The notes beneath the pieces are model-generated. The model had not been told where the DNA came from. It ran no database searches and worked only from the letters and a program-made list of their open reading frames with translations. This document shows positions 1-64,000 of a stretch of DNA of 64,000 nucleotides, piece after piece (within the stretch, counting starts at the first letter, position 1; the number at the start of each line of letters is the position of its first letter). The position numbers and the translations under genes were made by a program. Source of the stretch: Psammoneis japonica (lineage: Eukaryota); contig QPGO01000141.1 in the NCBI GenBank assembly GCA_008632985.1, forward strand, positions 1-64,000. Direction: 5' to 3'.

Positions 1-2411
1 ACAGCAGTTTGCAGCACAACCACCTTTTGTTGCTGTCAATGTGAGAAAAATGCCCTGCAGTTGCCTGCATCACCAGAGTGCAATGGGGAGAACCTTGCTC
101 CCAAAACAACAGTGTGCCAGCACTGATCTTTAGAGTTGAGAGCTTCCAAGAGAACTGTGCCCTCCAAGCTGCTGTGGATCCTGTTCTCTGCATTGCCAAA
201 GCCAAGGCATGTCAACCTGCGCCAATTTGCAACATGACAAATTCTTCTGCCTTGCACAGTGGCAGCATGGGGGAGAAAGACCTCAACCCACAAAGAGAGG
301 GCCGTTCATCCGAAGTGCCAGGCAGCAGCTCTCTCTTCCTCAGGCACCAAGTCTGCACCATTGGGAGGGTCATCCAACAAGTTTGCTGGAGAACAAACAC
401 CTGCAAAAAACAGAGCAAGAGGATTGATTTTGTGAGAGTTTTGGGAAAAAACATTGTTGGCAGGATCACGTTTGATTCTGTCACCTGGAGCACTGTTGTG
501 TCCAGAAGGTCAGGAAACACAGCACTGCCTGCCTTTGGCAGAAGGAGGCAATCAGCCTGCAATCACAGGAAAGAAGCAAAGGCATTTCGTTCTTGGTTCA
601 TGAAGTTTGGGGTTGAGGGGCCAACTTTTTCCCAAACTTTTGACGGACATCGGCAGCATTGTGTGCTTGTGAATTGACAAGACCTGTTCCCAAACCATCT
701 TTGCAAAGGGACACTCAGAGCAAACACCAGCATCCAGCAGTGGCTGGAAATTCATGGTGTTTGCAATCTCTTGTTTTGATGTAAAACCAAGAGAGAACAG
801 CAGCACTTGACCAACCTTGGAGTTGCTTGCCTCATTGACAAGGTCCGTCTCCAGAGTTGTCATTTCTCTGGCATGTGGGGTCTTTTTCTGTGCAAGGCGG
901 AGAGACTCTGTGGTTTTGTTGGCTTTGGTGATTTTCTTCTGACGGTCAGCTGCCCTGGCCTGAATTTCTTTAATCAGCTTTTTGTTTTGGTGTTTGTGTG
1001 GTCCATGCATTCGCCACATGAAACGCAGCCACATTTTGCACTCCTTGTTGCATTGGCTGACAAATCAGGCAAGTGAGCCACACATTTCCAGCTCACAAAC
1101 TGCCTTGCAGCCAAAAGAAGCAATCCAAACCTTCAGAACAGCCATGATGCATTTGTCTGCTGAATCAAACTCCACATCACCAAGTGGAGGCGGGGAGAAC
1201 TGTTGTCAAAAATGCACTGTGACGGATCTGAGCTCTTGAGAGCTTGCCCAGCTTTTGACACCACACAGCTCCAAGTCACCACATTTGTTGTGAAGTCAGC
1301 CTGATGCTTTGTCTGTGACTTTGCCTTGTTTTGGAATTGCCGTGGCCATTGCATTGCAGAAATGACATTCTTGACAAGAAAAAGTGTTTCTGGGATGCCT
1401 TGCGACAACGGAGACCCTGCAGAACAAAAGAGCAATGCAGAAAGAGACAACACATGCAAGTCAAATGGGTGTCAATGTGTGAAGCCTCAACAAAACACAC
1501 AGCACAAATGGCAACACACAAGGCTGGTCATGATGCAACAGAAGTGACGCTGTCAATGCAAACCTTCAGCAAGAATTTTTGCCATCAGCTGCCCATGTGA
1601 ACCTGTGCGCTCTTGAGCTTGTCACGCACCTTGTGCTGTGACGTAAGACATTCTGTTGAGAGTGCACTGCAAAGCACCTCAGAAACAACTGCATTTTTGA
1701 AATCGGTGAAACGCCATTGTCCGTGTTGTTTTGCGTGTTGCTTTGAGCCGCGAGCCAGAAAACAGCCCCAAAAGTCATCCCACAGGGCAAAATGTGCTGA
1801 ATCAACACAGATTTGGGTTGTGCCAGGCCACGTAGAAAATGAACGGGCCAAGAACTGTGGTGCGCCCACTCAATGACATTGTGATGTGTTTGAGTCTTTC
1901 AAAACATTCAACACTTCAGCAAGTGATGTAAAATGTTGTTTTTTAAAAACAAAAGTGCAGCTTAAAGTGGGGCAGCAAATGAAGTGGATGGATGGATGTG
2001 ATCAAAATTCTGGTTGAAAACAAGTGGTGATGCCCTTGCAGGACACAAAACACAAAAACAATGGCGGAGAACAAGACGACGAGAGAGACATCAGTGGGGG
2101 AGGAAGCGGGGTGGCAGAGAGGAAGGAGGAAAGGTGTGAGTCACAAGGCACGAGACAGGGGGGGGTTTCCCACTTGGAAGGTTGTTTCAATTGTCAAAAA
2201 AAAAAGAAAAATTGGCAGAAGTGACTCATTGTCAAGATTGTGCTCACAATGAGGCTGGTTTGTTTCAAGCATTAAATCCTGCTTGGCATGTTGAAATGAT
2301 TGTCAAAACACATTTGTGCAGCATTGGTTGACCCTTGTCAAGAGAACAGGATTCTTGATGAGAAAGATTGGACTCTGAACAAGAGCAAAACAATGTTTTC
2401 CAGATGACCTT

Positions 2412-2861
2412 TTGAAGCCTCCCAAAATGAAGGAAGATGCAAAGAAGGGAAACATTTCTTTTGTGACTGACTTCTTCTTGAAAAATGAATGTCGTGGTCA
2501 TCCAAAGAAGAAGAAAGCAACATTTGCAATGGATGCTGCCAGCAGTGCTGCCAGAATTGACGAGGCACTTTCTGCGCCTGGGACAACAAACAACCAGTCT
2601 GCCAAGAAGACCGCTGCAGCTAAGAACAATGAGTGCAAGAAGTGCAAGGCTTCAATGGACAGTGGCAAAAGTGATGGGTCCATTGCAGTGAAGAAACTGA
2701 GGATGAATTGGTCCAAGGAGCCTCGTCTGTCAATCATGACGGGCGCAGCGAAGAACAAGTGGCTTGGCAAGAAGGGCCGGCATTGTGACAGAAACAGAGA
2801 AGCCCACTCAATGGAAGCATTGGCCAGTTTAGTTTGCAGTGTTCAGTGTTGTCAAAAATGA
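2412..2861 (+). pseudogene. Degenerate N-terminal fragment of a possible pogo/Tigger-like DNA transposase
   Basis: KKLRMNWSKEPRLSIMTGAAKNKWLGKKG...MEALASLV resembles, from memory, the HTH_psq-like N-terminus of diatom pogo-type transposases; no DDE domain seen. Confidence 0.3.
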
Positions 2862-3584
2862 TTTTGTCCTTCTCATTCTGTTGCAATGCACCTGCACAAC
2901 TTGCCAGCTCTGAGAAGATGTTTTGGACAAAACAGAAATCCATGATTCTCAACGACACACAATGAGACCAACCCAGTGGGATGCATTGTGCAATTGCTCC
3001 CAATGTTGAAAAAAGAAACAGGGAAATTGGCGCAAGCATCATTGAGATGTCATGCCACAAAGTGGGACACCAGTGGCGTGCATCATTGTGCTGTTGCAGT
3101 TTGTTGCATGCAACTTGGAAACACACAATGAACAGCAATGAATGTTGGCAATGCAAGTCACATGAACTTGCATGTTTTGTACAAACACCATGCCACAAAA
3201 AGAACCACTTTGTTTTTGCCAACACAAAAGACACAGAAACAAGCTTTGCAGCCAACGGAAATTCAATGAAGAACAAAAGTGCTCCACACATGATGCAACG
3301 CCTCACAAAACTTTGTTGGAGCTCGCAGCTCATGAGGGGCCAATGTGCTGTGGTCCAATTTAAAATGGCTTGCATTTTCTGCAGCTCACAGCATCATTTT
3401 GACCTGCCTTGGAACACCCCCAAGCACTCATGCACTCGTCAAACCCTCATGGGGGCTGTTGGACGGCTGCAAGAGCTGCACATTTGGCACTTCAAATGCC
3501 ACTTGTCAGCCCATGCCCTGTTGTCAGGTCAAAAAACCCGCCAATTTTTGCTGAAATCGGACTTCTTGTGGGAGATCAGCCACA

Positions 3585-3964
3585 GACAGGTTCCAGCCAT
3601 GGGTGGGACATTTTGTGACATTTGGCTTGTGGAATTCTGCGTGAAAGCTCTGCAGCAAAATTGCACAGCGATTGAAACTCAAACCACTGCCAACAGAAAA
3701 AGAGGCAATTTTGCAAACGCATCTCCTCCTCCACACTTGAAGCACATTGTTGTGTCATGCCTGGGCACGTTCTTCAGACATCAAAAAATGTGCCCCGTGC
3801 ATTTTTGTTGTCACAAGCCTTTGGCTTTGCAAAACAGGCACAGTGTGGAACAATTTTTTGCAACAGAGCACGCAGAAATGTGCACGTGAAACATGCGACA
3901 GATGACAAAAAACATTTTGTCACAGGTCAGAAGTGCATGGTCCCACCCAGAGCTGGAGCGCATC
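3585..3964 (+). mobile_element. MITE copy A (~380 bp, heavily TpA/CpG-converted)
   Basis: Ends gacaggttccagccatgggtggga...tcccacccagagctggagcgcatc match the family TIR; flanks caca/cgca (4-bp TSD with one CpG transition). Confidence 0.85.
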
Positions 3965-3993
3965 CGCAACTTTCTGGGAAATGCCAACAAAGT

Positions 3994-4390
3994 GATGCGT
4001 TCCAGCTCTCGGTGGGACCTTGCACTGCTGCGCTGTGACATCAAGAGTTTTTTGGATCGCATTGCATGTCGCACTTGCAGATTTCTACGTGTGACATTCT
4101 ACAAAATTGTTTCATGCTCCCCATTTTGCAAAGCCAAAGGCTTTCCATTTTCAACATTTGTGAGAATGAAAATGCTCTGGGTGTGTTCTTCAATGTCTGG
4201 AGAACATGCCCGGGCAAACTGTTGATGATGTGCCACAAGTGTGAAGGAGGAGATGCATTCGCAAAATTGCCTCTTTTTCTGTTGGTGATTGTTTGCATTT
4301 CAATTGCTTGACAAATTTGCTGCAGAGCTTGCACGCAGAATTCTACGGGCCCAATGTCACACGGAGTCCCACCCAGGACTGGAACCCGTC
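3994..4390 (-). mobile_element. MITE copy B (converted), inverted relative to copy A
   Basis: gatgcgttccagctctcggtgggacc...gtcccacccaggactggaacccgtc; perfect TSD aagt/aagt. Confidence 0.9.
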
Positions 4391-6380
4391 AAGTGGCGTT
4401 TGACTGGCTGCAGATGAGGTGAAAGTTGTGCATGGTCATGCCTGTTGTTCAAGCATTCCAGGGTGTCTGGGGAATGGACAAAGTTTGACCCATTGCTGAC
4501 TTTTTTTTTGCGAATGCACGCGCATTCGCTGCGGTGCATCCAGGTCATTTTTGTGAAAATTGCAAGCTCCCAAAAAACAGACTGCAACACGCAGATCCAT
4601 CCTCAAATTGCACTGCACTCTAACAAGACTCGCGTTGGTGTTGCAACGTCATTGTTTTTGTGCTGTCAATGTTTTTCATTGCAACAAACAAATCATGACT
4701 CAACGGATGATTTTCGGTGAAATGGTTGCTGTCATTTGGATGTCAAATTAAACATTTTTTCTGCAGGACCTTCCAGGAGGCACTCCACTTGCAAGCAAAA
4801 ATGCGTGTCCAATGCACTTTTGTGCAACCAGTGTTGAGTTTGCTGGGGAAGTTTGTGACACATGTCCCATGAGGACTCAAATGCCAACAAAAAAATTGTT
4901 TAGATGCACATGCTCTAGACACCTGCAAAAGCCCATCTGCACAAGTGTTTTGCATTCAAGTGCTCCATGCATGAGAGATGCACAACCAACGTTCAAAATG
5001 GAGTGTCATTTTGTGCATCACCTGGGACTGGAGCACATCAAAATCAAAGCAGCGCCAAAGCAAAAGAGTGGCCAGCACAGGAGCACTGTGCAAACTTGTC
5101 ATTTGAACAATCAAAGTTGACAAACAACTGCAAATTGATCATCCCTGCCCAAAGGTTTGGGTGCTTTGCTTGGGATGGCCTGCCAAGCATCCTTGCAGAG
5201 CGATTTCTGACCATGCTGCCTCAAGCTGGGCAACACCCCCATCTTGGGGCAAACAGAGCCAAGCGCCAGCCCGGCATTGTGTCTCACCTTGAGACAGCCA
5301 TGGACACAAAGGGCAGCACCAAAGCATCCCTTTCACAGCAACAAAAGGAAAATCACAAGCTGTGGGACCTCAGTGATGAGGTCAATTTGGCCAAGCTCTG
5401 CAGCCCATTGCAAGACAGCTGCCTGCAATGTTGCTCTTCATGGCAGCGTTTGTCTGGCATGAGCTCAAGCCCAGCACATGTGTGCAACCCAGAAGCTCAC
5501 AGTCAGCCAGAGGACCTTGGCCATGAGGTTGTGTGCTGGGGGTGTGCAACTGAAGCAGACTTTGTCTTGAAGCAACAACCCAGCTCCTCAAGCTCATTTG
5601 TGGCACAGCAAAGTGGTGTGGACATGCTGTCTCCATGCACCGCTGTGTGCACATGCAGCAACAAAGCCTGCCCCTTCAGGTCCAACTTGTTCCTTGAGCT
5701 GCACATCTGGGTCACAGCCACCAGGCACATGATTGCCATCCAAGGCAGTGCACGTGGAAGGCCAGGTGGTGGTTTGCAAAGGATGCAGCTGTGCCCTCAA
5801 GGTTGTGCAGCACTTGCTTGCTGACAGCACTCTTGGCAGCACCTCACCCAAACTCATGACAAAAGCAGTGGCTGCATTTTGTTGCACAAGGCAGTGGCAC
5901 AAAGTTGTTGTGCAGAGAGTCATGCTCAGCCATTGGCTGCAGCTTCTGTTGCCAGGGCATGATTGCCAGCTGCTGGCTGGTCAAGAAAGCTTGGTGCCAT
6001 GGCATGTGACTCCCTGGCCACTGTTTGGCTGTGGCAGGTGGTGATGAGTTCATGCTCCAGGTGGGACCGCACACTGCTGCTGGGCTGTGACATGAGAGAT
6101 TTTTGGTCATGTGCCATGGTGTGTGGTGTTCACATGCATCTGCACCTTTCTTGTCATGTCTGATCTGCTGTGTTGCTCAAATCAGCAATGGTGGGCACAT
6201 GACTGGAAAGGTTCTTGGGGCAACCACAGTGCAGGTCTGTTGCTTCCATGTTGCTCTGGTCACCTTGACAGGCATCTGGAATGACTTGCTTTGCTCCAAT
6301 GTGCCGCGAGACTCAATGGCAGTGCTGTGACCCAACTGAACAAACCTGTCTTCAGAGGCTGAAGCCACAACCTGCACTGT

Positions 6381-6622
6381 CTCAAACAGCTCCAAATGGA
6401 CAAAGAAAGTCCAAAATTACAAGGAACACCTCATGAGGTGAACACGACACAGAGACACAACCAAATGAGTGTGTGGTCAACCACAACTTTGATGCCCTGG
6501 CACCCCTGATTTGTCTGCACCCATGGAGGAGAGAGCATGGGAAGTTTGTCACCACAGACACACAAGAAAATGTCAATCGCTGCAGGAAACTCTAGATCCG
6601 CATGTTGCCACAAATGACACGA
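6381..6622 (+). repeat. ~200-bp dispersed repeat, copy 1 (second copy at 10698-10892)
   Basis: ctcaaacagctccaaatggacaaagaaagtccaaaat...ctagatccgcatgttgccacaaat is shared with 10698-10892. Confidence 0.85.
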
Positions 6623-9344
6623 ACTGAGGCTGCAACTTCATGTCTGTTTCAGCTGGTGAAAACTGCCGTTTTCATCATCACCTCCTGACAATTTTGCTGC
6701 AGAGCTCATGTGCAGCAATCCACACAAAAGTGTCACACAGAGCCACACCTCTGGGGCTGTGGTGTTCTCTTGGCAATGTCATGCAATGGCAGCTCAAGCT
6801 CTTGCTGGTTTGCTGTCTTGCTGGTGCCCATCCTGTGACTGTCTCCTGCTGCTTTGTCAGCAGCAAGCAGCAAAAACAAGAAAAAACAGCAAGTCCTGAG
6901 ACCCTGCGCATTGAAAAAATGTGGAAAGCAAAGTGCTGGCAAAAGCAGCTGCAAATTGTGCTGGTTGAGAAATGGTTTTGCAGAGCCGTTGTCAGCCTCA
7001 ATCTTTGCCATCACTTGGCGCTCATCTCTGAGCTTGGTGGGAGGTGGGAGCTTGGCTTTTCTCAGGTCTGGAGCTCAGGGCTGTGAAGATGAGTGCTGTT
7101 TTGTTGCTCCACTTGTGTCATTGCATGTTTGCAAACCATCATTGCAAGAAGTGTGAGCTTCTCTCCTTTGCCCAAGACCACATGAAAAGGGGAGAGCAGG
7201 CGACAACCGCGACGTGGCATGACGTGAGCGTGACATGTCAATGACGAACCATGTGACAATGCAGCATGTGGATCACGCACAATTGGGCCAGCAGTTTGGT
7301 GGCTTTCTACGTGGCCTGCGCAAGTTGAAGTGAAACGTCATCATGCACGCCTGCCAACCACTCAAATTTTCAAAAAAACTCCGCACAAATTCGTGCTTTC
7401 TCAAACCCCTCACCCAGTGCCTCCTGGCATGACGAGAAAGTGAGGGACCTGCATCCTTTTTTAAACTGAGCTCCCAGACACCCTCCTGGATGACACACCG
7501 AAAAAGGATGCAGGAGCACAAGGAGGAAGATCTCATTTCCACGGAAAAAGAGCATGTGCTCTCGTTTCTTCACGACATTGCATGAAACTTATGATGCAGC
7601 GCATGCTTTGGTCTGACATGGTCCAGCACCTGCCCTGGCAGTCTAGCGCATTCATTTGGTCTTCAAGACGAAGTGTGGATGCGCTTGTTGGGCGATTTGG
7701 GTCTGATTCAATCTTTTGTTGCGAGGAGATCTCTTGAATGACGCCTCATTGCTTGAGCACGTGTCTGCACTCATTTGCTCCAACATGGACAGCAAAGGGG
7801 AGAGAGAGCCCAAAGATGGAAACCAGACAGCCAACATGCCGTGCCATCCATTGTTGACAAGAATGATTGCAAACACTTGTCTCGTGCAATGTTCCGTTGG
7901 ATGACTCGGGTGTGTTGCGCAACTTTGCATTTTGCCAGACATCACATGACTTCAAAACTGCATGTCGCTCACAAGCAAAAAATGGCAAGGCACTGCAAGA
8001 CAAGGATGTTGTGTCCGAAGTGTTGAAGCGACATTGGATGAAGCCATCATCAGACAGTGACCCATTCAAAAACCAGAGAGCAGCCATTGACGACAAAAAG
8101 TCTTTGGTGTGTTTGTTCTGCACTCCCATGTTGAGACTGTTCTTTGTGGAGAGAGCAACCTTTGCATCTGTGATTTCATTGCAAGAATGCATTCACCGGT
8201 GTGGCAGGGTTTGTTCACGCCTGAATCTACGTCCAACCAAGTCAATCCCTTTCTGACTCGTTTCCAATCCCTGTGTGTGTGGCAAGTTGACTGGGCATTG
8301 TGCATTGAACCCAGACAGCTCTCAATCATTCCGTCTCAATTGACAAAATTGACGTGCAATCGACAATGAGCTTGATTGACATTCTCTGCATGTTGCTGCC
8401 AATCCAGCTGATCGGCCCATGCACTGCAGGCATTGCCAATCACATCTGCACAAGTTGGATCCCATCAAAAGAAGACATTGAAAAATGTGCACCAATGGAA
8501 ACCAAAAGGGACCCCCATCTTTTCTCACAGAACCGCTGCCGTCATGTGGGTCAATGCACGGACAAGTTCAATGAACGGCGCAAATGTTTCTTTTTCAAAA
8601 GTGATGTCAAGCTGAAGCGGGTGTGGCAGCCCAAGCTGCAAGGGAAGAGGCCAGAAATTGCATCTTCGAGGGCTGCAAGACAGGGAGGCCAGTTCTTGAA
8701 GATCCCTCAGTTGCACTTTGCACTGGCCGAGGGAACATCAATTTAGCCAGTGCGCAAACAATGACAACATGTTGCATGAAAATGCAAGCCAACAATGTGC
8801 GAGGCAAGACGCGGCCCCAACGACATTGTTGGACCGTGCCATTGTTGCTCAAATTCAGTCCAGAACTCACGAATTCAAAGCACAATGAAGAGAAAGTAAC
8901 AGCAAAGGACAACAAGAGCGAGACTCTTGTGCACCCACATCGTCAACACTCAACACGGCCAAAAGAACAAAAATCAACTTGTGTTTTGCGCGTCTCATCA
9001 ATTGACACACTTGCTTCTTTCCTGATTACTGAGAAACACACTGTGAGCAATGTCAGTGTCGCTGTCTCCGACGGGCTGTTGTGTGGTTGTGTGCCCTTCG
9101 AAGCAGCTGCCGAGTGACGAACGCAAACGGAATCATTCAAAGCATGTCATTCATTGTGCTGGCTGTTGGCCCCACTGTGTTCTCCCAGCATGAGCGAGAG
9201 CACAAAGCACTGAAATGGATCAATGTTGAAAAGTGCCGCGAAAATGCGTGACTTTCTACGCACGCAGCAAACATGCCAACAATCGGGGTGCTGAACGCGC
9301 GAAATGCACGTGGATGTCGACACAAACTTCCGACATTTTTTACC

Positions 9345-10367
9345 ATGTCGGCGGCGTCCTCGTCGGTGGGTTCGACATCTTTGTTGAGGTTCTTGTCGGA
9401 CGATGGTGTGAGAACACTGTTGGCGGGATGCATGACCACAAGCGGCGTCTTGTGTGGCTTGGGCCTGGAACACGCCATTGGACGCTGCGGCTTGGTGAAA
9501 AAGGCATCAGACGCCTTTGTGCTGGTGCATTGCCTCTTCACACTCTTGGCATGGCCGCTGCTTCTTCTGATTGGACTGTTGTCTTTCAGTGTTTTTGGGT
9601 TCCCTTTTGCCGTGACAGGTTTGTTCAACGGCGGCATTCCATTTCTGTTGTGCGACTGGGCTCTGTTTAAAGACTCCGGCCGTTCAAGAACAGCACGACT
9701 GTTGAATGCTGGGAAATTGTTTGGAAGTGCACTGCATCACTCAGCATTCTTGCTTGTTTGCAGTTTGATTGCCGTGCACCAAGTGGATCCCAATCGCCAC
9801 CTCCTGTCTGCTGGTGTTCCACTGCCACTCATGCACGTTTCGGCACTGCTGGAGGAGGTGTGGCCAGTGGCATGTCATTCCTTGGTGATCCTTTCCGAAG
9901 TTTGGTTTCAGTGTGAAGCCTTTGCCGCCCTGCCCACCCAACCTAGCGAAATGCAGGTGGCCTTTTACATGATGATTGTCGCACACTTGGTGTTCTTGTC
10001 GAGTGTGGGTGCCTTGATGCTTGTAAGCAAGTTGGTGAGTGCAGAATGTAGATTCGCGCGATTGTGTCTCTGAATCATTCCATGAACAAGAGTATATCTA
10101 AAACGTGCGTTTACTTTCACCCACCAGGACCCTGATGCCACAATTGTGCAACATGGTGGATCCAAGCATTGCGTTCTCAGAGTCAAGCACTGTCTACGAG
10201 CAAGAGAGAGTGCGGAAGATTCACACTCTCTTGACAAGAACAAAAACGACACAGATATAGACAACAACGCGTTGACCAACTCGGCATGCTCATACTCGAA
10301 AAACAACACTCCTATCTTCGACCAAGAAGCAAACATGCCTGCCGTCGTGGTCCATGACACGCATTGA
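9345..10367 (+). CDS. Multi-pass membrane protein of unknown function, 2 exons (intron 10035-10127); frame open but apparently recoded by TpA conversion
   Basis: Hydrophobic ORF 9345-10034; GTGAGT donor and CACCAG acceptor join it in frame to the 10146-10367 ORF; exon 1 has only one Tyr, near its 3' end. Confidence 0.6.
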
Positions 10368-10655
10368 TTCATTCACGATAAATTACCTCGTACGACTTCC
10401 ATGAAGTAGACGTGCTAGAGCCCCCTTACGTGTATCCTCCATCGAGCGACCAAACCTTACGCTCGCCGAGATCCCATCAATTAAGGTAGATTTTGAACAC
10501 ACCATTGTAAAAACCACCCGTTGCATACTTGCCTGATGTGCCAGTAAATTGTGCATAATTTCTCCTTTTCTTTAGATAAGTGAGTTAAGTAAGTATTGCA
10601 AATGAAACATTGCTTGCGACAATGATCTTCGTGAGCTACGAGAGAATGGAATGGG

Positions 10656-10660
10656 TCTGA

Positions 10661-10694
<34 letters not shown>
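10656..10694. repeat. (GA)n microsatellite
   Basis: Visible GA run. Confidence 0.9.
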
Positions 10695-10697
<3 letters not shown>

Positions 10698-10892
10698 CTC
10701 AAACAGCTCCAAAATGGACAAAGAAAGTCCAAAATCACAAGCAAAACCTCATTAGGTGAACGCAATACACAGACACGACAAAAAAAGTGTGTGGTGGAGG
10801 AGAATAGCAGGGGCGAGTTTGTCACCACGGACACAAAACAACATATATGCCACTGTAGGAAACTAGATCCGCATGTTGCCACAAATAAACGA
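10698..10892 (+). repeat. ~200-bp dispersed repeat, copy 2 (retains more TpA)
   Basis: Aligns with 6381-6622, e.g. cactgtagga vs cgctgcagga. Confidence 0.85.
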
Positions 10893-11038
10893 TTGTCAGT
10901 TTCACACACGACGAATTGAACGGACTCATTTGAATGGCACACAGTGTTATGAGGTCATTTGGGTCTACACTGTATACATTGCATTTAACCCGGCAGAACA
11001 CACAAAACTAGATTGTCATGCAACTTGCAATTTAGAAG

Positions 11039-13935
11039 CTACAATCCAAGTTCATCGTCAATGTCCAGCTCCTCGACATCTTCTTCTTCCTCCTCCGTTA
11101 TGTATTCCTCTTTCTGCAACTCATTCACCACATCATCTTTCGCATCTTCGTTCTCTTTCTCGTCAATCTCTTCTTCTTCATACTCATAATCTTCTTCAAG
11201 CTCTTCCTCTTCATATTCGTCATCATTATCAGTCAGAGCAACCGCCTTTTCAGTTTCGTCATCCATGAGTGACATGAGTTTCAAATCCAGATCCTCCAAG
11301 ACTTTCTTTCGTTCATCCAACGTAACATCACGGCAATCCGTCATTTCCTCACGAAAGTACTTTAACTTTTTCGCAAATTCGACGCGCTCTTCCTCGGTCA
11401 ACTTCGCCTCATCCTTCTCTTTCAATGCCGTCATGGTTTCCTCCATTTGTGCAAACATGCCCGGCCCATACTTTGCTTCATGTTCGTCCGCCAGCATGTG
11501 ATATCCACACTTTCGCAAGGCATATCCATTGTCCCGTCGTCCCAGAGCATACCAATAATCCTTGACATAATCCCAATTGTGCCAGACGCGCCACCACTGA
11601 CGTGGATCATCCGTTTCGTAAAACGGGCCATCCGCTTGAATCTTTTCCGGCAGTCCCATGGGAATATCAATCATTTTAGCATAGTCGGGATGACCATGGG
11701 CCGTTACTAGCAACATTTCCGGCGTCATGGGACCCTCGTTGGGATCCAGAGGAAGCGCAAGATTGGGAAACCACATGAAATCAATCGTACGCAACAATCG
11801 CACCTTGTCGATATGGTAGGTTTCCATGAAATTCTGCAATTCTCGTAGGCGCTTGACGGCTTGTCCCAATTCATAGCCCGCCAACGCCGTGGGCCACGGC
11901 TCAATATCTGGAACAATAAAATCTTCTCGTACAAACATGTCGCCTCGTACAAGGTAATAGGCATACATGGCACACATTGCCTTTTCAAACGGAACATCCA
12001 AAAAGTGTTTAGGGTCGCCCCAATCAAAGCCAATTTCGTCGAGTCGTGCCCTGCGTTCCTCGACATGACCCACTTCTAAACTTCCATCCCGAATTCGGGT
12101 GACAATATTTCCCAAATTCATACCCGCCAAGTGTTCGGGCCAATTTTCATTGGAAGAACTAATCACAACGTCACCGCTCAAATCATCTTGGAGCCGTTGA
12201 ATCTCGGCCGAAATCAAATCTTGGCTCTGCTGGACATTGCCCTCTTGTTCATAGACGGAAATCGCCGCAGCCGCCCGGGCCGACGCCTCCACATCAAACT
12301 CCAATTCCGGTGAATCAGTGGATGGAGGATTGATAACGTAATTCTGCGGCACACTAAAATTGCCAAAAAAGTCTTTATACAACTCCAACGCCTCGACGAC
12401 ATCCTCAAAAACAAAGCCGTCTCCAAAGTCATCATTAAACCAGGGAATGTCCTTGTCGCGGCTGCCCTTCTTCATGCGATTCTCGGTACTGTATGGATAG
12501 AATAGCATTGAGTTCGGTGTGAGCATCCAACGTACACAAACATTCTTGCAAACAATGATAATATTACAATTACTCACTCGACCATTTCGATAATACCACA
12601 GGCAATGGCCCGATCCTTTGCTTCTTGAAGGGTTTCCGAAAGCAACTTGGGTGGTGCATAATCGTCTTTATCTGTTTCCGGCATGGGTGGCTGTTTTTGT
12701 TGTGATGTATCCGCGAGTCCCCACGTCGGTTGTAATTGCTCCTCTTGTTGTTGTTGTTGTGCTTGTTCTTGTAGAGGCAAGAATGCGTCCGCGGCAACAC
12801 TGGGTACGACCTCAATTTCTGCTACACTCTTGTCCGGTTGGAGCGTGAGTCCAATTCTAGGAGACGTCTTGGTTCGTTTGCGTCGTTTGCTCCCCTTTTC
12901 GGCCGGTGGACTCCATGCAAAACCCAACTCGTCCAGGAGTTTTCGTCGTTCGGGTGAATTCTTCACAAAGGTCCCTTGACTACGGATAGCATTGACGCGT
13001 GCTCCTAAACGGAGGCCCCACGTGTCTTGAGGAAACTCTTGAGAATTGTCGGGGACACAATAGGGTTGAGGAACGAGCAAATCACCATATACCTGTCGAT
13101 AAGCTTGTAGGGCTCGATAGACCTTTTGAAACCGTGCATCATTGGCCGCGGCCTTGCCACTTAGATTAAATCCCAACTCTTGGAGTTTTTCGGCAGCACC
13201 GGGATTCTGTTTGAGGTACGTCTTGGTTCGAATCGTAGAAATGAGCTTACCAAGAGGCAAACCCCGGGTCGTTTCGGGCCAGGGATCATTGTTTGGAACT
13301 ACAAAACTGGTTGGAACGACAAGTTCGGGAGATACTTGTTGTTTGTACGTTTCCAAAGCCGCGTACACTTGACTAAATTCAACACCGGCCATGCTGGATT
13401 TGGCGGAGGAACGGACACGCCAGACAAAGCCCATATCTTCGAGTTGAGCACGGCGTTTCGGAAATTTTTGCACATATTTGCCTGTACTCCGCATGGCCGC
13501 TACTTGTTTGCCCAATTTCATGTTCCAAGCGGATTCTGAGTAATTGTTAAAAAATAGAAGGCGGGAGTCAGTAAGTATATTTACAATTCATACAAGTCCA
13601 AGAACATCAATTCAACACTACATATACGTACTCGGCCATGGTGGGATAGCAGGAACCACAAAACGGGATGGAACTTTTAAATCACCATAGGCCGCTTTGT
13701 ACATTTTAAAGGCAGCAATAATAGACTTCCATTCGTCCTCGTCTGCCTCTGGGGAAGAAGGAGATGCAAACAACAATTGGGAGGATCGGTGTTGTTGTTG
13801 ATGTTGCTGCGACGTAAGTAGTAGGTGCCGCTTATACAACAGGGCATTCCTGTTATTGTGACGACAATTGTTGTTGTTGTGTACCACAAAGCCATGATTA
13901 TAGCATAATTGCAGTAGCAAGAGGAAAAGAATCAT
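11039..13935 (-). CDS. Helicase-associated (HA)-like repeat protein, probably plastid-targeted; exons 13935-13632, 13535-12578, 12488-11039
   Basis: Repeated YxxxYGDLxVPxxFxVP...WP...LG...IR...LxxLGFxW units; two GT-AG introns (96 and 89 bp) join three ORFs in frame; signal peptide ending HGF; acidic tail. Confidence 0.85.
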
Positions 13936-14438
13936 GGTGTTGTTCTATGCGACGGGCGAGAGTGTCATGGCGATGATCATCATCACAGCCATCAACCATC
14001 AACCTGCCGCGCCGATTTGGTTGCTGATCCCCGCGCGCGTGATGCGCATGAGATCATCGCGACCCATAAGCTCAGTACCTGATTTCAAATCGAATGAATC
14101 ATCAATCATCAGAATTGTCGCGCGTTTGGTTTCACGCGAACTGATGAGCATATTTAGAGCTGCAAGCACCGGTACAACTCTCTCTCTAGAGTAGAGCTAG
14201 ATAGAGCTAGAAGTACTATCATTCTGTTTTCGGGGTTGTCTAATGTACTAACAGCCTTTAGCGTAACAGCAATCTATTAAGAGTTGCCTGAAGCTATAGA
14301 GTAGAGAGTAGCCAGATCTGGCGTTGTGTCGACACTCCCTTCGCGAAGGAGAAATTATAACGTGCTACGTTATTTTAATCTCTGTGCTGAGCTATCATCC
14401 ACTCCAACGATACTGTATGCCACTGAACCAATGACGCA

Positions 14439-16070
14439 TCACAACTGAACGCTTTGTGATGACACGCTAGCATTCCCATTGACCATCCACGGGTGACTTC
14501 TCACTTGGTCCAGACTGAGCCTGTCTTTTGGATCTAGCCACAGCATTCTCTGAAGCAAGTCCATGGCATCCGAGCTTAATCCCAAATTCCATTCCGTCAG
14601 CATTTGTACTAGATACCCAGCCGTCATGTATTTGAATCGTTCATCCGTCGCAACCGCTTGTTCCCACGGAGGGAACCCCGTCAACATGAGAAATAAAATC
14701 ACGCCGGCTGCCCACATGTCTACGGCGAATCCATCAAATGGCTCCTTGTTGAGATACACTTCCGGTGACATGTATATCCACTTTCCACAAGTACCCTGCG
14801 GTTTGATCCAATGGCGAGGTCGGTGTCGACCGGACGACGACGATACTGCTTCGTTTGCTGTATCGGGCGGGCCATTTGCAACAATCGCGCCGCCGTCGTT
14901 GCCATCCATTGGTTTCTCCAATGTCATATTCATCATGGATGCCGTCAACGAAGGAGCTTCTGCTGCATATGGCACTCTTAAACACATGCCCATATCGATA
15001 ATGAGTGCTCCGTTCCGATGAACCAATAGATTCTCTAAACTCATGTCGCGATGGCATACACCGGCATGCTGCAGATTCTCAAGGCCCTATTATGTTCAAA
15101 GACAATAATACAATAGTGAAAAGCGTGAGAATGAATATGTAAAGATACAAAAAACAATATGGATGGACTGACTTACATTTAGTACCTGATGCATCCAGTA
15201 TCGGCATTCGTCTTCGGTGAATTTCTCATTGGTATCCAATCGATCAAATAGTTCACCCCCATCGCAGTAAGGCATGATACTGTACAGATAACGGTCATCG
15301 GATAACAAATCCAGCGGCATCATTATATTGGTTTCTGCCAGAGCCTCATGTGGCATACCAGAAGATGTTGTTGCCGAACCGCCGTCTTGTTGTTGTTGTT
15401 TGGAGTCCCACCATTGCTTTATATACTGCATGGCCGATACTTCCTTGATGGGGTCTTCGGCAAGCTTGTCACGTTCTCGTCGAATATGTTGCCATGACAT
15501 TTCCTTGATGGCACATTTTTCATCCGTCACTTGCCATTCGGCTACCGGTGAAGACGACGTCTCGCCATTCTTCGGAGGAGTAGCAGTATTGACTCGTTTT
15601 TCCAGGACAACAGCAAACAAGACTCGACCGTAAATGGCATCACGAATCGTTCGTTGCATCCAATACGCTCGTTCTACCACGCCTGTAGTAGTATTATTGT
15701 TTGCCGACTCTGCAGTACTTTGACTTTGAGTGACTGGTTCAGGCTCTACCGATTCCATACTATCGTCATCATCGTCACTGCTCGAACTACTACTACTACT
15801 GCTCATAAAATCATCGGCATCATCCTCGTCCATCATAATAGCCATGGGAGAGCCTCCTCCCTGTTGCAACTGTTGTTGTCGCAAAAGACTTTTTCGTATA
15901 GGTGGCATGGGTGTTTTGACAAGTACATTTTGAACTGTACTGACTTGATTCCGTGATGGATGATACACTCGTGTTGTAATTCGTGCACAAGGATTCGGGT
16001 TGGCGGGTGGAAATTCCAATGGATCTTGTGCCTCCAATTGGGGTAAATCCGCGTTGTATTGAAACTGCAT
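14439..16070 (-). CDS. Ser/Thr protein kinase (CAMK-like, HRDMSLEN type); intron 15087-15176
   Basis: AIK, GGELF, HRDMSLEN, DMG, YMSPE and DMWAAGV motifs; GTAAGT...TAG intron keeps the frame. Confidence 0.92.
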
Positions 16071-16789
16071 ACTTGAATTTATAAGGCCACGATGCTATAT
16101 GACAGAGCTCCTTTTATTAAAAAAAAAACAAGAGGATGACTTGACTGTAGCTGTGCAGTTCAGAACTGCAGCAACTCGAAACACAACACAGACAGCAACA
16201 GGAATGTGCGAGAATCCCAAAAATACCCTCCGATATATCTTGCAAACTTATCGAGCAAAAGTTCCCTGAAACAAGTCACTACAGAAGAGCTTATTGTGAC
16301 TCTCGGAGAGTCACAATGCGCTTACTGTAAACCCACAGCAGCTGTCTCAACCTCTTGAATCGATTCTTCGTTCTTTAGTGCCGCCGCAAGCCGCAAGCCG
16401 CCAGTACCATACGCAACACGACGAGAAAAAAATGGCGGGCGAGCGACGAGCACAGCACGACTTGTCCCTCGCCAGTCACGCAATTCGTAGGCTTTCCTAT
16501 GACGTTAACGCATGTAGAAATCATATTGCATTGGACGTGGGGTAGCAATTCCACGCCGGTGTCAACTACGTTTGTTAGGCGTCTGAGCTGCTAGATCACT
16601 CCTGCCTTTGCTGTCTGTCTGCCTGCCTCTCTGCTAGAGACACCACAGTGGCACATTGTTGTCGGCACATTGTCAGTTTATTGTGCCCTCCATTTTTTCG
16701 GCAGTGTCCATCCATGCATCATGATGAACCAAAGCCATGGCGACCCACCAAGAGCAAAGGGGAGAAACAGAAGGATGGAATTGTTGAGC

Positions 16790-17178
16790 GACGCGTTCCA
16801 GCCCTAGGTGGGACTCCGTGTGACATTGGGCCCGTAGAATTCTACGTGCGAGCTCCGTAGTACGAGAATTTAATTAATGGATATATTTATCTTCAACATC
16901 AAATAAACGGCCAAGTTTGTGGTACAATTATGCCTCTTACCACTCGACGTTTTTGCAAATGCACCTGCCCTACGCGATTCTTAAGACATTATAGAATCGC
17001 GCTGTAACAAAAAATGTCAAAAGTTTTTGGACGGATCGCTCAATAAGTGTACCGTAAAATGACACAAAATATCAAAAAATCACGTAGAATTCTACGTGCG
17101 CGACATACGACGAGATTCAAAAAACTGTCGATGTCACAGTTCAGTAGTACGAGGTCCCACCTAGACCTGGAACGCGTC
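16790..17178 (+). mobile_element. MITE copy C (unconverted reference copy)
   Basis: TIR gacgcgttccagccctaggtgggac / gtcccacctagacctggaacgcgtc; TSD gagc/gagc; AT-rich interior; perfect palindrome cacgtagaattctacgtg at 17081-17098. Confidence 0.95.
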
Positions 17179-17399
17179 GAGCACGTGAGACAGTGTGGAG
17201 TGCTGAAAAACGCGGCGCTCCTCAAGGTTCCTGCATTTTTCTCTCTGCCAGTGTCTTGATCCCGAGTTGCTGGCTTGAGACTTCCATGGGTGTCTTGTTC
17301 CACAGATGCCAGGGGCAATGGATTGGCAGGTGGTTTTTCTTGTGAAGTGCACAGCAGGGGGGTGAGAGGTGGGGGGGCACTCCAACATCTTCACAAGCT

Positions 17400-18467
17400 T
17401 TGGTGACTTTCAAGGTTGCTCCTCTTGAAACCCCAAGATGCATGGTTTGTCCAAAGGGCAAACCTGTTCCAAACCCAGAAGTTGTTCATGCGGATCTTGA
17501 AATGACATGCGGAGGGATCGATGAGGTGGCAGCCACAGCGAGCGGCATTTCATGCCTCGTGTTCAAACTGAAGCCGCCGCTTGCGGCTGCGACACACCAC
17601 CCCCACCACAACACGTTCACCCCAACATGACGTGCTTGGTCTGTGTCAATGGCACTCCCATCCCAAAGCCTGACAGACAGACACAGGAGCTGGCATCAAC
17701 TTGTGGAGAACTTGGCGATGCAGCGTTGGATGTTCAAAGGGACTCCAGTGCATGCGTCGAGTTTCAGCAGTTTGCATTGTCATGCGGCTGTGAGAACTTC
17801 TGCAAGATACATTGTGTGAGGATGGTTCCTTGATTGACTCCTCCAGCGAGGAAAATGTGGTTCATGTTGACAATGGCTGCCCTGTTGCATGCGGTGAACT
17901 GGAGGCACAAGTCATGTCCAGAAAAAGCACACCTGGCAACTGTTTGACTGCTGGCTTCATTGGTGAAAACTGTTGTGGTTGTCCTGCCACCTCGACCAAT
18001 TCTTGTCAGGTTTGTGATGGAGGTGGTCTTCCCCACAATTTGAGCAGGCAAATCATCCCTGGCATTTCCTGTCAAGATCGTGTGGGTGGCCTCAGGTTCA
18101 ATGTGTTGACACCCGATCCAAGATTTGATTTTATGTGCTCGGCAGTTAGCATTGCGATTGCATCGAAATAGAATTTCCAAGGATGTGCTGTCGCGTGTGT
18201 GGAGACAATCTGCTGCCTGCACCTGACAGGATCATTTTCTCTCAGCCACTCAATGCAATGACGACCTGCTTCCATGTCAGTGCTCACAGGTTTGACATCA
18301 CGCTGTTTCCTCTTTTTAAGAAAAATCTCGCCGTCCTCGTTCCTTCCCTTGTTCCACTTGTACAGGTTGAATTCTTTTCTAACCTGGGCATTGCACCAAA
18401 TGGCAGTGTTATTCCTGAATGCTCAATAGTTCAAATGGAGAACGGTGCCGAGTGCTGCGTCCCCTAG
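17400..18467 (+). pseudogene. Cys-rich repeat protein (CxVC...TCGE...CGC units), frameshifted and TpA-converted
   Basis: ORFs 17400, 17552, 17812 and 18183 carry successive repeat units in different frames; TpA reappears toward the 3' end. Confidence 0.7.
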
Positions 18468-18701
18468 CTCGCGCCACCTTGGTGTGCCATTGTTGACACT
18501 ACGAATGTCCGGCTTAGCATTGAAAAATGAGTTATCATGCTTCTCCTTTATGTAGATAATGCACCCAGAACGTGCGCAATGCATCGGATTAGATTTTACG
18601 TATTTTTTACTTGGACAGTTGATTATGACGTTCTCGCGCTCACTCATACATCATTCCTTCGCCACTTTCGACTGTCGAATAGTACGATAATGTTGCTGAC
18701 G

Positions 18702-20290
18702 TTATATTCCTTGGCCACGCTGGTGGCCTCCCTCTGTCTTTCCCACTTCGGCTTCGTCCAAATCGCCAGGCTCGTCCAACTCATGCTCGTCCACATTGGG
18801 TTCTTCCAAGCCAGGCCTGTCCAAGTGGGGCTCGTTCAACGCAGGCGCGCCCATTAAGTCAGGATCCATGTTATCATTACCGCACGCAGAGAGCGCCGCA
18901 GCTTCAGCAAGCGATTTAATCTTACGCCATAAACCACCGTTTTCGTATTCCTCTTTCAATTCTTCTTCATCCATTGGGTAGCCCAAAAAGCATTTTCCCT
19001 CGGTGTCACTCCCCAGTCGCCAAAGCGCAGCCTCGTGCTTCTCGTTCCACCAAGGCGGCAAAAAATTCGTGTCTTTCATTGCTTTCAGAAAGCCATCAAA
19101 ATGTTCTTTCGAGTTTGGTCCAAGCTCTTCTGGTGTACCCTCTTCATCATCCTCACTACCCTCCCCCAATGTATGATTCTCCAGTGCGTCGGCGATTGCA
19201 CCAACGATTTCGCCTTGCTTTTTATATGCAATCAAGGTGCCGTGCCGTGCAGCGTCAATCAGTCGATGATAGGCTTCGTCCGGCATTTCGTCTGTCGCTG
19301 GTTCCCACCAGTCACCCTCCTCCACCTCCTGGAGCATACCCTCGGTTTCGAGCTCGGCCTCCAAATCCTCTGCCGTCTTTCTGTAAAGTTCTTTCATTGT
19401 TTCCTCGCCGCAAATAGACTTGGCTGCAGCGATGGACTCTTTGCTGAATTGGACGAGATATTCCTCGTCATCCTGTGCTGTGATGCTTGCCAGCACATCA
19501 TCCGCCACAACATCCAAAAGACCGTAGTCTTCGCGGCCAAGGCGCTTCCGAAGCACCAGAGGGTCGACACTACGTTTGATATAGTATTCCCCGTTTCGTT
19601 TATTTGCCAGGGCCATGAGTGCCTTGCGGTGATGTTGTTGCTCTGATGACTCGTCATCGTCCCACCATGTCGGCAATAAGTCATCTTGAGAAAAAAGGCG
19701 CAAAAAGCCCAGCATCCAACGTTCCGCGGCTCCCTCGTCGCCACCTGCTTCCGCCAATGCTCCAATCAAGGCGCCGTTTTGTTCATAGGCTCGTTCGGCC
19801 GTAAGGCGGGCCGCATCAATCAGTTTTCGATACAATTCATCGGGGGAAGAATCACACCAGTTTCTCATTAAGTCACGAGTTGTGCCATCGTCACATTCAG
19901 GCAAGTCATCATTGTGTTCTAAAAATGGGGCATCGGTCAGTATTTCTGCTTCTGGAATGTCAACTTGTTTTTCCGAGTTAACATTGTCGTCAGGCAACGC
20001 ATGATCATTATTTCTAAGGATGAAGACTCGGTGATAATATCTGCTTCTGGAACAATATCGCCTTGTTTTCCCGGATGATGAAAGCTATTATTGCCTTGCA
20101 AAGCCTTCGCTGATGTTGATTTCTCTTTGAAGGAGGAAGTGAAACGAATGCTGCTGGCCAGCACTACACGAGCAGAAACAGTGTTACTGGCATCAGTACT
20201 AACCGGCAAGCATTCTTGATGCCATTGTAGTATCCGGCTGCTGCGACAGAGACGACTGTATGCAGAACGGAGGACTGTAACCTTCTTCAT
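18702..20290 (-). CDS. Acidic protein with two tandem copies of a helical domain (YxxLIDAAR...FL...LPxWW...); apparent 1-nt frameshift near 20012
   Basis: 431-aa ORF with an internal duplication; upstream ORF 19937-20290 shares a KQxDIxPEAxI repeat and would join by restoring one base in ttagaaataat. Confidence 0.7.
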
Positions 20291-22605
20291 AATATAATGG
20301 TGTATACCTCCGCTGCGCTCTTAATTTCAACAACATGCAAGGCACTGCGCCGGTAAACAAAACTTCGTCAAGAGAACATACGTCTTTTGTGCTTATTCTG
20401 TGGAGAGCAACGGCAGAATCCGCAGCGTCGAAGGTTCAAACGAAAATTCGTTTACAGCATATCCAAACAATCTCTTTTGGGGTGGAGTCGTTGCTGAATG
20501 AATTACTCGGCATGCGAAAGATTTCAAACGCGCGGAAGAACGCATGGGAACTTCAAGAAGAAGTAACCCGAAAGTTCTCTGAAAGTTGCAGTAAAAATGA
20601 TGTAACATCACATGTCGACTGAATACACACATAACCTTGAACCGCGCCAGAATTTTTACAACATCAGATTCACCACCTCCCGCAAGACTTCTGCGATGCC
20701 GTGCTAAAGTTCGAGACTAGAGACACGGCACGGAGGAGATGTCGTCTCACAAAAAAGCAGACGCAGCCATGCAGCAGCCACACACAGCTGTCACAGAAGC
20801 CACCCGCAACCACAGAGCAGCCGCGCAGCATGCCCGCTTTGATCCTTGAGGCGCCAATCATGAATGTGTCTGGGGCCCCTTCCACCATGAGTGGTGATGA
20901 GTCTGCAATCAAAACGTTTGATGTGTTTCAAGACAAAAAACAAGACAAGCCGTTTCACGGATTGGAGGAACGTCATGTTGATGGATGCCACCTCAGGACA
21001 CTCATGATGCGTTCTTGTCGGGTGAGGGGCCAGGGTTGGGGTCAGGGTTAGAAGCGAAGATTCATGATGGCAGCGCCACTGACACATTGCAAGTTTTTTT
21101 AAATCTGGGCATCAAAAACAGATGCAAGCTTTCGAGACTGCAGTCCAGGCCTGTCGAGCGAGATGAACCTTCCTTGCTGCACAACTGAAACAGCAGAGTG
21201 AGCTGTTGACACGTGCATTGTCAGCACATGATGCTCAATGCACCGAGCTTGCAGATCAGTCTCAGACCCTTCGCAGCTTGGAGATCATTCAGCTTGAGGC
21301 CAACCAGCCCAGCAGGAAAAGGGCCGTTGAACTCCCATCGTCAGAGGAGAGGAAGGAAGCACGATGGATTTGGCAGAGGGGAAAAAATCCAATCAAGATG
21401 ACATGATCAACTGTGATGTCATTGTTGATGCAAACGTTGCCTCCACTCCAAATGGCGCAGCTGCCAACTCTGTGAGAACACCAGAGATGCTGCTGATGAT
21501 GCGCTGGCTGCTTCTTGACCTTGCATTGATTCTGACGAGTCAGCGGCTGTGACTGAGCCTGTGGTGGCCTCGGCGCCAAAGCCAAAACCTCACATTGCTG
21601 CAACGCTGCTCTCAACATGGTTTGCAAGCAACAAGTCTTCAAAGAAGAAGAAGAAAAAGAAGCTGACGCTGCAGGAGAAAGTGGTGGCTTGGTGAACAGC
21701 ACAGGTGCAGGGGTGTCTTTGCATGCGCTGCTCACTTGGCTCAAGCTGCATGGACACCTTTCAGGGTGGCTTTTGCAGCTGCAGTTCCTGAACAAGGAGG
21801 CAGAGCCACAGAAGTTCAAAGCTGCCATGGAGCTGCTGGAACACATTGTGGCTGATGACCAGTGGCGCACGATCCAACTTCATGATGACAAGTCCTTGGC
21901 TTTTCACAGTGTTTGTCATGCCGTGCAAAATGCATGCCTGGATGCGATGAGGAAGATGGAAGCAGACACTGGCATGAAAAAGCCACTGGAGAACAAGAAG
22001 AAGGAATGAACTCAGCCTCACTTTGTGGGTCTTGGTCTTTGAGACATGGCGCACAAGAAAAAGCAGAACACACCATCCATTGGCGAGAAGCAAACGAGCA
22101 CCTTGGCAGGATTTGTGAAGAAGGTTGCATCCAAAGCCATGGGCACCAGTCCCAAAAAACCCATGAACCCACATGCAACGAAGTGGGCAAAAGCAAAACA
22201 TGTGCCAAGCTGTTGTGTGTTGCAGCGCAAACAGAAGCTCACACTGCAGAAACATCTGTTTCAAATTTGGCGCCGTGCAACTGCTGTGATGCATCTGGTC
22301 GATTCGGATGAAGCAAGTGTGCTTTTCTCTCTGACAACTCCACAACGTGCCAATCATCATGGTGCAAGCAGACCAAGGTAAAATGCATGTGCAGCAAAAA
22401 AAAACTGTGTGTTTCAAAAATTTGGTTTGGCGCAACGACCAGTCAACTTGGATGAACAAGTTGAAAGTGCTTTTGTTGCCAACAACTCCAGAACTTGTCT
22501 TCATCATGACACAAGCAGGCCAAAGTAAAATGCAATTGGGTGGAGTAAAATGCACATCAAGTGATTGGGCACTGCAGCACATTTGCAGAACCATCTGTTT
22601 CTGTT

Positions 22606-22962
22606 TCAAATTTCATTCAATGCAACAACTGTGTGTCCAACAGATTTGGACACCTTTTTTGCCAACAACTTTGATGCTTGCCAATCATCTTGACACAACA
22701 TTGTGTTTGGGCTGTCCAAAACAAACTTGCAGAGATTTTCAACATCTCTTGCATCCTCAAGACTCTTCCCAGGAAAAGTTTGGCACTGAACCCACTCTGG
22801 ATTGGCAGAGATCTGATGCCACACTTGCAAAAACTCTTTCTCATCAGCTTGGTTTGGATTGCAAACATTTCCATTCCACCCATGCTTTGGTCTTGACTTT
22901 GGTGTTGGCTTTCCAACAACATCAACTTCAATCAAAGATCCCGTGCATGAAAACAGGGGCAT
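22606..22962 (-). pseudogene. rusA: RusA-family Holliday-junction resolvase, degenerate
   Basis: VVGKPTPKSRPKHGWNGNVCNP matches the RusA N-terminal GxPxPKxRP...GxxYxP motif; RDVENLCKFVLDSPNTMLCQDDWQASKLLAKK matches DxDNLxKxxxDxLNxxxYxDDxQ...K. Confidence 0.75.
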
Positions 22963-23372
22963 GTCCGAGATGGAGAATTTGGGTGATCGGATCTTTCAAG
23001 GACGCCCTCGTTTTTCTTCTTTGTTGCTTGCACACCATCTTCAAAACTGCTTTGTGTTTTTGGCTGAGGCACATTTGCCACACCACTGTTGGCACTTGAC
23101 AAACCACGATTGACGCTGAGCACCGTCACGGAACTTTGGCACTGGACCCAGTCTGGACTGGCAGAGATCTGATGCCACACTTGCAAACTCTTTCTCATCA
23201 GCTTGGTTTGGGTTGCAAACATTTCCATTCCACCAGTGCTTTGGTCTTGACTTTGGCGTTGGCTTTCCAGCAACGTCAAATTCAGTTGAAGATCCTGTGC
23301 ACAAAAACAGGGGCATGTCCAAGATGGAGAAATTGGGCAAGCAAGACTTTCGAGGATGCCCTCGTTTCTTCT
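22780..23372. repeat. Direct duplication of ~240 bp (22780-23018 and 23135-23372) covering the RusA N-terminus
   Basis: tttggcactg..ggcagagatctgatgccacacttgcaaa...ccctcgttt is present twice. Confidence 0.9.
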
Positions 23373-24167
23373 TCCTTGATGGCTCACCTTTGCCAGCATG
23401 CTGCCAAATCTTGATGATGACGGTGGGCAATGGCCATGCTCTCAAAGTCTTTTCCACCTTCGTCATTGCTTGCGCTGTCTGCAACTGTTGCGTCATTGGC
23501 AGTTCTTCCATCAAAACTTTGCCCCTTGACCATTCTGCAATCCACTGCACTTTGGGCATTCAGGAAACTTCTTTGCAGCATCCTCCACAGTGCAGCAGGA
23601 GAAAAGGCCTTCCACATGAGGATTTGCATGTGACGGCAACACACTTCCATCGCTCATCGCATGAGCTTTTGTGTTTTGATTGATTTTTGATTTTTTCAAA
23701 TTTCAAGATGACTCAACACACGACTTGATGCATGACTTGATGCACTCTCACGATTCACAGCCAAGTTTCAATGGAAGAACTTTTTTCCTCTGTGCACCCC
23801 CTCCATTTCCCAACTTTCAGCCGAAAGTTGGAGTGCTCCACGCTCCAAAAGGGGGCAACTTTCGCCAAAAGTTCACGCTGCACACAAAAGTTTGATTTTT
23901 CCAAAATGTTGGAGGCAAGAGAGGCACAAAAGCTCTTCTGAATGGAGTTTGGTGCAAAGGAAATTCTGATCTTAAAGTTTGCACAAGATGTCGGAGAGCC
24001 TTTTTGGGTCTGTGTCAAAAATGCCTGCTGCTGCTGTGTTGAAGTGCAGTTCTGAGCTGCACACTTCGGTCAAGTCGCTGGCTTCTTTTTTGAATTAAAG
24101 GGTCATTGCTTCTCTCAAATCAGCATGGCTTGTGTGGCACCACTGTGCATGCTTGTTGAGTGCAACA

Positions 24168-24495
24168 CATGCAGCTTCAATGCACACAACATGGATTTGC
24201 CCCAGTTGGATGAGGCACACAAGATCCACTGGAATTTCAACCCACCAACCCAAATCCCTGTGCATGAAGAATTGCAAGACAAGTGTTTCACCCATCAAAG
24301 AATCAAGTCAGCACTGTTCAAAATGTGCTCAAAGGGACTCAACAACAAAAAGGGAGTTGGATGAGGCACACAAGATCCACTGGAATTTCAACCTGCCAAC
24401 CCAAATCCCTGTGCACGAAGAATTGCAAGATCACCCATGAAAGAATCAAGTCAGCACTGTTCAAAATGTGCTTGAAGGGACTCAACAACAAAAAG
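24168..24495 (+). pseudogene. Two tandem degenerate copies of the 5' end of the kinase gene (source ~15910-16070, inverted)
   Basis: FHPSKNQVSTVQNVL vs kinase YHPSRNQVSTVQNVL; gatttgccc vs gatttaccc; aatgtgct vs aatgtact. Confidence 0.88.
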
Positions 24496-24554
24496 GGAGG
24501 GCAGAAGAGTTGAGGGGGGGGGGGGGGGGCAAGTGCAAAGCCAAGTGTGTGCAG

Positions 24555-24840
24555 CATGTCATTGAATGGTCGTTGATGCCACACAGCATGGCACCTTGGT
24601 TGCACATGAGAAGTGGAGCAATGACAGCAGTGCAGCAATCAATGCAGCAGAGAATGCCAGGGGGTGAAGGAGAGCACAGGCGCAACAAGAGACACACTTT
24701 TTTTCATTCTGCAGGGACCTTGGGCAAATGCAAAACGGCATTTTGAAGGTTTTGTCAAACCAGTGAAAGACATGAAAGTTTTGCCCCCTTGGTGGAGTGA
24801 GAAGCACAAGGCTGTGCTTTTCTTTGGTGGCTGCAATGTG
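24555..24840 (+). pseudogene. Degenerate fragment homologous to the 18702-20290 gene (inverted)
   Basis: KRHFEGFVKPVKDMKVLPPWWSEKHKAVL vs KEHFDGFLKAMKDTNFLPPWWNEKHEAAL. Confidence 0.8.
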
Positions 24841-26244
24841 GCACACAAAGGGCAGGAAGCTTTTGCTTTTCCAGGCTGTCCAACAAGCCTTGACTTGGAC
24901 AAGAGCCTGATGTGGACAAGACAAACTGCCAAGCCACAATTCAAGCCCTGAAAGACAGTTCTCTGAACAACAAGAAGCACTCTGATGGGGAAACACAAGA
25001 CATTGTGAATTCTTTAAGGTCAAAGCATTGCCAAGAATGCACTCAGATCTGGCAGCATCCATGGGGGCGAAAGGCTCCATTTGTTTGATGACTGATTTGT
25101 CTGCTGCAAGTGTTCTGCATCTGACGGTGCATGCACCAGCCACAGGTGGACATGTTGACTCAAAAAAGCAGACTGACACTTTTCATGTCCAGTGCAAAAG
25201 ATGCTGTTGAGAACGGAAAGGAAACATCAAGCTTGGTTGCACCACTTCCAAAATTTGAGCAGTGCGGGCCTATGACACTGTCACTGAGATTGAAATCAAA
25301 GCTGGTGAACAGTGGCAGACACCATCATCAGGACCTGAGTCCAAACTGAACAAAGCACACAATTCTCTTGCTCGTTGTGGAAACTGTGGCAGAGTGCAAA
25401 GCTTGTCAATGGATCCAATCACATTGGAGGGGCTGGTTCAGCACAGTGCAACAATTGAAGAAAAAGAGTGAATTGAGAAAATGATCCTGTGATGTGAGCA
25501 AAGATTCCGCATGATTTTGGGGGTGTCGTGCCTTGCCAGAACATTTTGCATCTGATCAAAATCAACAACCTTGCCAAAAAGAAAGGGAAGAATCTGCCAC
25601 ATCCTCATGTGATGGGTTTAGAAAATGATGCCAGTGAGCGTTTCTTGTCCAAGTGTTTGCAAGAGCAGCAGAAAAGGAGTGAAGATTTGACATCTCACCC
25701 CAAGGCCAACCGTTGCACATTCAATTTGTGTGGCACAAAGCCAGTCACAAACCCCTGCAGTGGAGTGACAAGTGACAGCCAGCAAGAACAAGTTGCCAAA
25801 ACCCAGAAAGAGGACAAAGCTCACAATCACACTGTCAAGATTGATCCATTCCCAAATGACACGCCGTTGTTAAATGCCACTCACATGGATGTTGAGCAGC
25901 AATTTAATGTGATGCAAGCAATGCAAAACAAGCTTGCACGGCAGCTCCAGTTTGCAACAAGGGCCAGATTCGGGTTGAATGGAAATGACATGTCATCCTG
26001 CATCATTGTCACGTGTTCCTGCAATGCAAAATGCAGTGTTACAACATGGTGGGGTAACCCCCTAGAGGTCAACCACCCCATGCCAAAGACTGCCCCATGA
26101 GGCAGCCATCAGGATCAGAACGGCAGAGAGGAATTGCAAAAGGACTGTCCAAAGAGGCAGAACTCCTCGACAAGGCAGCTTTGTAACTTCTAGGCGTTAT
26201 ATGTATTAATGCTGATATCGACATTATCTTGCTAAAATTACAAG

Positions 26245-27912
26245 CTATCCTTTTAACTTCATTTTCCTTGCCAACTCCGCGTAGTTGCATCCTCTTGCAT
26301 CGACAAGTAGCTCAGCCAATGCCGGATTCTGGTCCCTGTCCTGTCTCCAAGCCTCCCGAACTTGTGTAACGTATCGGTCAGCATTGGCCGAATTAAGCGA
26401 TCCATTAACGGAAAGCGCTGCAGGGGGAGCAGTTGGCTGCCTCGTCACATCCCAGATTGCGTATACTAGAGATTCCAGATCGTGCGCAGGAGCTGGGAGA
26501 GGGTTCTCCCTCTCAATGAGAGAGTCCAGCACATCCCTTGCCGCATAATGAACCGTTCCCATGAATGTTATTGAACTTCTTGCCTCTGCAGCCGATGCCC
26601 AATCAAACAACAAAACCTCAGTGGTGTCATCAATTGATTCTGCGAATGATACAAAGCCCATGTTGCTTGGCCGAACATCTCGGTGGCAGAAGTTTGCGAT
26701 GTGAGCTTGCTGCAAACACTCCACAAACTTGGCACCAAGAAGCCAGACCACAGCTTGACCCTGCATTTCATGAAGAAGCCTACACACTGGAGAGGCCAAG
26801 AACGCCAGTCCGTCGGTGCTCACGGCCTCAACTCTTGGAATGTGAGAGACACCTCCCTGTTGCAAAGCATCCAGCACGTGTTTTTCCATTGAACACGCAT
26901 CTGTTGACTCAAACGTTTTCACAAATTTGTTGTTAGAAGATGCAACGGAGAAAACCCTCCCGTGCAAGCCCGAACCAATTGCTGTTCTAGCTTCCACACG
27001 AGTTGTTCCGAACATCCACGCAGCAGTAGTTACTGAAAGTTCATCGGGTGAAGCAAAAGCAAACTGTGACAACACTGTGTGGACCAATTTTCCTTCAAGG
27101 ATCGCTGTCCTCTCTATTGTTGGCACCATGTTTTCATCTACCGATACCAACTTCACAGCAACGACTCGGGATAAATCCGAGATAACACCGTGGACTTGAC
27201 GACGACGACCACATCGTGAATATAGTCGCATGCAGTCTCGAACAAACTTGGCTTTATGCCTCTTGGATGGAAAAGGTGATTCGTCTTGGCCAACCCATTC
27301 GAAGAGAGCCGCGACAGTGAGTTCCACCCGTGCGCGGCCTTTCACGAACAACGTAGCATCTTGAGTCATCTTATTCCAGCCATTAGAAGTGTTAGCCATT
27401 TCAAAGCGACTCGAAGAAGGGAAATTCGGCTGAAATTGGGTGTTGATAGCAGATTGTATAACGGATTTCTCCCTTTTTGATGAATCAGTGGTCTCGTAGT
27501 TCTCCCATTCGCCCGGCCAAACATAAGTATCGTTTGCTAGCGGTGAAAGCCAAAAGTCAACAACTTTACCGTCATCATAAGCACGAGAGAGCTCGTCATC
27601 AGGAGAGGTCAATAATCGCTCTGTTGTTGACTTTATCCTTGCACTCTGTAGCTTATAAATTTGACACTTTAAAGACAGTATCTCATTTCGTTGTTGCAGC
27701 TCTGCAATTTGATCACGAAGCTGCTGCTGCTGCTGCGGTGGACCAAGTGTGTACATCCCTCCATCCACGAGAGAGGCAAAGTCGACAACCTCGTCCCCAT
27801 CGCTGTCAATCAAACATTGTAAATTTTTATTCTCTAGCCACTTGTCAAGGGCAGCATCAGTACTAAGCTTTACACCACCAACACCTTCTACAGTTATCCT
27901 GATGGGCGCCAT
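26245..27912 (-). CDS. Crinkler (CRN)-like protein: short header, polyQ/coiled coil, putative restriction-endonuclease-like domain, protein kinase
   Basis: Intronless ORF from MAPIRIT; header LIDSDGDEV...LVDGGMYTLGPPQQQQQ; kinase motifs IGSGLHGRVF, FVK, HRDVRPSN, DWA, GTVHYAA, HDLESL. Confidence 0.8.
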   Translation of the reverse strand: MAPIRITVEGVGGVKLSTDAALDKWLENKNLQCLIDSDGDEVVDFASLVDGGMYTLGPPQQQQQLRDQIAELQQRNEILSLKCQIYKLQSARIKSTTERLLTSPDDELSRAYDDGKVVDFWLSPLANDTYVWPGEWENYETTDSSKREKSVIQSAINTQFQPNFPSSSRFEMANTSNGWNKMTQDATLFVKGRARVELTVAALFEWVGQDESPFPSKRHKAKFVRDCMRLYSRCGRRRQVHGVISDLSRVVAVKLVSVDENMVPTIERTAILEGKLVHTVLSQFAFASPDELSVTTAAWMFGTTRVEARTAIGSGLHGRVFSVASSNNKFVKTFESTDACSMEKHVLDALQQGGVSHIPRVEAVSTDGLAFLASPVCRLLHEMQGQAVVWLLGAKFVECLQQAHIANFCHRDVRPSNMGFVSFAESIDDTTEVLLFDWASAAEARSSITFMGTVHYAARDVLDSLIERENPLPAPAHDLESLVYAIWDVTRQPTAPPAALSVNGSLNSANADRYVTQVREAWRQDRDQNPALAELLVDARGCNYAELARKMKLKG

Positions 27913-29199
27913 TCCGATAAAGGACAATGTCAACAATGTTGCCACTGCTTTTCCTTTTAGCACGCGCGCGTGAGAAGTTAGTTTTGCTGGCAGTGCGGCA
28001 GTGGCGCGGGGGGAGGGACAGATGCGGAGCTGGGGTGGAACTGACTGGCTGGGTCATGCAGGCAGGAAAGGGCGTGGAGTTGTGGCAGGGGTTGTTGAGA
28101 CGGGAACGGAGTTTGACAGAGCAGCGTGTGAGGTGGTCAGCAAGGGATTTGGTGATGGCAAAGCCAGTGCTTTGGAGACCCCACTGTGCGGGAGCAGCGG
28201 TGTGATGGGTGAGGCCAAATCGGCGGCGGAAGTGTTTTTCCATGCGGTGGCAGCTGCGGGGAGTGTGCCGGAGTGTTGTTCTTAACTCCGCTCTGGTGTG
28301 CATTTGTGATGACATCATCACATGCATTGAGTCAATTTTTTTACATTCACGCCAACGTGAATGTCCTTGAGCAAACTCTCAGATCTCACAACGCCCCTCT
28401 GGCAGTTCCCTGACCACCAAACACAGAGGGCGAAAACAATGCACGTTGCATGGGCTCCACCATGATGCCATCCCCCCATTGTCCCCAATGCCCAGCCATG
28501 CTGCTGCCCCTGTCCGCAGCAGCAATCTCTCCTGCACAAGCTCAGCAGTTGTCGAGTCATCGTCAAGTGGGCGAGGAAGTTGCAAGTTGGCTCTCATGTG
28601 CAGATTCAGTCGTTGTTGAGTTGAGTGCTCTGCAATGTTTGTTGTGACATTGCAATTTCGAAATGGCAATTTCAAGCTGCAAAAATCCAAACATTCAAGT
28701 TGTCATTGGGCTGCTGAACAAGCTGAGCTGTGCTGTGTTGTGCCGATGTGTGTCGTGTTGCTTGTGCCAAGGTCTTGTTCTTTCAAGGCTTCTTTGTTTG
28801 ACCAGGCATCACTTCCATCCTAGATTTGGCAACAACCAAGTCAAGCAGCAAAAAAATCCATCATGCAGATGGATGACATGCAGGAAAAAACACAAGCTGC
28901 AGCTGCTGGTGGTTCAAGAATGCAAAGGTGAGAACCAAAGCAGAGATTTGCCATGGCTGAATTTTTGCTTGCATTGACCGTGCGATGGAATTTTTGCTTG
29001 CATTGACCGTGCGATGGAACCAGCAGCAGAGCTCACCCTGCTCTGCCAAGCATGAGGATGTTTGCCAAGTGCATTGGATGCTTTTTCTTTGCAGCTTTGG
29101 TGCCAATCGGCCTGATTGGACACAAAAAATTTCTCGTGATGGCGGCGTTCCCATGCTCCGCTTTTGTGTGATCTGTTTTGTCTTGTGAGCAGTTCAGCC

Positions 29200-30680
29200 A
29201 GCAGTCATCAGAGTGTTCGCTGCTGGGTTCACATTTTCCACTTTGTTTCTCAGAATGGTGGATCTTGCGTGCTTGTCCGTCATTGCAGTCCAAGGATTCA
29301 TCACTCAAAGAGCAGCATGATTGATCCAATTCATGTTGGAGATGTGACAGTTGCGCTTGCAGCAACGGTTGTTCTGACCCCGGTTGCGGCAGTTGTGTTT
29401 ATCCCGGTCGTCATGCTTGAAGGATGCTTTCTTGTGACGTGGATGTCCTGGGTGATTGCACTCCTGGTCATTGTGTCCAGACTTTTTGCAAAAGTCACAG
29501 TGCTTGGGTTTTCAGGGAATCTTGCACCCAGACGTTCCCTTGCAAGATGCCTTGTGGACGTTCTTCTCATTGTTGCAGTCATCGCTTCCATGACGCCGAT
29601 CATTCCAATGCTCATTGCATCTCTTCTTGTGTTTCTCTGCTTGAGGGTTCACACCATTGGCTGTGAGTTTGTCATGCCAAGCTTGCGGTGCGCTCTTGAT
29701 GAGCATGTTGACATGATCATCGTCTGTCAAAGTGGGCTGTGGGTCCAGCGCTTCACAACGGGTTCCAGTCCTGGGTGGGACTTTTTGTGACATTTGCCCC
29801 GCAGGTCAATGGATGTGTTCATCTTTGACATAAAACAAACGGCCAAGTTTGCAGTGCACATGTCTCTGTTCGCACTCAAAGTTTTGGACAACGTGCCTGC
29901 CCTGCACCATTCTCAAGACACTCGAGAATGGCGCAGAAGAAAAAAATGTTAAAAGTTGTTGAATGGATCGCCTGACAATTGCACTGTAAAATGACACAAA
30001 ATTTTTGCCAAAATCACACAGAAATGTGCATGCGCGACATGCGACACGATTCAAAAAACCATCGATGTCACAGTTCAGCAGCACGAGGTCCCACCTGGAC
30101 CTGGAATGCGTCTCACCTTCGTTGACGATGTCCATCAAAAACTGCTGAAGGTCAGCTGTCATGCCATCTGTCGCCGAGACGAGCTGTTTGTGTGTCACTC
30201 CGGATGGTTTCTTGAGGGTCTTCAGACACTTGATCTGGTTGCATTGAGGCATGTTGCTCTTGAGGCAATGTGTCTTGAACGTCTCAAGGACTGCTTGGAA
30301 CATGTCTTCTCTCTCCAGCGCCGGATCTTCAAATTCCTGATGTGCTTGCACCCAATTGATCTTCACTGCACTGATGAGGCAAGTGGAAAAGATGCCAAAC
30401 TTGGACAGGCCTGCTTCACAGGGCTTGTGGTCAAAGATCTCCTTCACCTGTTTTAAGAAATCACATGAGAAATGGAGGTCATCATCGCCATGCTCACTGC
30501 TGAAAGATGTCACTTTCTTTTCATGCGCTCCACTGTGGATGTCGTTTGGGACATCTCAAACTTCAAACTTCGCAGTGGGGCCCTTGAAGTGTTTCGGAGT
30601 TTCCCACTGTCCGGTGAGTTCGAAGGAAGGCATCGCACAGTGTCATTGGAAGTCATCGTGAAAAAACGCGTGAAGTGAAT
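29200..30680 (-). mobile_element. Decayed LTR-retrotransposon gag (Ty3/Gypsy-like), split by MITE D
   Basis: CCHC knuckle CDFCKKSGHNDQEC at ~29457-29499; QIKCLKTLKKP and LTDDDHVNMLIKSAPQAW gag-like motifs; removing MITE D plus one TSD restores NEGEALDPQP. Confidence 0.75.
29757..30112 (+). mobile_element. MITE copy D (converted, internal deletion)
   Basis: aacgggttccagtcctgggtgggac...gtcccacctggacctggaatgcgtc; TSD tcac/tcac; aligns with the reverse complement of copy F. Confidence 0.92.
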
Positions 30681-30692
30681 TCACTGTGCACT

Positions 30693-31084
30693 GACGCGTT
30701 CCAGCCCTAGGTGGGAGCTCGTAGCACTGACGTGTGACAACAATAATTTTTATCATCCGTCGTATGTTTCGTACGTAGATTTCTACGTGTGATATTTAAA
30801 AAAAATTGTCCAGACTCGCTGTTTTGCGAAGCCCCAGACGTTTTATATAACAAATTTATAGAAACAATAATGCACCAGTTACATTCTTCAATGTCTGAAG
30901 AATGTAACTGGCTAAGTAAAAAATGATGTACTTCAATCATGTGCGAGTTTGTGCGTTCGCAAAATTGCCTCATTTTCTGTTGGCGATCATTGACATTTTA
31001 ATTACCGTGTAATTTTACTACGGAGCTCGCACGTAGAAGTCTACGGGCCCAATGTCACACGGATTCCCACCTATGGAACGCGTC
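30693..31084 (-). mobile_element. MITE copy E (unconverted; interior of the A/B type)
   Basis: gacgcgttccagccctaggtggga...tcccacctatggaacgcgtc; TSD cact/cact. Confidence 0.93.
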
Positions 31085-31516
31085 CACTGAGCCAGCATGA
31101 CGTTGATCGATTGATGAAAAAAGTGAGCTTTGTCTTTAGACTGCTCATCGATCTTCCGGAACTTGTGTAGAGAATAGATCTGACTCATCGCTCACATCAT
31201 CGGATGGGCGACGTCAGAAGCAATGGGAATCATTCGGGTCCTGAGAGTCACCACGCAGAAATTGTGCAGGAGAGCACTAAAAATAATTGTCATCAGTCTG
31301 TCCATCTGTCCGTGTGCGAATGTCAGCTTCTCGGGAAATCAATTGAAATGCTCCATCTGATTGACGGCATTTTGATTCACATGGTGAAGGCCAGTGCCGT
31401 CAACCAGATAGCATTTCAATTCAGTTCCCGAAAAGTCACCAGCTCTGATCACTCTCTCGTGTGACATTGTGCACATTTCCACACGATTTTGTGTTTTTCC
31501 CTGTGCAAAATGTCAA

Positions 31517-32455
31517 CCCTTTGACACATGGCCACTGTTTGGGGCCTGGCCCCAAACAATGCGCCATCCTGATTGGTCTAAACAAACAAATCCAAAGTAA
31601 ATTTTGGCGGGAAAATGACGGCTAAATCGCTTGGGGCCTGTTCCCAAATGAGGTTCGAGTGACGAATGTGCTCGAGGCATTGAAAGATTTTAATGGCTGT
31701 TTACGTCGATTGTTGCACTGGTGTGTTGAGCGATCACACGCGAAAACTCAGACGAGAAAACGAGATTTTTTGCCTCCGCAACAGCATCCAAAGATGGCGA
31801 CTCGACCGCCATTTCGGCGGCCGGAGAAAATGGCGGGAAAGCTGCAACCGTCATGTGGGAATCTCAGATTTCAGAATTGTTTGCTGGTGGAAACAAAAAA
31901 TGAAAAGGAAAGGTTGAAAGTGCCGCATGGCAACAAACATCAAACCACCATAAGTTCGATTCTTGTTTTTACTTGTTGACGCAAAGTCAAATCTTACGGC
32001 ACCAAAATGATCAACAATCAACATGAAATTTACGATTTAGATTAAATTAAGCATGGTTGTTTTGATCGTGTTGTTTTTATTTATCTCAGACAACGATAAG
32101 GTGGTCGCCGTGTCGCGAACCTGACATTGTCAATTTCCCCCTGATTTGCCGTGTTGTTCCTCGTCTGTGATTGACACACCGTTGATTCGGATAGAAAACA
32201 ATTATGTGGCTAAAGTATTAACTAAATAGACATATATAAATACATAGAGTTTATGCTGTGAAGACCTGTCAGAATAGAGAGTAAATGGGGTCTCGCGTCC
32301 TGAAACCGCCATTGTCGAGTCGTCGTGGTTCCCGTTCGCAAGAGCAGGCGTCGTGCTCAAATCGTGGTCGTCAAGATTCCGTCAGACAAAATGTCTGACC
32401 GTTAAATTCTTATTTGGGGCCTGGCCCCAAATAAGCAATTTCATGTGTCAAAGGG
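31517..32455. mobile_element. Non-autonomous piggyBac-type element (939 bp)
   Basis: TIR ccctttgacacatg / catgtgtcaaaggg; subterminal palindrome tttggggcctggccccaaa at both ends; right TSD TTAA, left TSD TCAA. Confidence 0.85.
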
Positions 32456-32840
32456 TTAATTATGACCCACGCGACATTTTCGAATGATTCCGCCCATACG
32501 TATTGCATCTGCAAGTATAAATTATAGATCTTAGGCCGGCGTACTGCACCGCAAGCCATCCGTCTGATTGATTGAGTATTTTTCGTTCGTAGATTGTGAC
32601 AGCCACATGGACACTGTTGTCTTGATTTGTTTGCACCGCGACTTTTAACACGAAACACGAGTGCGTGAGTGCAAGAGTTGAACGCATTCTGAGTTCTGTT
32701 ACACTGTCGGAGAGCGACATCTCATACCATGGGGGTCTAGAGCAGCTAGCGCGCTATTCTAGTATTAGAGGCAGTTTTCCGAAATGTTGAGAGGCGAGGG
32801 TACCATACCCCAGCGAAATGATGAAATGAAAAACAAAAGT

Positions 32841-35353
32841 CTAATTGTCTATCGTGAATACATATGCTGACCCGGACCACGCACCATTGACGTCGGCATC
32901 ATTAGCACCAACTCCCAAGACGCTTCCGCTTGACGACAAGGAAACGGATACCCCAAAGTGATTAGATACTGCCTCGCCAAACAACGGGTAACCCACTGGA
33001 ATCCATTCTGTTGCGGATTTGTTGTATTGAAAGATGTTAACTTGACCAACCCATCTTAAACCATCGACGACATGGTTCCAACTTCCAACAGCCAATACAT
33101 TCCATTTCCGCTCAAAGACACCGATGAACCAAACTGATTACCAGGCTGTTGAGTGAAAAGAGTTTGACCTCGTTGATTCCAAGTCAATGTAACGTGATCA
33201 AAGTCATAAACGAAAGTCCTTCCTACTGAAGTATCGTTTTCCCAATAGCCGGGTGCACCAACTGCCACGGCGTAACCAGTGTCGTCCAGAGAAACAGACC
33301 TTCCTAACTCGCCATTATCGACTTGTCCGTTGATAGGATCACACACCGGATCCCATCTTGATGACGAAGAATTGTATTCAAACACTGACACCTGGCCGGC
33401 ATTGATTCCGCCAGAGTCATGAGAGATTGCTCCTACACCAACAATCCCGCCCGAGCGATTCAAGGAAACAGAAACACCGAAAGCATCCCCACCTGCGTTT
33501 CCAATAAGTTGTTGTCCAATTTGATTCCAGGACAATAAGTCAGGAATATACTGAAACATCCGTACCGATCCAAAATGTTCGCCGTTTTCCGTGTAATCCA
33601 GATAAGCTCCCACGGCAACAATGTCTCCCACGTCTGATAGCGACACGGAAAATCCAAAAGAGTCGCCAACAGATTCGACAGCGATTTCGACGCCTAGTTG
33701 ACCCCAACGCTCCGTTTCAGAGCTGTATTCAAACACTTGAACATAAGCGCCATGGCTTCCGCCACTGTTGTTGAATGGTGCTCCAACGGCAAGAATCGTA
33801 CCGTCACCGGAAAGCGACACGGACTCGCCAAAGTTGTCACCATCGGTTTGTCCAACCAATTTCTGACCCATGATCATCCATTGTCCGGCAGCTTCGTTGT
33901 ATCGATAGACAAAGACATATCGGTATGCTCCCACCGCCAGTACAGAGCCATCGCGAGACAAGGATACGGATCTGCCCGAAAAATCACCGCTAGCATTGCC
34001 ATGCAGTACTTGTCCAACAGGTTGCCACGGGCTATTTGGAAGCAAGCCAGAAGTTGGAGCCGGAGTTGGACTCCTCGTGGGTATGGGGGTAGGATTGTAG
34101 GTCGTTGGACCTAAAGTTGGTGGTGCGGTGAGTGGAACTCGAGTCGGAGATGCTGTTAAATGCTCACTTCTTGATGGTGAAGACGTTGGATTTGCTGTAT
34201 TTGTAACTTCACCGACGTCTACCAACTCGTCAAAAACTTTGTTGCCAGCCTTTACACCTGCAGACTGAAGGTAATCCACGTAGACCAACCTCCTAGCAGA
34301 TGTCTTGAATGGCTCTGTCACCAACGTCTCCGTAGAAACGTCGTCAGCGCCGCTTTGAGTCGAATACGTGACTGTTTGGTCGTACACGATTTGAAGGGAA
34401 GCATCCGTGACGATATCACCACCACCACTTTGCAAGAGGATGGTGTCTGTAACTATCAATGTTGTATCAACCTTTTGTACATTTGAAGCCTGCAAATTTC
34501 GAAACGCGAAACGTCGACGGGTGTTGTAAAAGTTCTCGATATAATTTTTGGTTGTTGTCGCCCATAACAATGAGTCTTGCTCATCAAACTCTGTAGCTAC
34601 ACCAATCAAACTCATGGCCAGTCCGACGGCCTCTTTAGTGAAGGTATCAGCGCCTGCATCACTGCTGCTATTGTCGCCGTCACCAGAAGACACTCCGACA
34701 GCGATTCCGACAATCGCTACAGTGGCCGTAACCACCACTCCTACTAGAATAAGGAGGCGTTTGCGGCGACGCTTCCACATCACATCATCATCAAAATCAT
34801 CAACGACACGCCTCTCCCAGGCTTCATTCTCTTGTTCGTTCTCATGCACCGTCGAGACAACATGGGCAACCTCGGCTTGGCCTACCTGAGGTATCGCCTG
34901 GCGAAGACGAATGTTCTCTTCCTCGAGACGAGCAACTCTTGCTTCAATATCGACACCAGTTGATCCAGCTAAATGTGCTTCCACAAGCAACGTTCCATCC
35001 CCAGTAGGCGGTACTGGACACGAGCGAGTCGTCCCGATATCAGAAACGGTAGTCATTGTGTCGTTAACTCCTGCTCGAAGTACTTCTCCATCTTGATTGA
35101 CCGCAAAAGCGCCAGCGACAGCTCGTCCTGATGTATCCGGGTCCAAATCTTCGGTCTTATCTACTCCTTCTTGCAGCTCGTCGCTCTCATCAAAAATGCA
35201 TGATTGGGATCTCGCGTTTGATGAAGGAACTGTATAGTTTGAAGCAGCTTGTTCTACCCTCGCGTCGTCTTGCGTTCTTCTGTGCCCACGCCGATCACAC
35301 ATGTCATCATCGTCACTCATCTTGTTGGAAGCTGTATTGTTTGATTGATTCAT
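32841..35353 (-). CDS. Single-pass membrane protein with luminal SEA-like domain, PT-rich stalk and FG-GAP-like beta-propeller; 1-nt frameshift near 33100
   Basis: TM helix after KRRRKR; FGxSVSLSxxGxxLAVGA repeats; last repeat lies in ORF 32841-33095. Confidence 0.85.
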
Positions 35354-36600
35354 TAATATGGCAACGATATCTCATTTAGTTTGTCACGATTGCAATGGAT
35401 CCGCGGATTCTGACAGCTCACAAAGACATCTAATTGGTTGACACGGTGTTCTCAGAAACGTCATGTTGTGTCGCGCCAATCACGATTTCTTTCATCCAAT
35501 CAATCGCTCTCTATCTATTCACTCGTTTCATTATCCATTGACTCATCCTAAATAGTCGCATTCCTCCCAGCCCTTCTTCTCTTTTTGCTTTTAGAATGCC
35601 ATGGTGGAGTTTATTTGGTTTGAGAATTTGAGAGATTGAAAAATTCGAAACTCCTAAAATAACCCGGAACTTGAAGTTTGCGAAGATTTGATCGTGCGAG
35701 TCGTCTCACTTTACTTTTTTATTGATCACGCAATGATGAACAACAACATTGAGACATCAGCCATGTCTTAGATGCACGTCTAACAGGTGTTGAAACCGTC
35801 CATCCCTTGGGACGCACGTTTAACAGGGGTGTTGAGACCGTTGACGACCCGCGGAGCCGATGCGACGACGCAATGATGCCGGCCTGATGAAACCTTTTTC
35901 CTCGACGCAAAAGGGGGAATGGCGCTATTGGAGCTTTTGCTGTAGGCATCAGTGCTGGATCTCGATTTGGGTTGGCCAATCCGAAGCTAGGACCGGGACC
36001 TTGAAAGACAGTACGACAAATTGGCACAGCTATATTACACAATAACAACAAGATTCTGTAAAGATGACTTTAGTTGTTGAAGGAAGTTGGAAGCGAGATT
36101 TGGTGGGTGGGCATGCGCCGAATAGCGACCAACTAATTCTGACGTGATTGAATATCGTCCAAGCTACGAAGGACCAAGGCATGTAATATTTGCCATGGCT
36201 CGTTTGCTTTCAAGGTCTTCAGAAAGAAAATAGCACTCACGAACAACCAAGATCATGAGAAGGTCGGCGAATCTAACTCTAGTTGTATACCGTAGCGTCG
36301 ACGGACGCGAAAGAGAATTGGCTGACCAGTTCGAAGCAGGAAATTGTTGTTGTATAAAGCCAGATGGGATTGTCAAACAGCCGTGCATTGAAAGCTTGGA
36401 GAGATATTTAAGGTTGACATGTCGCATGCGGATCCTTTCAATAGTGACCGACGGTATGAGTGTTGTTGGAGGTTTGCTTCATTTACAAGTTAATTGGCTC
36501 CTCCCTACGGTTATAGTCTTTTCTTGACGAGTTTCCGCTGCTTAGAATCTTTTGGCACCTGAAGGTCATACATGTGCCGCACGTCGCTGCACGGATCTAC

Positions 36601-37098
36601 TTAAAATGATCCCACCGAAGGGTTCTCGCAGGTAAAGGTATACTCTCTGTCTACCGAATCCAATTCCGCCATAAAGTCCCCGTAGTAACTTCCCTTGAAG
36701 AAAGAGTCAAAGCTCTCCGAGTCAAAACTCGTAATTGTAGAATTTCCGTCATTTTCAATGTCATTGGCATTGCCACACATGCATGTCGTTGGTATGCGAT
36801 GAACCCCAACAGCAAGCAAAACCTTGATATTTTTCAGTACGCTGCTGCGAGGGTATTGCTTGTATCGATGACTGAATCCACTACTACTCGAATTGTCTTT
36901 GCTTCTACTATCATCCGTCTCTGTGTCTCTTTTGTTTTGGTTCATGGCTTCTCGGAAAATGCGTATGGAATCCATGACTTGCTCTTCCAACTGGTACAGA
37001 CCCTCTTTCAAGCTGTGCACGTCGTACGCTACAGCGCGTTTCAGATCGGAATACAATACGCCATCCCTATCGGATGTATCGTTCCATAATTCCTTCAT
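36601..37098 (-). CDS. Hypothetical protein
   Basis: Open frame from MKELWND with normal composition, divergent from the MFS gene; no recognisable domain. Confidence 0.35.
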   Translation of the reverse strand: MKELWNDTSDRDGVLYSDLKRAVAYDVHSLKEGLYQLEEQVMDSIRIFREAMNQNKRDTETDDSRSKDNSSSSGFSHRYKQYPRSSVLKNIKVLLAVGVHRIPTTCMCGNANDIENDGNSTITSFDSESFDSFFKGSYYGDFMAELDSVDREYTFTCENPSVGSF

Positions 37099-37385
37099 TG
37101 TCTCTCTAGTGTATTTGATACTGTAGTAGCTGTAGTTTTCTTTGTTGTGGACGATTGTCACAAGCAAAATCCCGGGTTTGCCCGAACAAAAATGTGAGCT
37201 CGGAGAGGAAAAGCTAAAATTTTCGAAATTATCGAAATTTTCACGTAGAACGCACGGTTTCGTTTTGGTATATGACGTCATGCAGATTTTTGCGCGGGAA
37301 ACGAAAAATAACCGCTGCAACACAAATACCTGCACCACCATGACGCGGTGTTGCTTTGGATTCTTCTACCTTTTCTGATTCAACA

Positions 37386-39232
37386 ATGTCTACTGCAAAA
37401 GGCAGCTCAGTGTATCAGTCAGTCCAGCTTAGTCCACCGACAAAATACGACAGCAAAGATCAGAAATATGAGAACGGAAACGATGATTTGTCCTTTAACA
37501 GCGACCATGACTCGAGCAATAACTCAATAGAAGATGACGATTCAAATCCGGACGTTATTTGCATCGATGAAGCCATTGGTAAGGCTTTATATTTTCTTCA
37601 AGCAGGTTGAATTGTACTCCTTGTGATTTTTATCTGACAGAGCACTCGCCTCTTTTTTCTAATTTCGAAATCAACCCCCAGAGCGTCTAGGCTACGGTCC
37701 ATTTCAACGCAAAATACTTGTCGCAGCAGGCTTGTGCTTTGCTGCGGACTCGATGGAGATTTTGTTGTTGAGCTTTCTGGCAAAAGTCTTACAATCCAAA
37801 TGGAGCCTATCGGATGAGCAAACCGCCAGCATTACGTCTTCTGTATTTGCCGGAGCCATGTTGGGAACACTTGTGTTGGGACCACTGGGTGATTGTGTGG
37901 GACGACGTCCGATCTTTTGTATAGCAGCCACCATTATATCCGTCTTTGGCATGGCGACTGCGCTGGCCAATGACTTTCATCAGTTGCTAATTGTTCGAAT
38001 TGTTGTGGGCTTTGGTGTTGGCGGCCTGACTGGTAAGACTCCATAGTCAACGATAGCACGTTGTGTGACGAACTCTCTGTGCTTTTGTGAAATTTGCACT
38101 TTCTCAACTTCTCATTTCATATTTGTATTCAGTTCCGTTTGACACTCTGGCTGAATTCTTACCTACTTCCAACCGTGGCAAGAATTTGCTGTACATTGAA
38201 TACTTTTGGGCTGCCGGCACGTTGCTGGTACCAGCGCTAGCTTACCTAACGCTGGGAACATTGGAATCATGGCGATGGTTTGTCGTTCTTTGTGCCTTGC
38301 CATGTTTCGCCAGTGCCATGTTGGGAGTATGTGTTGTTCCAGAAAGTCCTCGTTGGTTGTGTGCTAATGATCGCTCTCATGAAGCGCTCTCTATTCTTCG
38401 AAAGGCGGCGCGCGAAAACGGTCTCGACGAGGATTGGATCTTTCCGCCCGGTACTCGGTTGCGAGAAGATGACCGAGCCGAGCAGCATTCTACAGTAAAG
38501 GACCTTTTCAGCAAACGGTGGCGACAACTTACGCTCACATTGTGGGGTGCATGGTTCAGCTTTTCCTTTGGATACTATGGTACGGTTTTGGCAGTCACAC
38601 AAGTCTTCTCGGAAGAAGAGACGGACCAATCGCAATCGGCTGAGAATCGGTATAGTTTGGAGCAAGAGCCGTTTGATTTTGATTACTCTGCAATATTTCT
38701 CAGTGGGGCTGGTGAAGTCTTTGGTACTACGTTGGTTATTCTTACCATTGATCGTATTGGCCGGATCCCGTCTCAAGTTGCATCGTTCGTTGCGGGTGGA
38801 CTCTGCGTTTTCACGCTCTGTATGCTGGTTGCAAACCGTGCTGCGCCCCGTTACATTCTGGTACTGCTAGGCTTTTTCTCTCGAACCTTTGAAATGAGTG
38901 GCACGTGCGTCTCATGGGTATCAACAGCGGAGCTTTTACCAACTGAAATTCGTGCTTCCGGCCATTCTGCGGCAAATGCCATTGCGCGTGTTGGGGGGTT
39001 TGTAGCGCCCTTTTTGGTGGAAGACGGCACCCCGCTTGTTGTTGTTGGTATCGTCATGCTTGCAACTCACACATTTACGACTTTGTGTGTCTCAAGATTG
39101 CCGGAAACCAAGGGTCTTGCCATTGGTGCAGCCACTTTAGCCGGAAGGTCTGGTGGTGGCGAAGCTGTGACTTCTGATTACGAACAAGGGAACAGTACAA
39201 ACCAAGTTCATCGCAATACCCAAATGGTTTGA
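37386..39232 (+). CDS. MFS transporter, SV2/SVOP-like; exons 37386-37578, 37682-38032, 38133-39232
   Basis: LGYGPFQ, ADSME, GPLGDCVGRRP, PESPRWL, DRIGR, AELLPTEIRASG and LPETKG motifs; two GTAAG...AG introns keep the frame. Confidence 0.93.
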
Positions 39233-39740
39233 TAGCTCTTTTTTGAATGGAGTGGATTGCGCTTACTATGATTTTGCTTCCCGGCAACACCTTCTTTCTT
39301 CATGATTGAGCAAGGCAAGTCATAAGGAAATTGAATATACGTGTTGTATGCGGCACAGGGAATCTCTGGTGATGGCGAAGCTGTGACTGCTGGTTACTAG
39401 CAAGAGAGCAGTACAGACCAATAATTTGACAACCTCCTTTTTGAACGGAGTGGATTGCACTTACTATCTGTTTGCTTCTCGGCAACTTCATGCTTCATGA
39501 TCGAGCAAGTCAAGTCGTAACGAAAGTCATTCTAATGATTTCGAACCAGTAGTTGCTCCGTACAGTGGAATGAACGTTTACACGCGGTTTGACAATCTCC
39601 TTTATGAACGGAGGGGATTGCGGTTACTATGTTTTTGCTTCCCGGCAACCCTTTTGCTTAGTGATCGAGCGAGATGAGTCATGTTGAAAGCCATTCTAAT
39701 GATTTCGAACCAGGGCTTGGTCCCTACTGTGAATGAAATT
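39140..39740 (+). repeat. Three diverged tandem copies (~200 bp) of the MFS 3' end and UTR
   Basis: gaa(t/c)ggag(t/g)ggattgc..ttactat...ttgctt..cggcaac recurs near 39245, 39442 and 39606. Confidence 0.8.
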
Positions 39741-40329
39741 CGCACGCAACATAGGATGGAGAATATTTGAAAGAGCAGGTTCGAGCTGGGCGGAATCTCG
39801 GCGGAACGGACAAGACACACGGATGAGTTGATATTATGCTCGTGATGCCTATGATGGGCGTACTTGCCTATTGAATGCGGTTCCGAGGTCCGATTGTTGC
39901 AGCCGATTGTGAAAGACCTGCCAGAGACAGCATTAGATAGATCTCATAAAACGAAGACAGCCGATTGAGCGTATAAGCTTGTCACAGCTTGTTCCTGAGG
40001 TGCTCAATTGTTTTACTTGCTTTCTATATGGGGGGTTAAAATTTCCTCGAGGTTAATTTACGACATACTGCTGCAGGCATGTAACAATCTTGGGACTGGC
40101 CTTGCCCGTAGCCCCCACCTCTTGCAATCGCTCAACCAACAATTCCTCATCGCAGCAGTCGGCATGGCACACTTCTCGCATGTCCAACCATTTCCTTGAT
40201 TTCTGAAACACGCATCAGTCAGGGAGCTCCAAACAACTGTGTCATAGAGGATCGGTTGTTGACTTGAGAAATTGTTTTGAAGAAGACAGAGGGCTTGGGC
40301 AGGAGGTGCATTGTGCATTTGTAAACCTT

Positions 40330-43300
40330 CCAGCAGTGGTGCACGTTGATGCCATGATGCTTGACATCTGGCAAGATTGAGGCTGGCAGTTGCAATGATT
40401 CTCTTGAAAGGCTTTCAGAATGGGCACAAATTGGTGCCACAGGTTGTCCCAGCAACAATCAAAAGATGGACCCTGGCTACAATCAAGGCCTTCAAAGTCT
40501 CACACGACAAGGAACGGCAGGGTGCTGTGGCTCGCACATGCATTGCCTGATGCCCAGCCGCTCCTCCGGTCCACTGAAGAACGCTTTTTGGCAAACCATG
40601 TTTCACAATCAGCAATTGAAGCTTTTTCATTGCTGAAAATAACTTGACTGGGTGCAAAAACTTTGCTGCAGTGGCCGTCGGCAATGTCGTCATTGTGTCC
40701 AGACCCGTGTTGACGTTTCAAAGGATCATCGCCTGCAGCTGCTCTCACCTCATCCTCGCACTTTCTAAACTTGGATTGGAAGATGCTTTTCACCAAACAG
40801 AAGAGCTGTTCCTTGTCTTCTGAGCATTCTTTGGTGAAGAAAATCGATCTCGCCAATGGCTCTCATCTTCTCTGCACATCTGGTGGCTGCTTTCCCTCCA
40901 ATTCAGGGGGCAACAAGGCAAAGGTGCAGTCACCCATTGCAAAGGTGTGCCAATGCCTTGTGCAGCTTGTGACGCGTTCCAGGTCTAGGTGGGACCTCGC
41001 ACTGCTGCACTGTGACATCGACAGTTTTTTGAATCGCGTCGTATGTCGCGCACGTACATTTCTACGTGATTTTGGCGAAATTTTGTATGATTTTATAGTA
41101 CAATTATCAGGCTATCCATTGAACAACTTTTAACATTTTTTTTTCTACGCCATTCTCGAGTGTCTTAAGGATGGCGTAGGGCAGGCGTGTTATCCAAAAC
41201 TTCGAGTACGAACAGGGATAGATGTACTACAAACTTGGCCGTTTTTTTTTATGTCGAAGATAAATATATCCATTAACCAGAGTGCGAACTACAGAGCTCG
41301 CACGTAGAATTCTACGGGGCAAATGTCACAAAAAGTCCCACCTGGGACTGGAACCCGTCTTGTTTTCTGCCAACAGGTTGAGCCACACTTTGCTTGTCCT
41401 TCTGCCAGAGATCAAAGCTTCAAAGAGGAAGAAAGTTCTTGAGAGACAAAATTCCTCAGTCTCAACTCAAAAGGATCAGATTCTGACAAAAAGTTTTAAA
41501 AAAATGACCAGATCCACATTTCAAGTGCTGTCACTCCTTTGCCAGCTGGGCCGGCACCAACTGATCCCCACACTCCCAGTGCACAGTCAAGTGTGGCAGG
41601 AGCTTGTGCAGGATCAGCAGGAATGGGCATCACCAGAAGGTGACACCCAGCATCTGTGGATCTGCGTGGCATTTGCACTGGAACCTGCGCAGAAAATTCT
41701 CTGAGACAACAGAAAATGATGAGCAATGACAACCAGCACACAAACCAACCGGCCGCAACACTCGTTTTCCACTGATGAACTTTGCTCATCATGCCATGAC
41801 AAGGATGCACCATTGGCAAATGTGGACAGAATGGGCTTGTTGGAGCCAAATCAACACCGTCTGAGAAGGGCGACATCAGTGCAAGAAGGTGTGTAGAAAC
41901 CTGTGTAGAAGCTGAGGGTGTGCAGCCAACATCAAAAAGTGGCAAAAAGTCAAAGCTCAAGAAGAAGGAAGTTTGCTCTGTCAACCAGAACTTGGCATTG
42001 ATTTTTTGCCAATCTCCTTCAAGATCTTCCTGCACATCTTGCTTGGAGCCAGGATGTGTGGCTTCATCAATGAGCTCACATGCCAACAAGATCAAAAGGC
42101 AAGGGGTCCCTGTTGCTTGTCTGGTTTCACCTTGTGTGAGAGGGTGGCTGCCTTGTGCCAAGGAGCTTCCAGCAACATCTGCAGGTTGTTCACCAGATGG
42201 ATTGATTTGTCACTCTTCTTTTCTTTGCTCTGAGCCAACGCTTCCTCCTTTTTCTTCTGGTGCTTTTCAACCTCCACCTTTCTGGCTCGTTCTTCACACT
42301 CATCAAAGGACTTGAGAAAAGTCTTTGCAGCCCTCCTCTGGAGGAGCATGCAAGAAACTTTGCAGACAGTCTTCGCAGCCTTCCGGGTGGGCCGCCATGT
42401 GACCAATGTTGCCAAAACAGACAATGGGCCCAATTCCTTGTGTTCCTCTCTGCCTCGGCTCATTAAATGCTGCATCACAAGACATTTTCTTGAACCGCAG
42501 TGAGGCCCAGCAGTGCATTGGTGGCAGAGAACTGCATCAAATTCATTGGGGTTTTGTTGGTGCCTGGCCCACTCAGTGTTCAATGCCTGCGTGTGGCAAT
42601 CTGTGAGGCACTCCCAGCAAAGAAAGAGAGCACAACCAGGCCGCATTTGCCGCTGGCCAGCAAAAGCAGCTGTTGGGGTGGTGGTGGCACATGGATTGAC
42701 TTCTTCTTCATCAGCTCACAAATCTCTTGCATTTTTTCTTGGTGCGCCCCCCATGAATCATGGCTGGTTTGAAAACCAAGTCAGCAGCGACAGCATTTTG
42801 AAGTGTTCGGCATGTTCAAGCAAGATGGAAGAGCTCGTGGGGGGGGGGGGGGGGCACAAACAACATGACAACCATCGAAGCATTGAGATCAATGTCAACA
42901 TTTGGGCCCTTGGCTGTTTTCAAATGCTTGCTGGGACAAGAAACGGGCTTCGCATTGAGCTGTCTTCAACAATCAAGCTCACATTGGTCTCCCTCTGCTC
43001 GTGATTGCAAAACATCCAGCAGGGCTCTGTGTCTTCTTTTTGTTGTGTGGGGATGCTTGGAGTGTTCCTGCGCTCACTGTCGCAGATTGTGGTGATGCTG
43101 CACCCATGCCATGGGGATGATGGCGGAGCTGTGCAAGCTGCGGATGCATGTTTGTTCACGGCCACATGTCATCATCATGTGCGTTGAGCTTGCAATGCCA
43201 ATGTGCCATGCATGCCAACATGCACATGTTCTCAAGCAAACAGCTCTAATTCAACAGCTCCCCCTCTGCAAACAGAGAGATCTTTGACCACAAGAAACAA

Positions 43301-45150
43301 GCATGCCAAACAACACTTTTTGAAAACTGCACACAGACAAAAACACCACAACATGGGGTCGACTTGACCGCCGCTGCAGCTGCTGTTGTGACCCAAACAC
43401 AACAGATTTGCTTTGTGCTGTCTGCTGCCAAAGATGCAATGCACAAATTTGATGTGACTCTGACTTAAAACCAACAAACACCAAGCTCCTCCAATGTGCA
43501 AAATGCAAAACAGACTGCAGCAGGCTTGAGAGAGACATGAGCTTGTTGTCATGTTGTTTGTCAATGAAGAAGAGCCAAACACAAAGAATTTTGAGTCATG
43601 GCCAACCCTTGCAAAGAACAACTTTTGAGTCACTCTGATTTGCACAAGCACCGCTGCAGAGCAACAGCCACAATGTGGTGGGTCAGATGAGATGTTGACC
43701 ACAGAAAATCACAAAACATTCTTTCCAGAGAATTGGTCGTGCCTTTAATTTACACCAGCACCTTGCATCTGTTGATGCCAGAGCTGTGCCTTCATGTGCC
43801 ACACTCAGACAAAAGATTTCTTGTTGCTGCACTCCTCATTCTTTCATGGTCAGGTTTGCTCACAACAAACTTGACTCCAGTTCTTTGTTGAACAAGATTC
43901 ATCCCTGCCTTGGCTGCATGCACTTTAACAAAGTGGCTCATTGGTGCACAACTGCCATGCTGGTGCAACAACTTCAAAGCACTGCAGCACAAGTGCTTGC
44001 ATCAAAAGGTGCAAAGAAAAGGAAAAAAGCCAAAACTCACACATGATGGCATTGACAAACAACAGCGAGATGCACCAGCAAAGGCAGGACAGCCGGCAGA
44101 AAGTTGGATGATCTCTGCCCTGGCTGGCACCCCACTGAGTTCTGAACATGTGATTGGCCAAATCATTTGGTTGGCCTTTGGTGGAGTCAGGCAAACCATC
44201 AACAATCCTGGAGAGCAAAGTTGCCAGTCTCCGCTCACATCCAGCGTGTGTTCACTGGAGAGGACCTGAGACCAGCATGACTTGGGATGAATGCCAAGAT
44301 TGAAAAGACATGAAAAAAAAGATTGCCAAACAAGTCTTGCAGCTGAAGAAAAAAGTTGCACACAGGGATTCTGGGGTGCAGCTCTCTTGCGGTTTGCCCT
44401 TTTTTAATTGTTTGACAATGGATGGGACTCGCTTCAGTGCCGGAGTGACAACACTGGGCACAACCAACCCAAGCTTTGAAATGAAAGTGAGAGAAGAGGG
44501 GATTTGTTGGTTGGAGAGCAGTCAAGACAATCGCTGCAGCAGTGTGCCCAGAAACCATGTGAGTTCAGAAGCAACCTTGTCAAAAAGGCTTGTTCACTGT
44601 CAGAACAAAGCAGACAAAAAAGGCAAAAAAAGAAGTTGTGGCAAGCACCTCAGTGCTCCCAAAGACATGGCCCAAATGAACAAGAATCTGTTGACTCTTG
44701 TTGAGTGGGAAGCATGCCTTGGAAGAGGTTTTTTGACAGCTGTGCCACAGTGAGAAGCAGAAGCACTGTTTGAAACAAGATGGCATGCACGGGGCGCCAA
44801 ACTCCAGCAGCAGAGCAAGAATTTTCCACCACCAACAACTGGCATCCTCTGGCACTTTGTTTTCTTGTCGATGAAGCTTGACCACTGAGAAATGTGCTTT
44901 GTTGTGATGTGGTGGTGTGTTTGAGATGAGCGTGACAAGCCACACACAAGTCACACTGCACAAAACTCCTGCACAATGATTCGTGATTGGATTGCACGAC
45001 TCAAAAAGTGGAGAGACAGGCAGACTCAACGATTTTTGAACGTGAGCGAAAAATGCATGATGACAAAAGGAACGTGATGCACGGTCTACGACGAAATGAA
45101 CTACAAATGTGCAGCATGATTGACACAATTTGGTGAAATGCAAAAGTGCA
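40330..45150. other. TpA-depleted hypermutated domain (MITE F core excepted)
   Basis: About a dozen TA in 41360-45100, essentially all in TARA/TYTA. Confidence 0.9.
40971..41359 (-). mobile_element. MITE copy F (ends converted, centre intact)
   Basis: gacgcgttccaggtctaggtgggacc...gtcccacctgggactggaacccgtc; TSD ttgt/ttgt. Confidence 0.95.
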
Positions 45151-45153
45151 GTT

Positions 45154-47180
45154 CTAATTGTCATTTGCTGTGAACACATGCGCGGATCCGGACAATCCGC
45201 CATTGACATCAGCAAGAAACGCACCAACTCCAATGACGCTTCCGTCGGCTGACAAGGACACGGACCATCCAAAATTATCACCTTCAGCCTCACCATTCAA
45301 AGGATCTCCGTCTTGCTTCCATTCGTCTGCGTTGCTGTCGTACTGAAAGATTCGAACTTGACCCGCATTGGATGATCTGTTGACGTCATGCCAAGGATTT
45401 CCGACCGCCAAGAAGTTTCCATTGCCACTCAACGACACTGACCGATAAAAATCACTGCCATGCTCTTGTGTCAAGAGATTTTGGCCATGTTGATTCCATG
45501 TGAAAGTCAAGAGGTTATACGAATAAACCAGCACTCCCTCATTGCTCCATGGTGCACCCGCAGCCACGATCAAACCGCTGTCGTCGAGAGAAACAGAATC
45601 TCCAAACCAACCACCAACGACTTCTCCATGGATTGGAAATCCCAATCGATTCCATCTTGACGAGGCATAATTGTATTCATACACCGACACTTGACCCGCA
45701 TTGTTTCCACGCGAATCATTCAAATTTGCTCCAATGCCAACAATCGTTCCCTGCGCATTCAAGGAAACGGAAGTACCAAAATAATCACCACCAGCTTGAC
45801 CAATGAGTGTTTGACCGAGTTGGTTCCAGGATGAGGAGCCGCGGTCGTATTGAAACAATCGAACTGATCCAGAGTTAGAGCCATTTTCTGTGTCATCCCA
45901 GTAAGCTCCAACAGCAAGAATGTCTCCCGCGTCCGAGAGCGACACGGAAACACCAAAAGAATCAGAAGTGTCTTGTCCCAGAATATCGCTACCAAGTTGA
46001 ACCCAGCGATCCAATGCAGAGTCGTATTCAAGCACACGAACGTGACCGGCATCGATTTCGCTACTACCGTTCTAATCAGCTCCAACCGCAAGAATCGCGC
46101 CGTCACCATTTAATGAAACAGACTCTCCAAAATTGTCGCCGCCGGCTTGTCCAATCAATTCTTGTCCAATTTGCGTCCATTGTTGGTTGCTTGGATTGTA
46201 TCGTTGCACAACAGCATAGCCGGGATTAGAAGAATCAGTACCTTGAGTCGCTCCAACAGCCATTACACTACCATCACGAGACAAGGAGACGGAATTGCCA
46301 AAACGGTCACTTGCAGCTTTGCCGTGCAAGACTTGACCAACAGTCTGCCAATTTGCTGGAGCAGTAGTCGGAGCAGTAGTCGAAGCAGTAGATGGACAGT
46401 AGTTGGAGACTGAGAGGGAAATAATGAAGGTGGTGTCGTTGTCATTGGTGCTCCATCCTCGTTCTTTTCGTTGTTACTCGTAGACAAAGCAATTGGTACA
46501 GCAACTGCCATTGAAACAACTATCACTGCTACAAATCCAAGTGCAATAATGAAGCGTTTGCCACGTGGTCTTCTGTCATTGTCATCCTTAGAACCGTCGC
46601 TGCTTGCTTGAGCATGCTCAACTTGTGCAAGAGGCGAAAATCGATCATTCTTTTCTCTCGCCCATAGACCACCTTCTTCGATTTCGGTGACTGTTGTAAT
46701 GTTGTGTTTGCCTCGTCCACGAAGTACCTCGCCTTCCTCGTCAATGGCAAAGGCCCCCGGAGCAATGTCGGGTATGCGTCGTAGATCTAAATCGTCTGTT
46801 TGTTCAATCTCTTCGCCTCCATCATAATCGGCTACACCCTCGTCTTCGCCAAGAGCAGAATGGTTTATCCTACAGTTCCGGTTCTCACGCCGATTCCTGT
46901 TGACCTTGTCCTTTGATTTGTGCTGCCGGCCACTATGTCGGCAGTGATTGCTTGAAGCAGGTGGCTCTACCCCACCGTCTCGAAGTTTCGTATACGCCCT
47001 TAGCTCCTCTTGATGAGAGATACGCTTTTGCCGGATTTTACCGTCAGAGTCATGCGTTGAAGCGCACTTATGTTTGACACCTTTGCCGTCGTTCTTGTTG
47101 CTCTTATTCTTTGCTTTCGTTTTATGTTTCACTTTTCTCGTCTCTTGTTTGGCGGGTGCTTTATCAGAGCGATTGTCCAT
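45154..47180 (-). pseudogene. Paralogue of the FG-GAP membrane protein with a frameshift (~46398) and an in-frame TAG (46072-46074)
   Basis: Same GAFAxxxxGEVLR, TM and FGxSVSL repeats as 32841-35353; lacks the SEA-like domain; lesions may partly be assembly errors. Confidence 0.75.
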
Positions 47181-47780
47181 TGTTGTTGTTTTAAACAAAT
47201 CTTTTGTTGTGCACCGACATGTATGAAGAATAGGAAGCAAATTTATGGGCAACGCATCAGATATCAGTTCCATGCTGCGGTGCGGCATGACTGAAAACGC
47301 GGATATTTTTTGCTTGCATCAGCTGTTGGGTCATAGTCATTTGGTTGTTTTGTTCGGCGATCACGTAGAAACGGACTCGACAGTAGTCATTGTGGTTTTC
47401 CGTTGCGAAGACCCTGTTGCAAAACTTGGCATCCGCGAACAGCAGCAAAGACTTTGTGACGGCTGTTTCGAGAGTTGTGCGGTGGGGCACATGGCCAAAT
47501 CGGAGGTCCTCCATCTGCCAACTTGGAGTCTTGGCTGCAAGATTTGTTGGGCAGCATTCAAAACATCTGGCGCCAGGAGTTTTGTAAGAGAGCAAGCTGG
47601 GCACTGTTCAGCGGCATTGGGCACCAGCCTTTTCTTTGTTGGATGATCCACAAAACACGCCACACCCTGTGGCGGCAGCCCACTTTCTTCTTTCAAGATG
47701 TTGGCAATGACAGTGCAGCAAATGACGTGGGTGGCACAGCTTTGGCTGGCGAAGCCAGCTGTCATCCAAGCCAGCCAAGC

Positions 47781-48227
47781 GCATCATGCATGCAGACAAA
47801 AGGTCATTTTTGTCATGCCCTTTGTGACATTTAAAGGCTGCAACACGTCGCCGTGACACATTGGCTCTCATTGGCAGCTGTGTGTTGCACTCCTCCCCAT
47901 GCATCGCGTGTCCATGCGGCTCTTTGCCAACGTGTGCTGACACTGCACGGTTTTGGCGGAACAGTGTGGGTGCGCACGAAGGAACACACAGAACTGCACA
48001 GAGTTTCGCGCGTTCGACAGTGATCAACGTTGCTGCAGACAACTCCCACTCAGGGTTTCGAACCCCTGGCCTCCTGCCTGATGGTTGCGATGAACCACTC
48101 CGCCATGAATTCACAGCGCATTGTGCACGCAGACAAAAGGTTGTTTTTGTCACGCCCTTTGTGACATTTAAAGCCTGCAACACGTTGCCATGATGCGCTG
48201 GCTCTCATCAGCAGCTGCACATTGCAC
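47781..48227. repeat. ~110-bp direct repeats (47781-47890 and 48118-48227)
   Basis: gcagacaaaagg...tttttgtca.gccctttgtgacatttaaag.ctgcaacacgt...ggctctcat..gcagctg is present twice. Confidence 0.88.
48044..48110 (-). other. Degenerate tRNA-like / Pol III type-2 promoter (possible SINE head)
   Basis: Minus strand A-box TGGCGGAGTGG (48105-48095) and B-box GGTTCGAAACC (48064-48054), 30 nt apart; no intact anticodon or acceptor stem. Confidence 0.4.
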
Positions 48228-48949
48228 AAGCTCAGCACCGGCCAGAGCGTGGAAGAAAAATGAGAGCAGCGCCGTTGCTCAGATTGCTGCAGACAATGAT
48301 GAATGTGCTCCAGCCCCAGGCAGAAGCTTGCGGTGCTGGCATTTGATGCAATTGTTTTTTGTCATCCATTGCATGTTTTGTGTGCGCATTTCTGTGTGTG
48401 CTCTCCCCCACAAAATTGCGCCAGAATCGCCATTTTGTGAACCCCCAGACATTTCATTTGACGAACTCATGGGGACAAAATGGTTCACCAGGTGTGTTCT
48501 TCAACATCTGAAGAATGTGCAGCTTGCAAAGTTGCCTTTTTTTGTTGGTGGTGATCATTGGCACATTCGTCACCTGGCAATTTTGCTGCTGAGCTTGCGC
48601 GTCGACGCAGGGGAAGCCAACACATGTGTGGGCAAGGGCGGCACAAAGTTGATGACAGTGGGCATTGTGCAAGGCTTGGTGGCAATGACAAAGCTTCCAG
48701 AGAGTCATTTGCCAACACTTCTGCAACGGCAACAAAGCACCATTTTGGGGGGGTGAGAGCCGCCTCTTGTTGGTGTGTTCCAGCGCCAGCATCTTGGCGT
48801 GCATTTTTTTCTTTTCTTGTGCAAGAATTGACATGCCAGCTCAGGACACCAAGAATGCAAAATGTTTCCTCAGTTGCTTGCCAAAGAACAGGCACATTTT
48901 TTGCTGTTGCTTTGGAGGAAGCTGATCTGCGGCGCGAAGCAAGCAGAAG

Positions 48950-48951
<2 letters not shown>

Positions 48952-48984
<33 letters not shown>
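48952..48984. repeat. (GA)n microsatellite
   Basis: Visible GA run. Confidence 0.9.
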
Positions 48985-48986
<2 letters not shown>

Positions 48987-49812
48987 CATGATCATCCATC
49001 ATCATCCCATGTGTTGGAAAGTGTCTTTCTTGAAGAAGCTTGAGGAGAGCATCACAATCAGTCGGTGGCTGAGCTTTTTGCAAAGGGAAAGTGACGGGAA
49101 CGGCGGAAGAAAAGATTGATCCAGTCAAGTCATCCACGACGTGTGAGGACATTCAAGTTGGAAGTTTAGTGCACGATGCCAGCCCCAATGAACTCTCTCT
49201 TCTCTGTGGCTGCTGTTGCCTCCTCGCTCCTTGATTCTTCGTCCCTCTCAAACAAACACGAAGAATGAGGAGCTCTCTCTCAAACCGTTCACATCAGACT
49301 GTCAGTTTCTCTGATGGAAGGACGGACGTCAACGTAACACGTCAGGTACATGATAGGCAGACTGCCGGTGGCGCGGCCGCTACGACAGTTGTACTACGTA
49401 AGGCCCAGTACAGAATCTACGAAATTTTCAAATTGCTGTACAACTCTACGTAGACTGTACCACGTTGGATCGAGAAAGTAACGGGCTTTGAAGATCGAAG
49501 GCAGACAGCCAACCATACCAACCACCCACCAACGACCGCCGCTCGCGGCCGATAGCATCAGCGATCATCAACCAAGACGACCAGGTCGCTGTTGCGATTG
49601 TCCCTGTCGGTGCGTATCCCCATAAGTTGATAGAGAGGGTAACGGTATATATCCCGCCGCCTTGCTTGGTCGTAACACGCTTTTATTGTCTTCGCGACGT
49701 AAAATAGCCCTACGACTTTGTTGGAATTGCATTGGTAACATTGGTTTGCTGTGCACTTTTCCATTTTTTCTATCGGGAAAGAATTTTGGATGCGAGTTTG
49801 AAACAATATAGA

Positions 49813-51813
49813 ATGAGAGCGATGAGAGCAGATCATAGCATTGTAAAATCGCCTCTTGTTCTGCTGCTGTTTCTGCTGGGGGCAACAACTGCGATTTTTG
49901 CTGCCTCCAGAAACACCTTGTGGTTGGCAGATGCCTTTGTTCTTCCAGTCAACGCAAGATGCTACGTTCAACCATTCAATACGCATGCCTGTCGCTCCTT
50001 TCATACTTCCTTTGATACAATCTGCCAACAGAGACTTTACCCAGATCGCAGACGAGTATTGTATATGTCAGGATCATCCATGCAGGATTTGGAACAAATG
50101 ACGGTCCAACAACTCAAACAATTAATCAAGGATTCGAATTTAAATGAGCGAGGACTCATGACTCGTCTCAAACGCAAACAGGATCTGGTTGATTTCTTGT
50201 ACGAAAATTTATCCGATCGAGAAGAAGAAGAGCAGCAACATCAGGATGAAAGCAGGAGTAATGATACGACAACGATGAGTCATCCAGCAGCACTCGATTT
50301 GAATGGATTTACGGAAAGTACCAATAGTGACAGCAACGATGACTATGCTGTACCAAATGATTTGAGCTATCAAGACTATGTGGAACGCTTTGAAGGATTT
50401 CTCGCAAACATTGACCCAAAGAAAACAACCGTCACCGAGGTTCAGCTCCGTCAAGAACACGCACAAGCGGCGTTTGATGAAATGTATGAATCCTTTGTGT
50501 TTGGATCGGAACATTTGGAACCACAAATTGACATTTACAACCTGTTGATTCGAGTCTATGGGATTCCGATCCAACCAAGGCCCGAAATGGCACAGTTAAT
50601 TCTCGATCGAATGGAAAGCTCTGCAACAACAACAAACGAAAAAGGCGATGCCAGTACTCCGTCCATTCCGTCACCCAATATCGACTCGTACATTCACGTC
50701 ATGGAGGCATGGGCTCATGACAACAAGCCAGAAATGGCAGAAGAAGTGTTTGAACGCTTGTCACAGCAGCCATATTTACAAGTCAACACGGAAGTATACA
50801 ATACACTCCTCAAAGCTTGGCTCAAGAGTCGGGGCGACGATATTGAGGCCATCAAGGCGGCAAGGGCTGAATCCATTCTTGATGAAATGCTAAAAGGCTA
50901 CAAAGAGGGTAATGCGGCGGTAAAGCCCACTGTCAAAACATGGGAACGAGTCATCAAGTGTGTCGCATCGGAACGAACGGACGATTCAACCGAACGAGCG
51001 TTGGAATTGTTGGAAGAACTCAAAGACATGGCACAAGACGATCCTACTTCTCCTGCTCCCAATACAGACGTGTACAATGCCGTGATTAGTGCCGTTGCCA
51101 AGAATCGCGACGCATCCAAAGAGCTTCAACAACGCGGATCCATGGCGGAGAGTATTTTGTATGACATGATGGACGAGTACAGAGACGGCAAAGTCGAGGC
51201 ACGACCCAACGTTGGTAGCTTTATCAATGTCATTCATGCCTACAGAGGATCACCGGACACCAAAGCAGGCATAAAGGCCGAAAAGCTATTGGAACTCCTG
51301 GAAGGCATGTCTGCAAAGGAACAAGACGACGCAATAACGGATCTTGAGCCTAACGACAAGATTTACAATGCAGTCTTGGATGTGGTGGGACGGACGCGAG
51401 ATCCAACAAAGTCGCTTCGTGCCCAACGCATCTTGAACCGCATGGTGGACCATAACGTGACACCGAATGTGCGGAGCTACAATGCCGTTCTGAATGCTTG
51501 TGCTTTTACATGGAGCAAAGATCCAAAGCAATTGATGGATGCCTTTCGAGTAGCAGTCGACACGATGAACCGCCTTCGCTCTTCATCTACGACCCTTGAA
51601 CCCGACGCTGTGTCATATGGGCTCTTCCTCAAGAGTTGTGCCCAGCTCATGCCACCCAACTCGAAACGAGACGCTGTGGTGGAGACCATGTTTCTCAAGT
51701 GCTGCATGGACGGAAAAGTGAGTGACTTTGTACTGCAGTCTCTTGCCGATGCGACGACACCACAAATGTACAGGAAGTTGACGACTCGAAATCAAAAAAG
51801 GAAAAACGGGTAA
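49813..51813 (+). CDS. Pentatricopeptide-repeat protein, probably plastid-targeted, with N-terminal SAP/Rho-N-like helix pair
   Basis: PNxxxYNAVI/L repeats; presequence ending LADAFVLP; LEQMTVQQLKQLIK...KRKQDLVDFL. Confidence 0.9.
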   Translation: MRAMRADHSIVKSPLVLLLFLLGATTAIFAASRNTLWLADAFVLPVNARCYVQPFNTHACRSFHTSFDTICQQRLYPDRRRVLYMSGSSMQDLEQMTVQQLKQLIKDSNLNERGLMTRLKRKQDLVDFLYENLSDREEEEQQHQDESRSNDTTTMSHPAALDLNGFTESTNSDSNDDYAVPNDLSYQDYVERFEGFLANIDPKKTTVTEVQLRQEHAQAAFDEMYESFVFGSEHLEPQIDIYNLLIRVYGIPIQPRPEMAQLILDRMESSATTTNEKGDASTPSIPSPNIDSYIHVMEAWAHDNKPEMAEEVFERLSQQPYLQVNTEVYNTLLKAWLKSRGDDIEAIKAARAESILDEMLKGYKEGNAAVKPTVKTWERVIKCVASERTDDSTERALELLEELKDMAQDDPTSPAPNTDVYNAVISAVAKNRDASKELQQRGSMAESILYDMMDEYRDGKVEARPNVGSFINVIHAYRGSPDTKAGIKAEKLLELLEGMSAKEQDDAITDLEPNDKIYNAVLDVVGRTRDPTKSLRAQRILNRMVDHNVTPNVRSYNAVLNACAFTWSKDPKQLMDAFRVAVDTMNRLRSSSTTLEPDAVSYGLFLKSCAQLMPPNSKRDAVVETMFLKCCMDGKVSDFVLQSLADATTPQMYRKLTTRNQKRKNG

Positions 51814-52039
51814 TGGTTGGAGCCGCAAATGGTGTTTCCGACTAATCGCTAGGCAATTTTTTATTATTAGATGTATCATTGATTGGACCGAAAGTGTCTA
51901 AAACGATTTGTGTGGGTAGGCTGCTAACAAAGACAGGGGTGCATCGTCATCGAAATAATTGCCAAAGAATGCTCTAATCCATCGCATTGCGCTTAAACGG
52001 CAGCACTTGACGATTGATCAAAAGCCAGAGAGCTGATAC

Positions 52040-53400
52040 AAACTTGCCACATGCCAAGAGGACAAACAAGTCTCGACAGACACACTCAAAGTCTCAATGG
52101 ACATGTTCCAATCAGTCTTGAGCACTCTAGCATGACTGGCACAACATGAATGCTCATTGGGCCTTGCACCATTGATGCACATTTGGTGACTTGTCCCTGT
52201 CCTCCCCCCCCTCTCCTCAAACTCACCAGTCAATCTCATGAGCATCCAGCCACACTCACCATGATTTGTTTGGCATGACTTGCACAACAAATGTCTTCAT
52301 CGGCACCTGTGCCATCAATGCATCTGGCCACTTTGACAACATGAACAGACAAGGGCAGTTTAAGACAAGTGGCACAGGTCATGCTCTTGAAGGTGAAATT
52401 GCATCTTTGATGGGCTCCAGCAATCAAAACTCAATTCTTGCAATGTTGATGTTGGCTTGTTGGGCTTGTGACAAACACTTGCAAATGCTCAGAATGGCTT
52501 GGAGAATGGGCCCACAAAAAAATCACAGACAATGAGCCACAAGCACATTTTGGCCCGGAGCAGCACAAGGTCTTTCTTTTGTGCCACTTCACCTGCAAAG
52601 TGGTGGCTCTTGTGCTGTTTTGTTGGATTTTTTCCACCTTGGGCAGCAGGGAGGGGTGTCATCAACCAAGCTGGTCAACTCATGAGCTTCAGCTCACAAA
52701 TCATGCACAAACTTGTCAAGGTGGTGCACAGGATTGTGATCTCAAAAATCTTTTGAAGAGGAGCTTCAACACACCTTTTTGGTGGAAGTGTTGTGGCCCT
52801 TGCCAAGCCCCAGTGGGTCACTTAAAAAGTTGTCTCTGTGCTGCATGGCCCAGTGACAACGCACCCAAGGAAGTGGGCCAGCACAACTGCCAAGACTTTT
52901 GTCTTCATCTCTCACCTCCAGCGCTGAATTTTTGTGACATTCTGCACAGGCATTATGCAGGAACCTGAACTGTCTCTCTCAGGTGTGTGACATCTTTTGT
53001 GCAAAGAAGCCAGCATTTTCTGTTGTTGGCAAATGAAGAAAGTGGGTTGGGGCCGCAGCAGCAACAAGGAAAAATGCTCATTTGGGCCATTTGCCATTGT
53101 GCATGTTGGGTCTTGTATGCAGGCCAGAGCTGCCGGCTGTGCAGCATCACTGGCTTTCATCATGTCTGCAGCTCCACCCATGCTTCTTTCACAAAGAAAA
53201 TGTCTCCGCTTGTGACTTGCACTCCCTCATCATGAAAGCTGAGTTTTGAGTTGCACAGTGTTCTGCCCACAAAGGTCCACTGTCATGCAGGGCCTGTGAT
53301 CCCGCATTTGTCCATAAAGACACACAGGTTTCAGGGAGCTTGACAGATGGGATGAGAAGGCAGATCCAGGCCGCATCAGCAAAAGCCATTGATTTTGAAG
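52040..53400. other. TpA-depleted hypermutated domain
   Basis: Few TA; TG/CA-rich. Confidence 0.8.
52128..52536 (-). pseudogene. TpA-converted fragments homologous to the GT11-like gene at 62175-63053
   Basis: DEDICCASHAKQIMVSVAGCS and NEHSCCASHA vs intact DEDFYYASHAQQIMVSTGGYS. Confidence 0.9.
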
Positions 53401-53688
53401 AAATCGTGAGCATCGCCGTCGAGCGGCCGATGCGTGGTGGTTCTCGCGGTCATTTCGGAATCTCCCTCCAACGAAAACTTCAACTTCAATAATGACTTCT
53501 CATCATGCCAGTGACGTAGAAATCTACACAAAGATTCTGAGACGTGCCAGTGCACGCAAAAATAAGCTTTGTCGCATTTCACCGATGCCGCGACTCGCAT
53601 GTTCTTCTGCTGTATTCTGTTCTCATACGTTCATTGTCATCCTCAGCTTCGATCCATTCCATCCATGTGTCCATACTACACTCGTGTC

Positions 53689-56010
53689 ATGATGAGTGGC
53701 TCCTACGAAAACGACGACGACAAGACGTGCGAAGTAGACAGTGATGGGGGGTTACTCGAATCTCATATCTTATCTTCACCAAACGCCTCTCCCGTACGAG
53801 TAATCGGTCGTGTAAGGCTACTCGGCGTGATGGTGGCCTTGGCTCTCCTTGTATTGCCCCCTCTCGAGAATGGGGCAATGGCGCAAGAATGCGTCGCATC
53901 TGTTCCTTCGAATTTTAAAGATCTTCCTCAGTTCGTCGACGAAGACCTTGACCTTGACGGCTGTTGCCTCCAGGACCCCGTAAAGAGGTGCACCGACTTG
54001 GAATTTTGCTTTGGAGTCATGGCATCGCACCCAACGGCATTTCACCACGGCTGTTGCGATGTCTTCCCCAGTTGTGGCTCGACTAAGCATCTCAACAAGA
54101 CGCTGGACAAGCTACAGAGATTTTCCTTGGCTGATCTCATGATTTCGGTCTTCATTTTCATCTTGACTATCCCGCATGTGTGGTTAGAATGCGCTGCGGA
54201 CAAAGCCGCGAATCAAGAGAACGAAACCAGGAGAATGTCGCTGGTGAAATACACTGCCATACTCACAGCAATCATTCTCATTCTTGAGATGGCTGATTTA
54301 GCCGTTAGTGCAGCAATTATATCTACGGTGCGAACCGCCGACTCTTATGGAAACATTCCATCCGACACGGCGGATAATCTCGTCAAGGCAGAATGCTACC
54401 ATGGAAACCGGGACGAATCCAATATCGATAAAATTTATGAGCAGTTGGTGCAGTTTGAAAAGCTTCAAATCGTGGAGCTGTCCTTTGAATGTGTTTTGGT
54501 TCTGTTGCATATTGCGAAGATTTGGTGTCTACACAAACGACCGAATACCGGGCAACAGCGAGAACAGGGAAGAGAGTTGGGAACAACGGCATCTACATAT
54601 GTCGGGGATACCATGGAGTTGATTCTGGCAGCAATTGCGTATGCAATCCTTCTTGAGACAACCCGAAGTTTCGATGAAATTTATCACGACATGACAAATC
54701 AGACTGCACCCAATGTTTGCATTCATACGTGTTGTTTTATTTCTGCTCTGAAGCTGGTTCCTTCACTGACTCCGACTACTCTCTCGCCCAGTAATGGCAC
54801 CATATCAGAAAAAGTCAGCGGATTGAAAATGAGGTTACTTGGTGTAACGACCGAGTTTGACGGCGCAGACTCGGACTTGTGGACGAGTGAGACCAAGGAT
54901 TTTGTCGAGGGCTATTTTGGCAATGCTCGCCGGCACACACGCAATTTACAGCTCGTCACCAACGTTCAAGATTTCAAAACCACATTGGAGGTAACAAACT
55001 CAACTATCGTGAACGGCGACAGTGGCAGTGATGATTCCTTGGAAATCACGTACAATCAGGCTGTCACGCATACAAGCAAGGTCAAAGTTTCGATCAGGAC
55101 CTTGGTAACTGAGCCGTTCATGTCTTCGGCTAACAAAGTGGCCTACACTGACCGCCTAAAGGCCGCAGGTGCCACAACAGGAAATGATATCTTTGCTAGT
55201 CTGATCGGAATTAGCCAGTTGGTGTCGGAAACAGAGATACCTACTCGCCCTCCGTCGATAAATCCATCACCACGTCCGACAAGCAATCCTGCACCACCCC
55301 CATCCATGCCACCTTCTATGCATCCATCAACACCTTCCCCGTCAAAACAACCTCCTGTGCCAACGCCCCTTGCACCCGTGCCACTTCCCACACTTCCGCC
55401 AACGCCTTTTCCATCCAAGCCACTCCCGACTCCTCCGCCTTCGCCATATCCATCCATGCCAATTCCCACCCCACCGCCCACGCCATTTGCAACGAACCCT
55501 CCCACTCCGAGACCTTCAAGAAATCCCACCCCGCCTCCAACACGCCCCCCTACCCCAAAGCCGACCAGAAATCCGACCAGAAATCCTACTAGAGATCCGA
55601 CCAGAAATCCAACTAGAGATCCGACTAGAAATCCGACCCGACGACCGACAAGATTGCCCACCCCGGATGGCCAACAAGCAACACTCCAAGCTACCTGTAG
55701 TAACGGGTACAAGGTCACCGGATCTTCCGCCAACGCAGTTGCCAATGGAGGAGTAACTGCTGGCGGGCAGACTGTTTCATGCGGAGAGCCATGGTGCCAA
55801 ATTAGGGGAGGCACATATACGTGTGAGATTAGGTGTGGCTCTGTCTTTATTCAAGGAATTCTACGACCATTGAATCCGGACTCTTCGTGTCTACCAGGTG
55901 GTGAAACATGGTTCTGGACAGTTGGAGGAAGTCAATGCGTAGACGAATGTTTGGAAACATGTGCCTCAGGCACAACGTACACTGATTGCAGGTTGGGAAA
56001 GCGAGGATAA
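53689..56010 (+). CDS. Multi-pass membrane protein with Cys-rich segments, SEA-like domain, Pro-rich/PTRN-repeat stalk and Cys-rich tip
   Basis: Long ORF; several hydrophobic helices; PTRNPTRD repeats; start codon uncertain. Confidence 0.85.
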   Translation: MMSGSYENDDDKTCEVDSDGGLLESHILSSPNASPVRVIGRVRLLGVMVALALLVLPPLENGAMAQECVASVPSNFKDLPQFVDEDLDLDGCCLQDPVKRCTDLEFCFGVMASHPTAFHHGCCDVFPSCGSTKHLNKTLDKLQRFSLADLMISVFIFILTIPHVWLECAADKAANQENETRRMSLVKYTAILTAIILILEMADLAVSAAIISTVRTADSYGNIPSDTADNLVKAECYHGNRDESNIDKIYEQLVQFEKLQIVELSFECVLVLLHIAKIWCLHKRPNTGQQREQGRELGTTASTYVGDTMELILAAIAYAILLETTRSFDEIYHDMTNQTAPNVCIHTCCFISALKLVPSLTPTTLSPSNGTISEKVSGLKMRLLGVTTEFDGADSDLWTSETKDFVEGYFGNARRHTRNLQLVTNVQDFKTTLEVTNSTIVNGDSGSDDSLEITYNQAVTHTSKVKVSIRTLVTEPFMSSANKVAYTDRLKAAGATTGNDIFASLIGISQLVSETEIPTRPPSINPSPRPTSNPAPPPSMPPSMHPSTPSPSKQPPVPTPLAPVPLPTLPPTPFPSKPLPTPPPSPYPSMPIPTPPPTPFATNPPTPRPSRNPTPPPTRPPTPKPTRNPTRNPTRDPTRNPTRDPTRNPTRRPTRLPTPDGQQATLQATCSNGYKVTGSSANAVANGGVTAGGQTVSCGEPWCQIRGGTYTCEIRCGSVFIQGILRPLNPDSSCLPGGETWFWTVGGSQCVDECLETCASGTTYTDCRLGKRG

Positions 56011-56011
56011 A

Positions 56012-56485
56012 GGAAAGCTCTGCAAGAAACGAAAAAGGGGATATCAGCACTCCTTTTCCCCTCACCCAATATCGACACGTACGTTCATGTCATGGAGGCG
56101 TGGGCTCATGATAACACGCCAAAAATTGTTGAAGAAGCGTTTCATCTCTTTTCCAGCAACCATATTTACAGGTCAAAACGGAACTATAATCCTAAAAGCT
56201 TGGCTCAAGAGTCGGGGAAACGATATTACGAAATCAAGGCGGCAAGACTAGAAAGAAAAAAATGAGGCGGTAAAGCCTACTCTCAAGACATGGGAACGAG
56301 TCCTCAAGTGCGTCGCATCGGAACGAAACGACGATTCCACCGAACGAGCTTGTTGGAAGAACTCAAAGACATGGCACAAGACGATACTATTGATACCGTG
56401 GCTCCCAATACAGATGTGTACAGTGTCGTTATTAGTGCCGTTGCCAAGAATTGCGACGCATCCAAAGAACCGCACCAACATCTCA
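56012..56485 (+). pseudogene. Fragmentary copy of the PPR gene (source ~50612-51130), not TpA-converted
   Basis: ggaaagctctgcaa...tcacccaatatcgac...aaagcttggctcaagagtcgggg...ttggaagaactcaaagacatggcacaagacgat are shared. Confidence 0.92.
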
Positions 56486-56792
56486 AAAGAATTGGACAAT
56501 GGTCGGTCAAGATTTAGTAGGACAGGGCATCAATGACAAGGTTGGCTCGTCCGTTTCGTTGGACGGAAATGGCAAAACGGTGGCGGTTGGAGCATGGTTG
56601 GTGCGCACTTAAGTCAAATCAAGGGCAACGCTTCAGGATCTGCTTATGTATTTGAAAGGATATAAATGATGATGTAACATAGACTTATGCTTCAAGATGG
56701 TGTACTCTATTAAAGTTTGGATGGATTTTGACTTTACCTGAAGCATGGAAAAACTTCTCGGCCATAGGGTTATAGCCATAAAGCTTGGCGTT

Positions 56793-57796
56793 CTAAGGTT
56801 CCAACCCATCCAACCAACTCTCCCAGCCATCTCTTGGACAGATCTGGTAGTTCGTGGGACACCAATCTAAAACGTTCATACGGTCGAGAGGAGAACTGAG
56901 CCCTACATTGGCCATGGCATCATTGATGCTCATGGCCACCTCATCTGGAAGCTCGGTCACAAGGTTGCGGCTAAAGACAAGACCAATGGAGTAAACCACA
57001 CCGGTTTCGCCCGCTGGTGAGGAACCACCGCAGCCAACAAAGGCCATGTGCTCATTGTCGTCATCAGATGGCATGCCATGTTGTAACATTCCACAAACTC
57101 CATCCCCGCAAAATCATACCGAAAAACAGCCACACCGGGATGTTGGGGTCCCCCGACAGTTAGCTCGCCTTCCAAGTAGCGCATACCCAGGTCTTCAATC
57201 AACCAGTCCAGGTGCCATTTAGTCTTGCGTGACTCGGCGTCATAGCCACTCATGTCAAAGGTAGAGTACGCACAGTCATAGCAGTCCGCACCATAATCGT
57301 ATCCCTTGACAATGTACCAACGGCCATCAAGGTGCTGCGGCGTCAAATCGTTTAGATTCTCGGGTACGGTAATCTGGGAACAAGACTCTGGAACCGTGGG
57401 ACCACATCCATCGTTTTCAAAGGCGCATCCCATTAACCGTTCGAAACTGGGAGGCGGTGGCTGGAACAGCAAATTGCACCGAAATGTACAACGAATGTAC
57501 TCGTCCCAATCGTCTTGATGTCCGTTGCATTGCGTGATACACATGAGTTGTTCACGGCACTGTCCATTGAGGGCGCATGCAATGGCTGGTAGGAAGCAAT
57601 GCTCAAGAATGCACCATTCTTCCGGCTCGTTGTTGTTGTCATCCTGGTTGAGCAAACGAAGGCCTTCACCACGTTGATGGTGGGTTTCCAGCTCGTCCCT
57701 GTTGCCACCAAGATTGCGCAACCCTGCAACCACTTGGGGGGTCGCCAACAACAAGGAGAAAAGCACCAGGCGAACAAAAGATACCGATGATTTCAT
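56793..57796 (-). CDS. Violaxanthin de-epoxidase-like protein (Cys-rich plus lipocalin); frameshift near 57075
   Basis: Signal peptide; CILEHC...C...C...CITQC...C...C pattern; LDGRWYIVKG...DCYDC lipocalin motif; C-terminus in ORF 56793-57089. Confidence 0.75.
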
Positions 57797-58749
57797 TGTC
57801 GTTTTGGTTTCGTCAAGAAAGACGAAAAGCTTCTCTTCTTTGATTGTAGAACGCTTTTTGTGTTAAGTCGCGAATTCAAAGTTTGAATTCAGCGATTCTT
57901 CTCAAGTTCACTCAAATTTCAAAAATAAAAATGTGCCTCTCATTCACGATGGCCATGGCAATTCAATGACGAAGCCAAGTCACAGACACAGCATCAGGAA
58001 GAGTTCACAACAAACATGGTGACTTGGAGCCATGACATCTTAAGCTTGGTGAGCTCTCAAGAGCAACGGTCCATGGTGATGCGGGGTTTGATTTGGCAGA
58101 CCAGTGCATCATGGTGGCTCTAAAGGCATGGATTGCTTCTTTTTCAGCTGTGAGGCAGTTTACAACCTAGAAACATGTGGCTTGTTTGCCCCATTTGCTG
58201 GCCAACACAACAAATTTAGAGGGTGAAGGATGGGACAAATGGGCCATTGTGTCAAGTCTCAAAAGCAGCTCAAGAGTTTCAGCCAACAAGAATCGTTGGC
58301 TTTGCAATTTGTCAAGTGAGTGCAGAGTGCATGCGTTGGGGCACCACATTTCCATTGTTGTTCCAGAGGGAACAGCAAATGGTGTTGATGTGGCTGATCA
58401 TGCAGCTGACATGTGGGTGCACCTTGACAATCTGTTGCACTGCAGTCTGAGATTGTGAAGTGAAAAGAACAACAACTTCAGTTTGCATTGTTCCATCACA
58501 ACAGAAGCACACAAGCTTTCCCTGGCTGTTTTGGGGCAATCAGGCAAGTGACAGAGGAGCTGCAGAAAGATGCAGATGACACCATTTTGATGCATGGTTG
58601 TCACGTGGTGTCATCGTGAGTTGCTGATGGGCATGTCATGCTTTCTGTTTTTGCACTGCGTCTGTGTGGGAATGTGCGTGCATGGCTCTTGTGTGTAGCT
58701 TCTGTGCAAAAAGTGCATCAGGCTCTCTCCAGATCGCCCTCTTAAGAGA

Positions 58750-59529
58750 CTGGAGGTGGGTGACATCCAAATTGGCAGCACTGTGTTTTTTTTCCCAAAA
58801 AGCACCTGAGTTGGGTGTGAAACATGCTTTCTCTTCAAGATGCCATGGCTGTTTTCTTCACCTCCCAAAAGTGCATCTCTGTCATCAAAAAGCTGTGCTC
58901 ACACGCACTCCTGGACAAGACTGTTGCCATTGAAGTGGACATCAATGAAGTGCAAAGCAAACCCACAGGTCATGTTGACCATTTTGGGTTTGGCTGTCAA
59001 AGTTGTGGTTTGTCAGAGTCAAGCCATTTCACATGATCTTTTCCAGTCAACAACATTTGTGTTTGTGTGGAGCAACATTGGTTGTTTTCAATGAGACCAC
59101 TGCAATGGCAAAACTGTGACACAGCACCCCAAGACATTGTTGCCCCACACAACTCTGCACATGGCTCGCCAACAATCCAGGGCACCTGCGGCTCTTTGGA
59201 GGAATGACAACAAGCTGAATGAGCGTGATCATTTTGTTGTCACTCTCTGGATCACAAAAATGGCAGGCTGCAAGGAAACATGGGCTGACTTTCAGCATTC
59301 CTTTGAATCAGTTGCAAAGAGTTTCATCAATCAGCACACATTTGTTGGAGATGACCAAGCAGCCCTGCAATCAACTTGTCTTCAACACCCAGACATTTGT
59401 GAGCACGTCATTCCTTTTGACCAAGTCAAGGACAACAAGCACTTTGGTTTGTGTTGTGTTGTCATTCACAATGGTGGTGATTTTGCAAACAAGTGGAGTC
59501 CACTGCCAGTGAACAAAACAGTGCAATGA
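58750..59529 (+). pseudogene. Degenerate HtrL/YibB-like gene
   Basis: MLSLQDAMAVFFTS...KKLCSHA; DLFQSTTFVFVWSNIGCF; FVGDDQAALQSTCLQHPDIC...HFGL resemble HtrL-like motifs (from memory). Confidence 0.5.
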
Positions 59530-60539
59530 GGACAATGGAGTCATGTGAGAAGAAAGCAGATTCAGGCAAAGAGAAATGCAATCACTGCATTTAAAAAAAT
59601 GATTGAAATTGGCCATTGCATTGGAGGCGCTTCTCAGAATTGACCTTTCTGAGGCAAAAAGATGACTCAGTGTGGCCATGATGACAAGGAAGAAAAGGTC
59701 ACATCTTTGCAAAGCAAGCGCACAACTGTGTGCACAAAGCAGCACGTGCTTTTGGATCTGTTGGCTCAAACTCTTGATTTGTGCACTGTGGGTGTCATTG
59801 GCAAGAGAGTCAAACACCTCTGCCTCACCAGAAGTGTTGCGACGCCACCGGGAAAGACCAGCTGCTTTCTGCATCATGGCCAACCAAAAGACTGGTGAAA
59901 CACATGTGCACACAGAGCCCAAATGTTGCAGCTCACTTGCCCAAGTCCAGTCAGAAGCACAAGCAGAATTCTCACTTGTGCATCCCTTTGCAAAAAACAA
60001 CTGCACCAATGTGACAGCATTGGAGCCAGACTTGGAAATCAGCCCATGGCACTGCTCTTGCTGTGCAACAGCAATCCTGCTCTCAGTTCATTTCACAATC
60101 AGGCACACAAATTGTGACCCTGCAAATGGGGTTCCAGCAGCAATGTGAACTCTTTTTTAGTCATGCTTGCCAGTTGTTGAGAGGATGATTTGAACTCTGC
60201 CTGATGGCCAATGGCAGTTGCAAGATGCGACACTTGTCAAGACTGCGGCCAAGCGCTCATGCTCCAACGGGGTTGAAGAAAGCCAGAGCAAAAGTCAACA
60301 ACACCCAGAGCCAGCACATGAAGAGCCACCTTGTTTGCAATGACACGACAAATCTCTCACATTGCTGCCGCAGTGTGATGCCATGCATTGGCACCCCACT
60401 TTCCACAAATGTGTGCACATCATTGTTGTCAGCACAAGATGCCTGAATGCAAGTTGCCATTTCTTGCAGCTCAGCAGAACCACTGGACGCCAACTTGTTG
60501 TTTGCATTTTGCAGACAAAAGGCATGACATGATTGACAA

Positions 60540-61178
60540 ATGTTTGTGCGGGGGCTCAAGACGTCTTGCAAGTCATGGCTGTTGTTGTCAGTGCTCACGG
60601 TGACACAAGGAGGGGGGCTGCAATTTTGTTTTGGGTCACAGACAAGACAGACGTCACAAGACAACATGAGAGGCAATTTCAACACGCTTGATGACAAAAT
60701 GGATCCCTCTGACATTTCAGTTGAGATTGAAGAGGCCCACAGCCCATGGGCAACATGATGTGCTGGACACAAGTCCCAGTTGGGCGTGTCTGAAGATGCC
60801 TTTCACGTTGAGGCACACCGAGTGGGACGGCATTTGTTTTGTGTCACCAACAATGACCGGCGCTGCAATCGGACGGTGGGCCTTTCTGTCAAAGCAGCGG
60901 TGCCACCTCCTGCTGTGGACCCCAAAGTGGAAGAACCGGATCAAGATCATGCGGCCGAACTGTTGGAGTGGTCGGAAGAAATCTTGGATGACTGGGACAT
61001 GTTGGCAGATCACTGTGAATGCACAAAGCAATGAGAAGTGCAGCATCGCAACTCATTGGAGCAAATCTTTGAACATTTCATTCAGTGGACTCTCTTGGAA
61101 GCCATCACATTGATTTGCATTGCCACGGTGCAAGTGATTCATGTCAAAAGGTTTTTCGAAAAGAAAAGGCACTTGTGA
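60540..61178 (+). pseudogene. emp24/gp25L/p24 (GOLD) cargo-receptor pseudogene
   Basis: One frame of 213 codons with two TGA stops; DHCECTKQ*EVQHRNSLE and tail WTLLEAITLICIATVQVIHVKRFFEKKRHL match p24 with Tyr->Cys/His. Confidence 0.88.
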
Positions 61179-61459
61179 TTTGTTCAATGGTCAGGGGATT
61201 TGTGTGAGAGAGTTTGTGTGGTTTGAGTCAGACAGACATTTACATGCTGTATGCGTGGCGTCAGGCAGACCTTGTGGCACAGATAAGACAAAACAATCTG
61301 TGGCAAGCACTAACATGTGTTAGCTCAAGGCTTGATGCACACACACACACACACTAGAAGCCTTCAGTCTTCTTCAATATTCTTGTTTGCTTTACAGCCA
61401 TTTGTTGAGGCTCTGTTTTTGTTCAGGAAAGTCTACCATCATTGAATGTCGGTTTCTTC

Positions 61460-62020
61460 ATGTCTACCAGGAAGAAGCGAAACATGGTTCTGGACAGTTG
61501 GAGGAAGTCAATGCGTAGACGAATGTTTGGAGACATGTGCCTCAGGCACAACGTACACTGAGTGCAGGGTGGGAAAGGCGAGGATAATGTGGAAAGCTCT
61601 GCAAGAAAAAGACGACACATCAGCACTCTTTTTTTCCCTCACCCAATGTCGACATGTTTGATTCAATTCTTGTAAAATTAGATTCGTGGCGAATTTGTGA
61701 TGGATACACTCGTATACGCTAAGAATGGAACCACGAAAATTCGAATGATGAACGGGATTGGAACTCATCAAAAGTATGGTGGTGGCGTTGGCTTCCGAAT
61801 TTTCAATAACAAGTCTCGATAGATACGCCATGCCAGTGCAATGTCAAACAGAAACATAAAAATGTCTGCTTATCCAGCCGTCGTGCTCACCATGATTTGT
61901 TTGGCATGACTGGCATGATATATCCTCATCGCCCCGGACCTCGCACCATGAATGCGTTTGGTCACTTGAAAACCGAATAGACTCTAGAGCGGTTTCGAGA
62001 CACGTGGCATACATCATACT
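61460..62020. pseudogene. Chimeric duplicate: copy of ~55885-56080 fused to fragments of the GT11-like gene
   Basis: gaaacatggttctggacagttggaggaagtcaatgcgtagacgaatgtttgg is identical to 55903-55953; ttcaattcttgtaaaatt and ctcaccatgatttgtt match 62250-62560. Confidence 0.88.
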
Positions 62021-62117
62021 CCATCATCATTGGGAGGAGAACCGAGTGTGACAATGCTGTATTGTACGACTATATCGTCTTGTCCACCATTGGAAGTTCG
62101 CGAGTCGTTTCTCGTGG

Positions 62118-62142
62118 CTCTCTCTCTCTCTCTCTCTCTCTC
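62118..62142. repeat. (CT)n microsatellite
   Basis: Visible CT run. Confidence 0.85.
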
Positions 62143-62174
62143 TTCCGTGCACCGTCATCCTCACTTGCTTTCTA

Positions 62175-63053
62175 CTACCACGTTCGCCCAACGATTTTAC
62201 CACCATTTTTCTGAACCATCTTTCCAATGAGTCTCGAATATCCACCCGTACTCACCATGATTTGTTGGGCATGACTGGCATAATAAAAATCTTCATCAGG
62301 ACCTGCACCATTGATGCGTTTGGTCACTGAATAACCCGAATAGACTAGAGCCGTTTCAAGACATGTGGCATAAATCGTACTCTTGAATGTGGAATCGTGT
62401 CGTTGATGTGCTCCACCCATCAATTCAATTCTTGTAAAATTGGTAGCTTTTCGGATTTGTTTCAAATACTCGTAAATGCTTAGAATGGATCCACGAAAAT
62501 TCACGTGATGAGCGGGATCGGCGCCTTTCAACAGCATGGTGGTGGCATTGGCTTTTGCGTTTTCAATCACATCTCCAAGACGCAAATGAATCACGAGTGT
62601 GTCGGGATCGGGAATGTGAAATCCTTTGGTGCCGTTTCTCTCTTGAAATAATTGTTGGACCGTTGTCAAATTTCCACCCATGACAAAATTAGGATTGGTC
62701 GAGGGACACGCTCGCTGTCGATACTCTTGCATTAAATTCTTGTTTTTTCTCCTCCAAAAATAGTGACGATCACAACTCTTGCATCCCTTGATACAATCCC
62801 CGAGTTGATACCGATTGAGTTTGGGATGAAATTTGGATTTGCGAGATGCGTGGAGAGAAACGTTACGAGCGCATGCCATGATCCATTCATTCGTCAAATT
62901 CCAACCTTGCGGCGATTTGTCTTGTTGGAGAAAAGCATCATTGTTGAACAGACCTCTCGAAAACGAATGGAATCTCAAAATCAAATTTACAGCTCCAACA
63001 ATCACAAGAACAGCACAAATGGGTCGAATGTTCCGTCGTAATGGATTCTTCAT
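62175..63053 (-). CDS. Type II membrane protein, fucosyltransferase (GT11/GT23)-like
   Basis: N-terminal TM; VIHLRLGD motif; DEDFYYASHAQQIMVSTGGYS resembles the DxxxxxxxxxxIxSxSxFS motif. Confidence 0.75.
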   Translation of the reverse strand: MKNPLRRNIRPICAVLVIVGAVNLILRFHSFSRGLFNNDAFLQQDKSPQGWNLTNEWIMACARNVSLHASRKSKFHPKLNRYQLGDCIKGCKSCDRHYFWRRKNKNLMQEYRQRACPSTNPNFVMGGNLTTVQQLFQERNGTKGFHIPDPDTLVIHLRLGDVIENAKANATTMLLKGADPAHHVNFRGSILSIYEYLKQIRKATNFTRIELMGGAHQRHDSTFKSTIYATCLETALVYSGYSVTKRINGAGPDEDFYYASHAQQIMVSTGGYSRLIGKMVQKNGGKIVGRTW

Positions 63054-63163
63054 ATTTTTACTTATATTTTTGGAACGCCAGCGGCAGCGTTCTCATGGCT
63101 ACTGCTCCCATCCTGTATCGTGCGTTGGTCCTTTTCTGGTTTTCTTGGAGGGAGCACTCGCGT

Positions 63164-63259
63164 ACGCACGACTCACAGACGTTTTGGCGGGTCATTACGC
63201 ACGACTCACAGACGCGATCATGTTTTGGAGGTACCGTAGTCACGCACGACTCACAGACG
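63164..63259. repeat. Three exact 18-bp direct repeats ACGCACGACTCACAGACG in a divergent intergenic region
   Basis: Copies at 63164, 63197 and 63242. Confidence 0.9.
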
Positions 63260-63692
63260 CGACCTCTCACTTTTTTTTGATTTTTTGCGCTCGCATCTCG
63301 CAGAGAGGTTATTATCGTTGCAACAAGGGACGTATTGAATCAACACAAGAGACGGTACGTTTGCAACCTCGTTGTCGTCATAAGAGCTGCATTATAGACT
63401 GGCAGAATGTTGTCGTTTCGTAGTCACACAAGCAGACAAGAGGCAAAATATCCGTCGCAAGTGTATGTGCACGATTTTCTTCAGCCACACATTTTCTACG
63501 TACGACTCAGTACTGATTCTACGTGACGATCCGATGCTCACATTTTTGGCGATTCGAGACGCACATGGAGAGCGAATGAAACGTGTGCTCACCAAAAGCT
63601 GCGTGTTCGACTCATTAATCATTTTACCATTTGCTTACTCTTTTCAATTGTATAGTACTAGCTAGTAATTGTGAAACAACAGACGAACAACG

Positions 63693-64000
63693 ATGGAAGC
63701 TCCAAAAGAGGATAAGAACAAAAAGCAACCCAACGAAAAGAAAAAGCCACAAAAGCCACAACGAGAATGGACCGATGAATTACAGCAAGACTTGGAACGC
63801 ATCTTGACGGTGGTGAAGAATGTATTTCCGAAAAGGAATTGCGTGCTCTCTTGCTTGCCAAGGGTCGTGGTTCGGATTTGACCGGGATTTAATTTATATG
63901 ATGGCTTTGAACCATCGGGACGCATGCACATTGCACAAGGCGTTTTCAAGGCGATGAATGTCAACAAGTGTACCCTAGAGGGTACCAATGCGACCTTTGT
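63693..64000 (+). CDS. tyrS: Tyrosyl-tRNA synthetase, 5' part (runs off the window); two compensating indels near 63812 and 63880
   Basis: V(G)EECISEKELRALL followed by YDGFEPSGRMHIAQGVFKAMNVNK. Confidence 0.92.

Follow-up and report, generated by a model that had tools for sequence, protein, structure and literature searches.

Nearly half of a 64-kb window (the whole stretch of DNA analysed, from the genome of a diatom-like alga) has lost almost all of its TpA dinucleotides, in nine blocks that together cover 29.9 kb (47% of the window); all statements about blocks apply within this window. The blocks are real features, and they likely record a genuine mutational process that is directional, specific to TpA and restricted to domains. 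Its footprint, direction, sequence context, strand symmetry and sharp limits are each directly visible. The pooled blocks (29,858 bp) retain 102 TpA, an observed/expected ratio (o/e) of 0.05, with CpG at 0.36, CpA at 1.76, TpG at 1.75 and a G+C content of 48.5%. The remaining 34,142 bp have TpA at 0.57 (n = 1362), CpG at 1.01, CpA at 1.23, TpG at 1.21 and 46.9% G+C. TpA o/e lies below 0.12 in 25 of the 64 1-kb windows, and 607 control windows of 1 kb, drawn from 352 kb of diatom-like metagenome sequence (67 loci), go no lower than 0.32. By arithmetic on the pooled counts, the gain in CpA and TpG approximately equals the loss of TpA and CpG, and ApA is not depleted. Because TpA o/e stays at 0.03-0.10 in all nine blocks while CpG varies from 0.14 to 0.57, and because positions 30456-30690 have a TpA o/e of 0.0 with CpG at 0.83, the loss of TpA is uniform and separable from that of CpG.

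The eight block limits proposed in a first-pass annotation mostly hold, with small corrections that bring the number of blocks to nine. Block 1 (1-9990; TpA o/e 0.053, CpG 0.38) extends past the window start and contains a mutated palindromic MITE pair (3585-4390). Block 2 (17180-18400; 0.096 and 0.47) begins directly at the end of a TA-normal MITE copy (16790-17178, minus strand), to which the supposedly depleted interval 16.6-17.18k instead belongs. Block 3 (20720-26100; 0.041 and 0.32) carries mutated versions of gene fragments that have normal homologues at 15922-16304 and 19022-19103, together with a direct repeat (22776-23026 and 23132-23381) and a weak RusA-like ORF (22609-22995, minus strand). 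Block 4 (27980-30690; TpA o/e 0.05 up to 30455) includes a fully mutated MITE copy (29758-30115) and had been drawn as 28.0-31.9k; depletion is complete to about 30.69k, but only intermediate (0.21) at 31.1-32.0k. A TA-normal MITE of a second subfamily (30692-31084, plus strand) stands in for the ancestor of the mutated pair in block 1.

Blocks 5a (40200-40965; TpA o/e 0.10, CpG 0.39) and 5b (41365-45090; 0.044 and 0.27) had been taken as one block at 40.3-45.1k, which is indeed depleted except for a TA-normal MITE (40971-41359, plus strand) inserted within it (40.2-45.1k). TA density switches exactly at both ends of this element; either the process does not act continuously on everything in a domain, or recent or short insertions are spared. 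The remaining blocks are 6 (47620-49170; 0.032 and 0.57), 7 (52000-53400; 0.075 and 0.14) and 8 (57900-61245; 0.047 and 0.27). Where a block meets the end of a MITE, the edge is sharp to a few bases.

Mutations were polarised by comparing in-block copies of a MITE and of gene fragments with their TA-normal counterparts, the "ancestors" being TA-normal paralogues of 67-87% identity rather than true ancestors. Relative to two TA-normal copies, the in-block MITE has changed at 15 of 32 ancestral TpA positions (8 T>C, 7 A>G), 6 of 32 CpG positions and 12 of 231 others. Since 15 of about 16 TpA are changed in this copy and its other sites show 5% divergence, a level no higher than among TA-normal copies, the rate at TpA is at least tens of times background. 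At unique depleted sites in normal-depleted pairs, 133 ancestral TpA became 53 CpA, 41 TpG, 5 TpA and 34 other dinucleotides, so that about a quarter of the aligned sites carry other changes, and 118 ancestral CpG became 34 TpG, 27 CpA, 33 CpG and 24 other. In the normal-normal control, 133 TpA correspond to 71 TpA, 13 CpA and 11 TpG. The polarised pairs thus agree with the direction originally proposed, from TpA to CpA/TpG and not the reverse, and comparison of blocks with normal homologues bears out the restriction to domains. The examples first cited for it are likewise present: the MITE pair with its CCTAGG, CCTGGG and CCCAGG sites in the alignment, and the peptide FYYASH (62271-62288, minus strand), which reads ICCASH (52275-52292, minus strand) after two TAT>TGT changes in the block 7 copy (52244-52497) of the normal sequence at 62240-62488.

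From normal to depleted sequence, A>G changes affect 17 of 64 adenines in TAA, 48 of 77 in TAC, 10 of 41 in TAG and 23 of 67 in TAT, with T-A-Y favoured over T-A-R (p = 2e-4). The range is 0.24-0.62 for T-A-N and 0.04-0.17 for other 5' contexts, the latter equal to the normal-normal control (0.03-0.15); the polarised spectrum therefore supports TpA specificity, as first claimed, and not a general AT->GC bias. Among surviving TpA, TTAA accounts for 31 of 102 in blocks versus 66 of 1363 in normal DNA (p = 9e-15), and estimated survival is 0.0 for ATAT, 0.02 for GTAC and 0.54 for TTAA. The accompanying depletion of CpG was under-reported in the first-pass annotation. An excess of C>T in blocks occurs solely at NCG, with none at the APOBEC-type contexts TC or CC in normal-depleted comparisons, and among CpG contexts TCG is the most depleted (survival 0.26) and GCGC the least (0.98). 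CpA and TpG counts in blocks are not overdispersed at 250-1000 bp (chi2/df 1.2, p 0.07-0.17), and strand patches are absent at this scale. In depleted-depleted pairs CpA is aligned to TpG at 13 of 97 and 9 of 91 sites, versus 6 of 240 in normal-normal pairs. Hits were independent after duplication, and mutation therefore followed duplication.

These features would be produced by a domain-restricted hypermutation of T:A to C:G, specifically at 5'-TpA-3' and driven to saturation, in non-genic DNA that comprises decayed repeats, along with MITE copies and fragments of pseudogenes, and perhaps relics of viruses. Read on the strand that carries the adenine, the change would be A>G, most efficient at T-A-Y, which would make R-T-A-Y the optimal palindromic site. 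Each TpA would be struck once, with either strand equally likely, leaving a CpA or TpG that is no longer a target. Within these domains CpG would also turn into TpG/CpA, but more slowly and to differing extents, a change most simply explained by 5-methylcytosine deamination. As TpA and CpG are both self-complementary pyrimidine-purine steps that end as CpA/TpG, G+C would remain constant.

The statement that such a process had not been described is superseded by a 2026 preprint from Mettrop et al. (bioRxiv 10.64898/2026.01.13.699255) reporting TpA-only A:T>G:C hypermutation of silent viral insertions in the chlorarachniophyte Bigelowiella natans. In the available part of that source, two silent viral insertions carried 231 mutations, of which 230 were A>G or T>C, each at a TpA, with a rate of about 6e-7 per site per generation, and the genome (85 Mb callable, stated as 90% of genome size) contains 124 TpA-depleted, CpA+TpG-enriched clusters of 1-kb windows whose genes are mostly unannotated. 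The preprint's cut-offs (Rho TpA <= 0.43, Rho CpA+TpG >= 1.52) are passed by 29 of our 64 windows, in 4 clusters of at least 3 windows. Both cases share almost exclusive A>G/T>C change, confinement to TpA, conversion to TpG/CpA and discrete regions. They differ in host (a diatom-like stramenopile versus a rhizarian), in depletion (saturated at 0.05 here versus Rho 0.45 in the active giant-virus region), in extent (47% of a window versus 124 clusters in a genome) and in targets, which in B. natans are viral insertions and here extend to MITE copies and pseudogene fragments of the host, clear viral genes being absent. The process in B. natans was measured directly in mutation-accumulation lines; the one described here is seen through its sequence footprint. 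CpG co-depletion and the T-A-Y/R-T-A-Y preference have no counterpart in that part of the preprint. We infer by analogy that the two are the same kind of process, going no further because CpG goes unmentioned there.

Given such a process, the chances are about even that its agent is a TadA/ADAT2-type deaminase acting on adenine in DNA. In tRNA substrates of the ADAT/TadA fold a U precedes the target A34, which fits the 5'-T requirement in the blocks, and the T-A-C optimum presumably corresponds to U-A-C in the tRNA-Arg on which TadA acts. Enzymes with this fold, both natural (BjADAT2/3, Trypanosoma ADAT2) and evolved (TadA-derived adenine base editors), deaminate A and C in DNA. According to the accessible text of one study, amphioxus BjADAT2 edits DNA and in E. 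coli prefers GAA for adenine, in contrast to TA in the blocks, and TCG for cytosine (PMC10354150); Trypanosoma ADAT2 is cited among DNA-editing tRNA adenosine deaminases in the available part of the B. natans preprint (bioRxiv 10.64898/2026.01.13.699255).

The alternative that survives best, though improbable, places the chemistry on the thymine: TpA thymines in silent chromatin would be modified and mispair with G to give T>C, for example after a TET/JBP-type dioxygenase yields 5-hydroxymethyl- or 5-formyluracil. Because TpA is self-complementary and the flanks carry equivalent information, sequence alone cannot separate A>G from T>C on the opposite strand. In favour of this reading, TpA is the preferred location of base J (in the telomere repeats of kinetoplastids) and of 5-hydroxymethyluracil (in dinoflagellates), and 5-formyluracil causes T>C mutations. 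However, conversion of about 95% of sites demands a very efficient mispairing lesion, and the literature matches pairing 5-hydroxymethyluracil with diatoms all concern dinoflagellates, with no such base reported for diatoms among them. No dioxygenase domain was found within the window, where 58 ORFs of at least 110 aa in the normal parts yielded no deaminase, dioxygenase or methyltransferase domain.

Whatever the chemistry, we infer that targeting is by silent chromatin rather than sequence homology. A true analogue of RIP, triggered by duplication during a sexual or pre-meiotic phase, is a little less probable again. The blocks do hold repeated material, in the form of MITE copies, gene-fragment duplicates and internal direct repeats, and the independent outcomes in depleted-depleted pairs place mutation after duplication. 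Word depth is 2-4.5x single copy over 20.0-24.0k and 28.0-29.3k in X1, a public DNA run (about 60x, contigs built from 31-letter exact words) that is probably the source sample. Yet the TA-normal homologues at 15922-16304, 19022-19103, 10698-10886 and 62240-62488 are untouched in the same window, and of the 6 aligned copies or arms of the very high-copy MITE family (palindrome arms counted separately), 3 are TA-normal. In B. natans, the available preprint text describes the hypermutated giant-virus region as single copy and the lines as asexual.

A slow context-dependent bias of heterochromatin mutation or repair (for example, poor repair of TpA lesions, or polymerase bias), acting for long on selection-free DNA in place of a dedicated mutator, would be a further, distinctly unlikely explanation. 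The blocks are old enough for recognisable coding capacity to be gone: 136 ORFs gave one Pfam match above cut-off, the weak RusA (E 4e-5), apart from which no transposase, reverse transcriptase or viral gene was recognisable, and searches found no homologues. CpG decay in the same blocks is itself a slow process of this sort. Nevertheless, the excess of at least tens of times at TpA in the MITE, the equally complete TpA loss where CpG loss is small and the sharp edges at MITE ends argue against it, and TpA removal would have to far outpace re-creation by C>T at abundant CpA/TpG.

A base-calling artefact, in which modified bases at TpA and CpG are miscalled and the true DNA has TA and CG, is very unlikely. 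Methylation-linked transition miscalls are known from nanopore data, and the platforms of the assembly and of X1 are not on record; the concern is otherwise largely answered, since exact-word X1 contigs reproduce the blocks, differing from them 0-3 times per 0.4-3.5 kb, the agreement that accurate polymerase-read data should give. At positions that read CA or TG in the window, paralogous X1 contigs have TA or CG. Miscalling at a symmetric site should produce a mixed or TA-creating consensus, but TA is absent; the TA-normal in-block MITE and the mutated MITE differ only in the pattern expected of mutation, and pseudogene codons are coherently changed (TAT>TGT). Least likely of all is foreign DNA, viral or introgressed, of intrinsically TA- and CG-poor composition: the RusA-like match, the sole feature that suggests viral ancestry, and the viral targets described in the available B. 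natans text favour it, but host MITE copies and copies of neighbouring host gene fragments were converted in place while their homologues outside were not, and the 136 ORFs include no viral hallmark gene.

The preferred reading, a TpA-specific mutator, can be set beside other known systems. Like the blocks, ascomycete RIP is saturating, transition-only, dinucleotide-specific, non-genic and sharply limited, and destroys coding capacity; however, it converts C:G to T:A (CpA>TpA) and enriches TpA and A+T, whereas here TpA is erased and G+C unchanged. "Inverse RIP", the label first applied, is loose, because RIP mutates both members of a duplicate and the TA-normal homologues of the mutated fragments are intact in this window. 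Decay of 5-methylcytosine at CpG in methylated repeats shares the confinement of C>T excess to CpG, and a basidiomycete RIP-like process, TCG-biased in the part of the source available (PMC3318451), shares TCG as the most depleted context. Both account for the CpG half only; TpA would arise from CpA/TpG rather than be removed. The footprints that ADAR and APOBEC leave in viruses and retroelements are similar as clustered, deaminase-driven transitions that counter selfish nucleic acids. The substrate of ADAR is dsRNA, an A is tolerated 5' of its target, and its changes cluster by strand; the blocks have neither ApA depletion nor strand patches, and one of the mutated copies is a DNA transposon changed in place. 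APOBEC would leave C>T at TC/CC, which is absent. What the blocks resemble is the footprint, at saturation, of a DNA mutator specific to TA, previously reported once, in an unrelated alga of another eukaryotic supergroup.

The window is divided into nine TpA-depleted blocks (1-9990, 17180-18400, 20720-26100, 27980-30690, 40200-40965, 41365-45090, 47620-49170, 52000-53400 and 57900-61245) and the gene islands between them. The pooled blocks (29,858 bp) retain 102 TpA, an observed/expected ratio (o/e) of 0.05, whereas the remaining 34,142 bp hold 1362, an o/e of 0.57. Sliding 1-kb statistics place TpA o/e below 0.12 in 25 of the 64 windows, and TpA is wholly absent from several block stretches of 1-1.5 kb. 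CpG is also reduced (o/e 0.36 in blocks vs 1.01 elsewhere), while CpA and TpG are raised (1.76 and 1.75 vs 1.23 and 1.21) at nearly equal G+C (48.5% vs 46.9%). By arithmetic on the pooled counts, blocks lack about 1030 TpA and 1130 CpG and carry a surplus of about 1990 CpA plus TpG, so the losses account for the gains. Block limits are abrupt. TA density flips exactly at both ends of a TA-normal MITE (40971-41359) lying within one block, whose two flanks are listed separately here, and again at position 17178, where another MITE ends. The contrast between sharply bounded TpA-poor blocks and normal gene islands, proposed in the first-pass annotation, is thus borne out.

Comparison of repeat copies establishes the direction of change, with TA-normal paralogues outside the blocks serving as proxies for the ancestor. 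A MITE family of about 390 bp, with terminal inverted repeats and two subfamilies (16790-17178, 29758-30115, 30692-31084, 40971-41359 and a head-to-head palindromic pair at 3585-4390), is present in both states, and two TA-normal copies provide an outgroup for the in-block copy at 29758-30115. In this copy, 15 of 32 ancestral TpA positions are altered, corresponding to about 15 of 16 dinucleotides, by eight T>C and seven A>G changes and nothing else. CpG positions are altered at 6/32, and other positions at 12/231 (5%), no more than in the TA-normal copies.

The same pattern extends to all normal-depleted pairs, comprising the MITEs and fragments homologous to 15922-16304, 19022-19103, 10698-10886, 61886-62488 and 30747-30905, with each depleted position counted once. 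The 133 TpA of the TA-normal members correspond to 53 CpA, 41 TpG, 5 TpA and 34 other dinucleotides in the depleted members; among the 99 former TpA sites that read TA, CA or TG in the depleted copy, 94 differ by exactly one A>G or T>C transition. Control pairs of two normal copies, in contrast, retain 71 of 133 TpA, with 13 CpA and 11 TpG. For CpG, 118 sites became 34 TpG, 27 CpA, 33 CpG and 24 other (61/118 to TpG or CpA). Per adenine, A>G between normal and depleted copies reaches 17/64 at TAA, 48/77 at TAC, 10/41 at TAG and 23/67 at TAT (0.24-0.62), whereas adenines lacking a 5' T change at 0.04-0.17, the same as in the normal-normal control (0.03-0.15). C>T is raised solely at NCG (0.20-0.45 vs 0.14-0.18 in the control), remains at or below control in other contexts, and shows no excess at CpA. 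A general AT>GC bias without TpA specificity, which the first-pass annotation had named as the observation that would overturn its reading, is therefore not what the polarised spectrum contains: the A>G excess is limited to T-A-N, and other adenines behave as in the control.

Flanking bases refine this specificity. Adenines in T-A-Y were mutated at 71/144, compared with 27/105 in T-A-R (p = 2e-4), and TTAA makes up 31 of the 102 surviving block TpA versus 66 of 1363 TpA outside (p = 9e-15). Estimated TpA survival rises from 0.0 at ATAT, through 0.02 at GTAC and at ATAC/GTAT and 0.18 at CTAG, to 0.54 at TTAA. The polarised spectrum and the survivor contexts agree, indicating that R-T-A-Y is optimal and Y-T-A-R resistant. 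CpG has a flank bias of its own, with survival lowest at TCG (0.26) and highest at GCGC (0.98), and with alteration of YCG at 34/84 against RCG at 27/135 (p = 0.002). CpA and TpG counts in blocks are even and without overdispersion at 250, 500 and 1000 bp (chi2/df about 1.2, p 0.07-0.17), and the two outcomes alternate irregularly along the mutated MITE; the agent thus strikes either strand site by site, without strand-coordinated runs. In the gene islands CpA versus TpG is overdispersed, as coding DNA should be.

The two dinucleotide losses can be separated in extent and time. Per-block TpA o/e spans only 0.03-0.10, while CpG o/e spans 0.14-0.57, and the segment 30456-30690 has zero TpA yet a CpG o/e of 0.83. 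TpA loss is equally complete whether CpG loss in a block is strong or weak, and is therefore faster than, and separable from, CpG decay. The excess of CpG>TpG/CpA is limited to repeat domains, matching at the sequence level what 5mC-driven decay predicts. Pairs of two depleted repeats have CpA opposite TpG at 13/97 and 9/91 sites, against 6/240 in normal-normal pairs, as expected if duplication came first and each copy then resolved the ancestral TpA or CpG in its own way. For the TA-normal MITE within a block, either insertion was later or short new inserts are immune.

Two regions are less clear-cut. The segment 31090-32000 is intermediate, with a TpA o/e of 0.21, normal CpG (0.94) and a word depth of 1100-3300 in the sequencing run X1 (described below), and may be a partly mutated or an intrinsically TA-poor repeat. 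Two FG-GAP repeat genes (32819-34027 and 45131-46350) are paralogues with 67% DNA identity. The copy adjoining a block (45131-46350) has a TpA o/e of 0.34, against 0.56 in its paralogue, with normal CpG; relative to that paralogue it shows nine TpA>CpA/TpG changes and three in reverse, numbers too low for concluding that the mutator has leaked into a gene.

The gene islands consist of long, almost unbroken ORFs with helicase-associated (HA), VDE lipocalin, PPR, FG-GAP, protein kinase and MFS transporter domains. The MFS ORF has 380 relatives at E <= 1e-10, and every named best match is a diatom protein, at 45-56% identity and none close, which together with the domain content points to a diatom or near relative; the VDE-like protein had no homologue at E <= 1e-10 in the homology search. 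The kinase gene (14442-16094, minus strand) and the MFS gene (37663-39229, plus strand) each comprise two adjacent ORFs separated by about 10-25 bases, as might result from either a very short intron or a frameshift. Repeats also occur in the TA-normal state: a tandem array of ~215-bp units after the MFS gene (39143-39745), dispersed repeats of 250-520 bp at gene ends (50610-51133/56009-56479 and 55828-56080/61400-61657) and internal repeats (61661-62571) of the ORF at 62178-63092. Rfam and tRNA scans of the 64-kb window gave no match.

Mutated DNA in the blocks comprises MITE copies and copies of host gene fragments. A Pfam search of 136 block ORFs of at least 90 aa revealed no recognisable transposase, reverse transcriptase, integrase or capsid gene, and 19 long block ORFs had no Pfam match. 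The sole match above cut-off is a weak RusA-like (Holliday-junction resolvase) stretch at 22609-22995 on the minus strand (E 4e-5, 24.7 bits against a cut-off of 22.8); below cut-off were FST_N (E 7e-4) and others at E >0.005. This stretch, which adjoins a 250-bp direct repeat (22776-23026/23132-23381), is the only pointer to a virus-like element as the origin of a block, a hint at most. Its ORF had no match in a word-indexed homology search, nor did a 283-aa block ORF in a full HMMER search against 1.84 billion representatives. Long ORFs are expected in blocks because TAA and TAG are lost and TGA is nearly the sole stop (735 TGA vs 50 TAA and 24 TAG on the plus strand). The longest, at 307 aa, is within chance (simulated mean maximum 280), and those of at least 200 aa are moderately raised (14 vs 5.75 +/- 2.35 expected from simulation), a surplus that weakly hints at old coding frames.

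As a control, 67 diatom-like metagenome loci around MFS-transporter relatives (352 kb, 607 1-kb windows) contained no depleted window and TpA o/e never below 0.32; these contigs are short and gene-rich, and absence of the footprint from other diatoms does not follow. An exact 23-base MITE terminal motif had no match in the metagenome contigs.

The closest known process has been reported in the chlorarachniophyte Bigelowiella natans (Mettrop et al., bioRxiv 10.64898/2026.01.13.699255). According to the available part of that preprint, 231 of 302 nuclear point mutations in mutation-accumulation lines fell within two viral insertions; 230 of these 231 were A>G or T>C transitions, every one within a TpA, and the rate was about 6e-7 per site per generation, roughly 1000-fold above background in clonal lines, with only some of the lines affected. 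For the P. japonica window the one indirect figure bearing on rate is the MITE copy with about 15 of 16 TpA altered against 5% of other sites. The giant-virus insertion is described as transcriptionally silent and the virophage insertion as expressed like other such insertions, and the authors suggest that an ADAT2-like protein is responsible. The window is not B. natans DNA itself: its proteins had no near-identical match, and B. natans genes are intron-rich. Restriction to TpA is common to both systems (A>G here 0.24-0.62 at T-A-N vs 0.04-0.17 elsewhere). With the preprint's cut-offs, 29 of 64 windows pass, in four clusters of at least three windows, and the P. japonica window far exceeds the active B. 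natans region, for which the text available gives a Rho TpA of 0.45, in both density and severity of depletion. In addition, C>T is in excess specifically at CpG in the blocks, a feature that the same part of the preprint does not describe; it is likewise silent on flanks beyond the dinucleotide and on diatoms, and the preprint's supplements may carry flanking-base data bearing on T-A-Y. The preprint was the sole description of TpA-specific hypermutation found in a full-text literature search, and it overturns the earlier statement that no description was known. The P. japonica window supplies a second instance, from a phylogenetically distant lineage and in much more extreme form; categorical novelty is gone, and what the window adds is a sequence motif, a constraint on strand symmetry and further classes of target.

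We consider it probable that the process is real, runs in one direction, is specific to TpA and belongs to the same kind as that of B. natans. The blocks would then represent the end state of TpA>CpA/TpG hypermutation confined to domains, with CpG decay alongside it. Putative targeting by chromatin state is favoured over homology because normal homologues are untouched. Given such a process, the chances that its chemistry is adenine deamination by a TadA/ADAT2-like enzyme are roughly even, with thymine-side modification as the main alternative. Amphioxus ADAT2/3 is reported to deaminate both A and C in DNA, with preferences in E. coli for GAA and TCG (PMC10354150, available part); the second of these resembles the flank bias of CpG loss in the blocks, whereas the first does not match TpA. 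A more speculative proposal, which we regard as unlikely, is that a single 5'-T-dependent DNA deaminase of TadA/ADAT2 fold, guided to silent chromatin, accounts for the TpA and the CpG component alike, by A>I at T-A-Y and C>U at (T/Y)-C-G. Such a system would amount to an ancient defence of the genome common to Stramenopila and Rhizaria and to a natural double-strand-symmetric A:T>G:C editor, and in this diatom lineage it would have altered about half of the non-genic DNA in the region.

Miscalling of a modified base would offer a non-biological explanation, and was assessed with public runs matched to the window by exact words. X1, a DNA run from the same sample as two smaller runs, probably comes from the source sample, and its platform is not on record. 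It contains 85% of sampled words of 20001-30000, and its contigs (exact 31-letter words, depth about 60) differ at 0-3 places per 0.4-3.5 kb from the depleted blocks that they span. Such exact-word depth would be typical of accurate polymerase-read data. Since the blocks are reproduced in these words, an artefact is unlikely, if formally conceivable. Among the long pieces listed, which comprise about 5.2 kb of block and about 8.4 kb of gene island, the six letters that differ all fall in block sequence (p = 0.003). These single-copy differences, all in depleted blocks (17907, 18080, 18184, 25387 and 28415-28416), comprise four of CpG versus TpG/CpA and one CpA/TpG double; heterozygosity, strain drift or decay that is still going on could explain them. 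Deeper X1 contigs, representing paralogues, have TA or CG at sites where the window has CA or TG. Summed word depth in the bin 16668-17334 is about 123,500 against about 60 for single-copy DNA, a depth that does not equal copy count and that marks the MITE family as very high-copy. In run X2, from the same sample and not on record as RNA, cover of 16-36k is confined to gene islands, and uncovered parts are uninformative; none of the runs listed is on record as RNA.

Fungal RIP fits less well. It converts C:G to T:A at CpA (or TCG) and enriches TpA and A+T, whereas here TpA is erased, G+C is about unchanged and C>T at CpA is not in excess; RIP is also triggered by homology and mutates both duplicates, whereas homologues of the mutated fragments here stay TA-normal. 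The label 'inverse RIP' given at first pass accordingly holds for opposite chemistry and direction and fails on the duplication rule, leaving a likeness of function only. An ADAR-type A-to-I footprint, which tolerates a 5' U or A, is strand-clustered and involves RNA-derived elements, differs from the window on each of these points: ApA is kept (o/e 1.26 in blocks vs 1.15 outside), CpA/TpG is without overdispersion, and mutation struck a copy of a DNA transposon where it sits.

Natural conversion of A:T to G:C at one dinucleotide in chosen chromosomal domains opposes the near-universal G:C>A:T mutation bias. First reported in 2026 from a single rhizarian alga, the process is, given the diatom footprint, no one-species curiosity. 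Any candidate enzyme must reproduce the R-T-A-Y optimum, TTAA resistance and strand symmetry, and could be found by gene content, among deaminase or dioxygenase paralogues common to both lineages and missing in footprint-free diatoms. A natural DNA adenine deaminase, if true, would be of interest to the base-editing field. The window also shows how much of a genome such a process can remodel, erasing Tyr codons, TAA/TAG stops, TATA-like elements and TA/TTAA transposon targets.

Follow-up and report, generated by a model that had tools for sequence, protein, structure and literature searches.

Near-complete TpA loss and nested, partial CpG loss in domains of a diatom contig: two probable mutational processes

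Background

In ascomycete fungi, RIP converts CpA to TpA, a change that raises TA and AT content and creates stop codons; the process requires duplicated sequence, and it leaks into neighbouring single-copy genes. In animals, ADAR hyper-edits repeat RNA, with a preference for U before the edited A, and APOBEC3 edits retroelement DNA. Both defend against mobile or foreign sequences by acting on RNA or on replication intermediates, marking one strand of new copies.

So far, there is a single description of hypermutation specific to TpA in resident DNA: a 2026 preprint by Mettrop et al. reports it for the integrated viral DNA of Bigelowiella natans, a chlorarachniophyte (10.64898/2026.01.13.699255). 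According to the accessible part of this preprint, 230 of 231 mutations in the viral regions of mutation-accumulation lines are A>G or T>C, all of the GC-biased ones lie on TpA, and the TpA-only de novo mutations occur at ~1000 times background (10.64898/2026.01.13.699255). The long-term trace given there is a depletion of TpA with an enrichment of CpA+TpG; transposon-type domains are also enriched among the TpA-depleted genes. An ADAT2/TadA-like DNA adenine deaminase is only proposed as the agent (10.64898/2026.01.13.699255), and the accessible text makes no mention of CpG, boundaries, spread, context or TTAA. As for cytosine, CG methylation in diatoms falls mainly on transposons, according to the accessible part of another study (PMC9998398).

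The DNA analysed here, called the window, is the whole 64-kb stretch (positions 1 to 64,000) of contig QPGO01000141.1 from Psammoneis japonica. Like B. natans, it shows the change of TpA to TpG and CpA, on both strands and in discrete domains, and it carries the same long-term trace. However, the host is a diatom (Stramenopila) rather than a member of the Rhizaria, and the effect is much deeper and more extensive: TA observed/expected is 0.04-0.05 here versus 0.45 in the B. natans giant-virus region, and the domains take up 47% of the window versus the 124 clusters that the accessible part of the preprint gives for a ~95-Mb genome. Furthermore, the domains here include DNA of single-copy depth and a conserved gene of cellular type, and CpG decay is superimposed. 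De novo mutation was measured in B. natans, whereas here the process is known from the sequence trace of one sample, covered by runs X1-X3.

The comparison with RIP is one of partial likeness. In either case, hypermutation acts on DNA over whole domains, is specific to a dinucleotide, ruins mobile sequences where they lie and may damage genes at the edge. However, TA is lost and CA/TG gained here, the opposite direction; 5337-9943, at single-copy depth, is edited while three high-depth repeat copies are not; and TpA editing cannot create an in-frame stop, but removes TAA and TAG. A deaminase directed against mobile or foreign sequences, as may be at work here, would recall ADAR and APOBEC3, yet in this case the change affects resident chromosomal DNA on both strands, non-mobile flanks included, with sharp positional borders. 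Finally, blocks rich in transposons have had their CpG converted to TpG/CpA until it stands at a floor of roughly a quarter of the normal level, as in the 5mCpG decay of methylated transposons; unlike classic decay, this loss is nested in a larger domain set by another mutation.

TA and CG in the window

HMM segmentation placed 30,035 of the 64,000 bp in nine domains, called TA-free here (Table 1). Relative to the window's own normal DNA, from which all expected counts were taken (40.7 TA and 55.7 CG per kb), these domains hold 2.6-3.0 TA per kb, and their CA+TG rises to 206-224 per kb from 152. The borders are sharp, TA density rising from 0.6 per kb within the 100 bp just inside to 54.7 within the 100 bp just outside. 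TA-free DNA comprises 19,691 bp that is also CG-poor and 10,344 bp that keeps 49-75% of normal CG (27-42 per kb over whole blocks); four of the five CG-poor cores share a floor of 26-28% of normal. Three whole domains (17163-18131, 27980-30707 and 47385-49334) have no CG-poor core. CG-poor DNA with normal TA amounts to only 797 bp in the window, and 96.1% of CG-depleted base pairs are nested in TA-depleted DNA, a value equalled by none of 1260 circular shifts. Two short segments, 26040-26277 and 61241-61449 (2 CG versus 11.6 expected, with 9 TA), are poor in CG with normal TA and indicate that CG loss need not follow TA loss.

Added together, TA, CG, CA and TG come to 248 per kb for normal DNA, 247 for TA-free DNA that retains CG and 241 for the cores. 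Since this sum is constant at 241-248 per kb, both dinucleotides have been turned to CA/TG in place. Normal DNA of the window is itself low in TA (observed/expected 0.57), and ordinary genes also show short TA-free gaps of 150-250 bp. No periodic spacing was found among the surviving CpGs.

Table 1. Features of the window. CG-retaining and CG-poor refer to the level in the window's normal DNA; values are per kb where so marked and counts otherwise.
Feature	Coordinates	Strand	Remarks
TA-free domain (HMM segmentation)	1..9943		runs past left window end; 3.3 TA, 22.3 CG, 220.8 CA+TG per kb
Core block, TA-free and CG-poor	1..7200		3.1 TA, 15.0 CG per kb (CG 27% of normal)
Edited MITE pair, inverted orientation	3585..4390		3585-3964 minus, 3993-4390 plus
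TA-free CG-retaining block	7201..9943		41.6 CG per kb; single-copy depth
Sub-block	7201..7400		14 CG
Sub-block	7401..8800		39 CG vs 78 expected
Sub-block, outermost	8801..9943		60 CG vs 63.7 expected; 5 TA vs 46.5 expected
Gene of conserved, unnamed multi-pass membrane-protein family	9345..10073	+	242 codons + TGA stop
Unedited MITE copy	16790..17178	-	exactly at left border of TA-free block 17163-18131; target duplication GAGC
TA-free CG-retaining block	17163..18131		1.0 TA, 31.0 CG per kb; single-copy depth
TA-free CG-retaining block	20719..21604		left edge of core 21605-26039; 38.4 CG per kb
TA-free CG-poor core	21605..26039		14.7 CG per kb; holds RusA-like ORF
RusA-like ORF	22609..22995	-	E 4e-5, just above Pfam cut-off
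TA-free CG-retaining block	27980..30707		34.8 CG per kb; contains edited MITE copy 29758-30115
Edited MITE copy	29758..30115	-	20/22 ancestral TA, 8/21 ancestral CG changed to CA/TG
Unedited MITE copy	30692..31084	+	exactly at right border of TA-free block 27980-30707; target duplication CACT
TA-free CG-retaining block	40110..40985		27.4 CG per kb
Unedited MITE copy	40971..41359	+	TA-normal island inside TA-free domain; target duplication TTGT
TA-free CG-poor core	41314..45086		15.4 CG per kb
TA-free CG-retaining block	47385..49334		38.5 CG per kb
TA-free CG-poor core	52038..53338		6.9 CG per kb
TA-free CG-poor core	58218..61240		15.2 CG per kb

The leftmost domain contains the stretch for which a preliminary description had given about 4 TA and abundant CG. 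Counting 9180-9960 yields just this, 4 TA and 43 CG; over 9100-9960, there are 4 TA versus 35.0 expected (Poisson P 4e-11), 47 CG versus 48.0 expected, and 199 CA+TG per kb versus 152 in normal DNA. The outermost sub-block, 8801-9943, is alone among TA-free CG-retaining DNA in having fully normal CG: it has 11% of the expected TA and 94% of the expected CG, a log-loss ratio of 38 as a point estimate, with a conservative bound of 4. The CG step at 7200/7201 is abrupt, from 1 CG in 7001-7200 to the level of the adjoining sub-block. By summed contig depth, 668-5336 of the core is repeated and 5337-7200 is at the single-copy level.

Assembled from exact 31-letter words at a depth of ~58, the short-read contigs of run X1 agree with 5007-10651 apart from 0-3 differences, and one contig spans 9944; X1 is possibly the source of the assembly. 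Among the differences listed, five of the seven in single-copy TA-free DNA are CG versus TG/CA, including 9191 and 9632, both inside the flagged stretch. The listed CpG-type differences affect ~4 of ~145 CpG in 7201-9943 and 17163-18131 together, versus 1 of ~485 in normal DNA (Fisher P 0.011).

The same TA-poor, CG-rich composition had been claimed for three further margins, with domain cores lacking both dinucleotides. The cores are as described, 1-7200 being one example, and two of the margins are borne out, 20700-20900 (2 TA versus 8.2 expected, 11 CG versus 11.2) and 28000-28300 (1 TA versus 12.3 expected, 16 CG versus 16.8). At 31500-31900, CG is indeed normal (23 versus 22.3 expected), but TA is only partly depleted (5 versus 16.3, P 0.001); moreover, this stretch is not a domain edge, as it lies ~800 bp outside the 30708 boundary, past an unedited transposon copy. 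Margins of this kind do exist, but as discrete blocks in a mosaic rather than as gradients at an edge. When TA and CG were profiled over 17 TA boundaries, six of them (26040, 41314, 45087, 52038, 58218 and 61241) were without a CG-retaining block, the core abutting normal DNA directly. Partial TA depletion outside the domains is also seen at 31085-32000, 26500-27000, 62481-63000 and 57500-57893, and is indistinguishable from ordinary variation among genes.

Edited and unedited copies of the same repeats

A comparison within one repeat family is provided by a MITE, an inverted-repeat transposon of roughly 390 bp with a 4-bp target duplication. The edited copy within 27980-30707 matches unedited copies in its divergence at other sites (10.5% versus 9.6-10.8%), and its TA conversion far exceeds that of two unedited copies (3/20, Fisher P 9e-7). 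Its CG conversion is also higher than theirs (2/30, Fisher P 0.01), and within this single copy TA has been converted more completely than CG (Fisher P 4e-4). Ancestral TA reads CA at 9 sites and TG at 8-12, while control dinucleotides are preserved (CA at 13/16, TG at 15/18). In the edited pair at 3585-4390, TA is kept at 0/23 and 2/23 sites, and CG at 4/23 and 7/25. Over the edited copies, CG has become TG/CA at 8/21, 12/25 and 11/23 sites, versus 1/17 and 1/13 in unedited ones. Edited copies can differ at one and the same ancestral TA of the MITE, CA standing there in one and TG in another. When eight edited repeat segments are pooled, CA/TG replaces TA at 90/124 sites and CG at 51/101. Of a further repeat pair, 62240-62488 is TA-normal, and in its edited counterpart, 52244-52497, CG has changed to TG/CA at 7/9 sites. 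Three MITE copies are unedited, and the summed contig depth of this repeat is very high.

FG-GAP paralogs of 45087-45500 differ at 29% of sites and are too divergent for partial editing to be scored. When metagenomes were scanned for the end motif of the MITE, 120 loci turned up, each with a single match; they come from unrelated habitats, have no TA-free window and were discarded as chance matches.

A gene that crosses the boundary

The TA boundary at 9944 falls within a coding sequence, that of the membrane-protein gene, whose first 599 nt lie in the TA-free domain. HMMER finds 46 homologs (best E 3e-56), all of which had escaped a word-based protein search of ORF 9345-10034, a search that lacked the sensitivity and returned nothing. 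To judge from its sequence, the gene is real and has been edited by TA loss. All nine invariant residues of the alignment are kept, but the three positions at which Tyr is common to all three close homologs read Cys, Cys and His in this gene; 6 of the 11 positions with Tyr in any close homolog read His or Cys. In the edited part, Tyr codons read TGY or CAY, and the sole Tyr of the gene lies beyond the boundary. TA-containing sense codons are absent from 9345-9941, versus 6.2% in host ORFs. The damage consists of amino acid replacements, with the reading frame open. The family was not found among IMG/VR viral contigs.

Contents and expression of TA-free DNA

Signs of mobile DNA in the edited regions are the raised summed depth of 668-5336 and of the MITE copies, and the RusA-like ORF. 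Depth is not raised for other edited DNA, 5337-9943 and 17163-18131 being single-copy, and one of these blocks carries the conserved gene. TA-free DNA has 94 ORFs of 110 aa or more; for 93 of these, Pfam yielded no convincing mobile-element family, the rows other than RusA being at chance level. PHROGs gave no match for 89 of the 94. For the VDE ORF at the 58218 edge, a homolog search at E 1e-20 returned none, and the protein atlas gave no usable taxonomy. Run X2 is RNA-like, having spliced contigs, and its contigs fall on 10131-10495, 10985-13986, 14288-16385 and 18690-20000; the stretches 4003-10005 and 16676-18009 have none, although missing cover is no proof of silence.

Discussion

The change of TpA to TpG/CpA is A:T to G:C and that of CpG to TpG/CpA is G:C to A:T; consequently, neither can be a by-product of the other. 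The preliminary description had proposed that TpA loss is a separate process, either faster than CpG decay or reaching beyond it. The inference is supported in this either/or form, fitting all of the tests run (nesting, comparison within the same copy, direction and precedent). That two distinct processes have been at work, with TA loss the more complete, is in our judgment very probable.

The best explanation is a kinetic version of this claim, to which we would give an even chance: two mutational processes, separate and very unequal in speed, act on one and the same silenced DNA of the diatom. In this model, the first would be a hypermutation from A:T to G:C, specific to TpA, that leaves TpG on one strand and CpA on its complement and most likely arises through enzymatic deamination of adenine in DNA, by analogy with Bigelowiella natans. 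It would work on both strands in sharply bounded domains, remove ~93% of TA with TTAA being resistant, and affect repeated and single-copy DNA alike. The second would be a slower decay of CpG to TpG/CpA, most likely by deamination of 5-methylcytosine; methylation of the cytosines concerned is suggested by analogy with P. tricornutum, as described in the accessible part of the diatom study (PMC9998398). This decay would have reached its floor of ~27% of normal CG only in the cores, presumably the older blocks, and the floor shared by four of the five is as expected of a decay equilibrium. The outermost block, 8801-9943, comprising the upstream region and the edited beginning of the gene, would then be the most recently engulfed, with the first process complete and the second barely begun.

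Several points speak against the kinetic version. The age order of the blocks is taken from CG content alone and is therefore circular. The clustering of CG-retaining blocks at 49-75% of normal, rather than an even spread, could equally be a second plateau from partial methylation. The polymorphism argument consists of four sites among the differences listed from X1, which may be the source of the assembly. Unedited MITE copies inside or at the borders of TA-free DNA are not predicted by a purely position-based, continuously active editor, nor do the segments 26040-26277 and 61241-61449, poor in CG with normal TA, favour this version.

Alternatively, the two processes could have different footprints. 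A mark such as a histone state or small RNAs would aim TpA editing at a wider area than DNA methylation, and the CG-retaining blocks, 8801-9943 included, would never have been methylated, so that their CpGs stay. The abrupt step at 7200/7201 would then resemble the border of a methylated unit, and the normal CG of 8801-9943 would cover the upstream region and 5' end of a gene, often an unmethylated place; the domains that have no CG-poor core, and the clustering of CG-retaining blocks near 56-75% of normal, also fit. However, all six CG-retaining whole blocks are missing 25-51% of their CG, the edited MITE in one of them shows the excess of CG conversion described above, and CpG-type X1 differences are enriched in such blocks among the differences listed. 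Together, these results indicate that CpGs of CG-retaining blocks do decay faster than those of normal DNA, and we regard separate footprints as rather unlikely.

A single ADAT2/TadA-like deaminase has also to be considered, acting efficiently on A in TpA and inefficiently on C in CpG, with CpG loss as a methylation-free side reaction. Both conversions are confined to the same domains, CG loss is nested in TA loss and, according to the accessible part of the preprint, amphioxus ADAT2 edits A as well as C in DNA, where the trypanosome enzyme deaminates C (10.64898/2026.01.13.699255). However, the near-exclusive A>G or T>C spectrum reported there for hypermutable regions of B. natans means that any activity on C is less than about 1% of that on A in this organism. 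The two CG-poor segments with normal TA and the floor shared by four cores, as from methylation-driven decay, also argue against a single enzyme, which we consider improbable.

The view that no mutation has occurred in place, and that codon usage, selection against TA or the native composition of foreign DNA accounts for the pattern, could appeal to the low TA of normal DNA and the TA-free gaps in ordinary genes; however, it is already contradicted by paralogous repeats, whose alignments place CA/TG opposite TA and show control CA and TG sites preserved, by His or Cys at conserved Tyr positions, by the mass balance, and by the absence of TA sense codons, and is highly improbable. Least probable of all is a sequencing or assembly artefact from the misreading of modified bases at TpA and CpG within silent chromatin, for although the observed products, CA for one strand and TG for its complement, would also result if a symmetric modified dinucleotide were misread, and X1, as the possible source of the assembly, may not be independent, its contigs match the region with the boundary at 9944 within one contig, and we know of no natural base modification that alters pairing in such reads at >90% of sites.

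Taken together with the B. natans work, the two-process explanation leads to a broader hypothesis, which we offer tentatively, as a possibility somewhat short of even. In this model, a chromatin-directed DNA adenine editor, perhaps an old genome defence of the SAR supergroup, would erase TpA on a large scale in diatoms and chlorarachniophytes. It would be independent of cytosine methylation, saturate before CpG decay registers, spare TTAA, and overrun neighbouring cellular genes, changing Tyr to His or Cys but never to a stop. Since residual TA is ~7% even in cores missing three quarters of their CG, the editor would still be acting for as long as CpG decay lasts. If so, genes beside silent DNA would be subject to a fast, directional force comparable to the leakage of RIP in fungi.

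Relative to the accessible part of the preprint, what is new, apart from the finding of the same signature in a diatom, is the relation of TpA editing to CpG decay, which is nested with TA loss far more complete; the sharpness of the borders, one of them within coding sequence; and the effect on a real gene, in which conserved Tyr becomes His or Cys. Transformable model diatoms exist, and if editing occurs in one of them, the enzyme and its targeting could be tested by knockout.

For annotation, edited genes appear intact and yet may not be. In addition, the erasure of TAA and TAG leads to long spurious ORFs in TA-free DNA. ORF length was rejected as evidence for a gene, as an ORF of at least 273 aa arises in 40% of Markov simulations of TA-free DNA.

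TA loss, CG retention and domain borders

Segmentation of the window into two states yields nine TA-free domains, which together cover 30,035 of 64,000 bp and have 17 internal borders. Over the nearest 100 bp on either side of a border, TA falls from 54.7 per kb outside to 0.6 per kb inside, a contrast somewhat sharpened by the placing of each border at a TA, and the borders are thus steps. The dinucleotide profile of the whole window is very unusual, with observed/expected ratios of 0.33 for TA, 0.70 for CG, and 1.47 for CA and TG, at a G+C of 47.6% (base counts).

Within TA-free DNA, CG is arranged in blocks. Five low-CG blocks hold 7-15 CG per kb (12-28% of normal, with four of the five at 26-28%), and six CG-retaining blocks hold 27-42 per kb (49-75% of normal). 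The switch can be sharp: one CG in 7001-7200 is followed by 14 in 7201-7400. The nearly equal residual CG of four separate cores, as the TA-free and CG-poor blocks are called here, looks like a decay equilibrium rather than differing ages.

The preliminary description reported a TA-poor, CG-rich margin at 9100-9960, inside a CG-retaining block, and the counts bear this out: relative to the window's normal DNA, TA is lost (P = 4e-11), CG is kept, and CA+TG reaches 199 per kb versus 152. The same TA-low, CG-normal pattern recurs at the three other places named (20700-20900, 28000-28300 and 31500-31900), except that the last is depleted in part only and is not a domain edge. That uncoupling belongs to domain edges holds for this edge, with its TA-only block, and is not universal, since at six of the 17 borders a CG-poor core directly adjoins normal DNA. 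Three whole TA-free domains have no CG-poor core. Separately, 31085-32000, whose left neighbour is an unedited transposon copy, may be a zone of partial editing (conversion of TA to CA or TG).

CG loss is nested in TA loss. Both dinucleotides are depleted over 19,691 bp, TA alone over 10,344 bp and CG alone over 797 bp; TA-depleted DNA contains 96.1% of all CG-depleted bases, a figure matched by 0 of 1260 circular shifts. The reverse uncoupling, CG-poor with normal TA, occurs twice, in short segments that lie immediately beyond a TA-free domain.

Positions of the features discussed, with observed counts (expected counts in brackets)
Feature	Position	TA	CG	Other
Cores	1-7200; 21605-26039; 41314-45086; 58218-61240		26-28% of normal	
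CG-retaining block	7201-9943			
Its outermost part	8801-9943	5 (46.5)	60 (63.7), normal	
Flagged stretch	9100-9960	4 (35.0)	47 (48.0)	
CG-poor, TA normal	26040-26277			
CG-poor, TA normal	61241-61449	9	2 (11.6)	CA+TG 220 per kb
Partly depleted zone	31085-32000	14 (37.3)	normal	TA-free gap of 250 bp at 31702-31951
Edited MITE	29758-30115	20/22 converted	8/21 converted	
Unedited MITEs	16790-17178; 30692-31084; 40971-41359			4-bp target duplications intact in 3/3
Repeat copies in cores	52244-52497; 3585-3964		0/9; 4/23 surviving	
RusA-like ORF	22609-22995 (-)			24.7 bits, E 4e-5
Tandem duplication	22776-23026 / 23132-23381			87% identical
GT..AG segments	12489-12577; 13536-13631; 15086-15175			89-96 nt

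Conversion in place

The sum of TA, CG, CA and TG is 248 per kb in normal DNA, 247 where TA alone is depleted and 241 where both are. G+C rises to 0.50-0.52 where TA alone is lost and is back at 0.47-0.48 where CG is also lost, which is what opposite transitions would produce. Comparison of copies shows that both dinucleotides were changed in place, the strongest evidence being a MITE family of ~390 bp with terminal inverted repeats and 4-bp target duplications, present as three TA-normal and three TA-free copies. The same ancestral TA site appears as CA in one of the edited copies and as TG in a different one; consequently, TA is the ancestral state. Copies of one subfamily have the same background divergence (10.5% for the edited copy at 29758-30115, 9.6-10.8% for two unedited copies). 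The unedited pair, pooled, has 3/20 TA and 2/30 CG converted, and the edited copy exceeds it for both (Fisher, P = 9e-7 and 0.01, respectively); inside the edited copy, TA conversion exceeds that of CG (P = 4e-4). Repeat copies in CG-poor cores keep 0-2 TA sites.

The three unedited copies lie exactly at a TA-free border or form a TA-normal island within TA-free DNA. They may have inserted after editing, preferring borders; alternatively, the element may be immune or may serve as a barrier.

Contigs from sequencing run X1 (exact words, depth ~58) agree with the window over 5007-10651 apart from 0-3 differences, and one of them spans the border. A long-read miscalling artefact is thereby ruled out, although X1 is possibly the assembly source and so not independent confirmation; explanations from composition or artefact are, in general, nearly excluded. 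By summed contig depth, which is not copy number, the transposon copies and 668-5336 count as repeated, and 5337-10005 and 17343-18009 match single-copy genes. Thus, editing is not limited to repeats.

A gene across the border

Because TpA editing only removes TAA and TAG and never creates an in-frame stop, edited DNA looks like coding sequence, and the reading frames of edited genes stay open. ORF length is consequently no proof of a gene here: 40% of simulations of TA-free DNA yield an ORF of at least 273 aa. (The TA-free domains hold 13 ORFs of at least 200 aa, versus 4.5 expected by simulation.) Judged by its relatives, the flagged stretch does hold a real gene. Searched in full with HMMER, a set of 1.84 billion representative proteins yielded 46 relatives of ORF 9345-10034 (best E 3e-56, 51% identity, 239 aa), which sit on contigs of 1-2 kb; no Pfam family was found among them, nor was the family found in viral contigs. 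The window's copy keeps 9/9 invariant residues of the alignment.

Tyr is shared by all three close relatives at three positions, which in the window's gene read Cys, Cys and His; of the 11 positions with Tyr in any close relative, six are His or Cys here, and each of these six codons is a single step away from TAY. Its sole Tyr codon, at 9966, lies immediately beyond the 9944 border. The edited part of the gene has no TA-containing sense codons and 0.5% T|A codon junctions, versus 6.2% and 4.5% in host ORFs. The gene probably extends over 9345-10073, ending in TGA, which would place the border inside coding sequence.

Proposed order and speed of the two losses

The preliminary description also proposed that TpA loss is faster than, or reaches beyond, CpG decay and is a separate process, and the nesting and the MITE comparison support this. 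The stretch 8801-9943 retains 11% of its expected TA and 94% of its expected CG, a log-loss ratio of 38 (conservative bound 4). The ratio is 2.8-8.1 across CG-retaining blocks and 1.0-2.6 in cores, lower there because TA is already at its floor. That floor depends on sequence context: among the 83 residual TAs of all TA-free domains, TTAA makes up 35% (4.9% in normal DNA) and ATAT 0 (7.9%), and a preceding T is over-represented (chi-square P = 1.6e-21). Sites with T before or A after TA seem to be poor targets of the editor.

The preferred model, about as likely to be right as wrong, is a kinetic hierarchy: TpA editing would come first, fast and saturating, slow CpG decay would follow, and 8801-9943 would be the block engulfed most recently. 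The main rival, a wider editing footprint over unmethylated DNA, is possible, if rather doubtful. Among the differences listed between the window and X1 contigs in single-copy TA-free DNA, 5/7 set CG against TG or CA, including 9191 and 9632 in the flagged stretch; per CpG, such listed differences number about 4/145 in CG-retaining blocks versus 1/485 in normal DNA (P = 0.011). This hints that CpGs of CG-retaining blocks are decaying at present and, mainly on that account, weakly favours "faster" over "wider". A single deaminase with a dual substrate is improbable. For the CpG loss itself, deamination of 5mC would be the simplest source, as CG methylation, which DNMT5a maintains, is known to target transposons in diatoms (PMC9998398).

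Comparison with known systems

This kind of phenomenon has been described once before. In integrated giant-virus and virophage DNA of Bigelowiella natans, TpA is hypermutated to TpG/CpA, a signature matching that of the window; 230 of 231 mutations in hypermutable regions are A>G or T>C, those GC-biased changes all fall on TpA, 124 TpA-depleted clusters occur genome-wide, and an ADAT2-like deaminase was proposed (10.64898/2026.01.13.699255). That text mentions neither CpG, boundaries, spreading, sequence context, including any flanking-context rule for TpA editing, nor diatoms, and our literature search found no diatom report of TpA hypermutation or adenine deamination of this kind. What the window adds is a diatom host, editing of this depth and extent, the way it relates to CpG decay, the sparing of TTAA, and damage that can be demonstrated in a conserved gene. 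Fungal RIP shares the logic of in-place, domain-wide change with leakage into adjacent genes; however, its direction is opposite and it depends on repeats, as the window's editing does not, and RIP is therefore rejected as a description.

Ordinary genes of the window

Long exons characterise the window's ordinary genes, whose products are helicase-associated-domain proteins, a kinase, FG-GAP repeat proteins, a PPR protein, an MFS transporter and a violaxanthin de-epoxidase-like protein. Organism-named matches of the transporter are diatoms throughout (Nitzschia, Mayamaea, Cylindrotheca, Helicotheca, Conticribra, Epithemia and others), at no more than 55% identity; on this basis the host is taken to be a diatom without close relatives among named genomes. 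Borders 28053, 47318/47385, 53490/53566, 57862/58218 and 49335/49708 lie within 70-400 bp of ordinary ORF 5' ends, which fits active promoters setting the border. In a TA-free, CG-poor core, an ORF overlapped by a tandem duplication matches the RusA Holliday-junction resolvase family barely over the Pfam cut-off, which hints at phage- or virus-derived DNA. Within 1-20000, contigs of a second run, X2 (labelled 'DNA?'), omit intron-like GT..AG segments within genes; thus, X2 acts as a transcriptome of the same sample.

Follow-up and report, generated by a model that had tools for sequence, protein, structure and literature searches.

TpA loss confined to sharp non-genic blocks of an algal contig, alongside CpG loss, matches the TpA hypermutation measured in Bigelowiella natans

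In the literature that we searched, hypermutation directed at TpA and converting A:T to G:C is described only once before, for the chlorarachniophyte Bigelowiella natans, in a preprint of 2026 (Mettrop et al., bioRxiv 10.64898/2026.01.13.699255). According to its main text, mutation-accumulation lines of this alga are hypermutated only at TpA, by A>G/T>C changes, within two stretches of integrated viral DNA (the larger one, NCLDV, being transcriptionally silent), and the de novo rate is ~1000-fold over background (10.64898/2026.01.13.699255). Among deaminases, BjADAT2 is reported to convert A to I (read as G) on DNA and also to deaminate C at TCG, its adenine motif in E. coli being given as GAA, not TA (PMC10354150), and a TadA variant is reported to prefer YAC (PMC13109818). 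Here we describe a TA loss in the window (the whole 64-kb stretch of DNA analysed) which occurs only in sharply bounded non-genic blocks, is accompanied by CpG loss and matches the process measured in B. natans.

Block structure of the window

HMM segmentation resolved the window into a two-state mosaic of nine LOW blocks (31.1 kb, 49% of the window), lying as many blocks between genes, and HIGH blocks (32.9 kb) of ordinary composition, which carry the long ORFs. TA observed/expected (o/e) was bimodal in 500-bp windows, with 51 of 128 at 0–0.1 and a second mode at 0.5–0.7, and the edges of the TA-poor blocks, where conversion stops, were sharp. LOW blocks showed TA o/e of 0.02–0.09, CG of 0.25–0.59 and CA/TG of 1.54–1.90. 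A surviving TA is said below to obey the rule if it is followed by A or G and then by A, or is the reverse complement of such a site (TAAA, TAGA, TTTA, TCTA; together TARA/TYTA), and survivors were counted from the TA contexts within each LOW block. The blocks lie at 1..9943 (TA o/e 0.05, CG 0.38, CA 1.72, TG 1.82; rule met by 26/33 survivors), 17163..18131 (TA 0.02, CG 0.46; one survivor), 20719..26039, the flagged region (TA 0.03, CG 0.33, CA 1.73, TG 1.75; 11/12), 27980..30707 (TA 0.05, CG 0.56; 7/8), 40110..40985 (TA 0.09, CG 0.45; 3/5), 41314..45515 (TA 0.06, CG 0.33; 13/16), 47385..49334 (TA 0.03, CG 0.59; 3/4), 52038..53489 (TA 0.06, CG 0.25; 4/6) and 57591..61240 (TA 0.05, CG 0.33; 8/13). 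Relative to HIGH, LOW DNA holds 0.08x the TA and 1.4–1.5x the CA/TG, and the total of YR steps is conserved (242.9 vs 248.0 per 1000), TA being lower by 38 and CG by 32 per 1000 and CA and TG higher by 30.5 and 35. Both TA and CG are depleted in all nine LOW blocks, TA more strongly; the CG o/e range in HIGH blocks of at least 1.8 kb is 0.79–1.08.

Genes were found to be exempt. T3|A1 codon junctions have a TA o/e of 0.58 and a CG o/e of 0.94 (6208 codons) and are thus spared although TA changes there are always synonymous. Since DNA free of TA has no TAA or TAG stops, the LOW blocks are rich in long spurious ORFs, a trap for gene finders, and hold 143 of the window's 244 ORFs of at least 90 aa. 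Searching these 143 against Pfam gave a single marginal RusA match (24.7 bits, cut-off 22.8) and no reverse transcriptase, and 53 of them searched against PHROGs gave no match; in these searches nothing pointed to the LOW blocks being of viral or otherwise foreign descent. No convincing coding content was found at 20719..26039. Mobile DNA is among the targets, one MITE having been converted.

Methylation-linked base-calling errors can likewise be context-specific and regional, a point in favour of a sequencing or assembly artefact arising from misread modified bases or context-specific error k-mers. However, contigs of accurate reads (run X1, from the same sample and possibly the assembly's own data) were continuous over LOW and HIGH DNA with 0–3 differences. 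Record 2 ran through 17163..18131 into the adjoining HIGH block with 3 differences, records 3–6 matched 20719..26039 with 0–1 differences, and LOW/HIGH borders were crossed by records 2 and 6. The LOW sequence is thus present in accurate reads from this sample and is not a product of base-calling error; a comparison with sequencer error k-mers had been called for by an earlier, sequence-only reading of this DNA. An artefact would also have to explain an unconverted MITE (40971..41359, + strand, with terminal inverted repeats and a 4-bp target duplication) which stands as an island of normal TA content (TA o/e 0.92, CG 1.54) between stretches of LOW DNA, the edges of the island coinciding with the element ends. 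Furthermore, the same signature was present in 3 of 50 metagenome loci, representing 2 distinct blocks, on three contigs of other, short-read-style assemblies (4 of their 10 distinct survivors obey the rule, numbers too small for testing it), and the B. natans process was, by the preprint's account, measured on Illumina data. Taken together, these observations leave an artefact of any kind highly improbable.

Direction of change in repeat copies

Copies of the same MITE allowed the ancestral state to be read. A second unconverted copy (16790..17178, − strand), where a LOW block begins or ends, serves as ancestral-state proxy, and a converted copy (29758..30115, − strand) inside the LOW block 27980..30707, when aligned with the two unconverted ones, carries CA or TG at their TA sites and TG or CA at their CG sites. 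Inside another LOW block, the interval 3579..4397 (no strand assigned) holds a pair of MITE-like copies, inverted relative to each other and both diverged and converted, from which several TCTACG/CGTAGA survivors derive. Across 17 HIGH-to-LOW homologous pairs, 169 TA sites had become CA in 64 cases, TG in 55 and other sequence in 38, and 12 remained TA; counting unique ancestral TA at LOW sites only once (n = 139), the numbers were CA 53, TG 42, TA 7 and other 37. In the same pairs 164 CG sites had remained CG in 56 cases and become TG in 41 and CA in 41, that is, TG or CA in 82/164, as methylation-driven CpG decay requires. Reverse changes were rare (CA>TA at 2/210 sites, TG>TA at none). The rate of A>G was 0.16–0.59 after T (TAC 0.59, TAT 0.33, TAG the slowest at 0.16) against 0.04–0.14 after A, C or G, and that of C>T was 0.17–0.43 at NCG and at most 0.11 elsewhere. 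The changes are thus directional transitions, of TA and CG only, to CA and TG.

The losses of TA and CpG share the same blocks, which is also in keeping with error-prone repair, whereby T:G mismatches from 5-methylcytosine deamination would enter non-canonical mismatch repair and a polymerase of the eta type would leave A>G errors at WA. The signature of polymerase eta is WA>WG; A>G at AAN was, however, at background (0.04–0.10, as against 0.16–0.59 at TAN), and at AA it was as low as at CA/GA in our small alignment sample. Moreover, TA is more depleted than CG, and its 20-fold, near-complete erasure is thus too large for a by-product of CpG repair. We regard this explanation as very unlikely.

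Flanking context of the surviving TA

Base composition predicts 365 TA for the region 20700–26050, which retains 15. The sequence-only reading had tallied by eye that nearly all TA remaining here and at 41400–45100, and most at 1–9000, sit in TARA/TYTA, and our counts (13/15, 11/11 and 23/29, respectively) reproduced this, as they did its remark that TAAG/CTTA is the next commonest survivor class. Over the nine LOW blocks 75 of 98 survivors obey the rule, compared with 385 of 1359 TA in HIGH (Fisher OR 8.2, p = 3e-21), and removal of MITE-like DNA left this at 70/93 and 355/1276. The rule also holds for 56 of the 69 survivors lying at least 400 bp inside block edges, and it is expected in only 26% of TA newly arising from CA or TG. 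When survival was normalised to ancestral frequencies it was 0.025 outside the rule, ~0.18 where one side is protected and 0.81 at TYTARA. The context rates are rough, since the ancestral frequencies were taken for the most part from coding HIGH DNA and a single MITE family (3.2 kb of alignments); a context model was superior to a flat rate (LRT chi2 152.5, 6 df). Per ancestral TA in aligned repeat copies, the test suggested by the sequence-only reading, 6/45 survived in the rule and 1/94 outside it (OR 14, p = 0.005), so that survival is not flat across contexts and protection is partial, as had been proposed. Neither drift nor chance accounts for the survivors, and the rule appears to reflect the sequence preference of a defined mutational activity.

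Survivors resembling poly(A) signals or splice donors (TGTAAA, AATAAA, GGTAAA) are indeed present, as they should be if selection had retained the remaining TA as functional motifs. Against this, survivors occur in all nine LOW blocks at a density of ~3 per kb, none of their 12-mers recurring, and the rule is strand-symmetric (TAAA 32 vs TTTA 30, TAGA 14 vs TCTA 16). The flank was further seen to influence the product of conversion and not only survival, an effect which selection on survivors does not predict, and we consider selection a most improbable cause. Sites with a purine at the +1 base had become CA in 29 and TG in 12 cases, and those with a pyrimidine CA in 24 and TG in 30 (OR 3.0, p = 0.013), an asymmetry which is mirrored at the −1 base.

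The survivor set was thus as symmetric as the sequence-only reading had claimed; its further step, that an enzyme recognises duplex sequence or shape, was not needed to account for the data, in which the product follows a single flank at a time. Strand symmetry is in itself no proof of duplex recognition because any process striking both strands equally gives survivors symmetric under reverse complement. The order of CA and TG in LOW blocks was random (runs z −1.26 to +0.63, variance ratio 0.93–1.10), neither test detecting strand-coordinated conversion tracts, and the two strands are converted independently, site by site. The pattern of products and survival agrees with A>G change that can strike either strand, more readily at T-A-Y and less so at T-A-R-A, and the three survival classes fit two routes, one per strand, which act independently and are each blocked by the 3′ flank on that strand. 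In a finer fit to the survivor counts a multiplicative two-flank single-rate model did somewhat better than an additive two-route model (nll 100.4 vs 106.2), and hence there may be a duplex component in the recognition of TA.

Random interleaving of CA and TG also bears on A-to-I hyperediting of mobile-element transcripts by an ADAR-like enzyme, followed by reverse transcription into DNA. The Discussion of the B. natans preprint mentions that ADAR favours U 5′ of the edited A, which agrees with TA as target, but the lack of strand-coordinated tracts largely refutes this route. The MITE, moreover, being a DNA transposon (terminal inverted repeats, target duplications), was converted in place, and no LOW-block ORF matched a reverse transcriptase. 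ADAR prefers a 3′ G, and TAG was the slowest context here (0.16). Editing at the RNA level is accordingly hardly credible.

Mutagenic base modification deserves more attention. A mark on the palindromic TpA step in CpG-methylated silent chromatin, such as 5-hydroxymethyl- or 5-formyluracil made by a TET/JBP-type enzyme, or N6-methyladenine, could drive T:A to C:G transitions by mispairing or deamination, parallel to CpG decay. 5-Formyluracil does mispair with G. TA and CG, both self-complementary YR steps, are lost together in nine blocks, both strands are equally and independently affected, and the losses are transitions only. On the other hand, the CG survivors showed no analogue of the TA rule (146/712 vs 479/1816), and the preprint's authors, as far as its text goes, favour deamination. 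We therefore judge modification to be unlikely, yet the most serious of the competing explanations.

Proposed mechanism and comparison with known systems

The reading that we favour, at a probability of roughly 70%, is that the LOW blocks represent non-genic sequence, in a diatom-like alga, that has gone through regional, DNA-level hypermutation of TpA to TpG/CpA, plus CpG loss. A:T would be changed to G:C at TpA only, while the same blocks lose CpG to TpG/CpA, and the surviving TA would be poor substrates. A>G would proceed fastest at T-A-Y and slowest with purines 3′ of the A, above all A-A or G-A. Editing of either strand would suffice to remove a TA, and since either strand can be edited, protection on one side would only halve the loss and protection on both (TYTARA) nearly abolish it. 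The agent may be an enzyme that attacks the TpA adenine in DNA, such as a candidate TadA/ADAT2-type polynucleotide adenine deaminase of the kind proposed for B. natans, and its target would be silent, probably cytosine-methylated chromatin, in which CpG could be lost by ordinary deamination of 5-methylcytosine.

More speculatively, TpA may behave as a second CpG. An editing activity or a heritable mark, specific for palindromic TpA, would act together with cytosine methylation in silent chromatin and would have removed TpA from practically the whole of the non-genic DNA, so that genes stand out as 'TpA islands', with the T-A-Y preference and T-A-R-A immunity as the fingerprint of the enzyme. 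The same system would then operate in unrelated algae, Rhizaria and stramenopiles, and would therefore be an ancient and widespread eukaryotic genome defence. We offer this wider view tentatively and think it doubtful as yet.

To our knowledge no enzyme is known for TpA-directed hypermutation. The natural tRNA substrate of TadA/ADAT2-type enzymes has U 5′ of the edited A, and these deaminases favour single-stranded or hairpin DNA; the YAC preference reported for the TadA variant resembles the TAC maximum found here, while the GAA motif reported for BjADAT2 speaks against such an agent. Jointly, the flanking and product rules form a fingerprint with which the in vitro behaviour of candidate deaminases or modifying enzymes can be compared.

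Like fungal RIP, the process seen in the window is a regional hypermutation which reaches saturation, consists of transitions only and affects DNA that is non-genic or selfish; a dinucleotide preference and a bimodal genome are shared as well. RIP is, however, described as running in the opposite direction, from CpA to TpA (C>T), enriching TpA and requiring duplicated sequence, and it was rejected because TA is at 0.08x HIGH, CA/TG are up 1.4–1.5x and CA>TA amounts to only 2/210. CpG decay, as in vertebrate bulk DNA versus CpG islands and in methylated diatom transposons, likewise changes CG to TG/CA in non-genic DNA and spares genes and their flanks, but it leaves the TA loss unexplained, and that loss exceeds the CG loss here.

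The B. natans process, as its preprint describes it, shares A>G/T>C change at TpA only, giving TpG/CpA, with TpA-poor, CpA+TpG-rich windows, and affects single-copy DNA with no requirement for repeats. In place of a chlorarachniophyte, the host in our case is an alga of stramenopile type (diatom-like), depletion is far deeper (TA o/e 0.02–0.09 vs the 0.45 given for the B. natans NCLDV region), and the measured targets reported there are integrated viruses, whereas here they are many intergenic blocks in which no viral origin was found. CpG loss in the same blocks and the two-base flanking rule go beyond the B. natans account: the main text of the preprint does not contain the words 'context', 'trinucleotide', 'flanking', 'CpG' or 'diatom', and its Table S2 could hold contexts. 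The de novo mutations of B. natans are open to immediate re-examination under the flanking and product rules. Thus, set beside that precedent, what is new here is the signature at saturation in a distant, diatom-like lineage, the tie of TpA loss to CpG loss and to non-genic blocks, and a quantitative flanking rule together with a per-strand product rule.

A mosaic of TA-depleted and gene-bearing DNA

We observed that TA is distributed in two states, 250-bp bins holding either 0-2 TA or about 10, while G+C is 47-48% over the whole window. The observed/expected ratio (o/e) of TA is likewise bimodal in 500-bp windows, 51 of 128 lying at 0-0.1, followed by a trough and a second mode at 0.5-0.7. 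Segmentation with a two-state HMM yielded nine TA-depleted, CA/TG-rich LOW blocks (1-9943, 17163-18131, 20719-26039, 27980-30707, 40110-40985, 41314-45515, 47385-49334, 52038-53489 and 57591-61240), totalling 31.1 kb, and 32.9 kb of ordinary HIGH sequence. The o/e values in LOW blocks are 0.02-0.09 for TA, 0.25-0.59 for CG and 1.54-1.90 for CA/TG, as against 0.49-0.65, 0.79-1.08 and 1.1-1.3 in HIGH blocks, a 328-bp island formed by a MITE being set aside.

The long ORFs sit in the HIGH blocks and carry Pfam matches to an HA domain, a protein kinase, FG-GAP, a sugar/MFS transporter, PPR and a VDE lipocalin. All named best matches of the MFS transporter ORF are diatom proteins, at no more than 56% identity, and together with the Pfam domain set this one gene points to a diatom-like photosynthetic stramenopile; protein searches with an 814-aa ORF and with the VDE-domain ORF returned no match. 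The LOW blocks hold 143 of the window's 244 stop-to-stop ORFs of at least 90 aa, overlapping on both strands; these are spurious, because near-absence of TA also removes TAA and TAG stops, and they would mislead gene prediction. Pfam searches of all 143 gave a single marginal match and PHROGs searches of 53 of them gave none, and the LOW blocks are thus without convincing coding content. The marginal match, to RusA Holliday-junction resolvase (22609-22995, minus strand; E 4e-5, 24.7 bits vs a cut-off of 22.8), lies in block 20719-26039 within a locally duplicated segment (23132-23378 similar to 22776-23023), and PHROGs gave no counterpart for it; either chance or a remnant of viral or phage-like DNA may lie behind it. 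The same block carries a run of about 20 G at 24517-24536, right behind a tandem duplication of 150 bp (24204-24356, resembling 24355-24499).

Contigs from X1, a run of accurate reads from the same sample as the best-matching record and so not independent of the assembly, span DNA of both states and run across block borders with 0-3 differences, as in contig records 2 (17151-20585) and 6 (24514-28028). Where the window and X1 disagree in LOW DNA, the differences match the conversion itself in kind, namely CA/CG, TG/CG and CA/TA, and the X1 contig reads TG against CA in the window at 28415-6 and 24243-4. In a contig of a second run, X2, 90 bases bounded by GT..AG on the minus strand are missing (15085-15176). 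They are an intron of the kinase-domain gene, and their absence suggests that the X2 contigs derive from transcripts despite the run's label, 'DNA?'. X2 covers parts of the HIGH blocks and leaves the LOW blocks of 14001-34000 almost bare, a blank which we do not take as silence.

Similar blocks were noticed outside this assembly. Among 50 metagenome loci encoding relatives of the MFS transporter, three contain LOW-type blocks (o/e of TA 0.06-0.08, CG 0.40-0.68, CA/TG 1.6-1.9) adjoining the transporter genes: a 656-bp block recovered in two different assemblies (L020 1498-2153, the same as L021 94-749) and one of 1343 bp (L032 3269-4611). Of 993 windows of 500 bp, the 5 with TA o/e below 0.15 all fall in these blocks, and the MFS genes beside them are less than 50% identical to each of 120 proteins compared. 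The metagenome blocks lend independent support to a real DNA signature.

Direction and products of the conversion

Pyrimidine-purine (YR) steps are nearly equally frequent in LOW and HIGH DNA (242.9 vs 248.0 per 1000), while LOW differs from HIGH by -38 TA, -32 CG, +30.5 CA and +35 TG per 1000. As the YR total is unchanged, the difference between the two states consists of transitions at TA and CG. Ancestral states were compared over 3229 aligned columns from 17 homologous pairs, each matching a HIGH with a LOW stretch. The 169 TA of the HIGH partners correspond in LOW to 64 CA, 55 TG, 12 TA and 38 other steps, and the 164 CG to 56 CG, 41 TG and 41 CA; in the reverse direction TA arose from CA at only 2 of 210 sites and from TG at none. 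With each LOW site counted once, 139 ancestral TA gave 53 CA, 42 TG, 7 TA and 37 other. The A>G rate was 0.59 in TAC, 0.33 in TAT, 0.27 in TAA and 0.16 in TAG, against 0.04-0.14 in the twelve contexts lacking a 5' T; C>T reached 0.17-0.43 in NCG and at most 0.11 elsewhere.

The order of CA and TG in LOW blocks is random (z in the runs test between -1.26 and +0.63; variance ratio 0.93-1.10 over 5-80 steps), and neither the runs nor the variance tests revealed strand-coordinated conversion tracts. Such mixing leaves no tracts confined to one strand and speaks against both an RNA intermediate and a deaminase working processively along a single strand. Genes are exempt from the process, and selection alone does not account for their sparing: T>C is always synonymous at T3|A1 codon junctions, yet TA o/e is still 0.58 there (269 sites; CG 0.94; 6208 codons in 13 ORFs).

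The direction is also given by a MITE family, present in both states, whose members are some 390 bp long, end in terminal inverted repeats and are flanked by target duplications of 4 bp (GCTC, TTGT, GTGA; alignment A1). The copies at 40971-41359 and 16790-17178 have kept TA and CG; that at 29758-30115, inside a LOW block, has CA/TG at former TA and CG places, and other stretches of the family lie at 3579-4397 and 30692-31084. An unconverted copy forms the 328-bp TA-normal island (TA o/e 0.92, CG 1.54) with LOW DNA on both sides, which implies that conversion is not purely a matter of position at all times. Either the conversion is older than the insertion of this island, or it is episodic, as in Bigelowiella natans. 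Summed word depth of X1 contigs, which is not copy number, reaches about 120,000 on the MITE vs about 60 on most of the DNA in either state, and hints that the family is very abundant; the contigs of X3, a tiny run of 0.16 million letters, are 47-154 nt long and fall on the MITE only (16841-17178).

Bases flanking the surviving TA

The sequence-only reading had tallied by eye that surviving TA sit almost only in TARA/TYTA (TAAA, TAGA and their complements), and had argued from the strand symmetry of this rule for an enzyme recognizing duplex DNA. Its tallies were borne out on recounting: the rule is obeyed by 13 of 15 TA in 20700-26050, by all 11 in 41400-45100 and by 23 of 29 in 1-9000, where base composition alone would predict 365, 249 and 606 TA, respectively. 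In the nine LOW blocks together, 75 of 98 survivors fit it, vs 385 of 1359 TA in HIGH blocks (OR 8.2, p = 3e-21). The excess is present in each LOW block with at least 4 survivors, persists after removal of MITE-like DNA (70/93, all 12-mers non-recurring) and holds at least 400 bp from block edges (56/69); TA newly formed from CA or TG would be expected to match in only 26%. Among survivors A is enriched at +1 (0.52 vs 0.23) and +2 (0.57 vs 0.30) and T is depleted at +1 (0.07 vs 0.28), with little signal past +3. The survival index, that is, the TA fraction of YR steps in LOW divided by that in HIGH, is 0.81 for TYTARA, 0.177 with one side protected (116/3686 vs 720/4058, symmetrised counts), 0.025 outside the rule and 0.012 for RTAY. 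A context model was better than a flat rate (LRT chi2 152.5, 6 df), and at ancestral sites in aligned repeats 6 of 45 TA within the rule survived vs 1 of 94 outside (OR 14, p = 0.005). The context rule is thus confirmed far beyond chance in the window, and we put the probability of a real, context-dependent mutational process at roughly 85%. The two distinct metagenome blocks, with the rule in 4 of 10 distinct survivors, hold too few to test it.

The strand symmetry also stood (TAAA 32 / TTTA 30, TAGA 14 / TCTA 16, TAAG 9 / CTTA 8), but symmetry alone is no proof of duplex recognition. If A>G could occur on either strand, with the sequence 3' of the edited A governing each event, the product would be expected to depend on one flank. 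This dependence was observed: a purine at +1 gave 29 CA and 12 TG vs 24 and 30 with a pyrimidine (OR 3.0, p = 0.013), and a purine at -1 gave 39 CA and 20 TG vs 14 and 22 (OR 3.06, p = 0.011). In composition, the gain ahead of AA and GA is mostly CA (+0.22 and +0.19, vs +0.05 and +0.07 for TG), and that ahead of CA, TG and TC mostly TG. The cumulative rates of the three survival classes, 3.7, 1.73 and 0.21, lie near the 3.7, 1.95 and 0.2 predicted by two independent routes (open about 1.85, blocked about 0.1). A seven-parameter fit gave per-route rates of 0.28 for TAAA, 0.50 for TAAG and 0.71 for TAGA, the highest, about 3, being those of TATC, TATT, TACC and TACT. On survivor counts, however, both flanks multiplying one rate fitted somewhat better than the two-route model (nll 100.4 vs 106.2). 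We therefore regard a per-strand component of the context effect as shown, and a duplex component may act beside it; the enzyme-like specificity claimed from the sequence is upheld, but mainly as a per-strand T-A-Y preference and not as demonstrated duplex recognition.

CG survivors lack a CGRA/TYCG analogue of the rule (146/712 vs 479/1816). Surviving CpG is enriched in GCGC (2.4x, the least depleted) and CCGC/GCGG (1.5x), and TCG contexts, TCGA (0.5x) among them, have lost the most. This bias of CpG loss reflects a 5' T or AT flanks and has nothing to do with the TARA rule.

Comparison with known systems

ADAR-type editing, polymerase-eta repair, selection and artefact were each contradicted by one of the tests, and fungal RIP is the reverse reaction of the process seen here. 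An adenine deaminase is put forward tentatively as the agent. The TAC maximum of A>G resembles the U-A of tRNA anticodon loops. A TadA variant reported to prefer YAC (PMC13109818) offers another parallel. The one DNA-active ADAT2 whose motif is published prefers A in GAA and C in TCG (PMC10354150), and because its motif for A is GAA the enzyme assignment is something we only infer.

A full-text literature search for TpA-erasing precedents found none besides the mutation-accumulation lines of B. natans described by Mettrop et al. (bioRxiv 10.64898/2026.01.13.699255). As the preprint's main text describes, two integrated viral regions there account for 231 of the 302 nuclear mutations, and these arise at a rate of about 6e-7 per site per generation; nearly all of them are A>G/T>C, every such GC-biased mutation falls on TpA, windows poor in TpA and rich in CpA+TpG are clustered, and an ADAT2-like DNA adenine deaminase is proposed. 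The words 'context', 'trinucleotide', 'flanking', 'CpG' and 'diatom' are absent from that main text. As far as the main text goes, the window differs from B. natans in lineage, depth, extent, coupled CpG loss and the flanking rule, and also in that viral origin was not detected for its LOW blocks (Pfam, 143 ORFs; PHROGs, 53), whereas the chemistry and the regional confinement are alike. The process is TpA-erasing hypermutation of non-genic DNA, of a kind already known from this one 2026 preprint.
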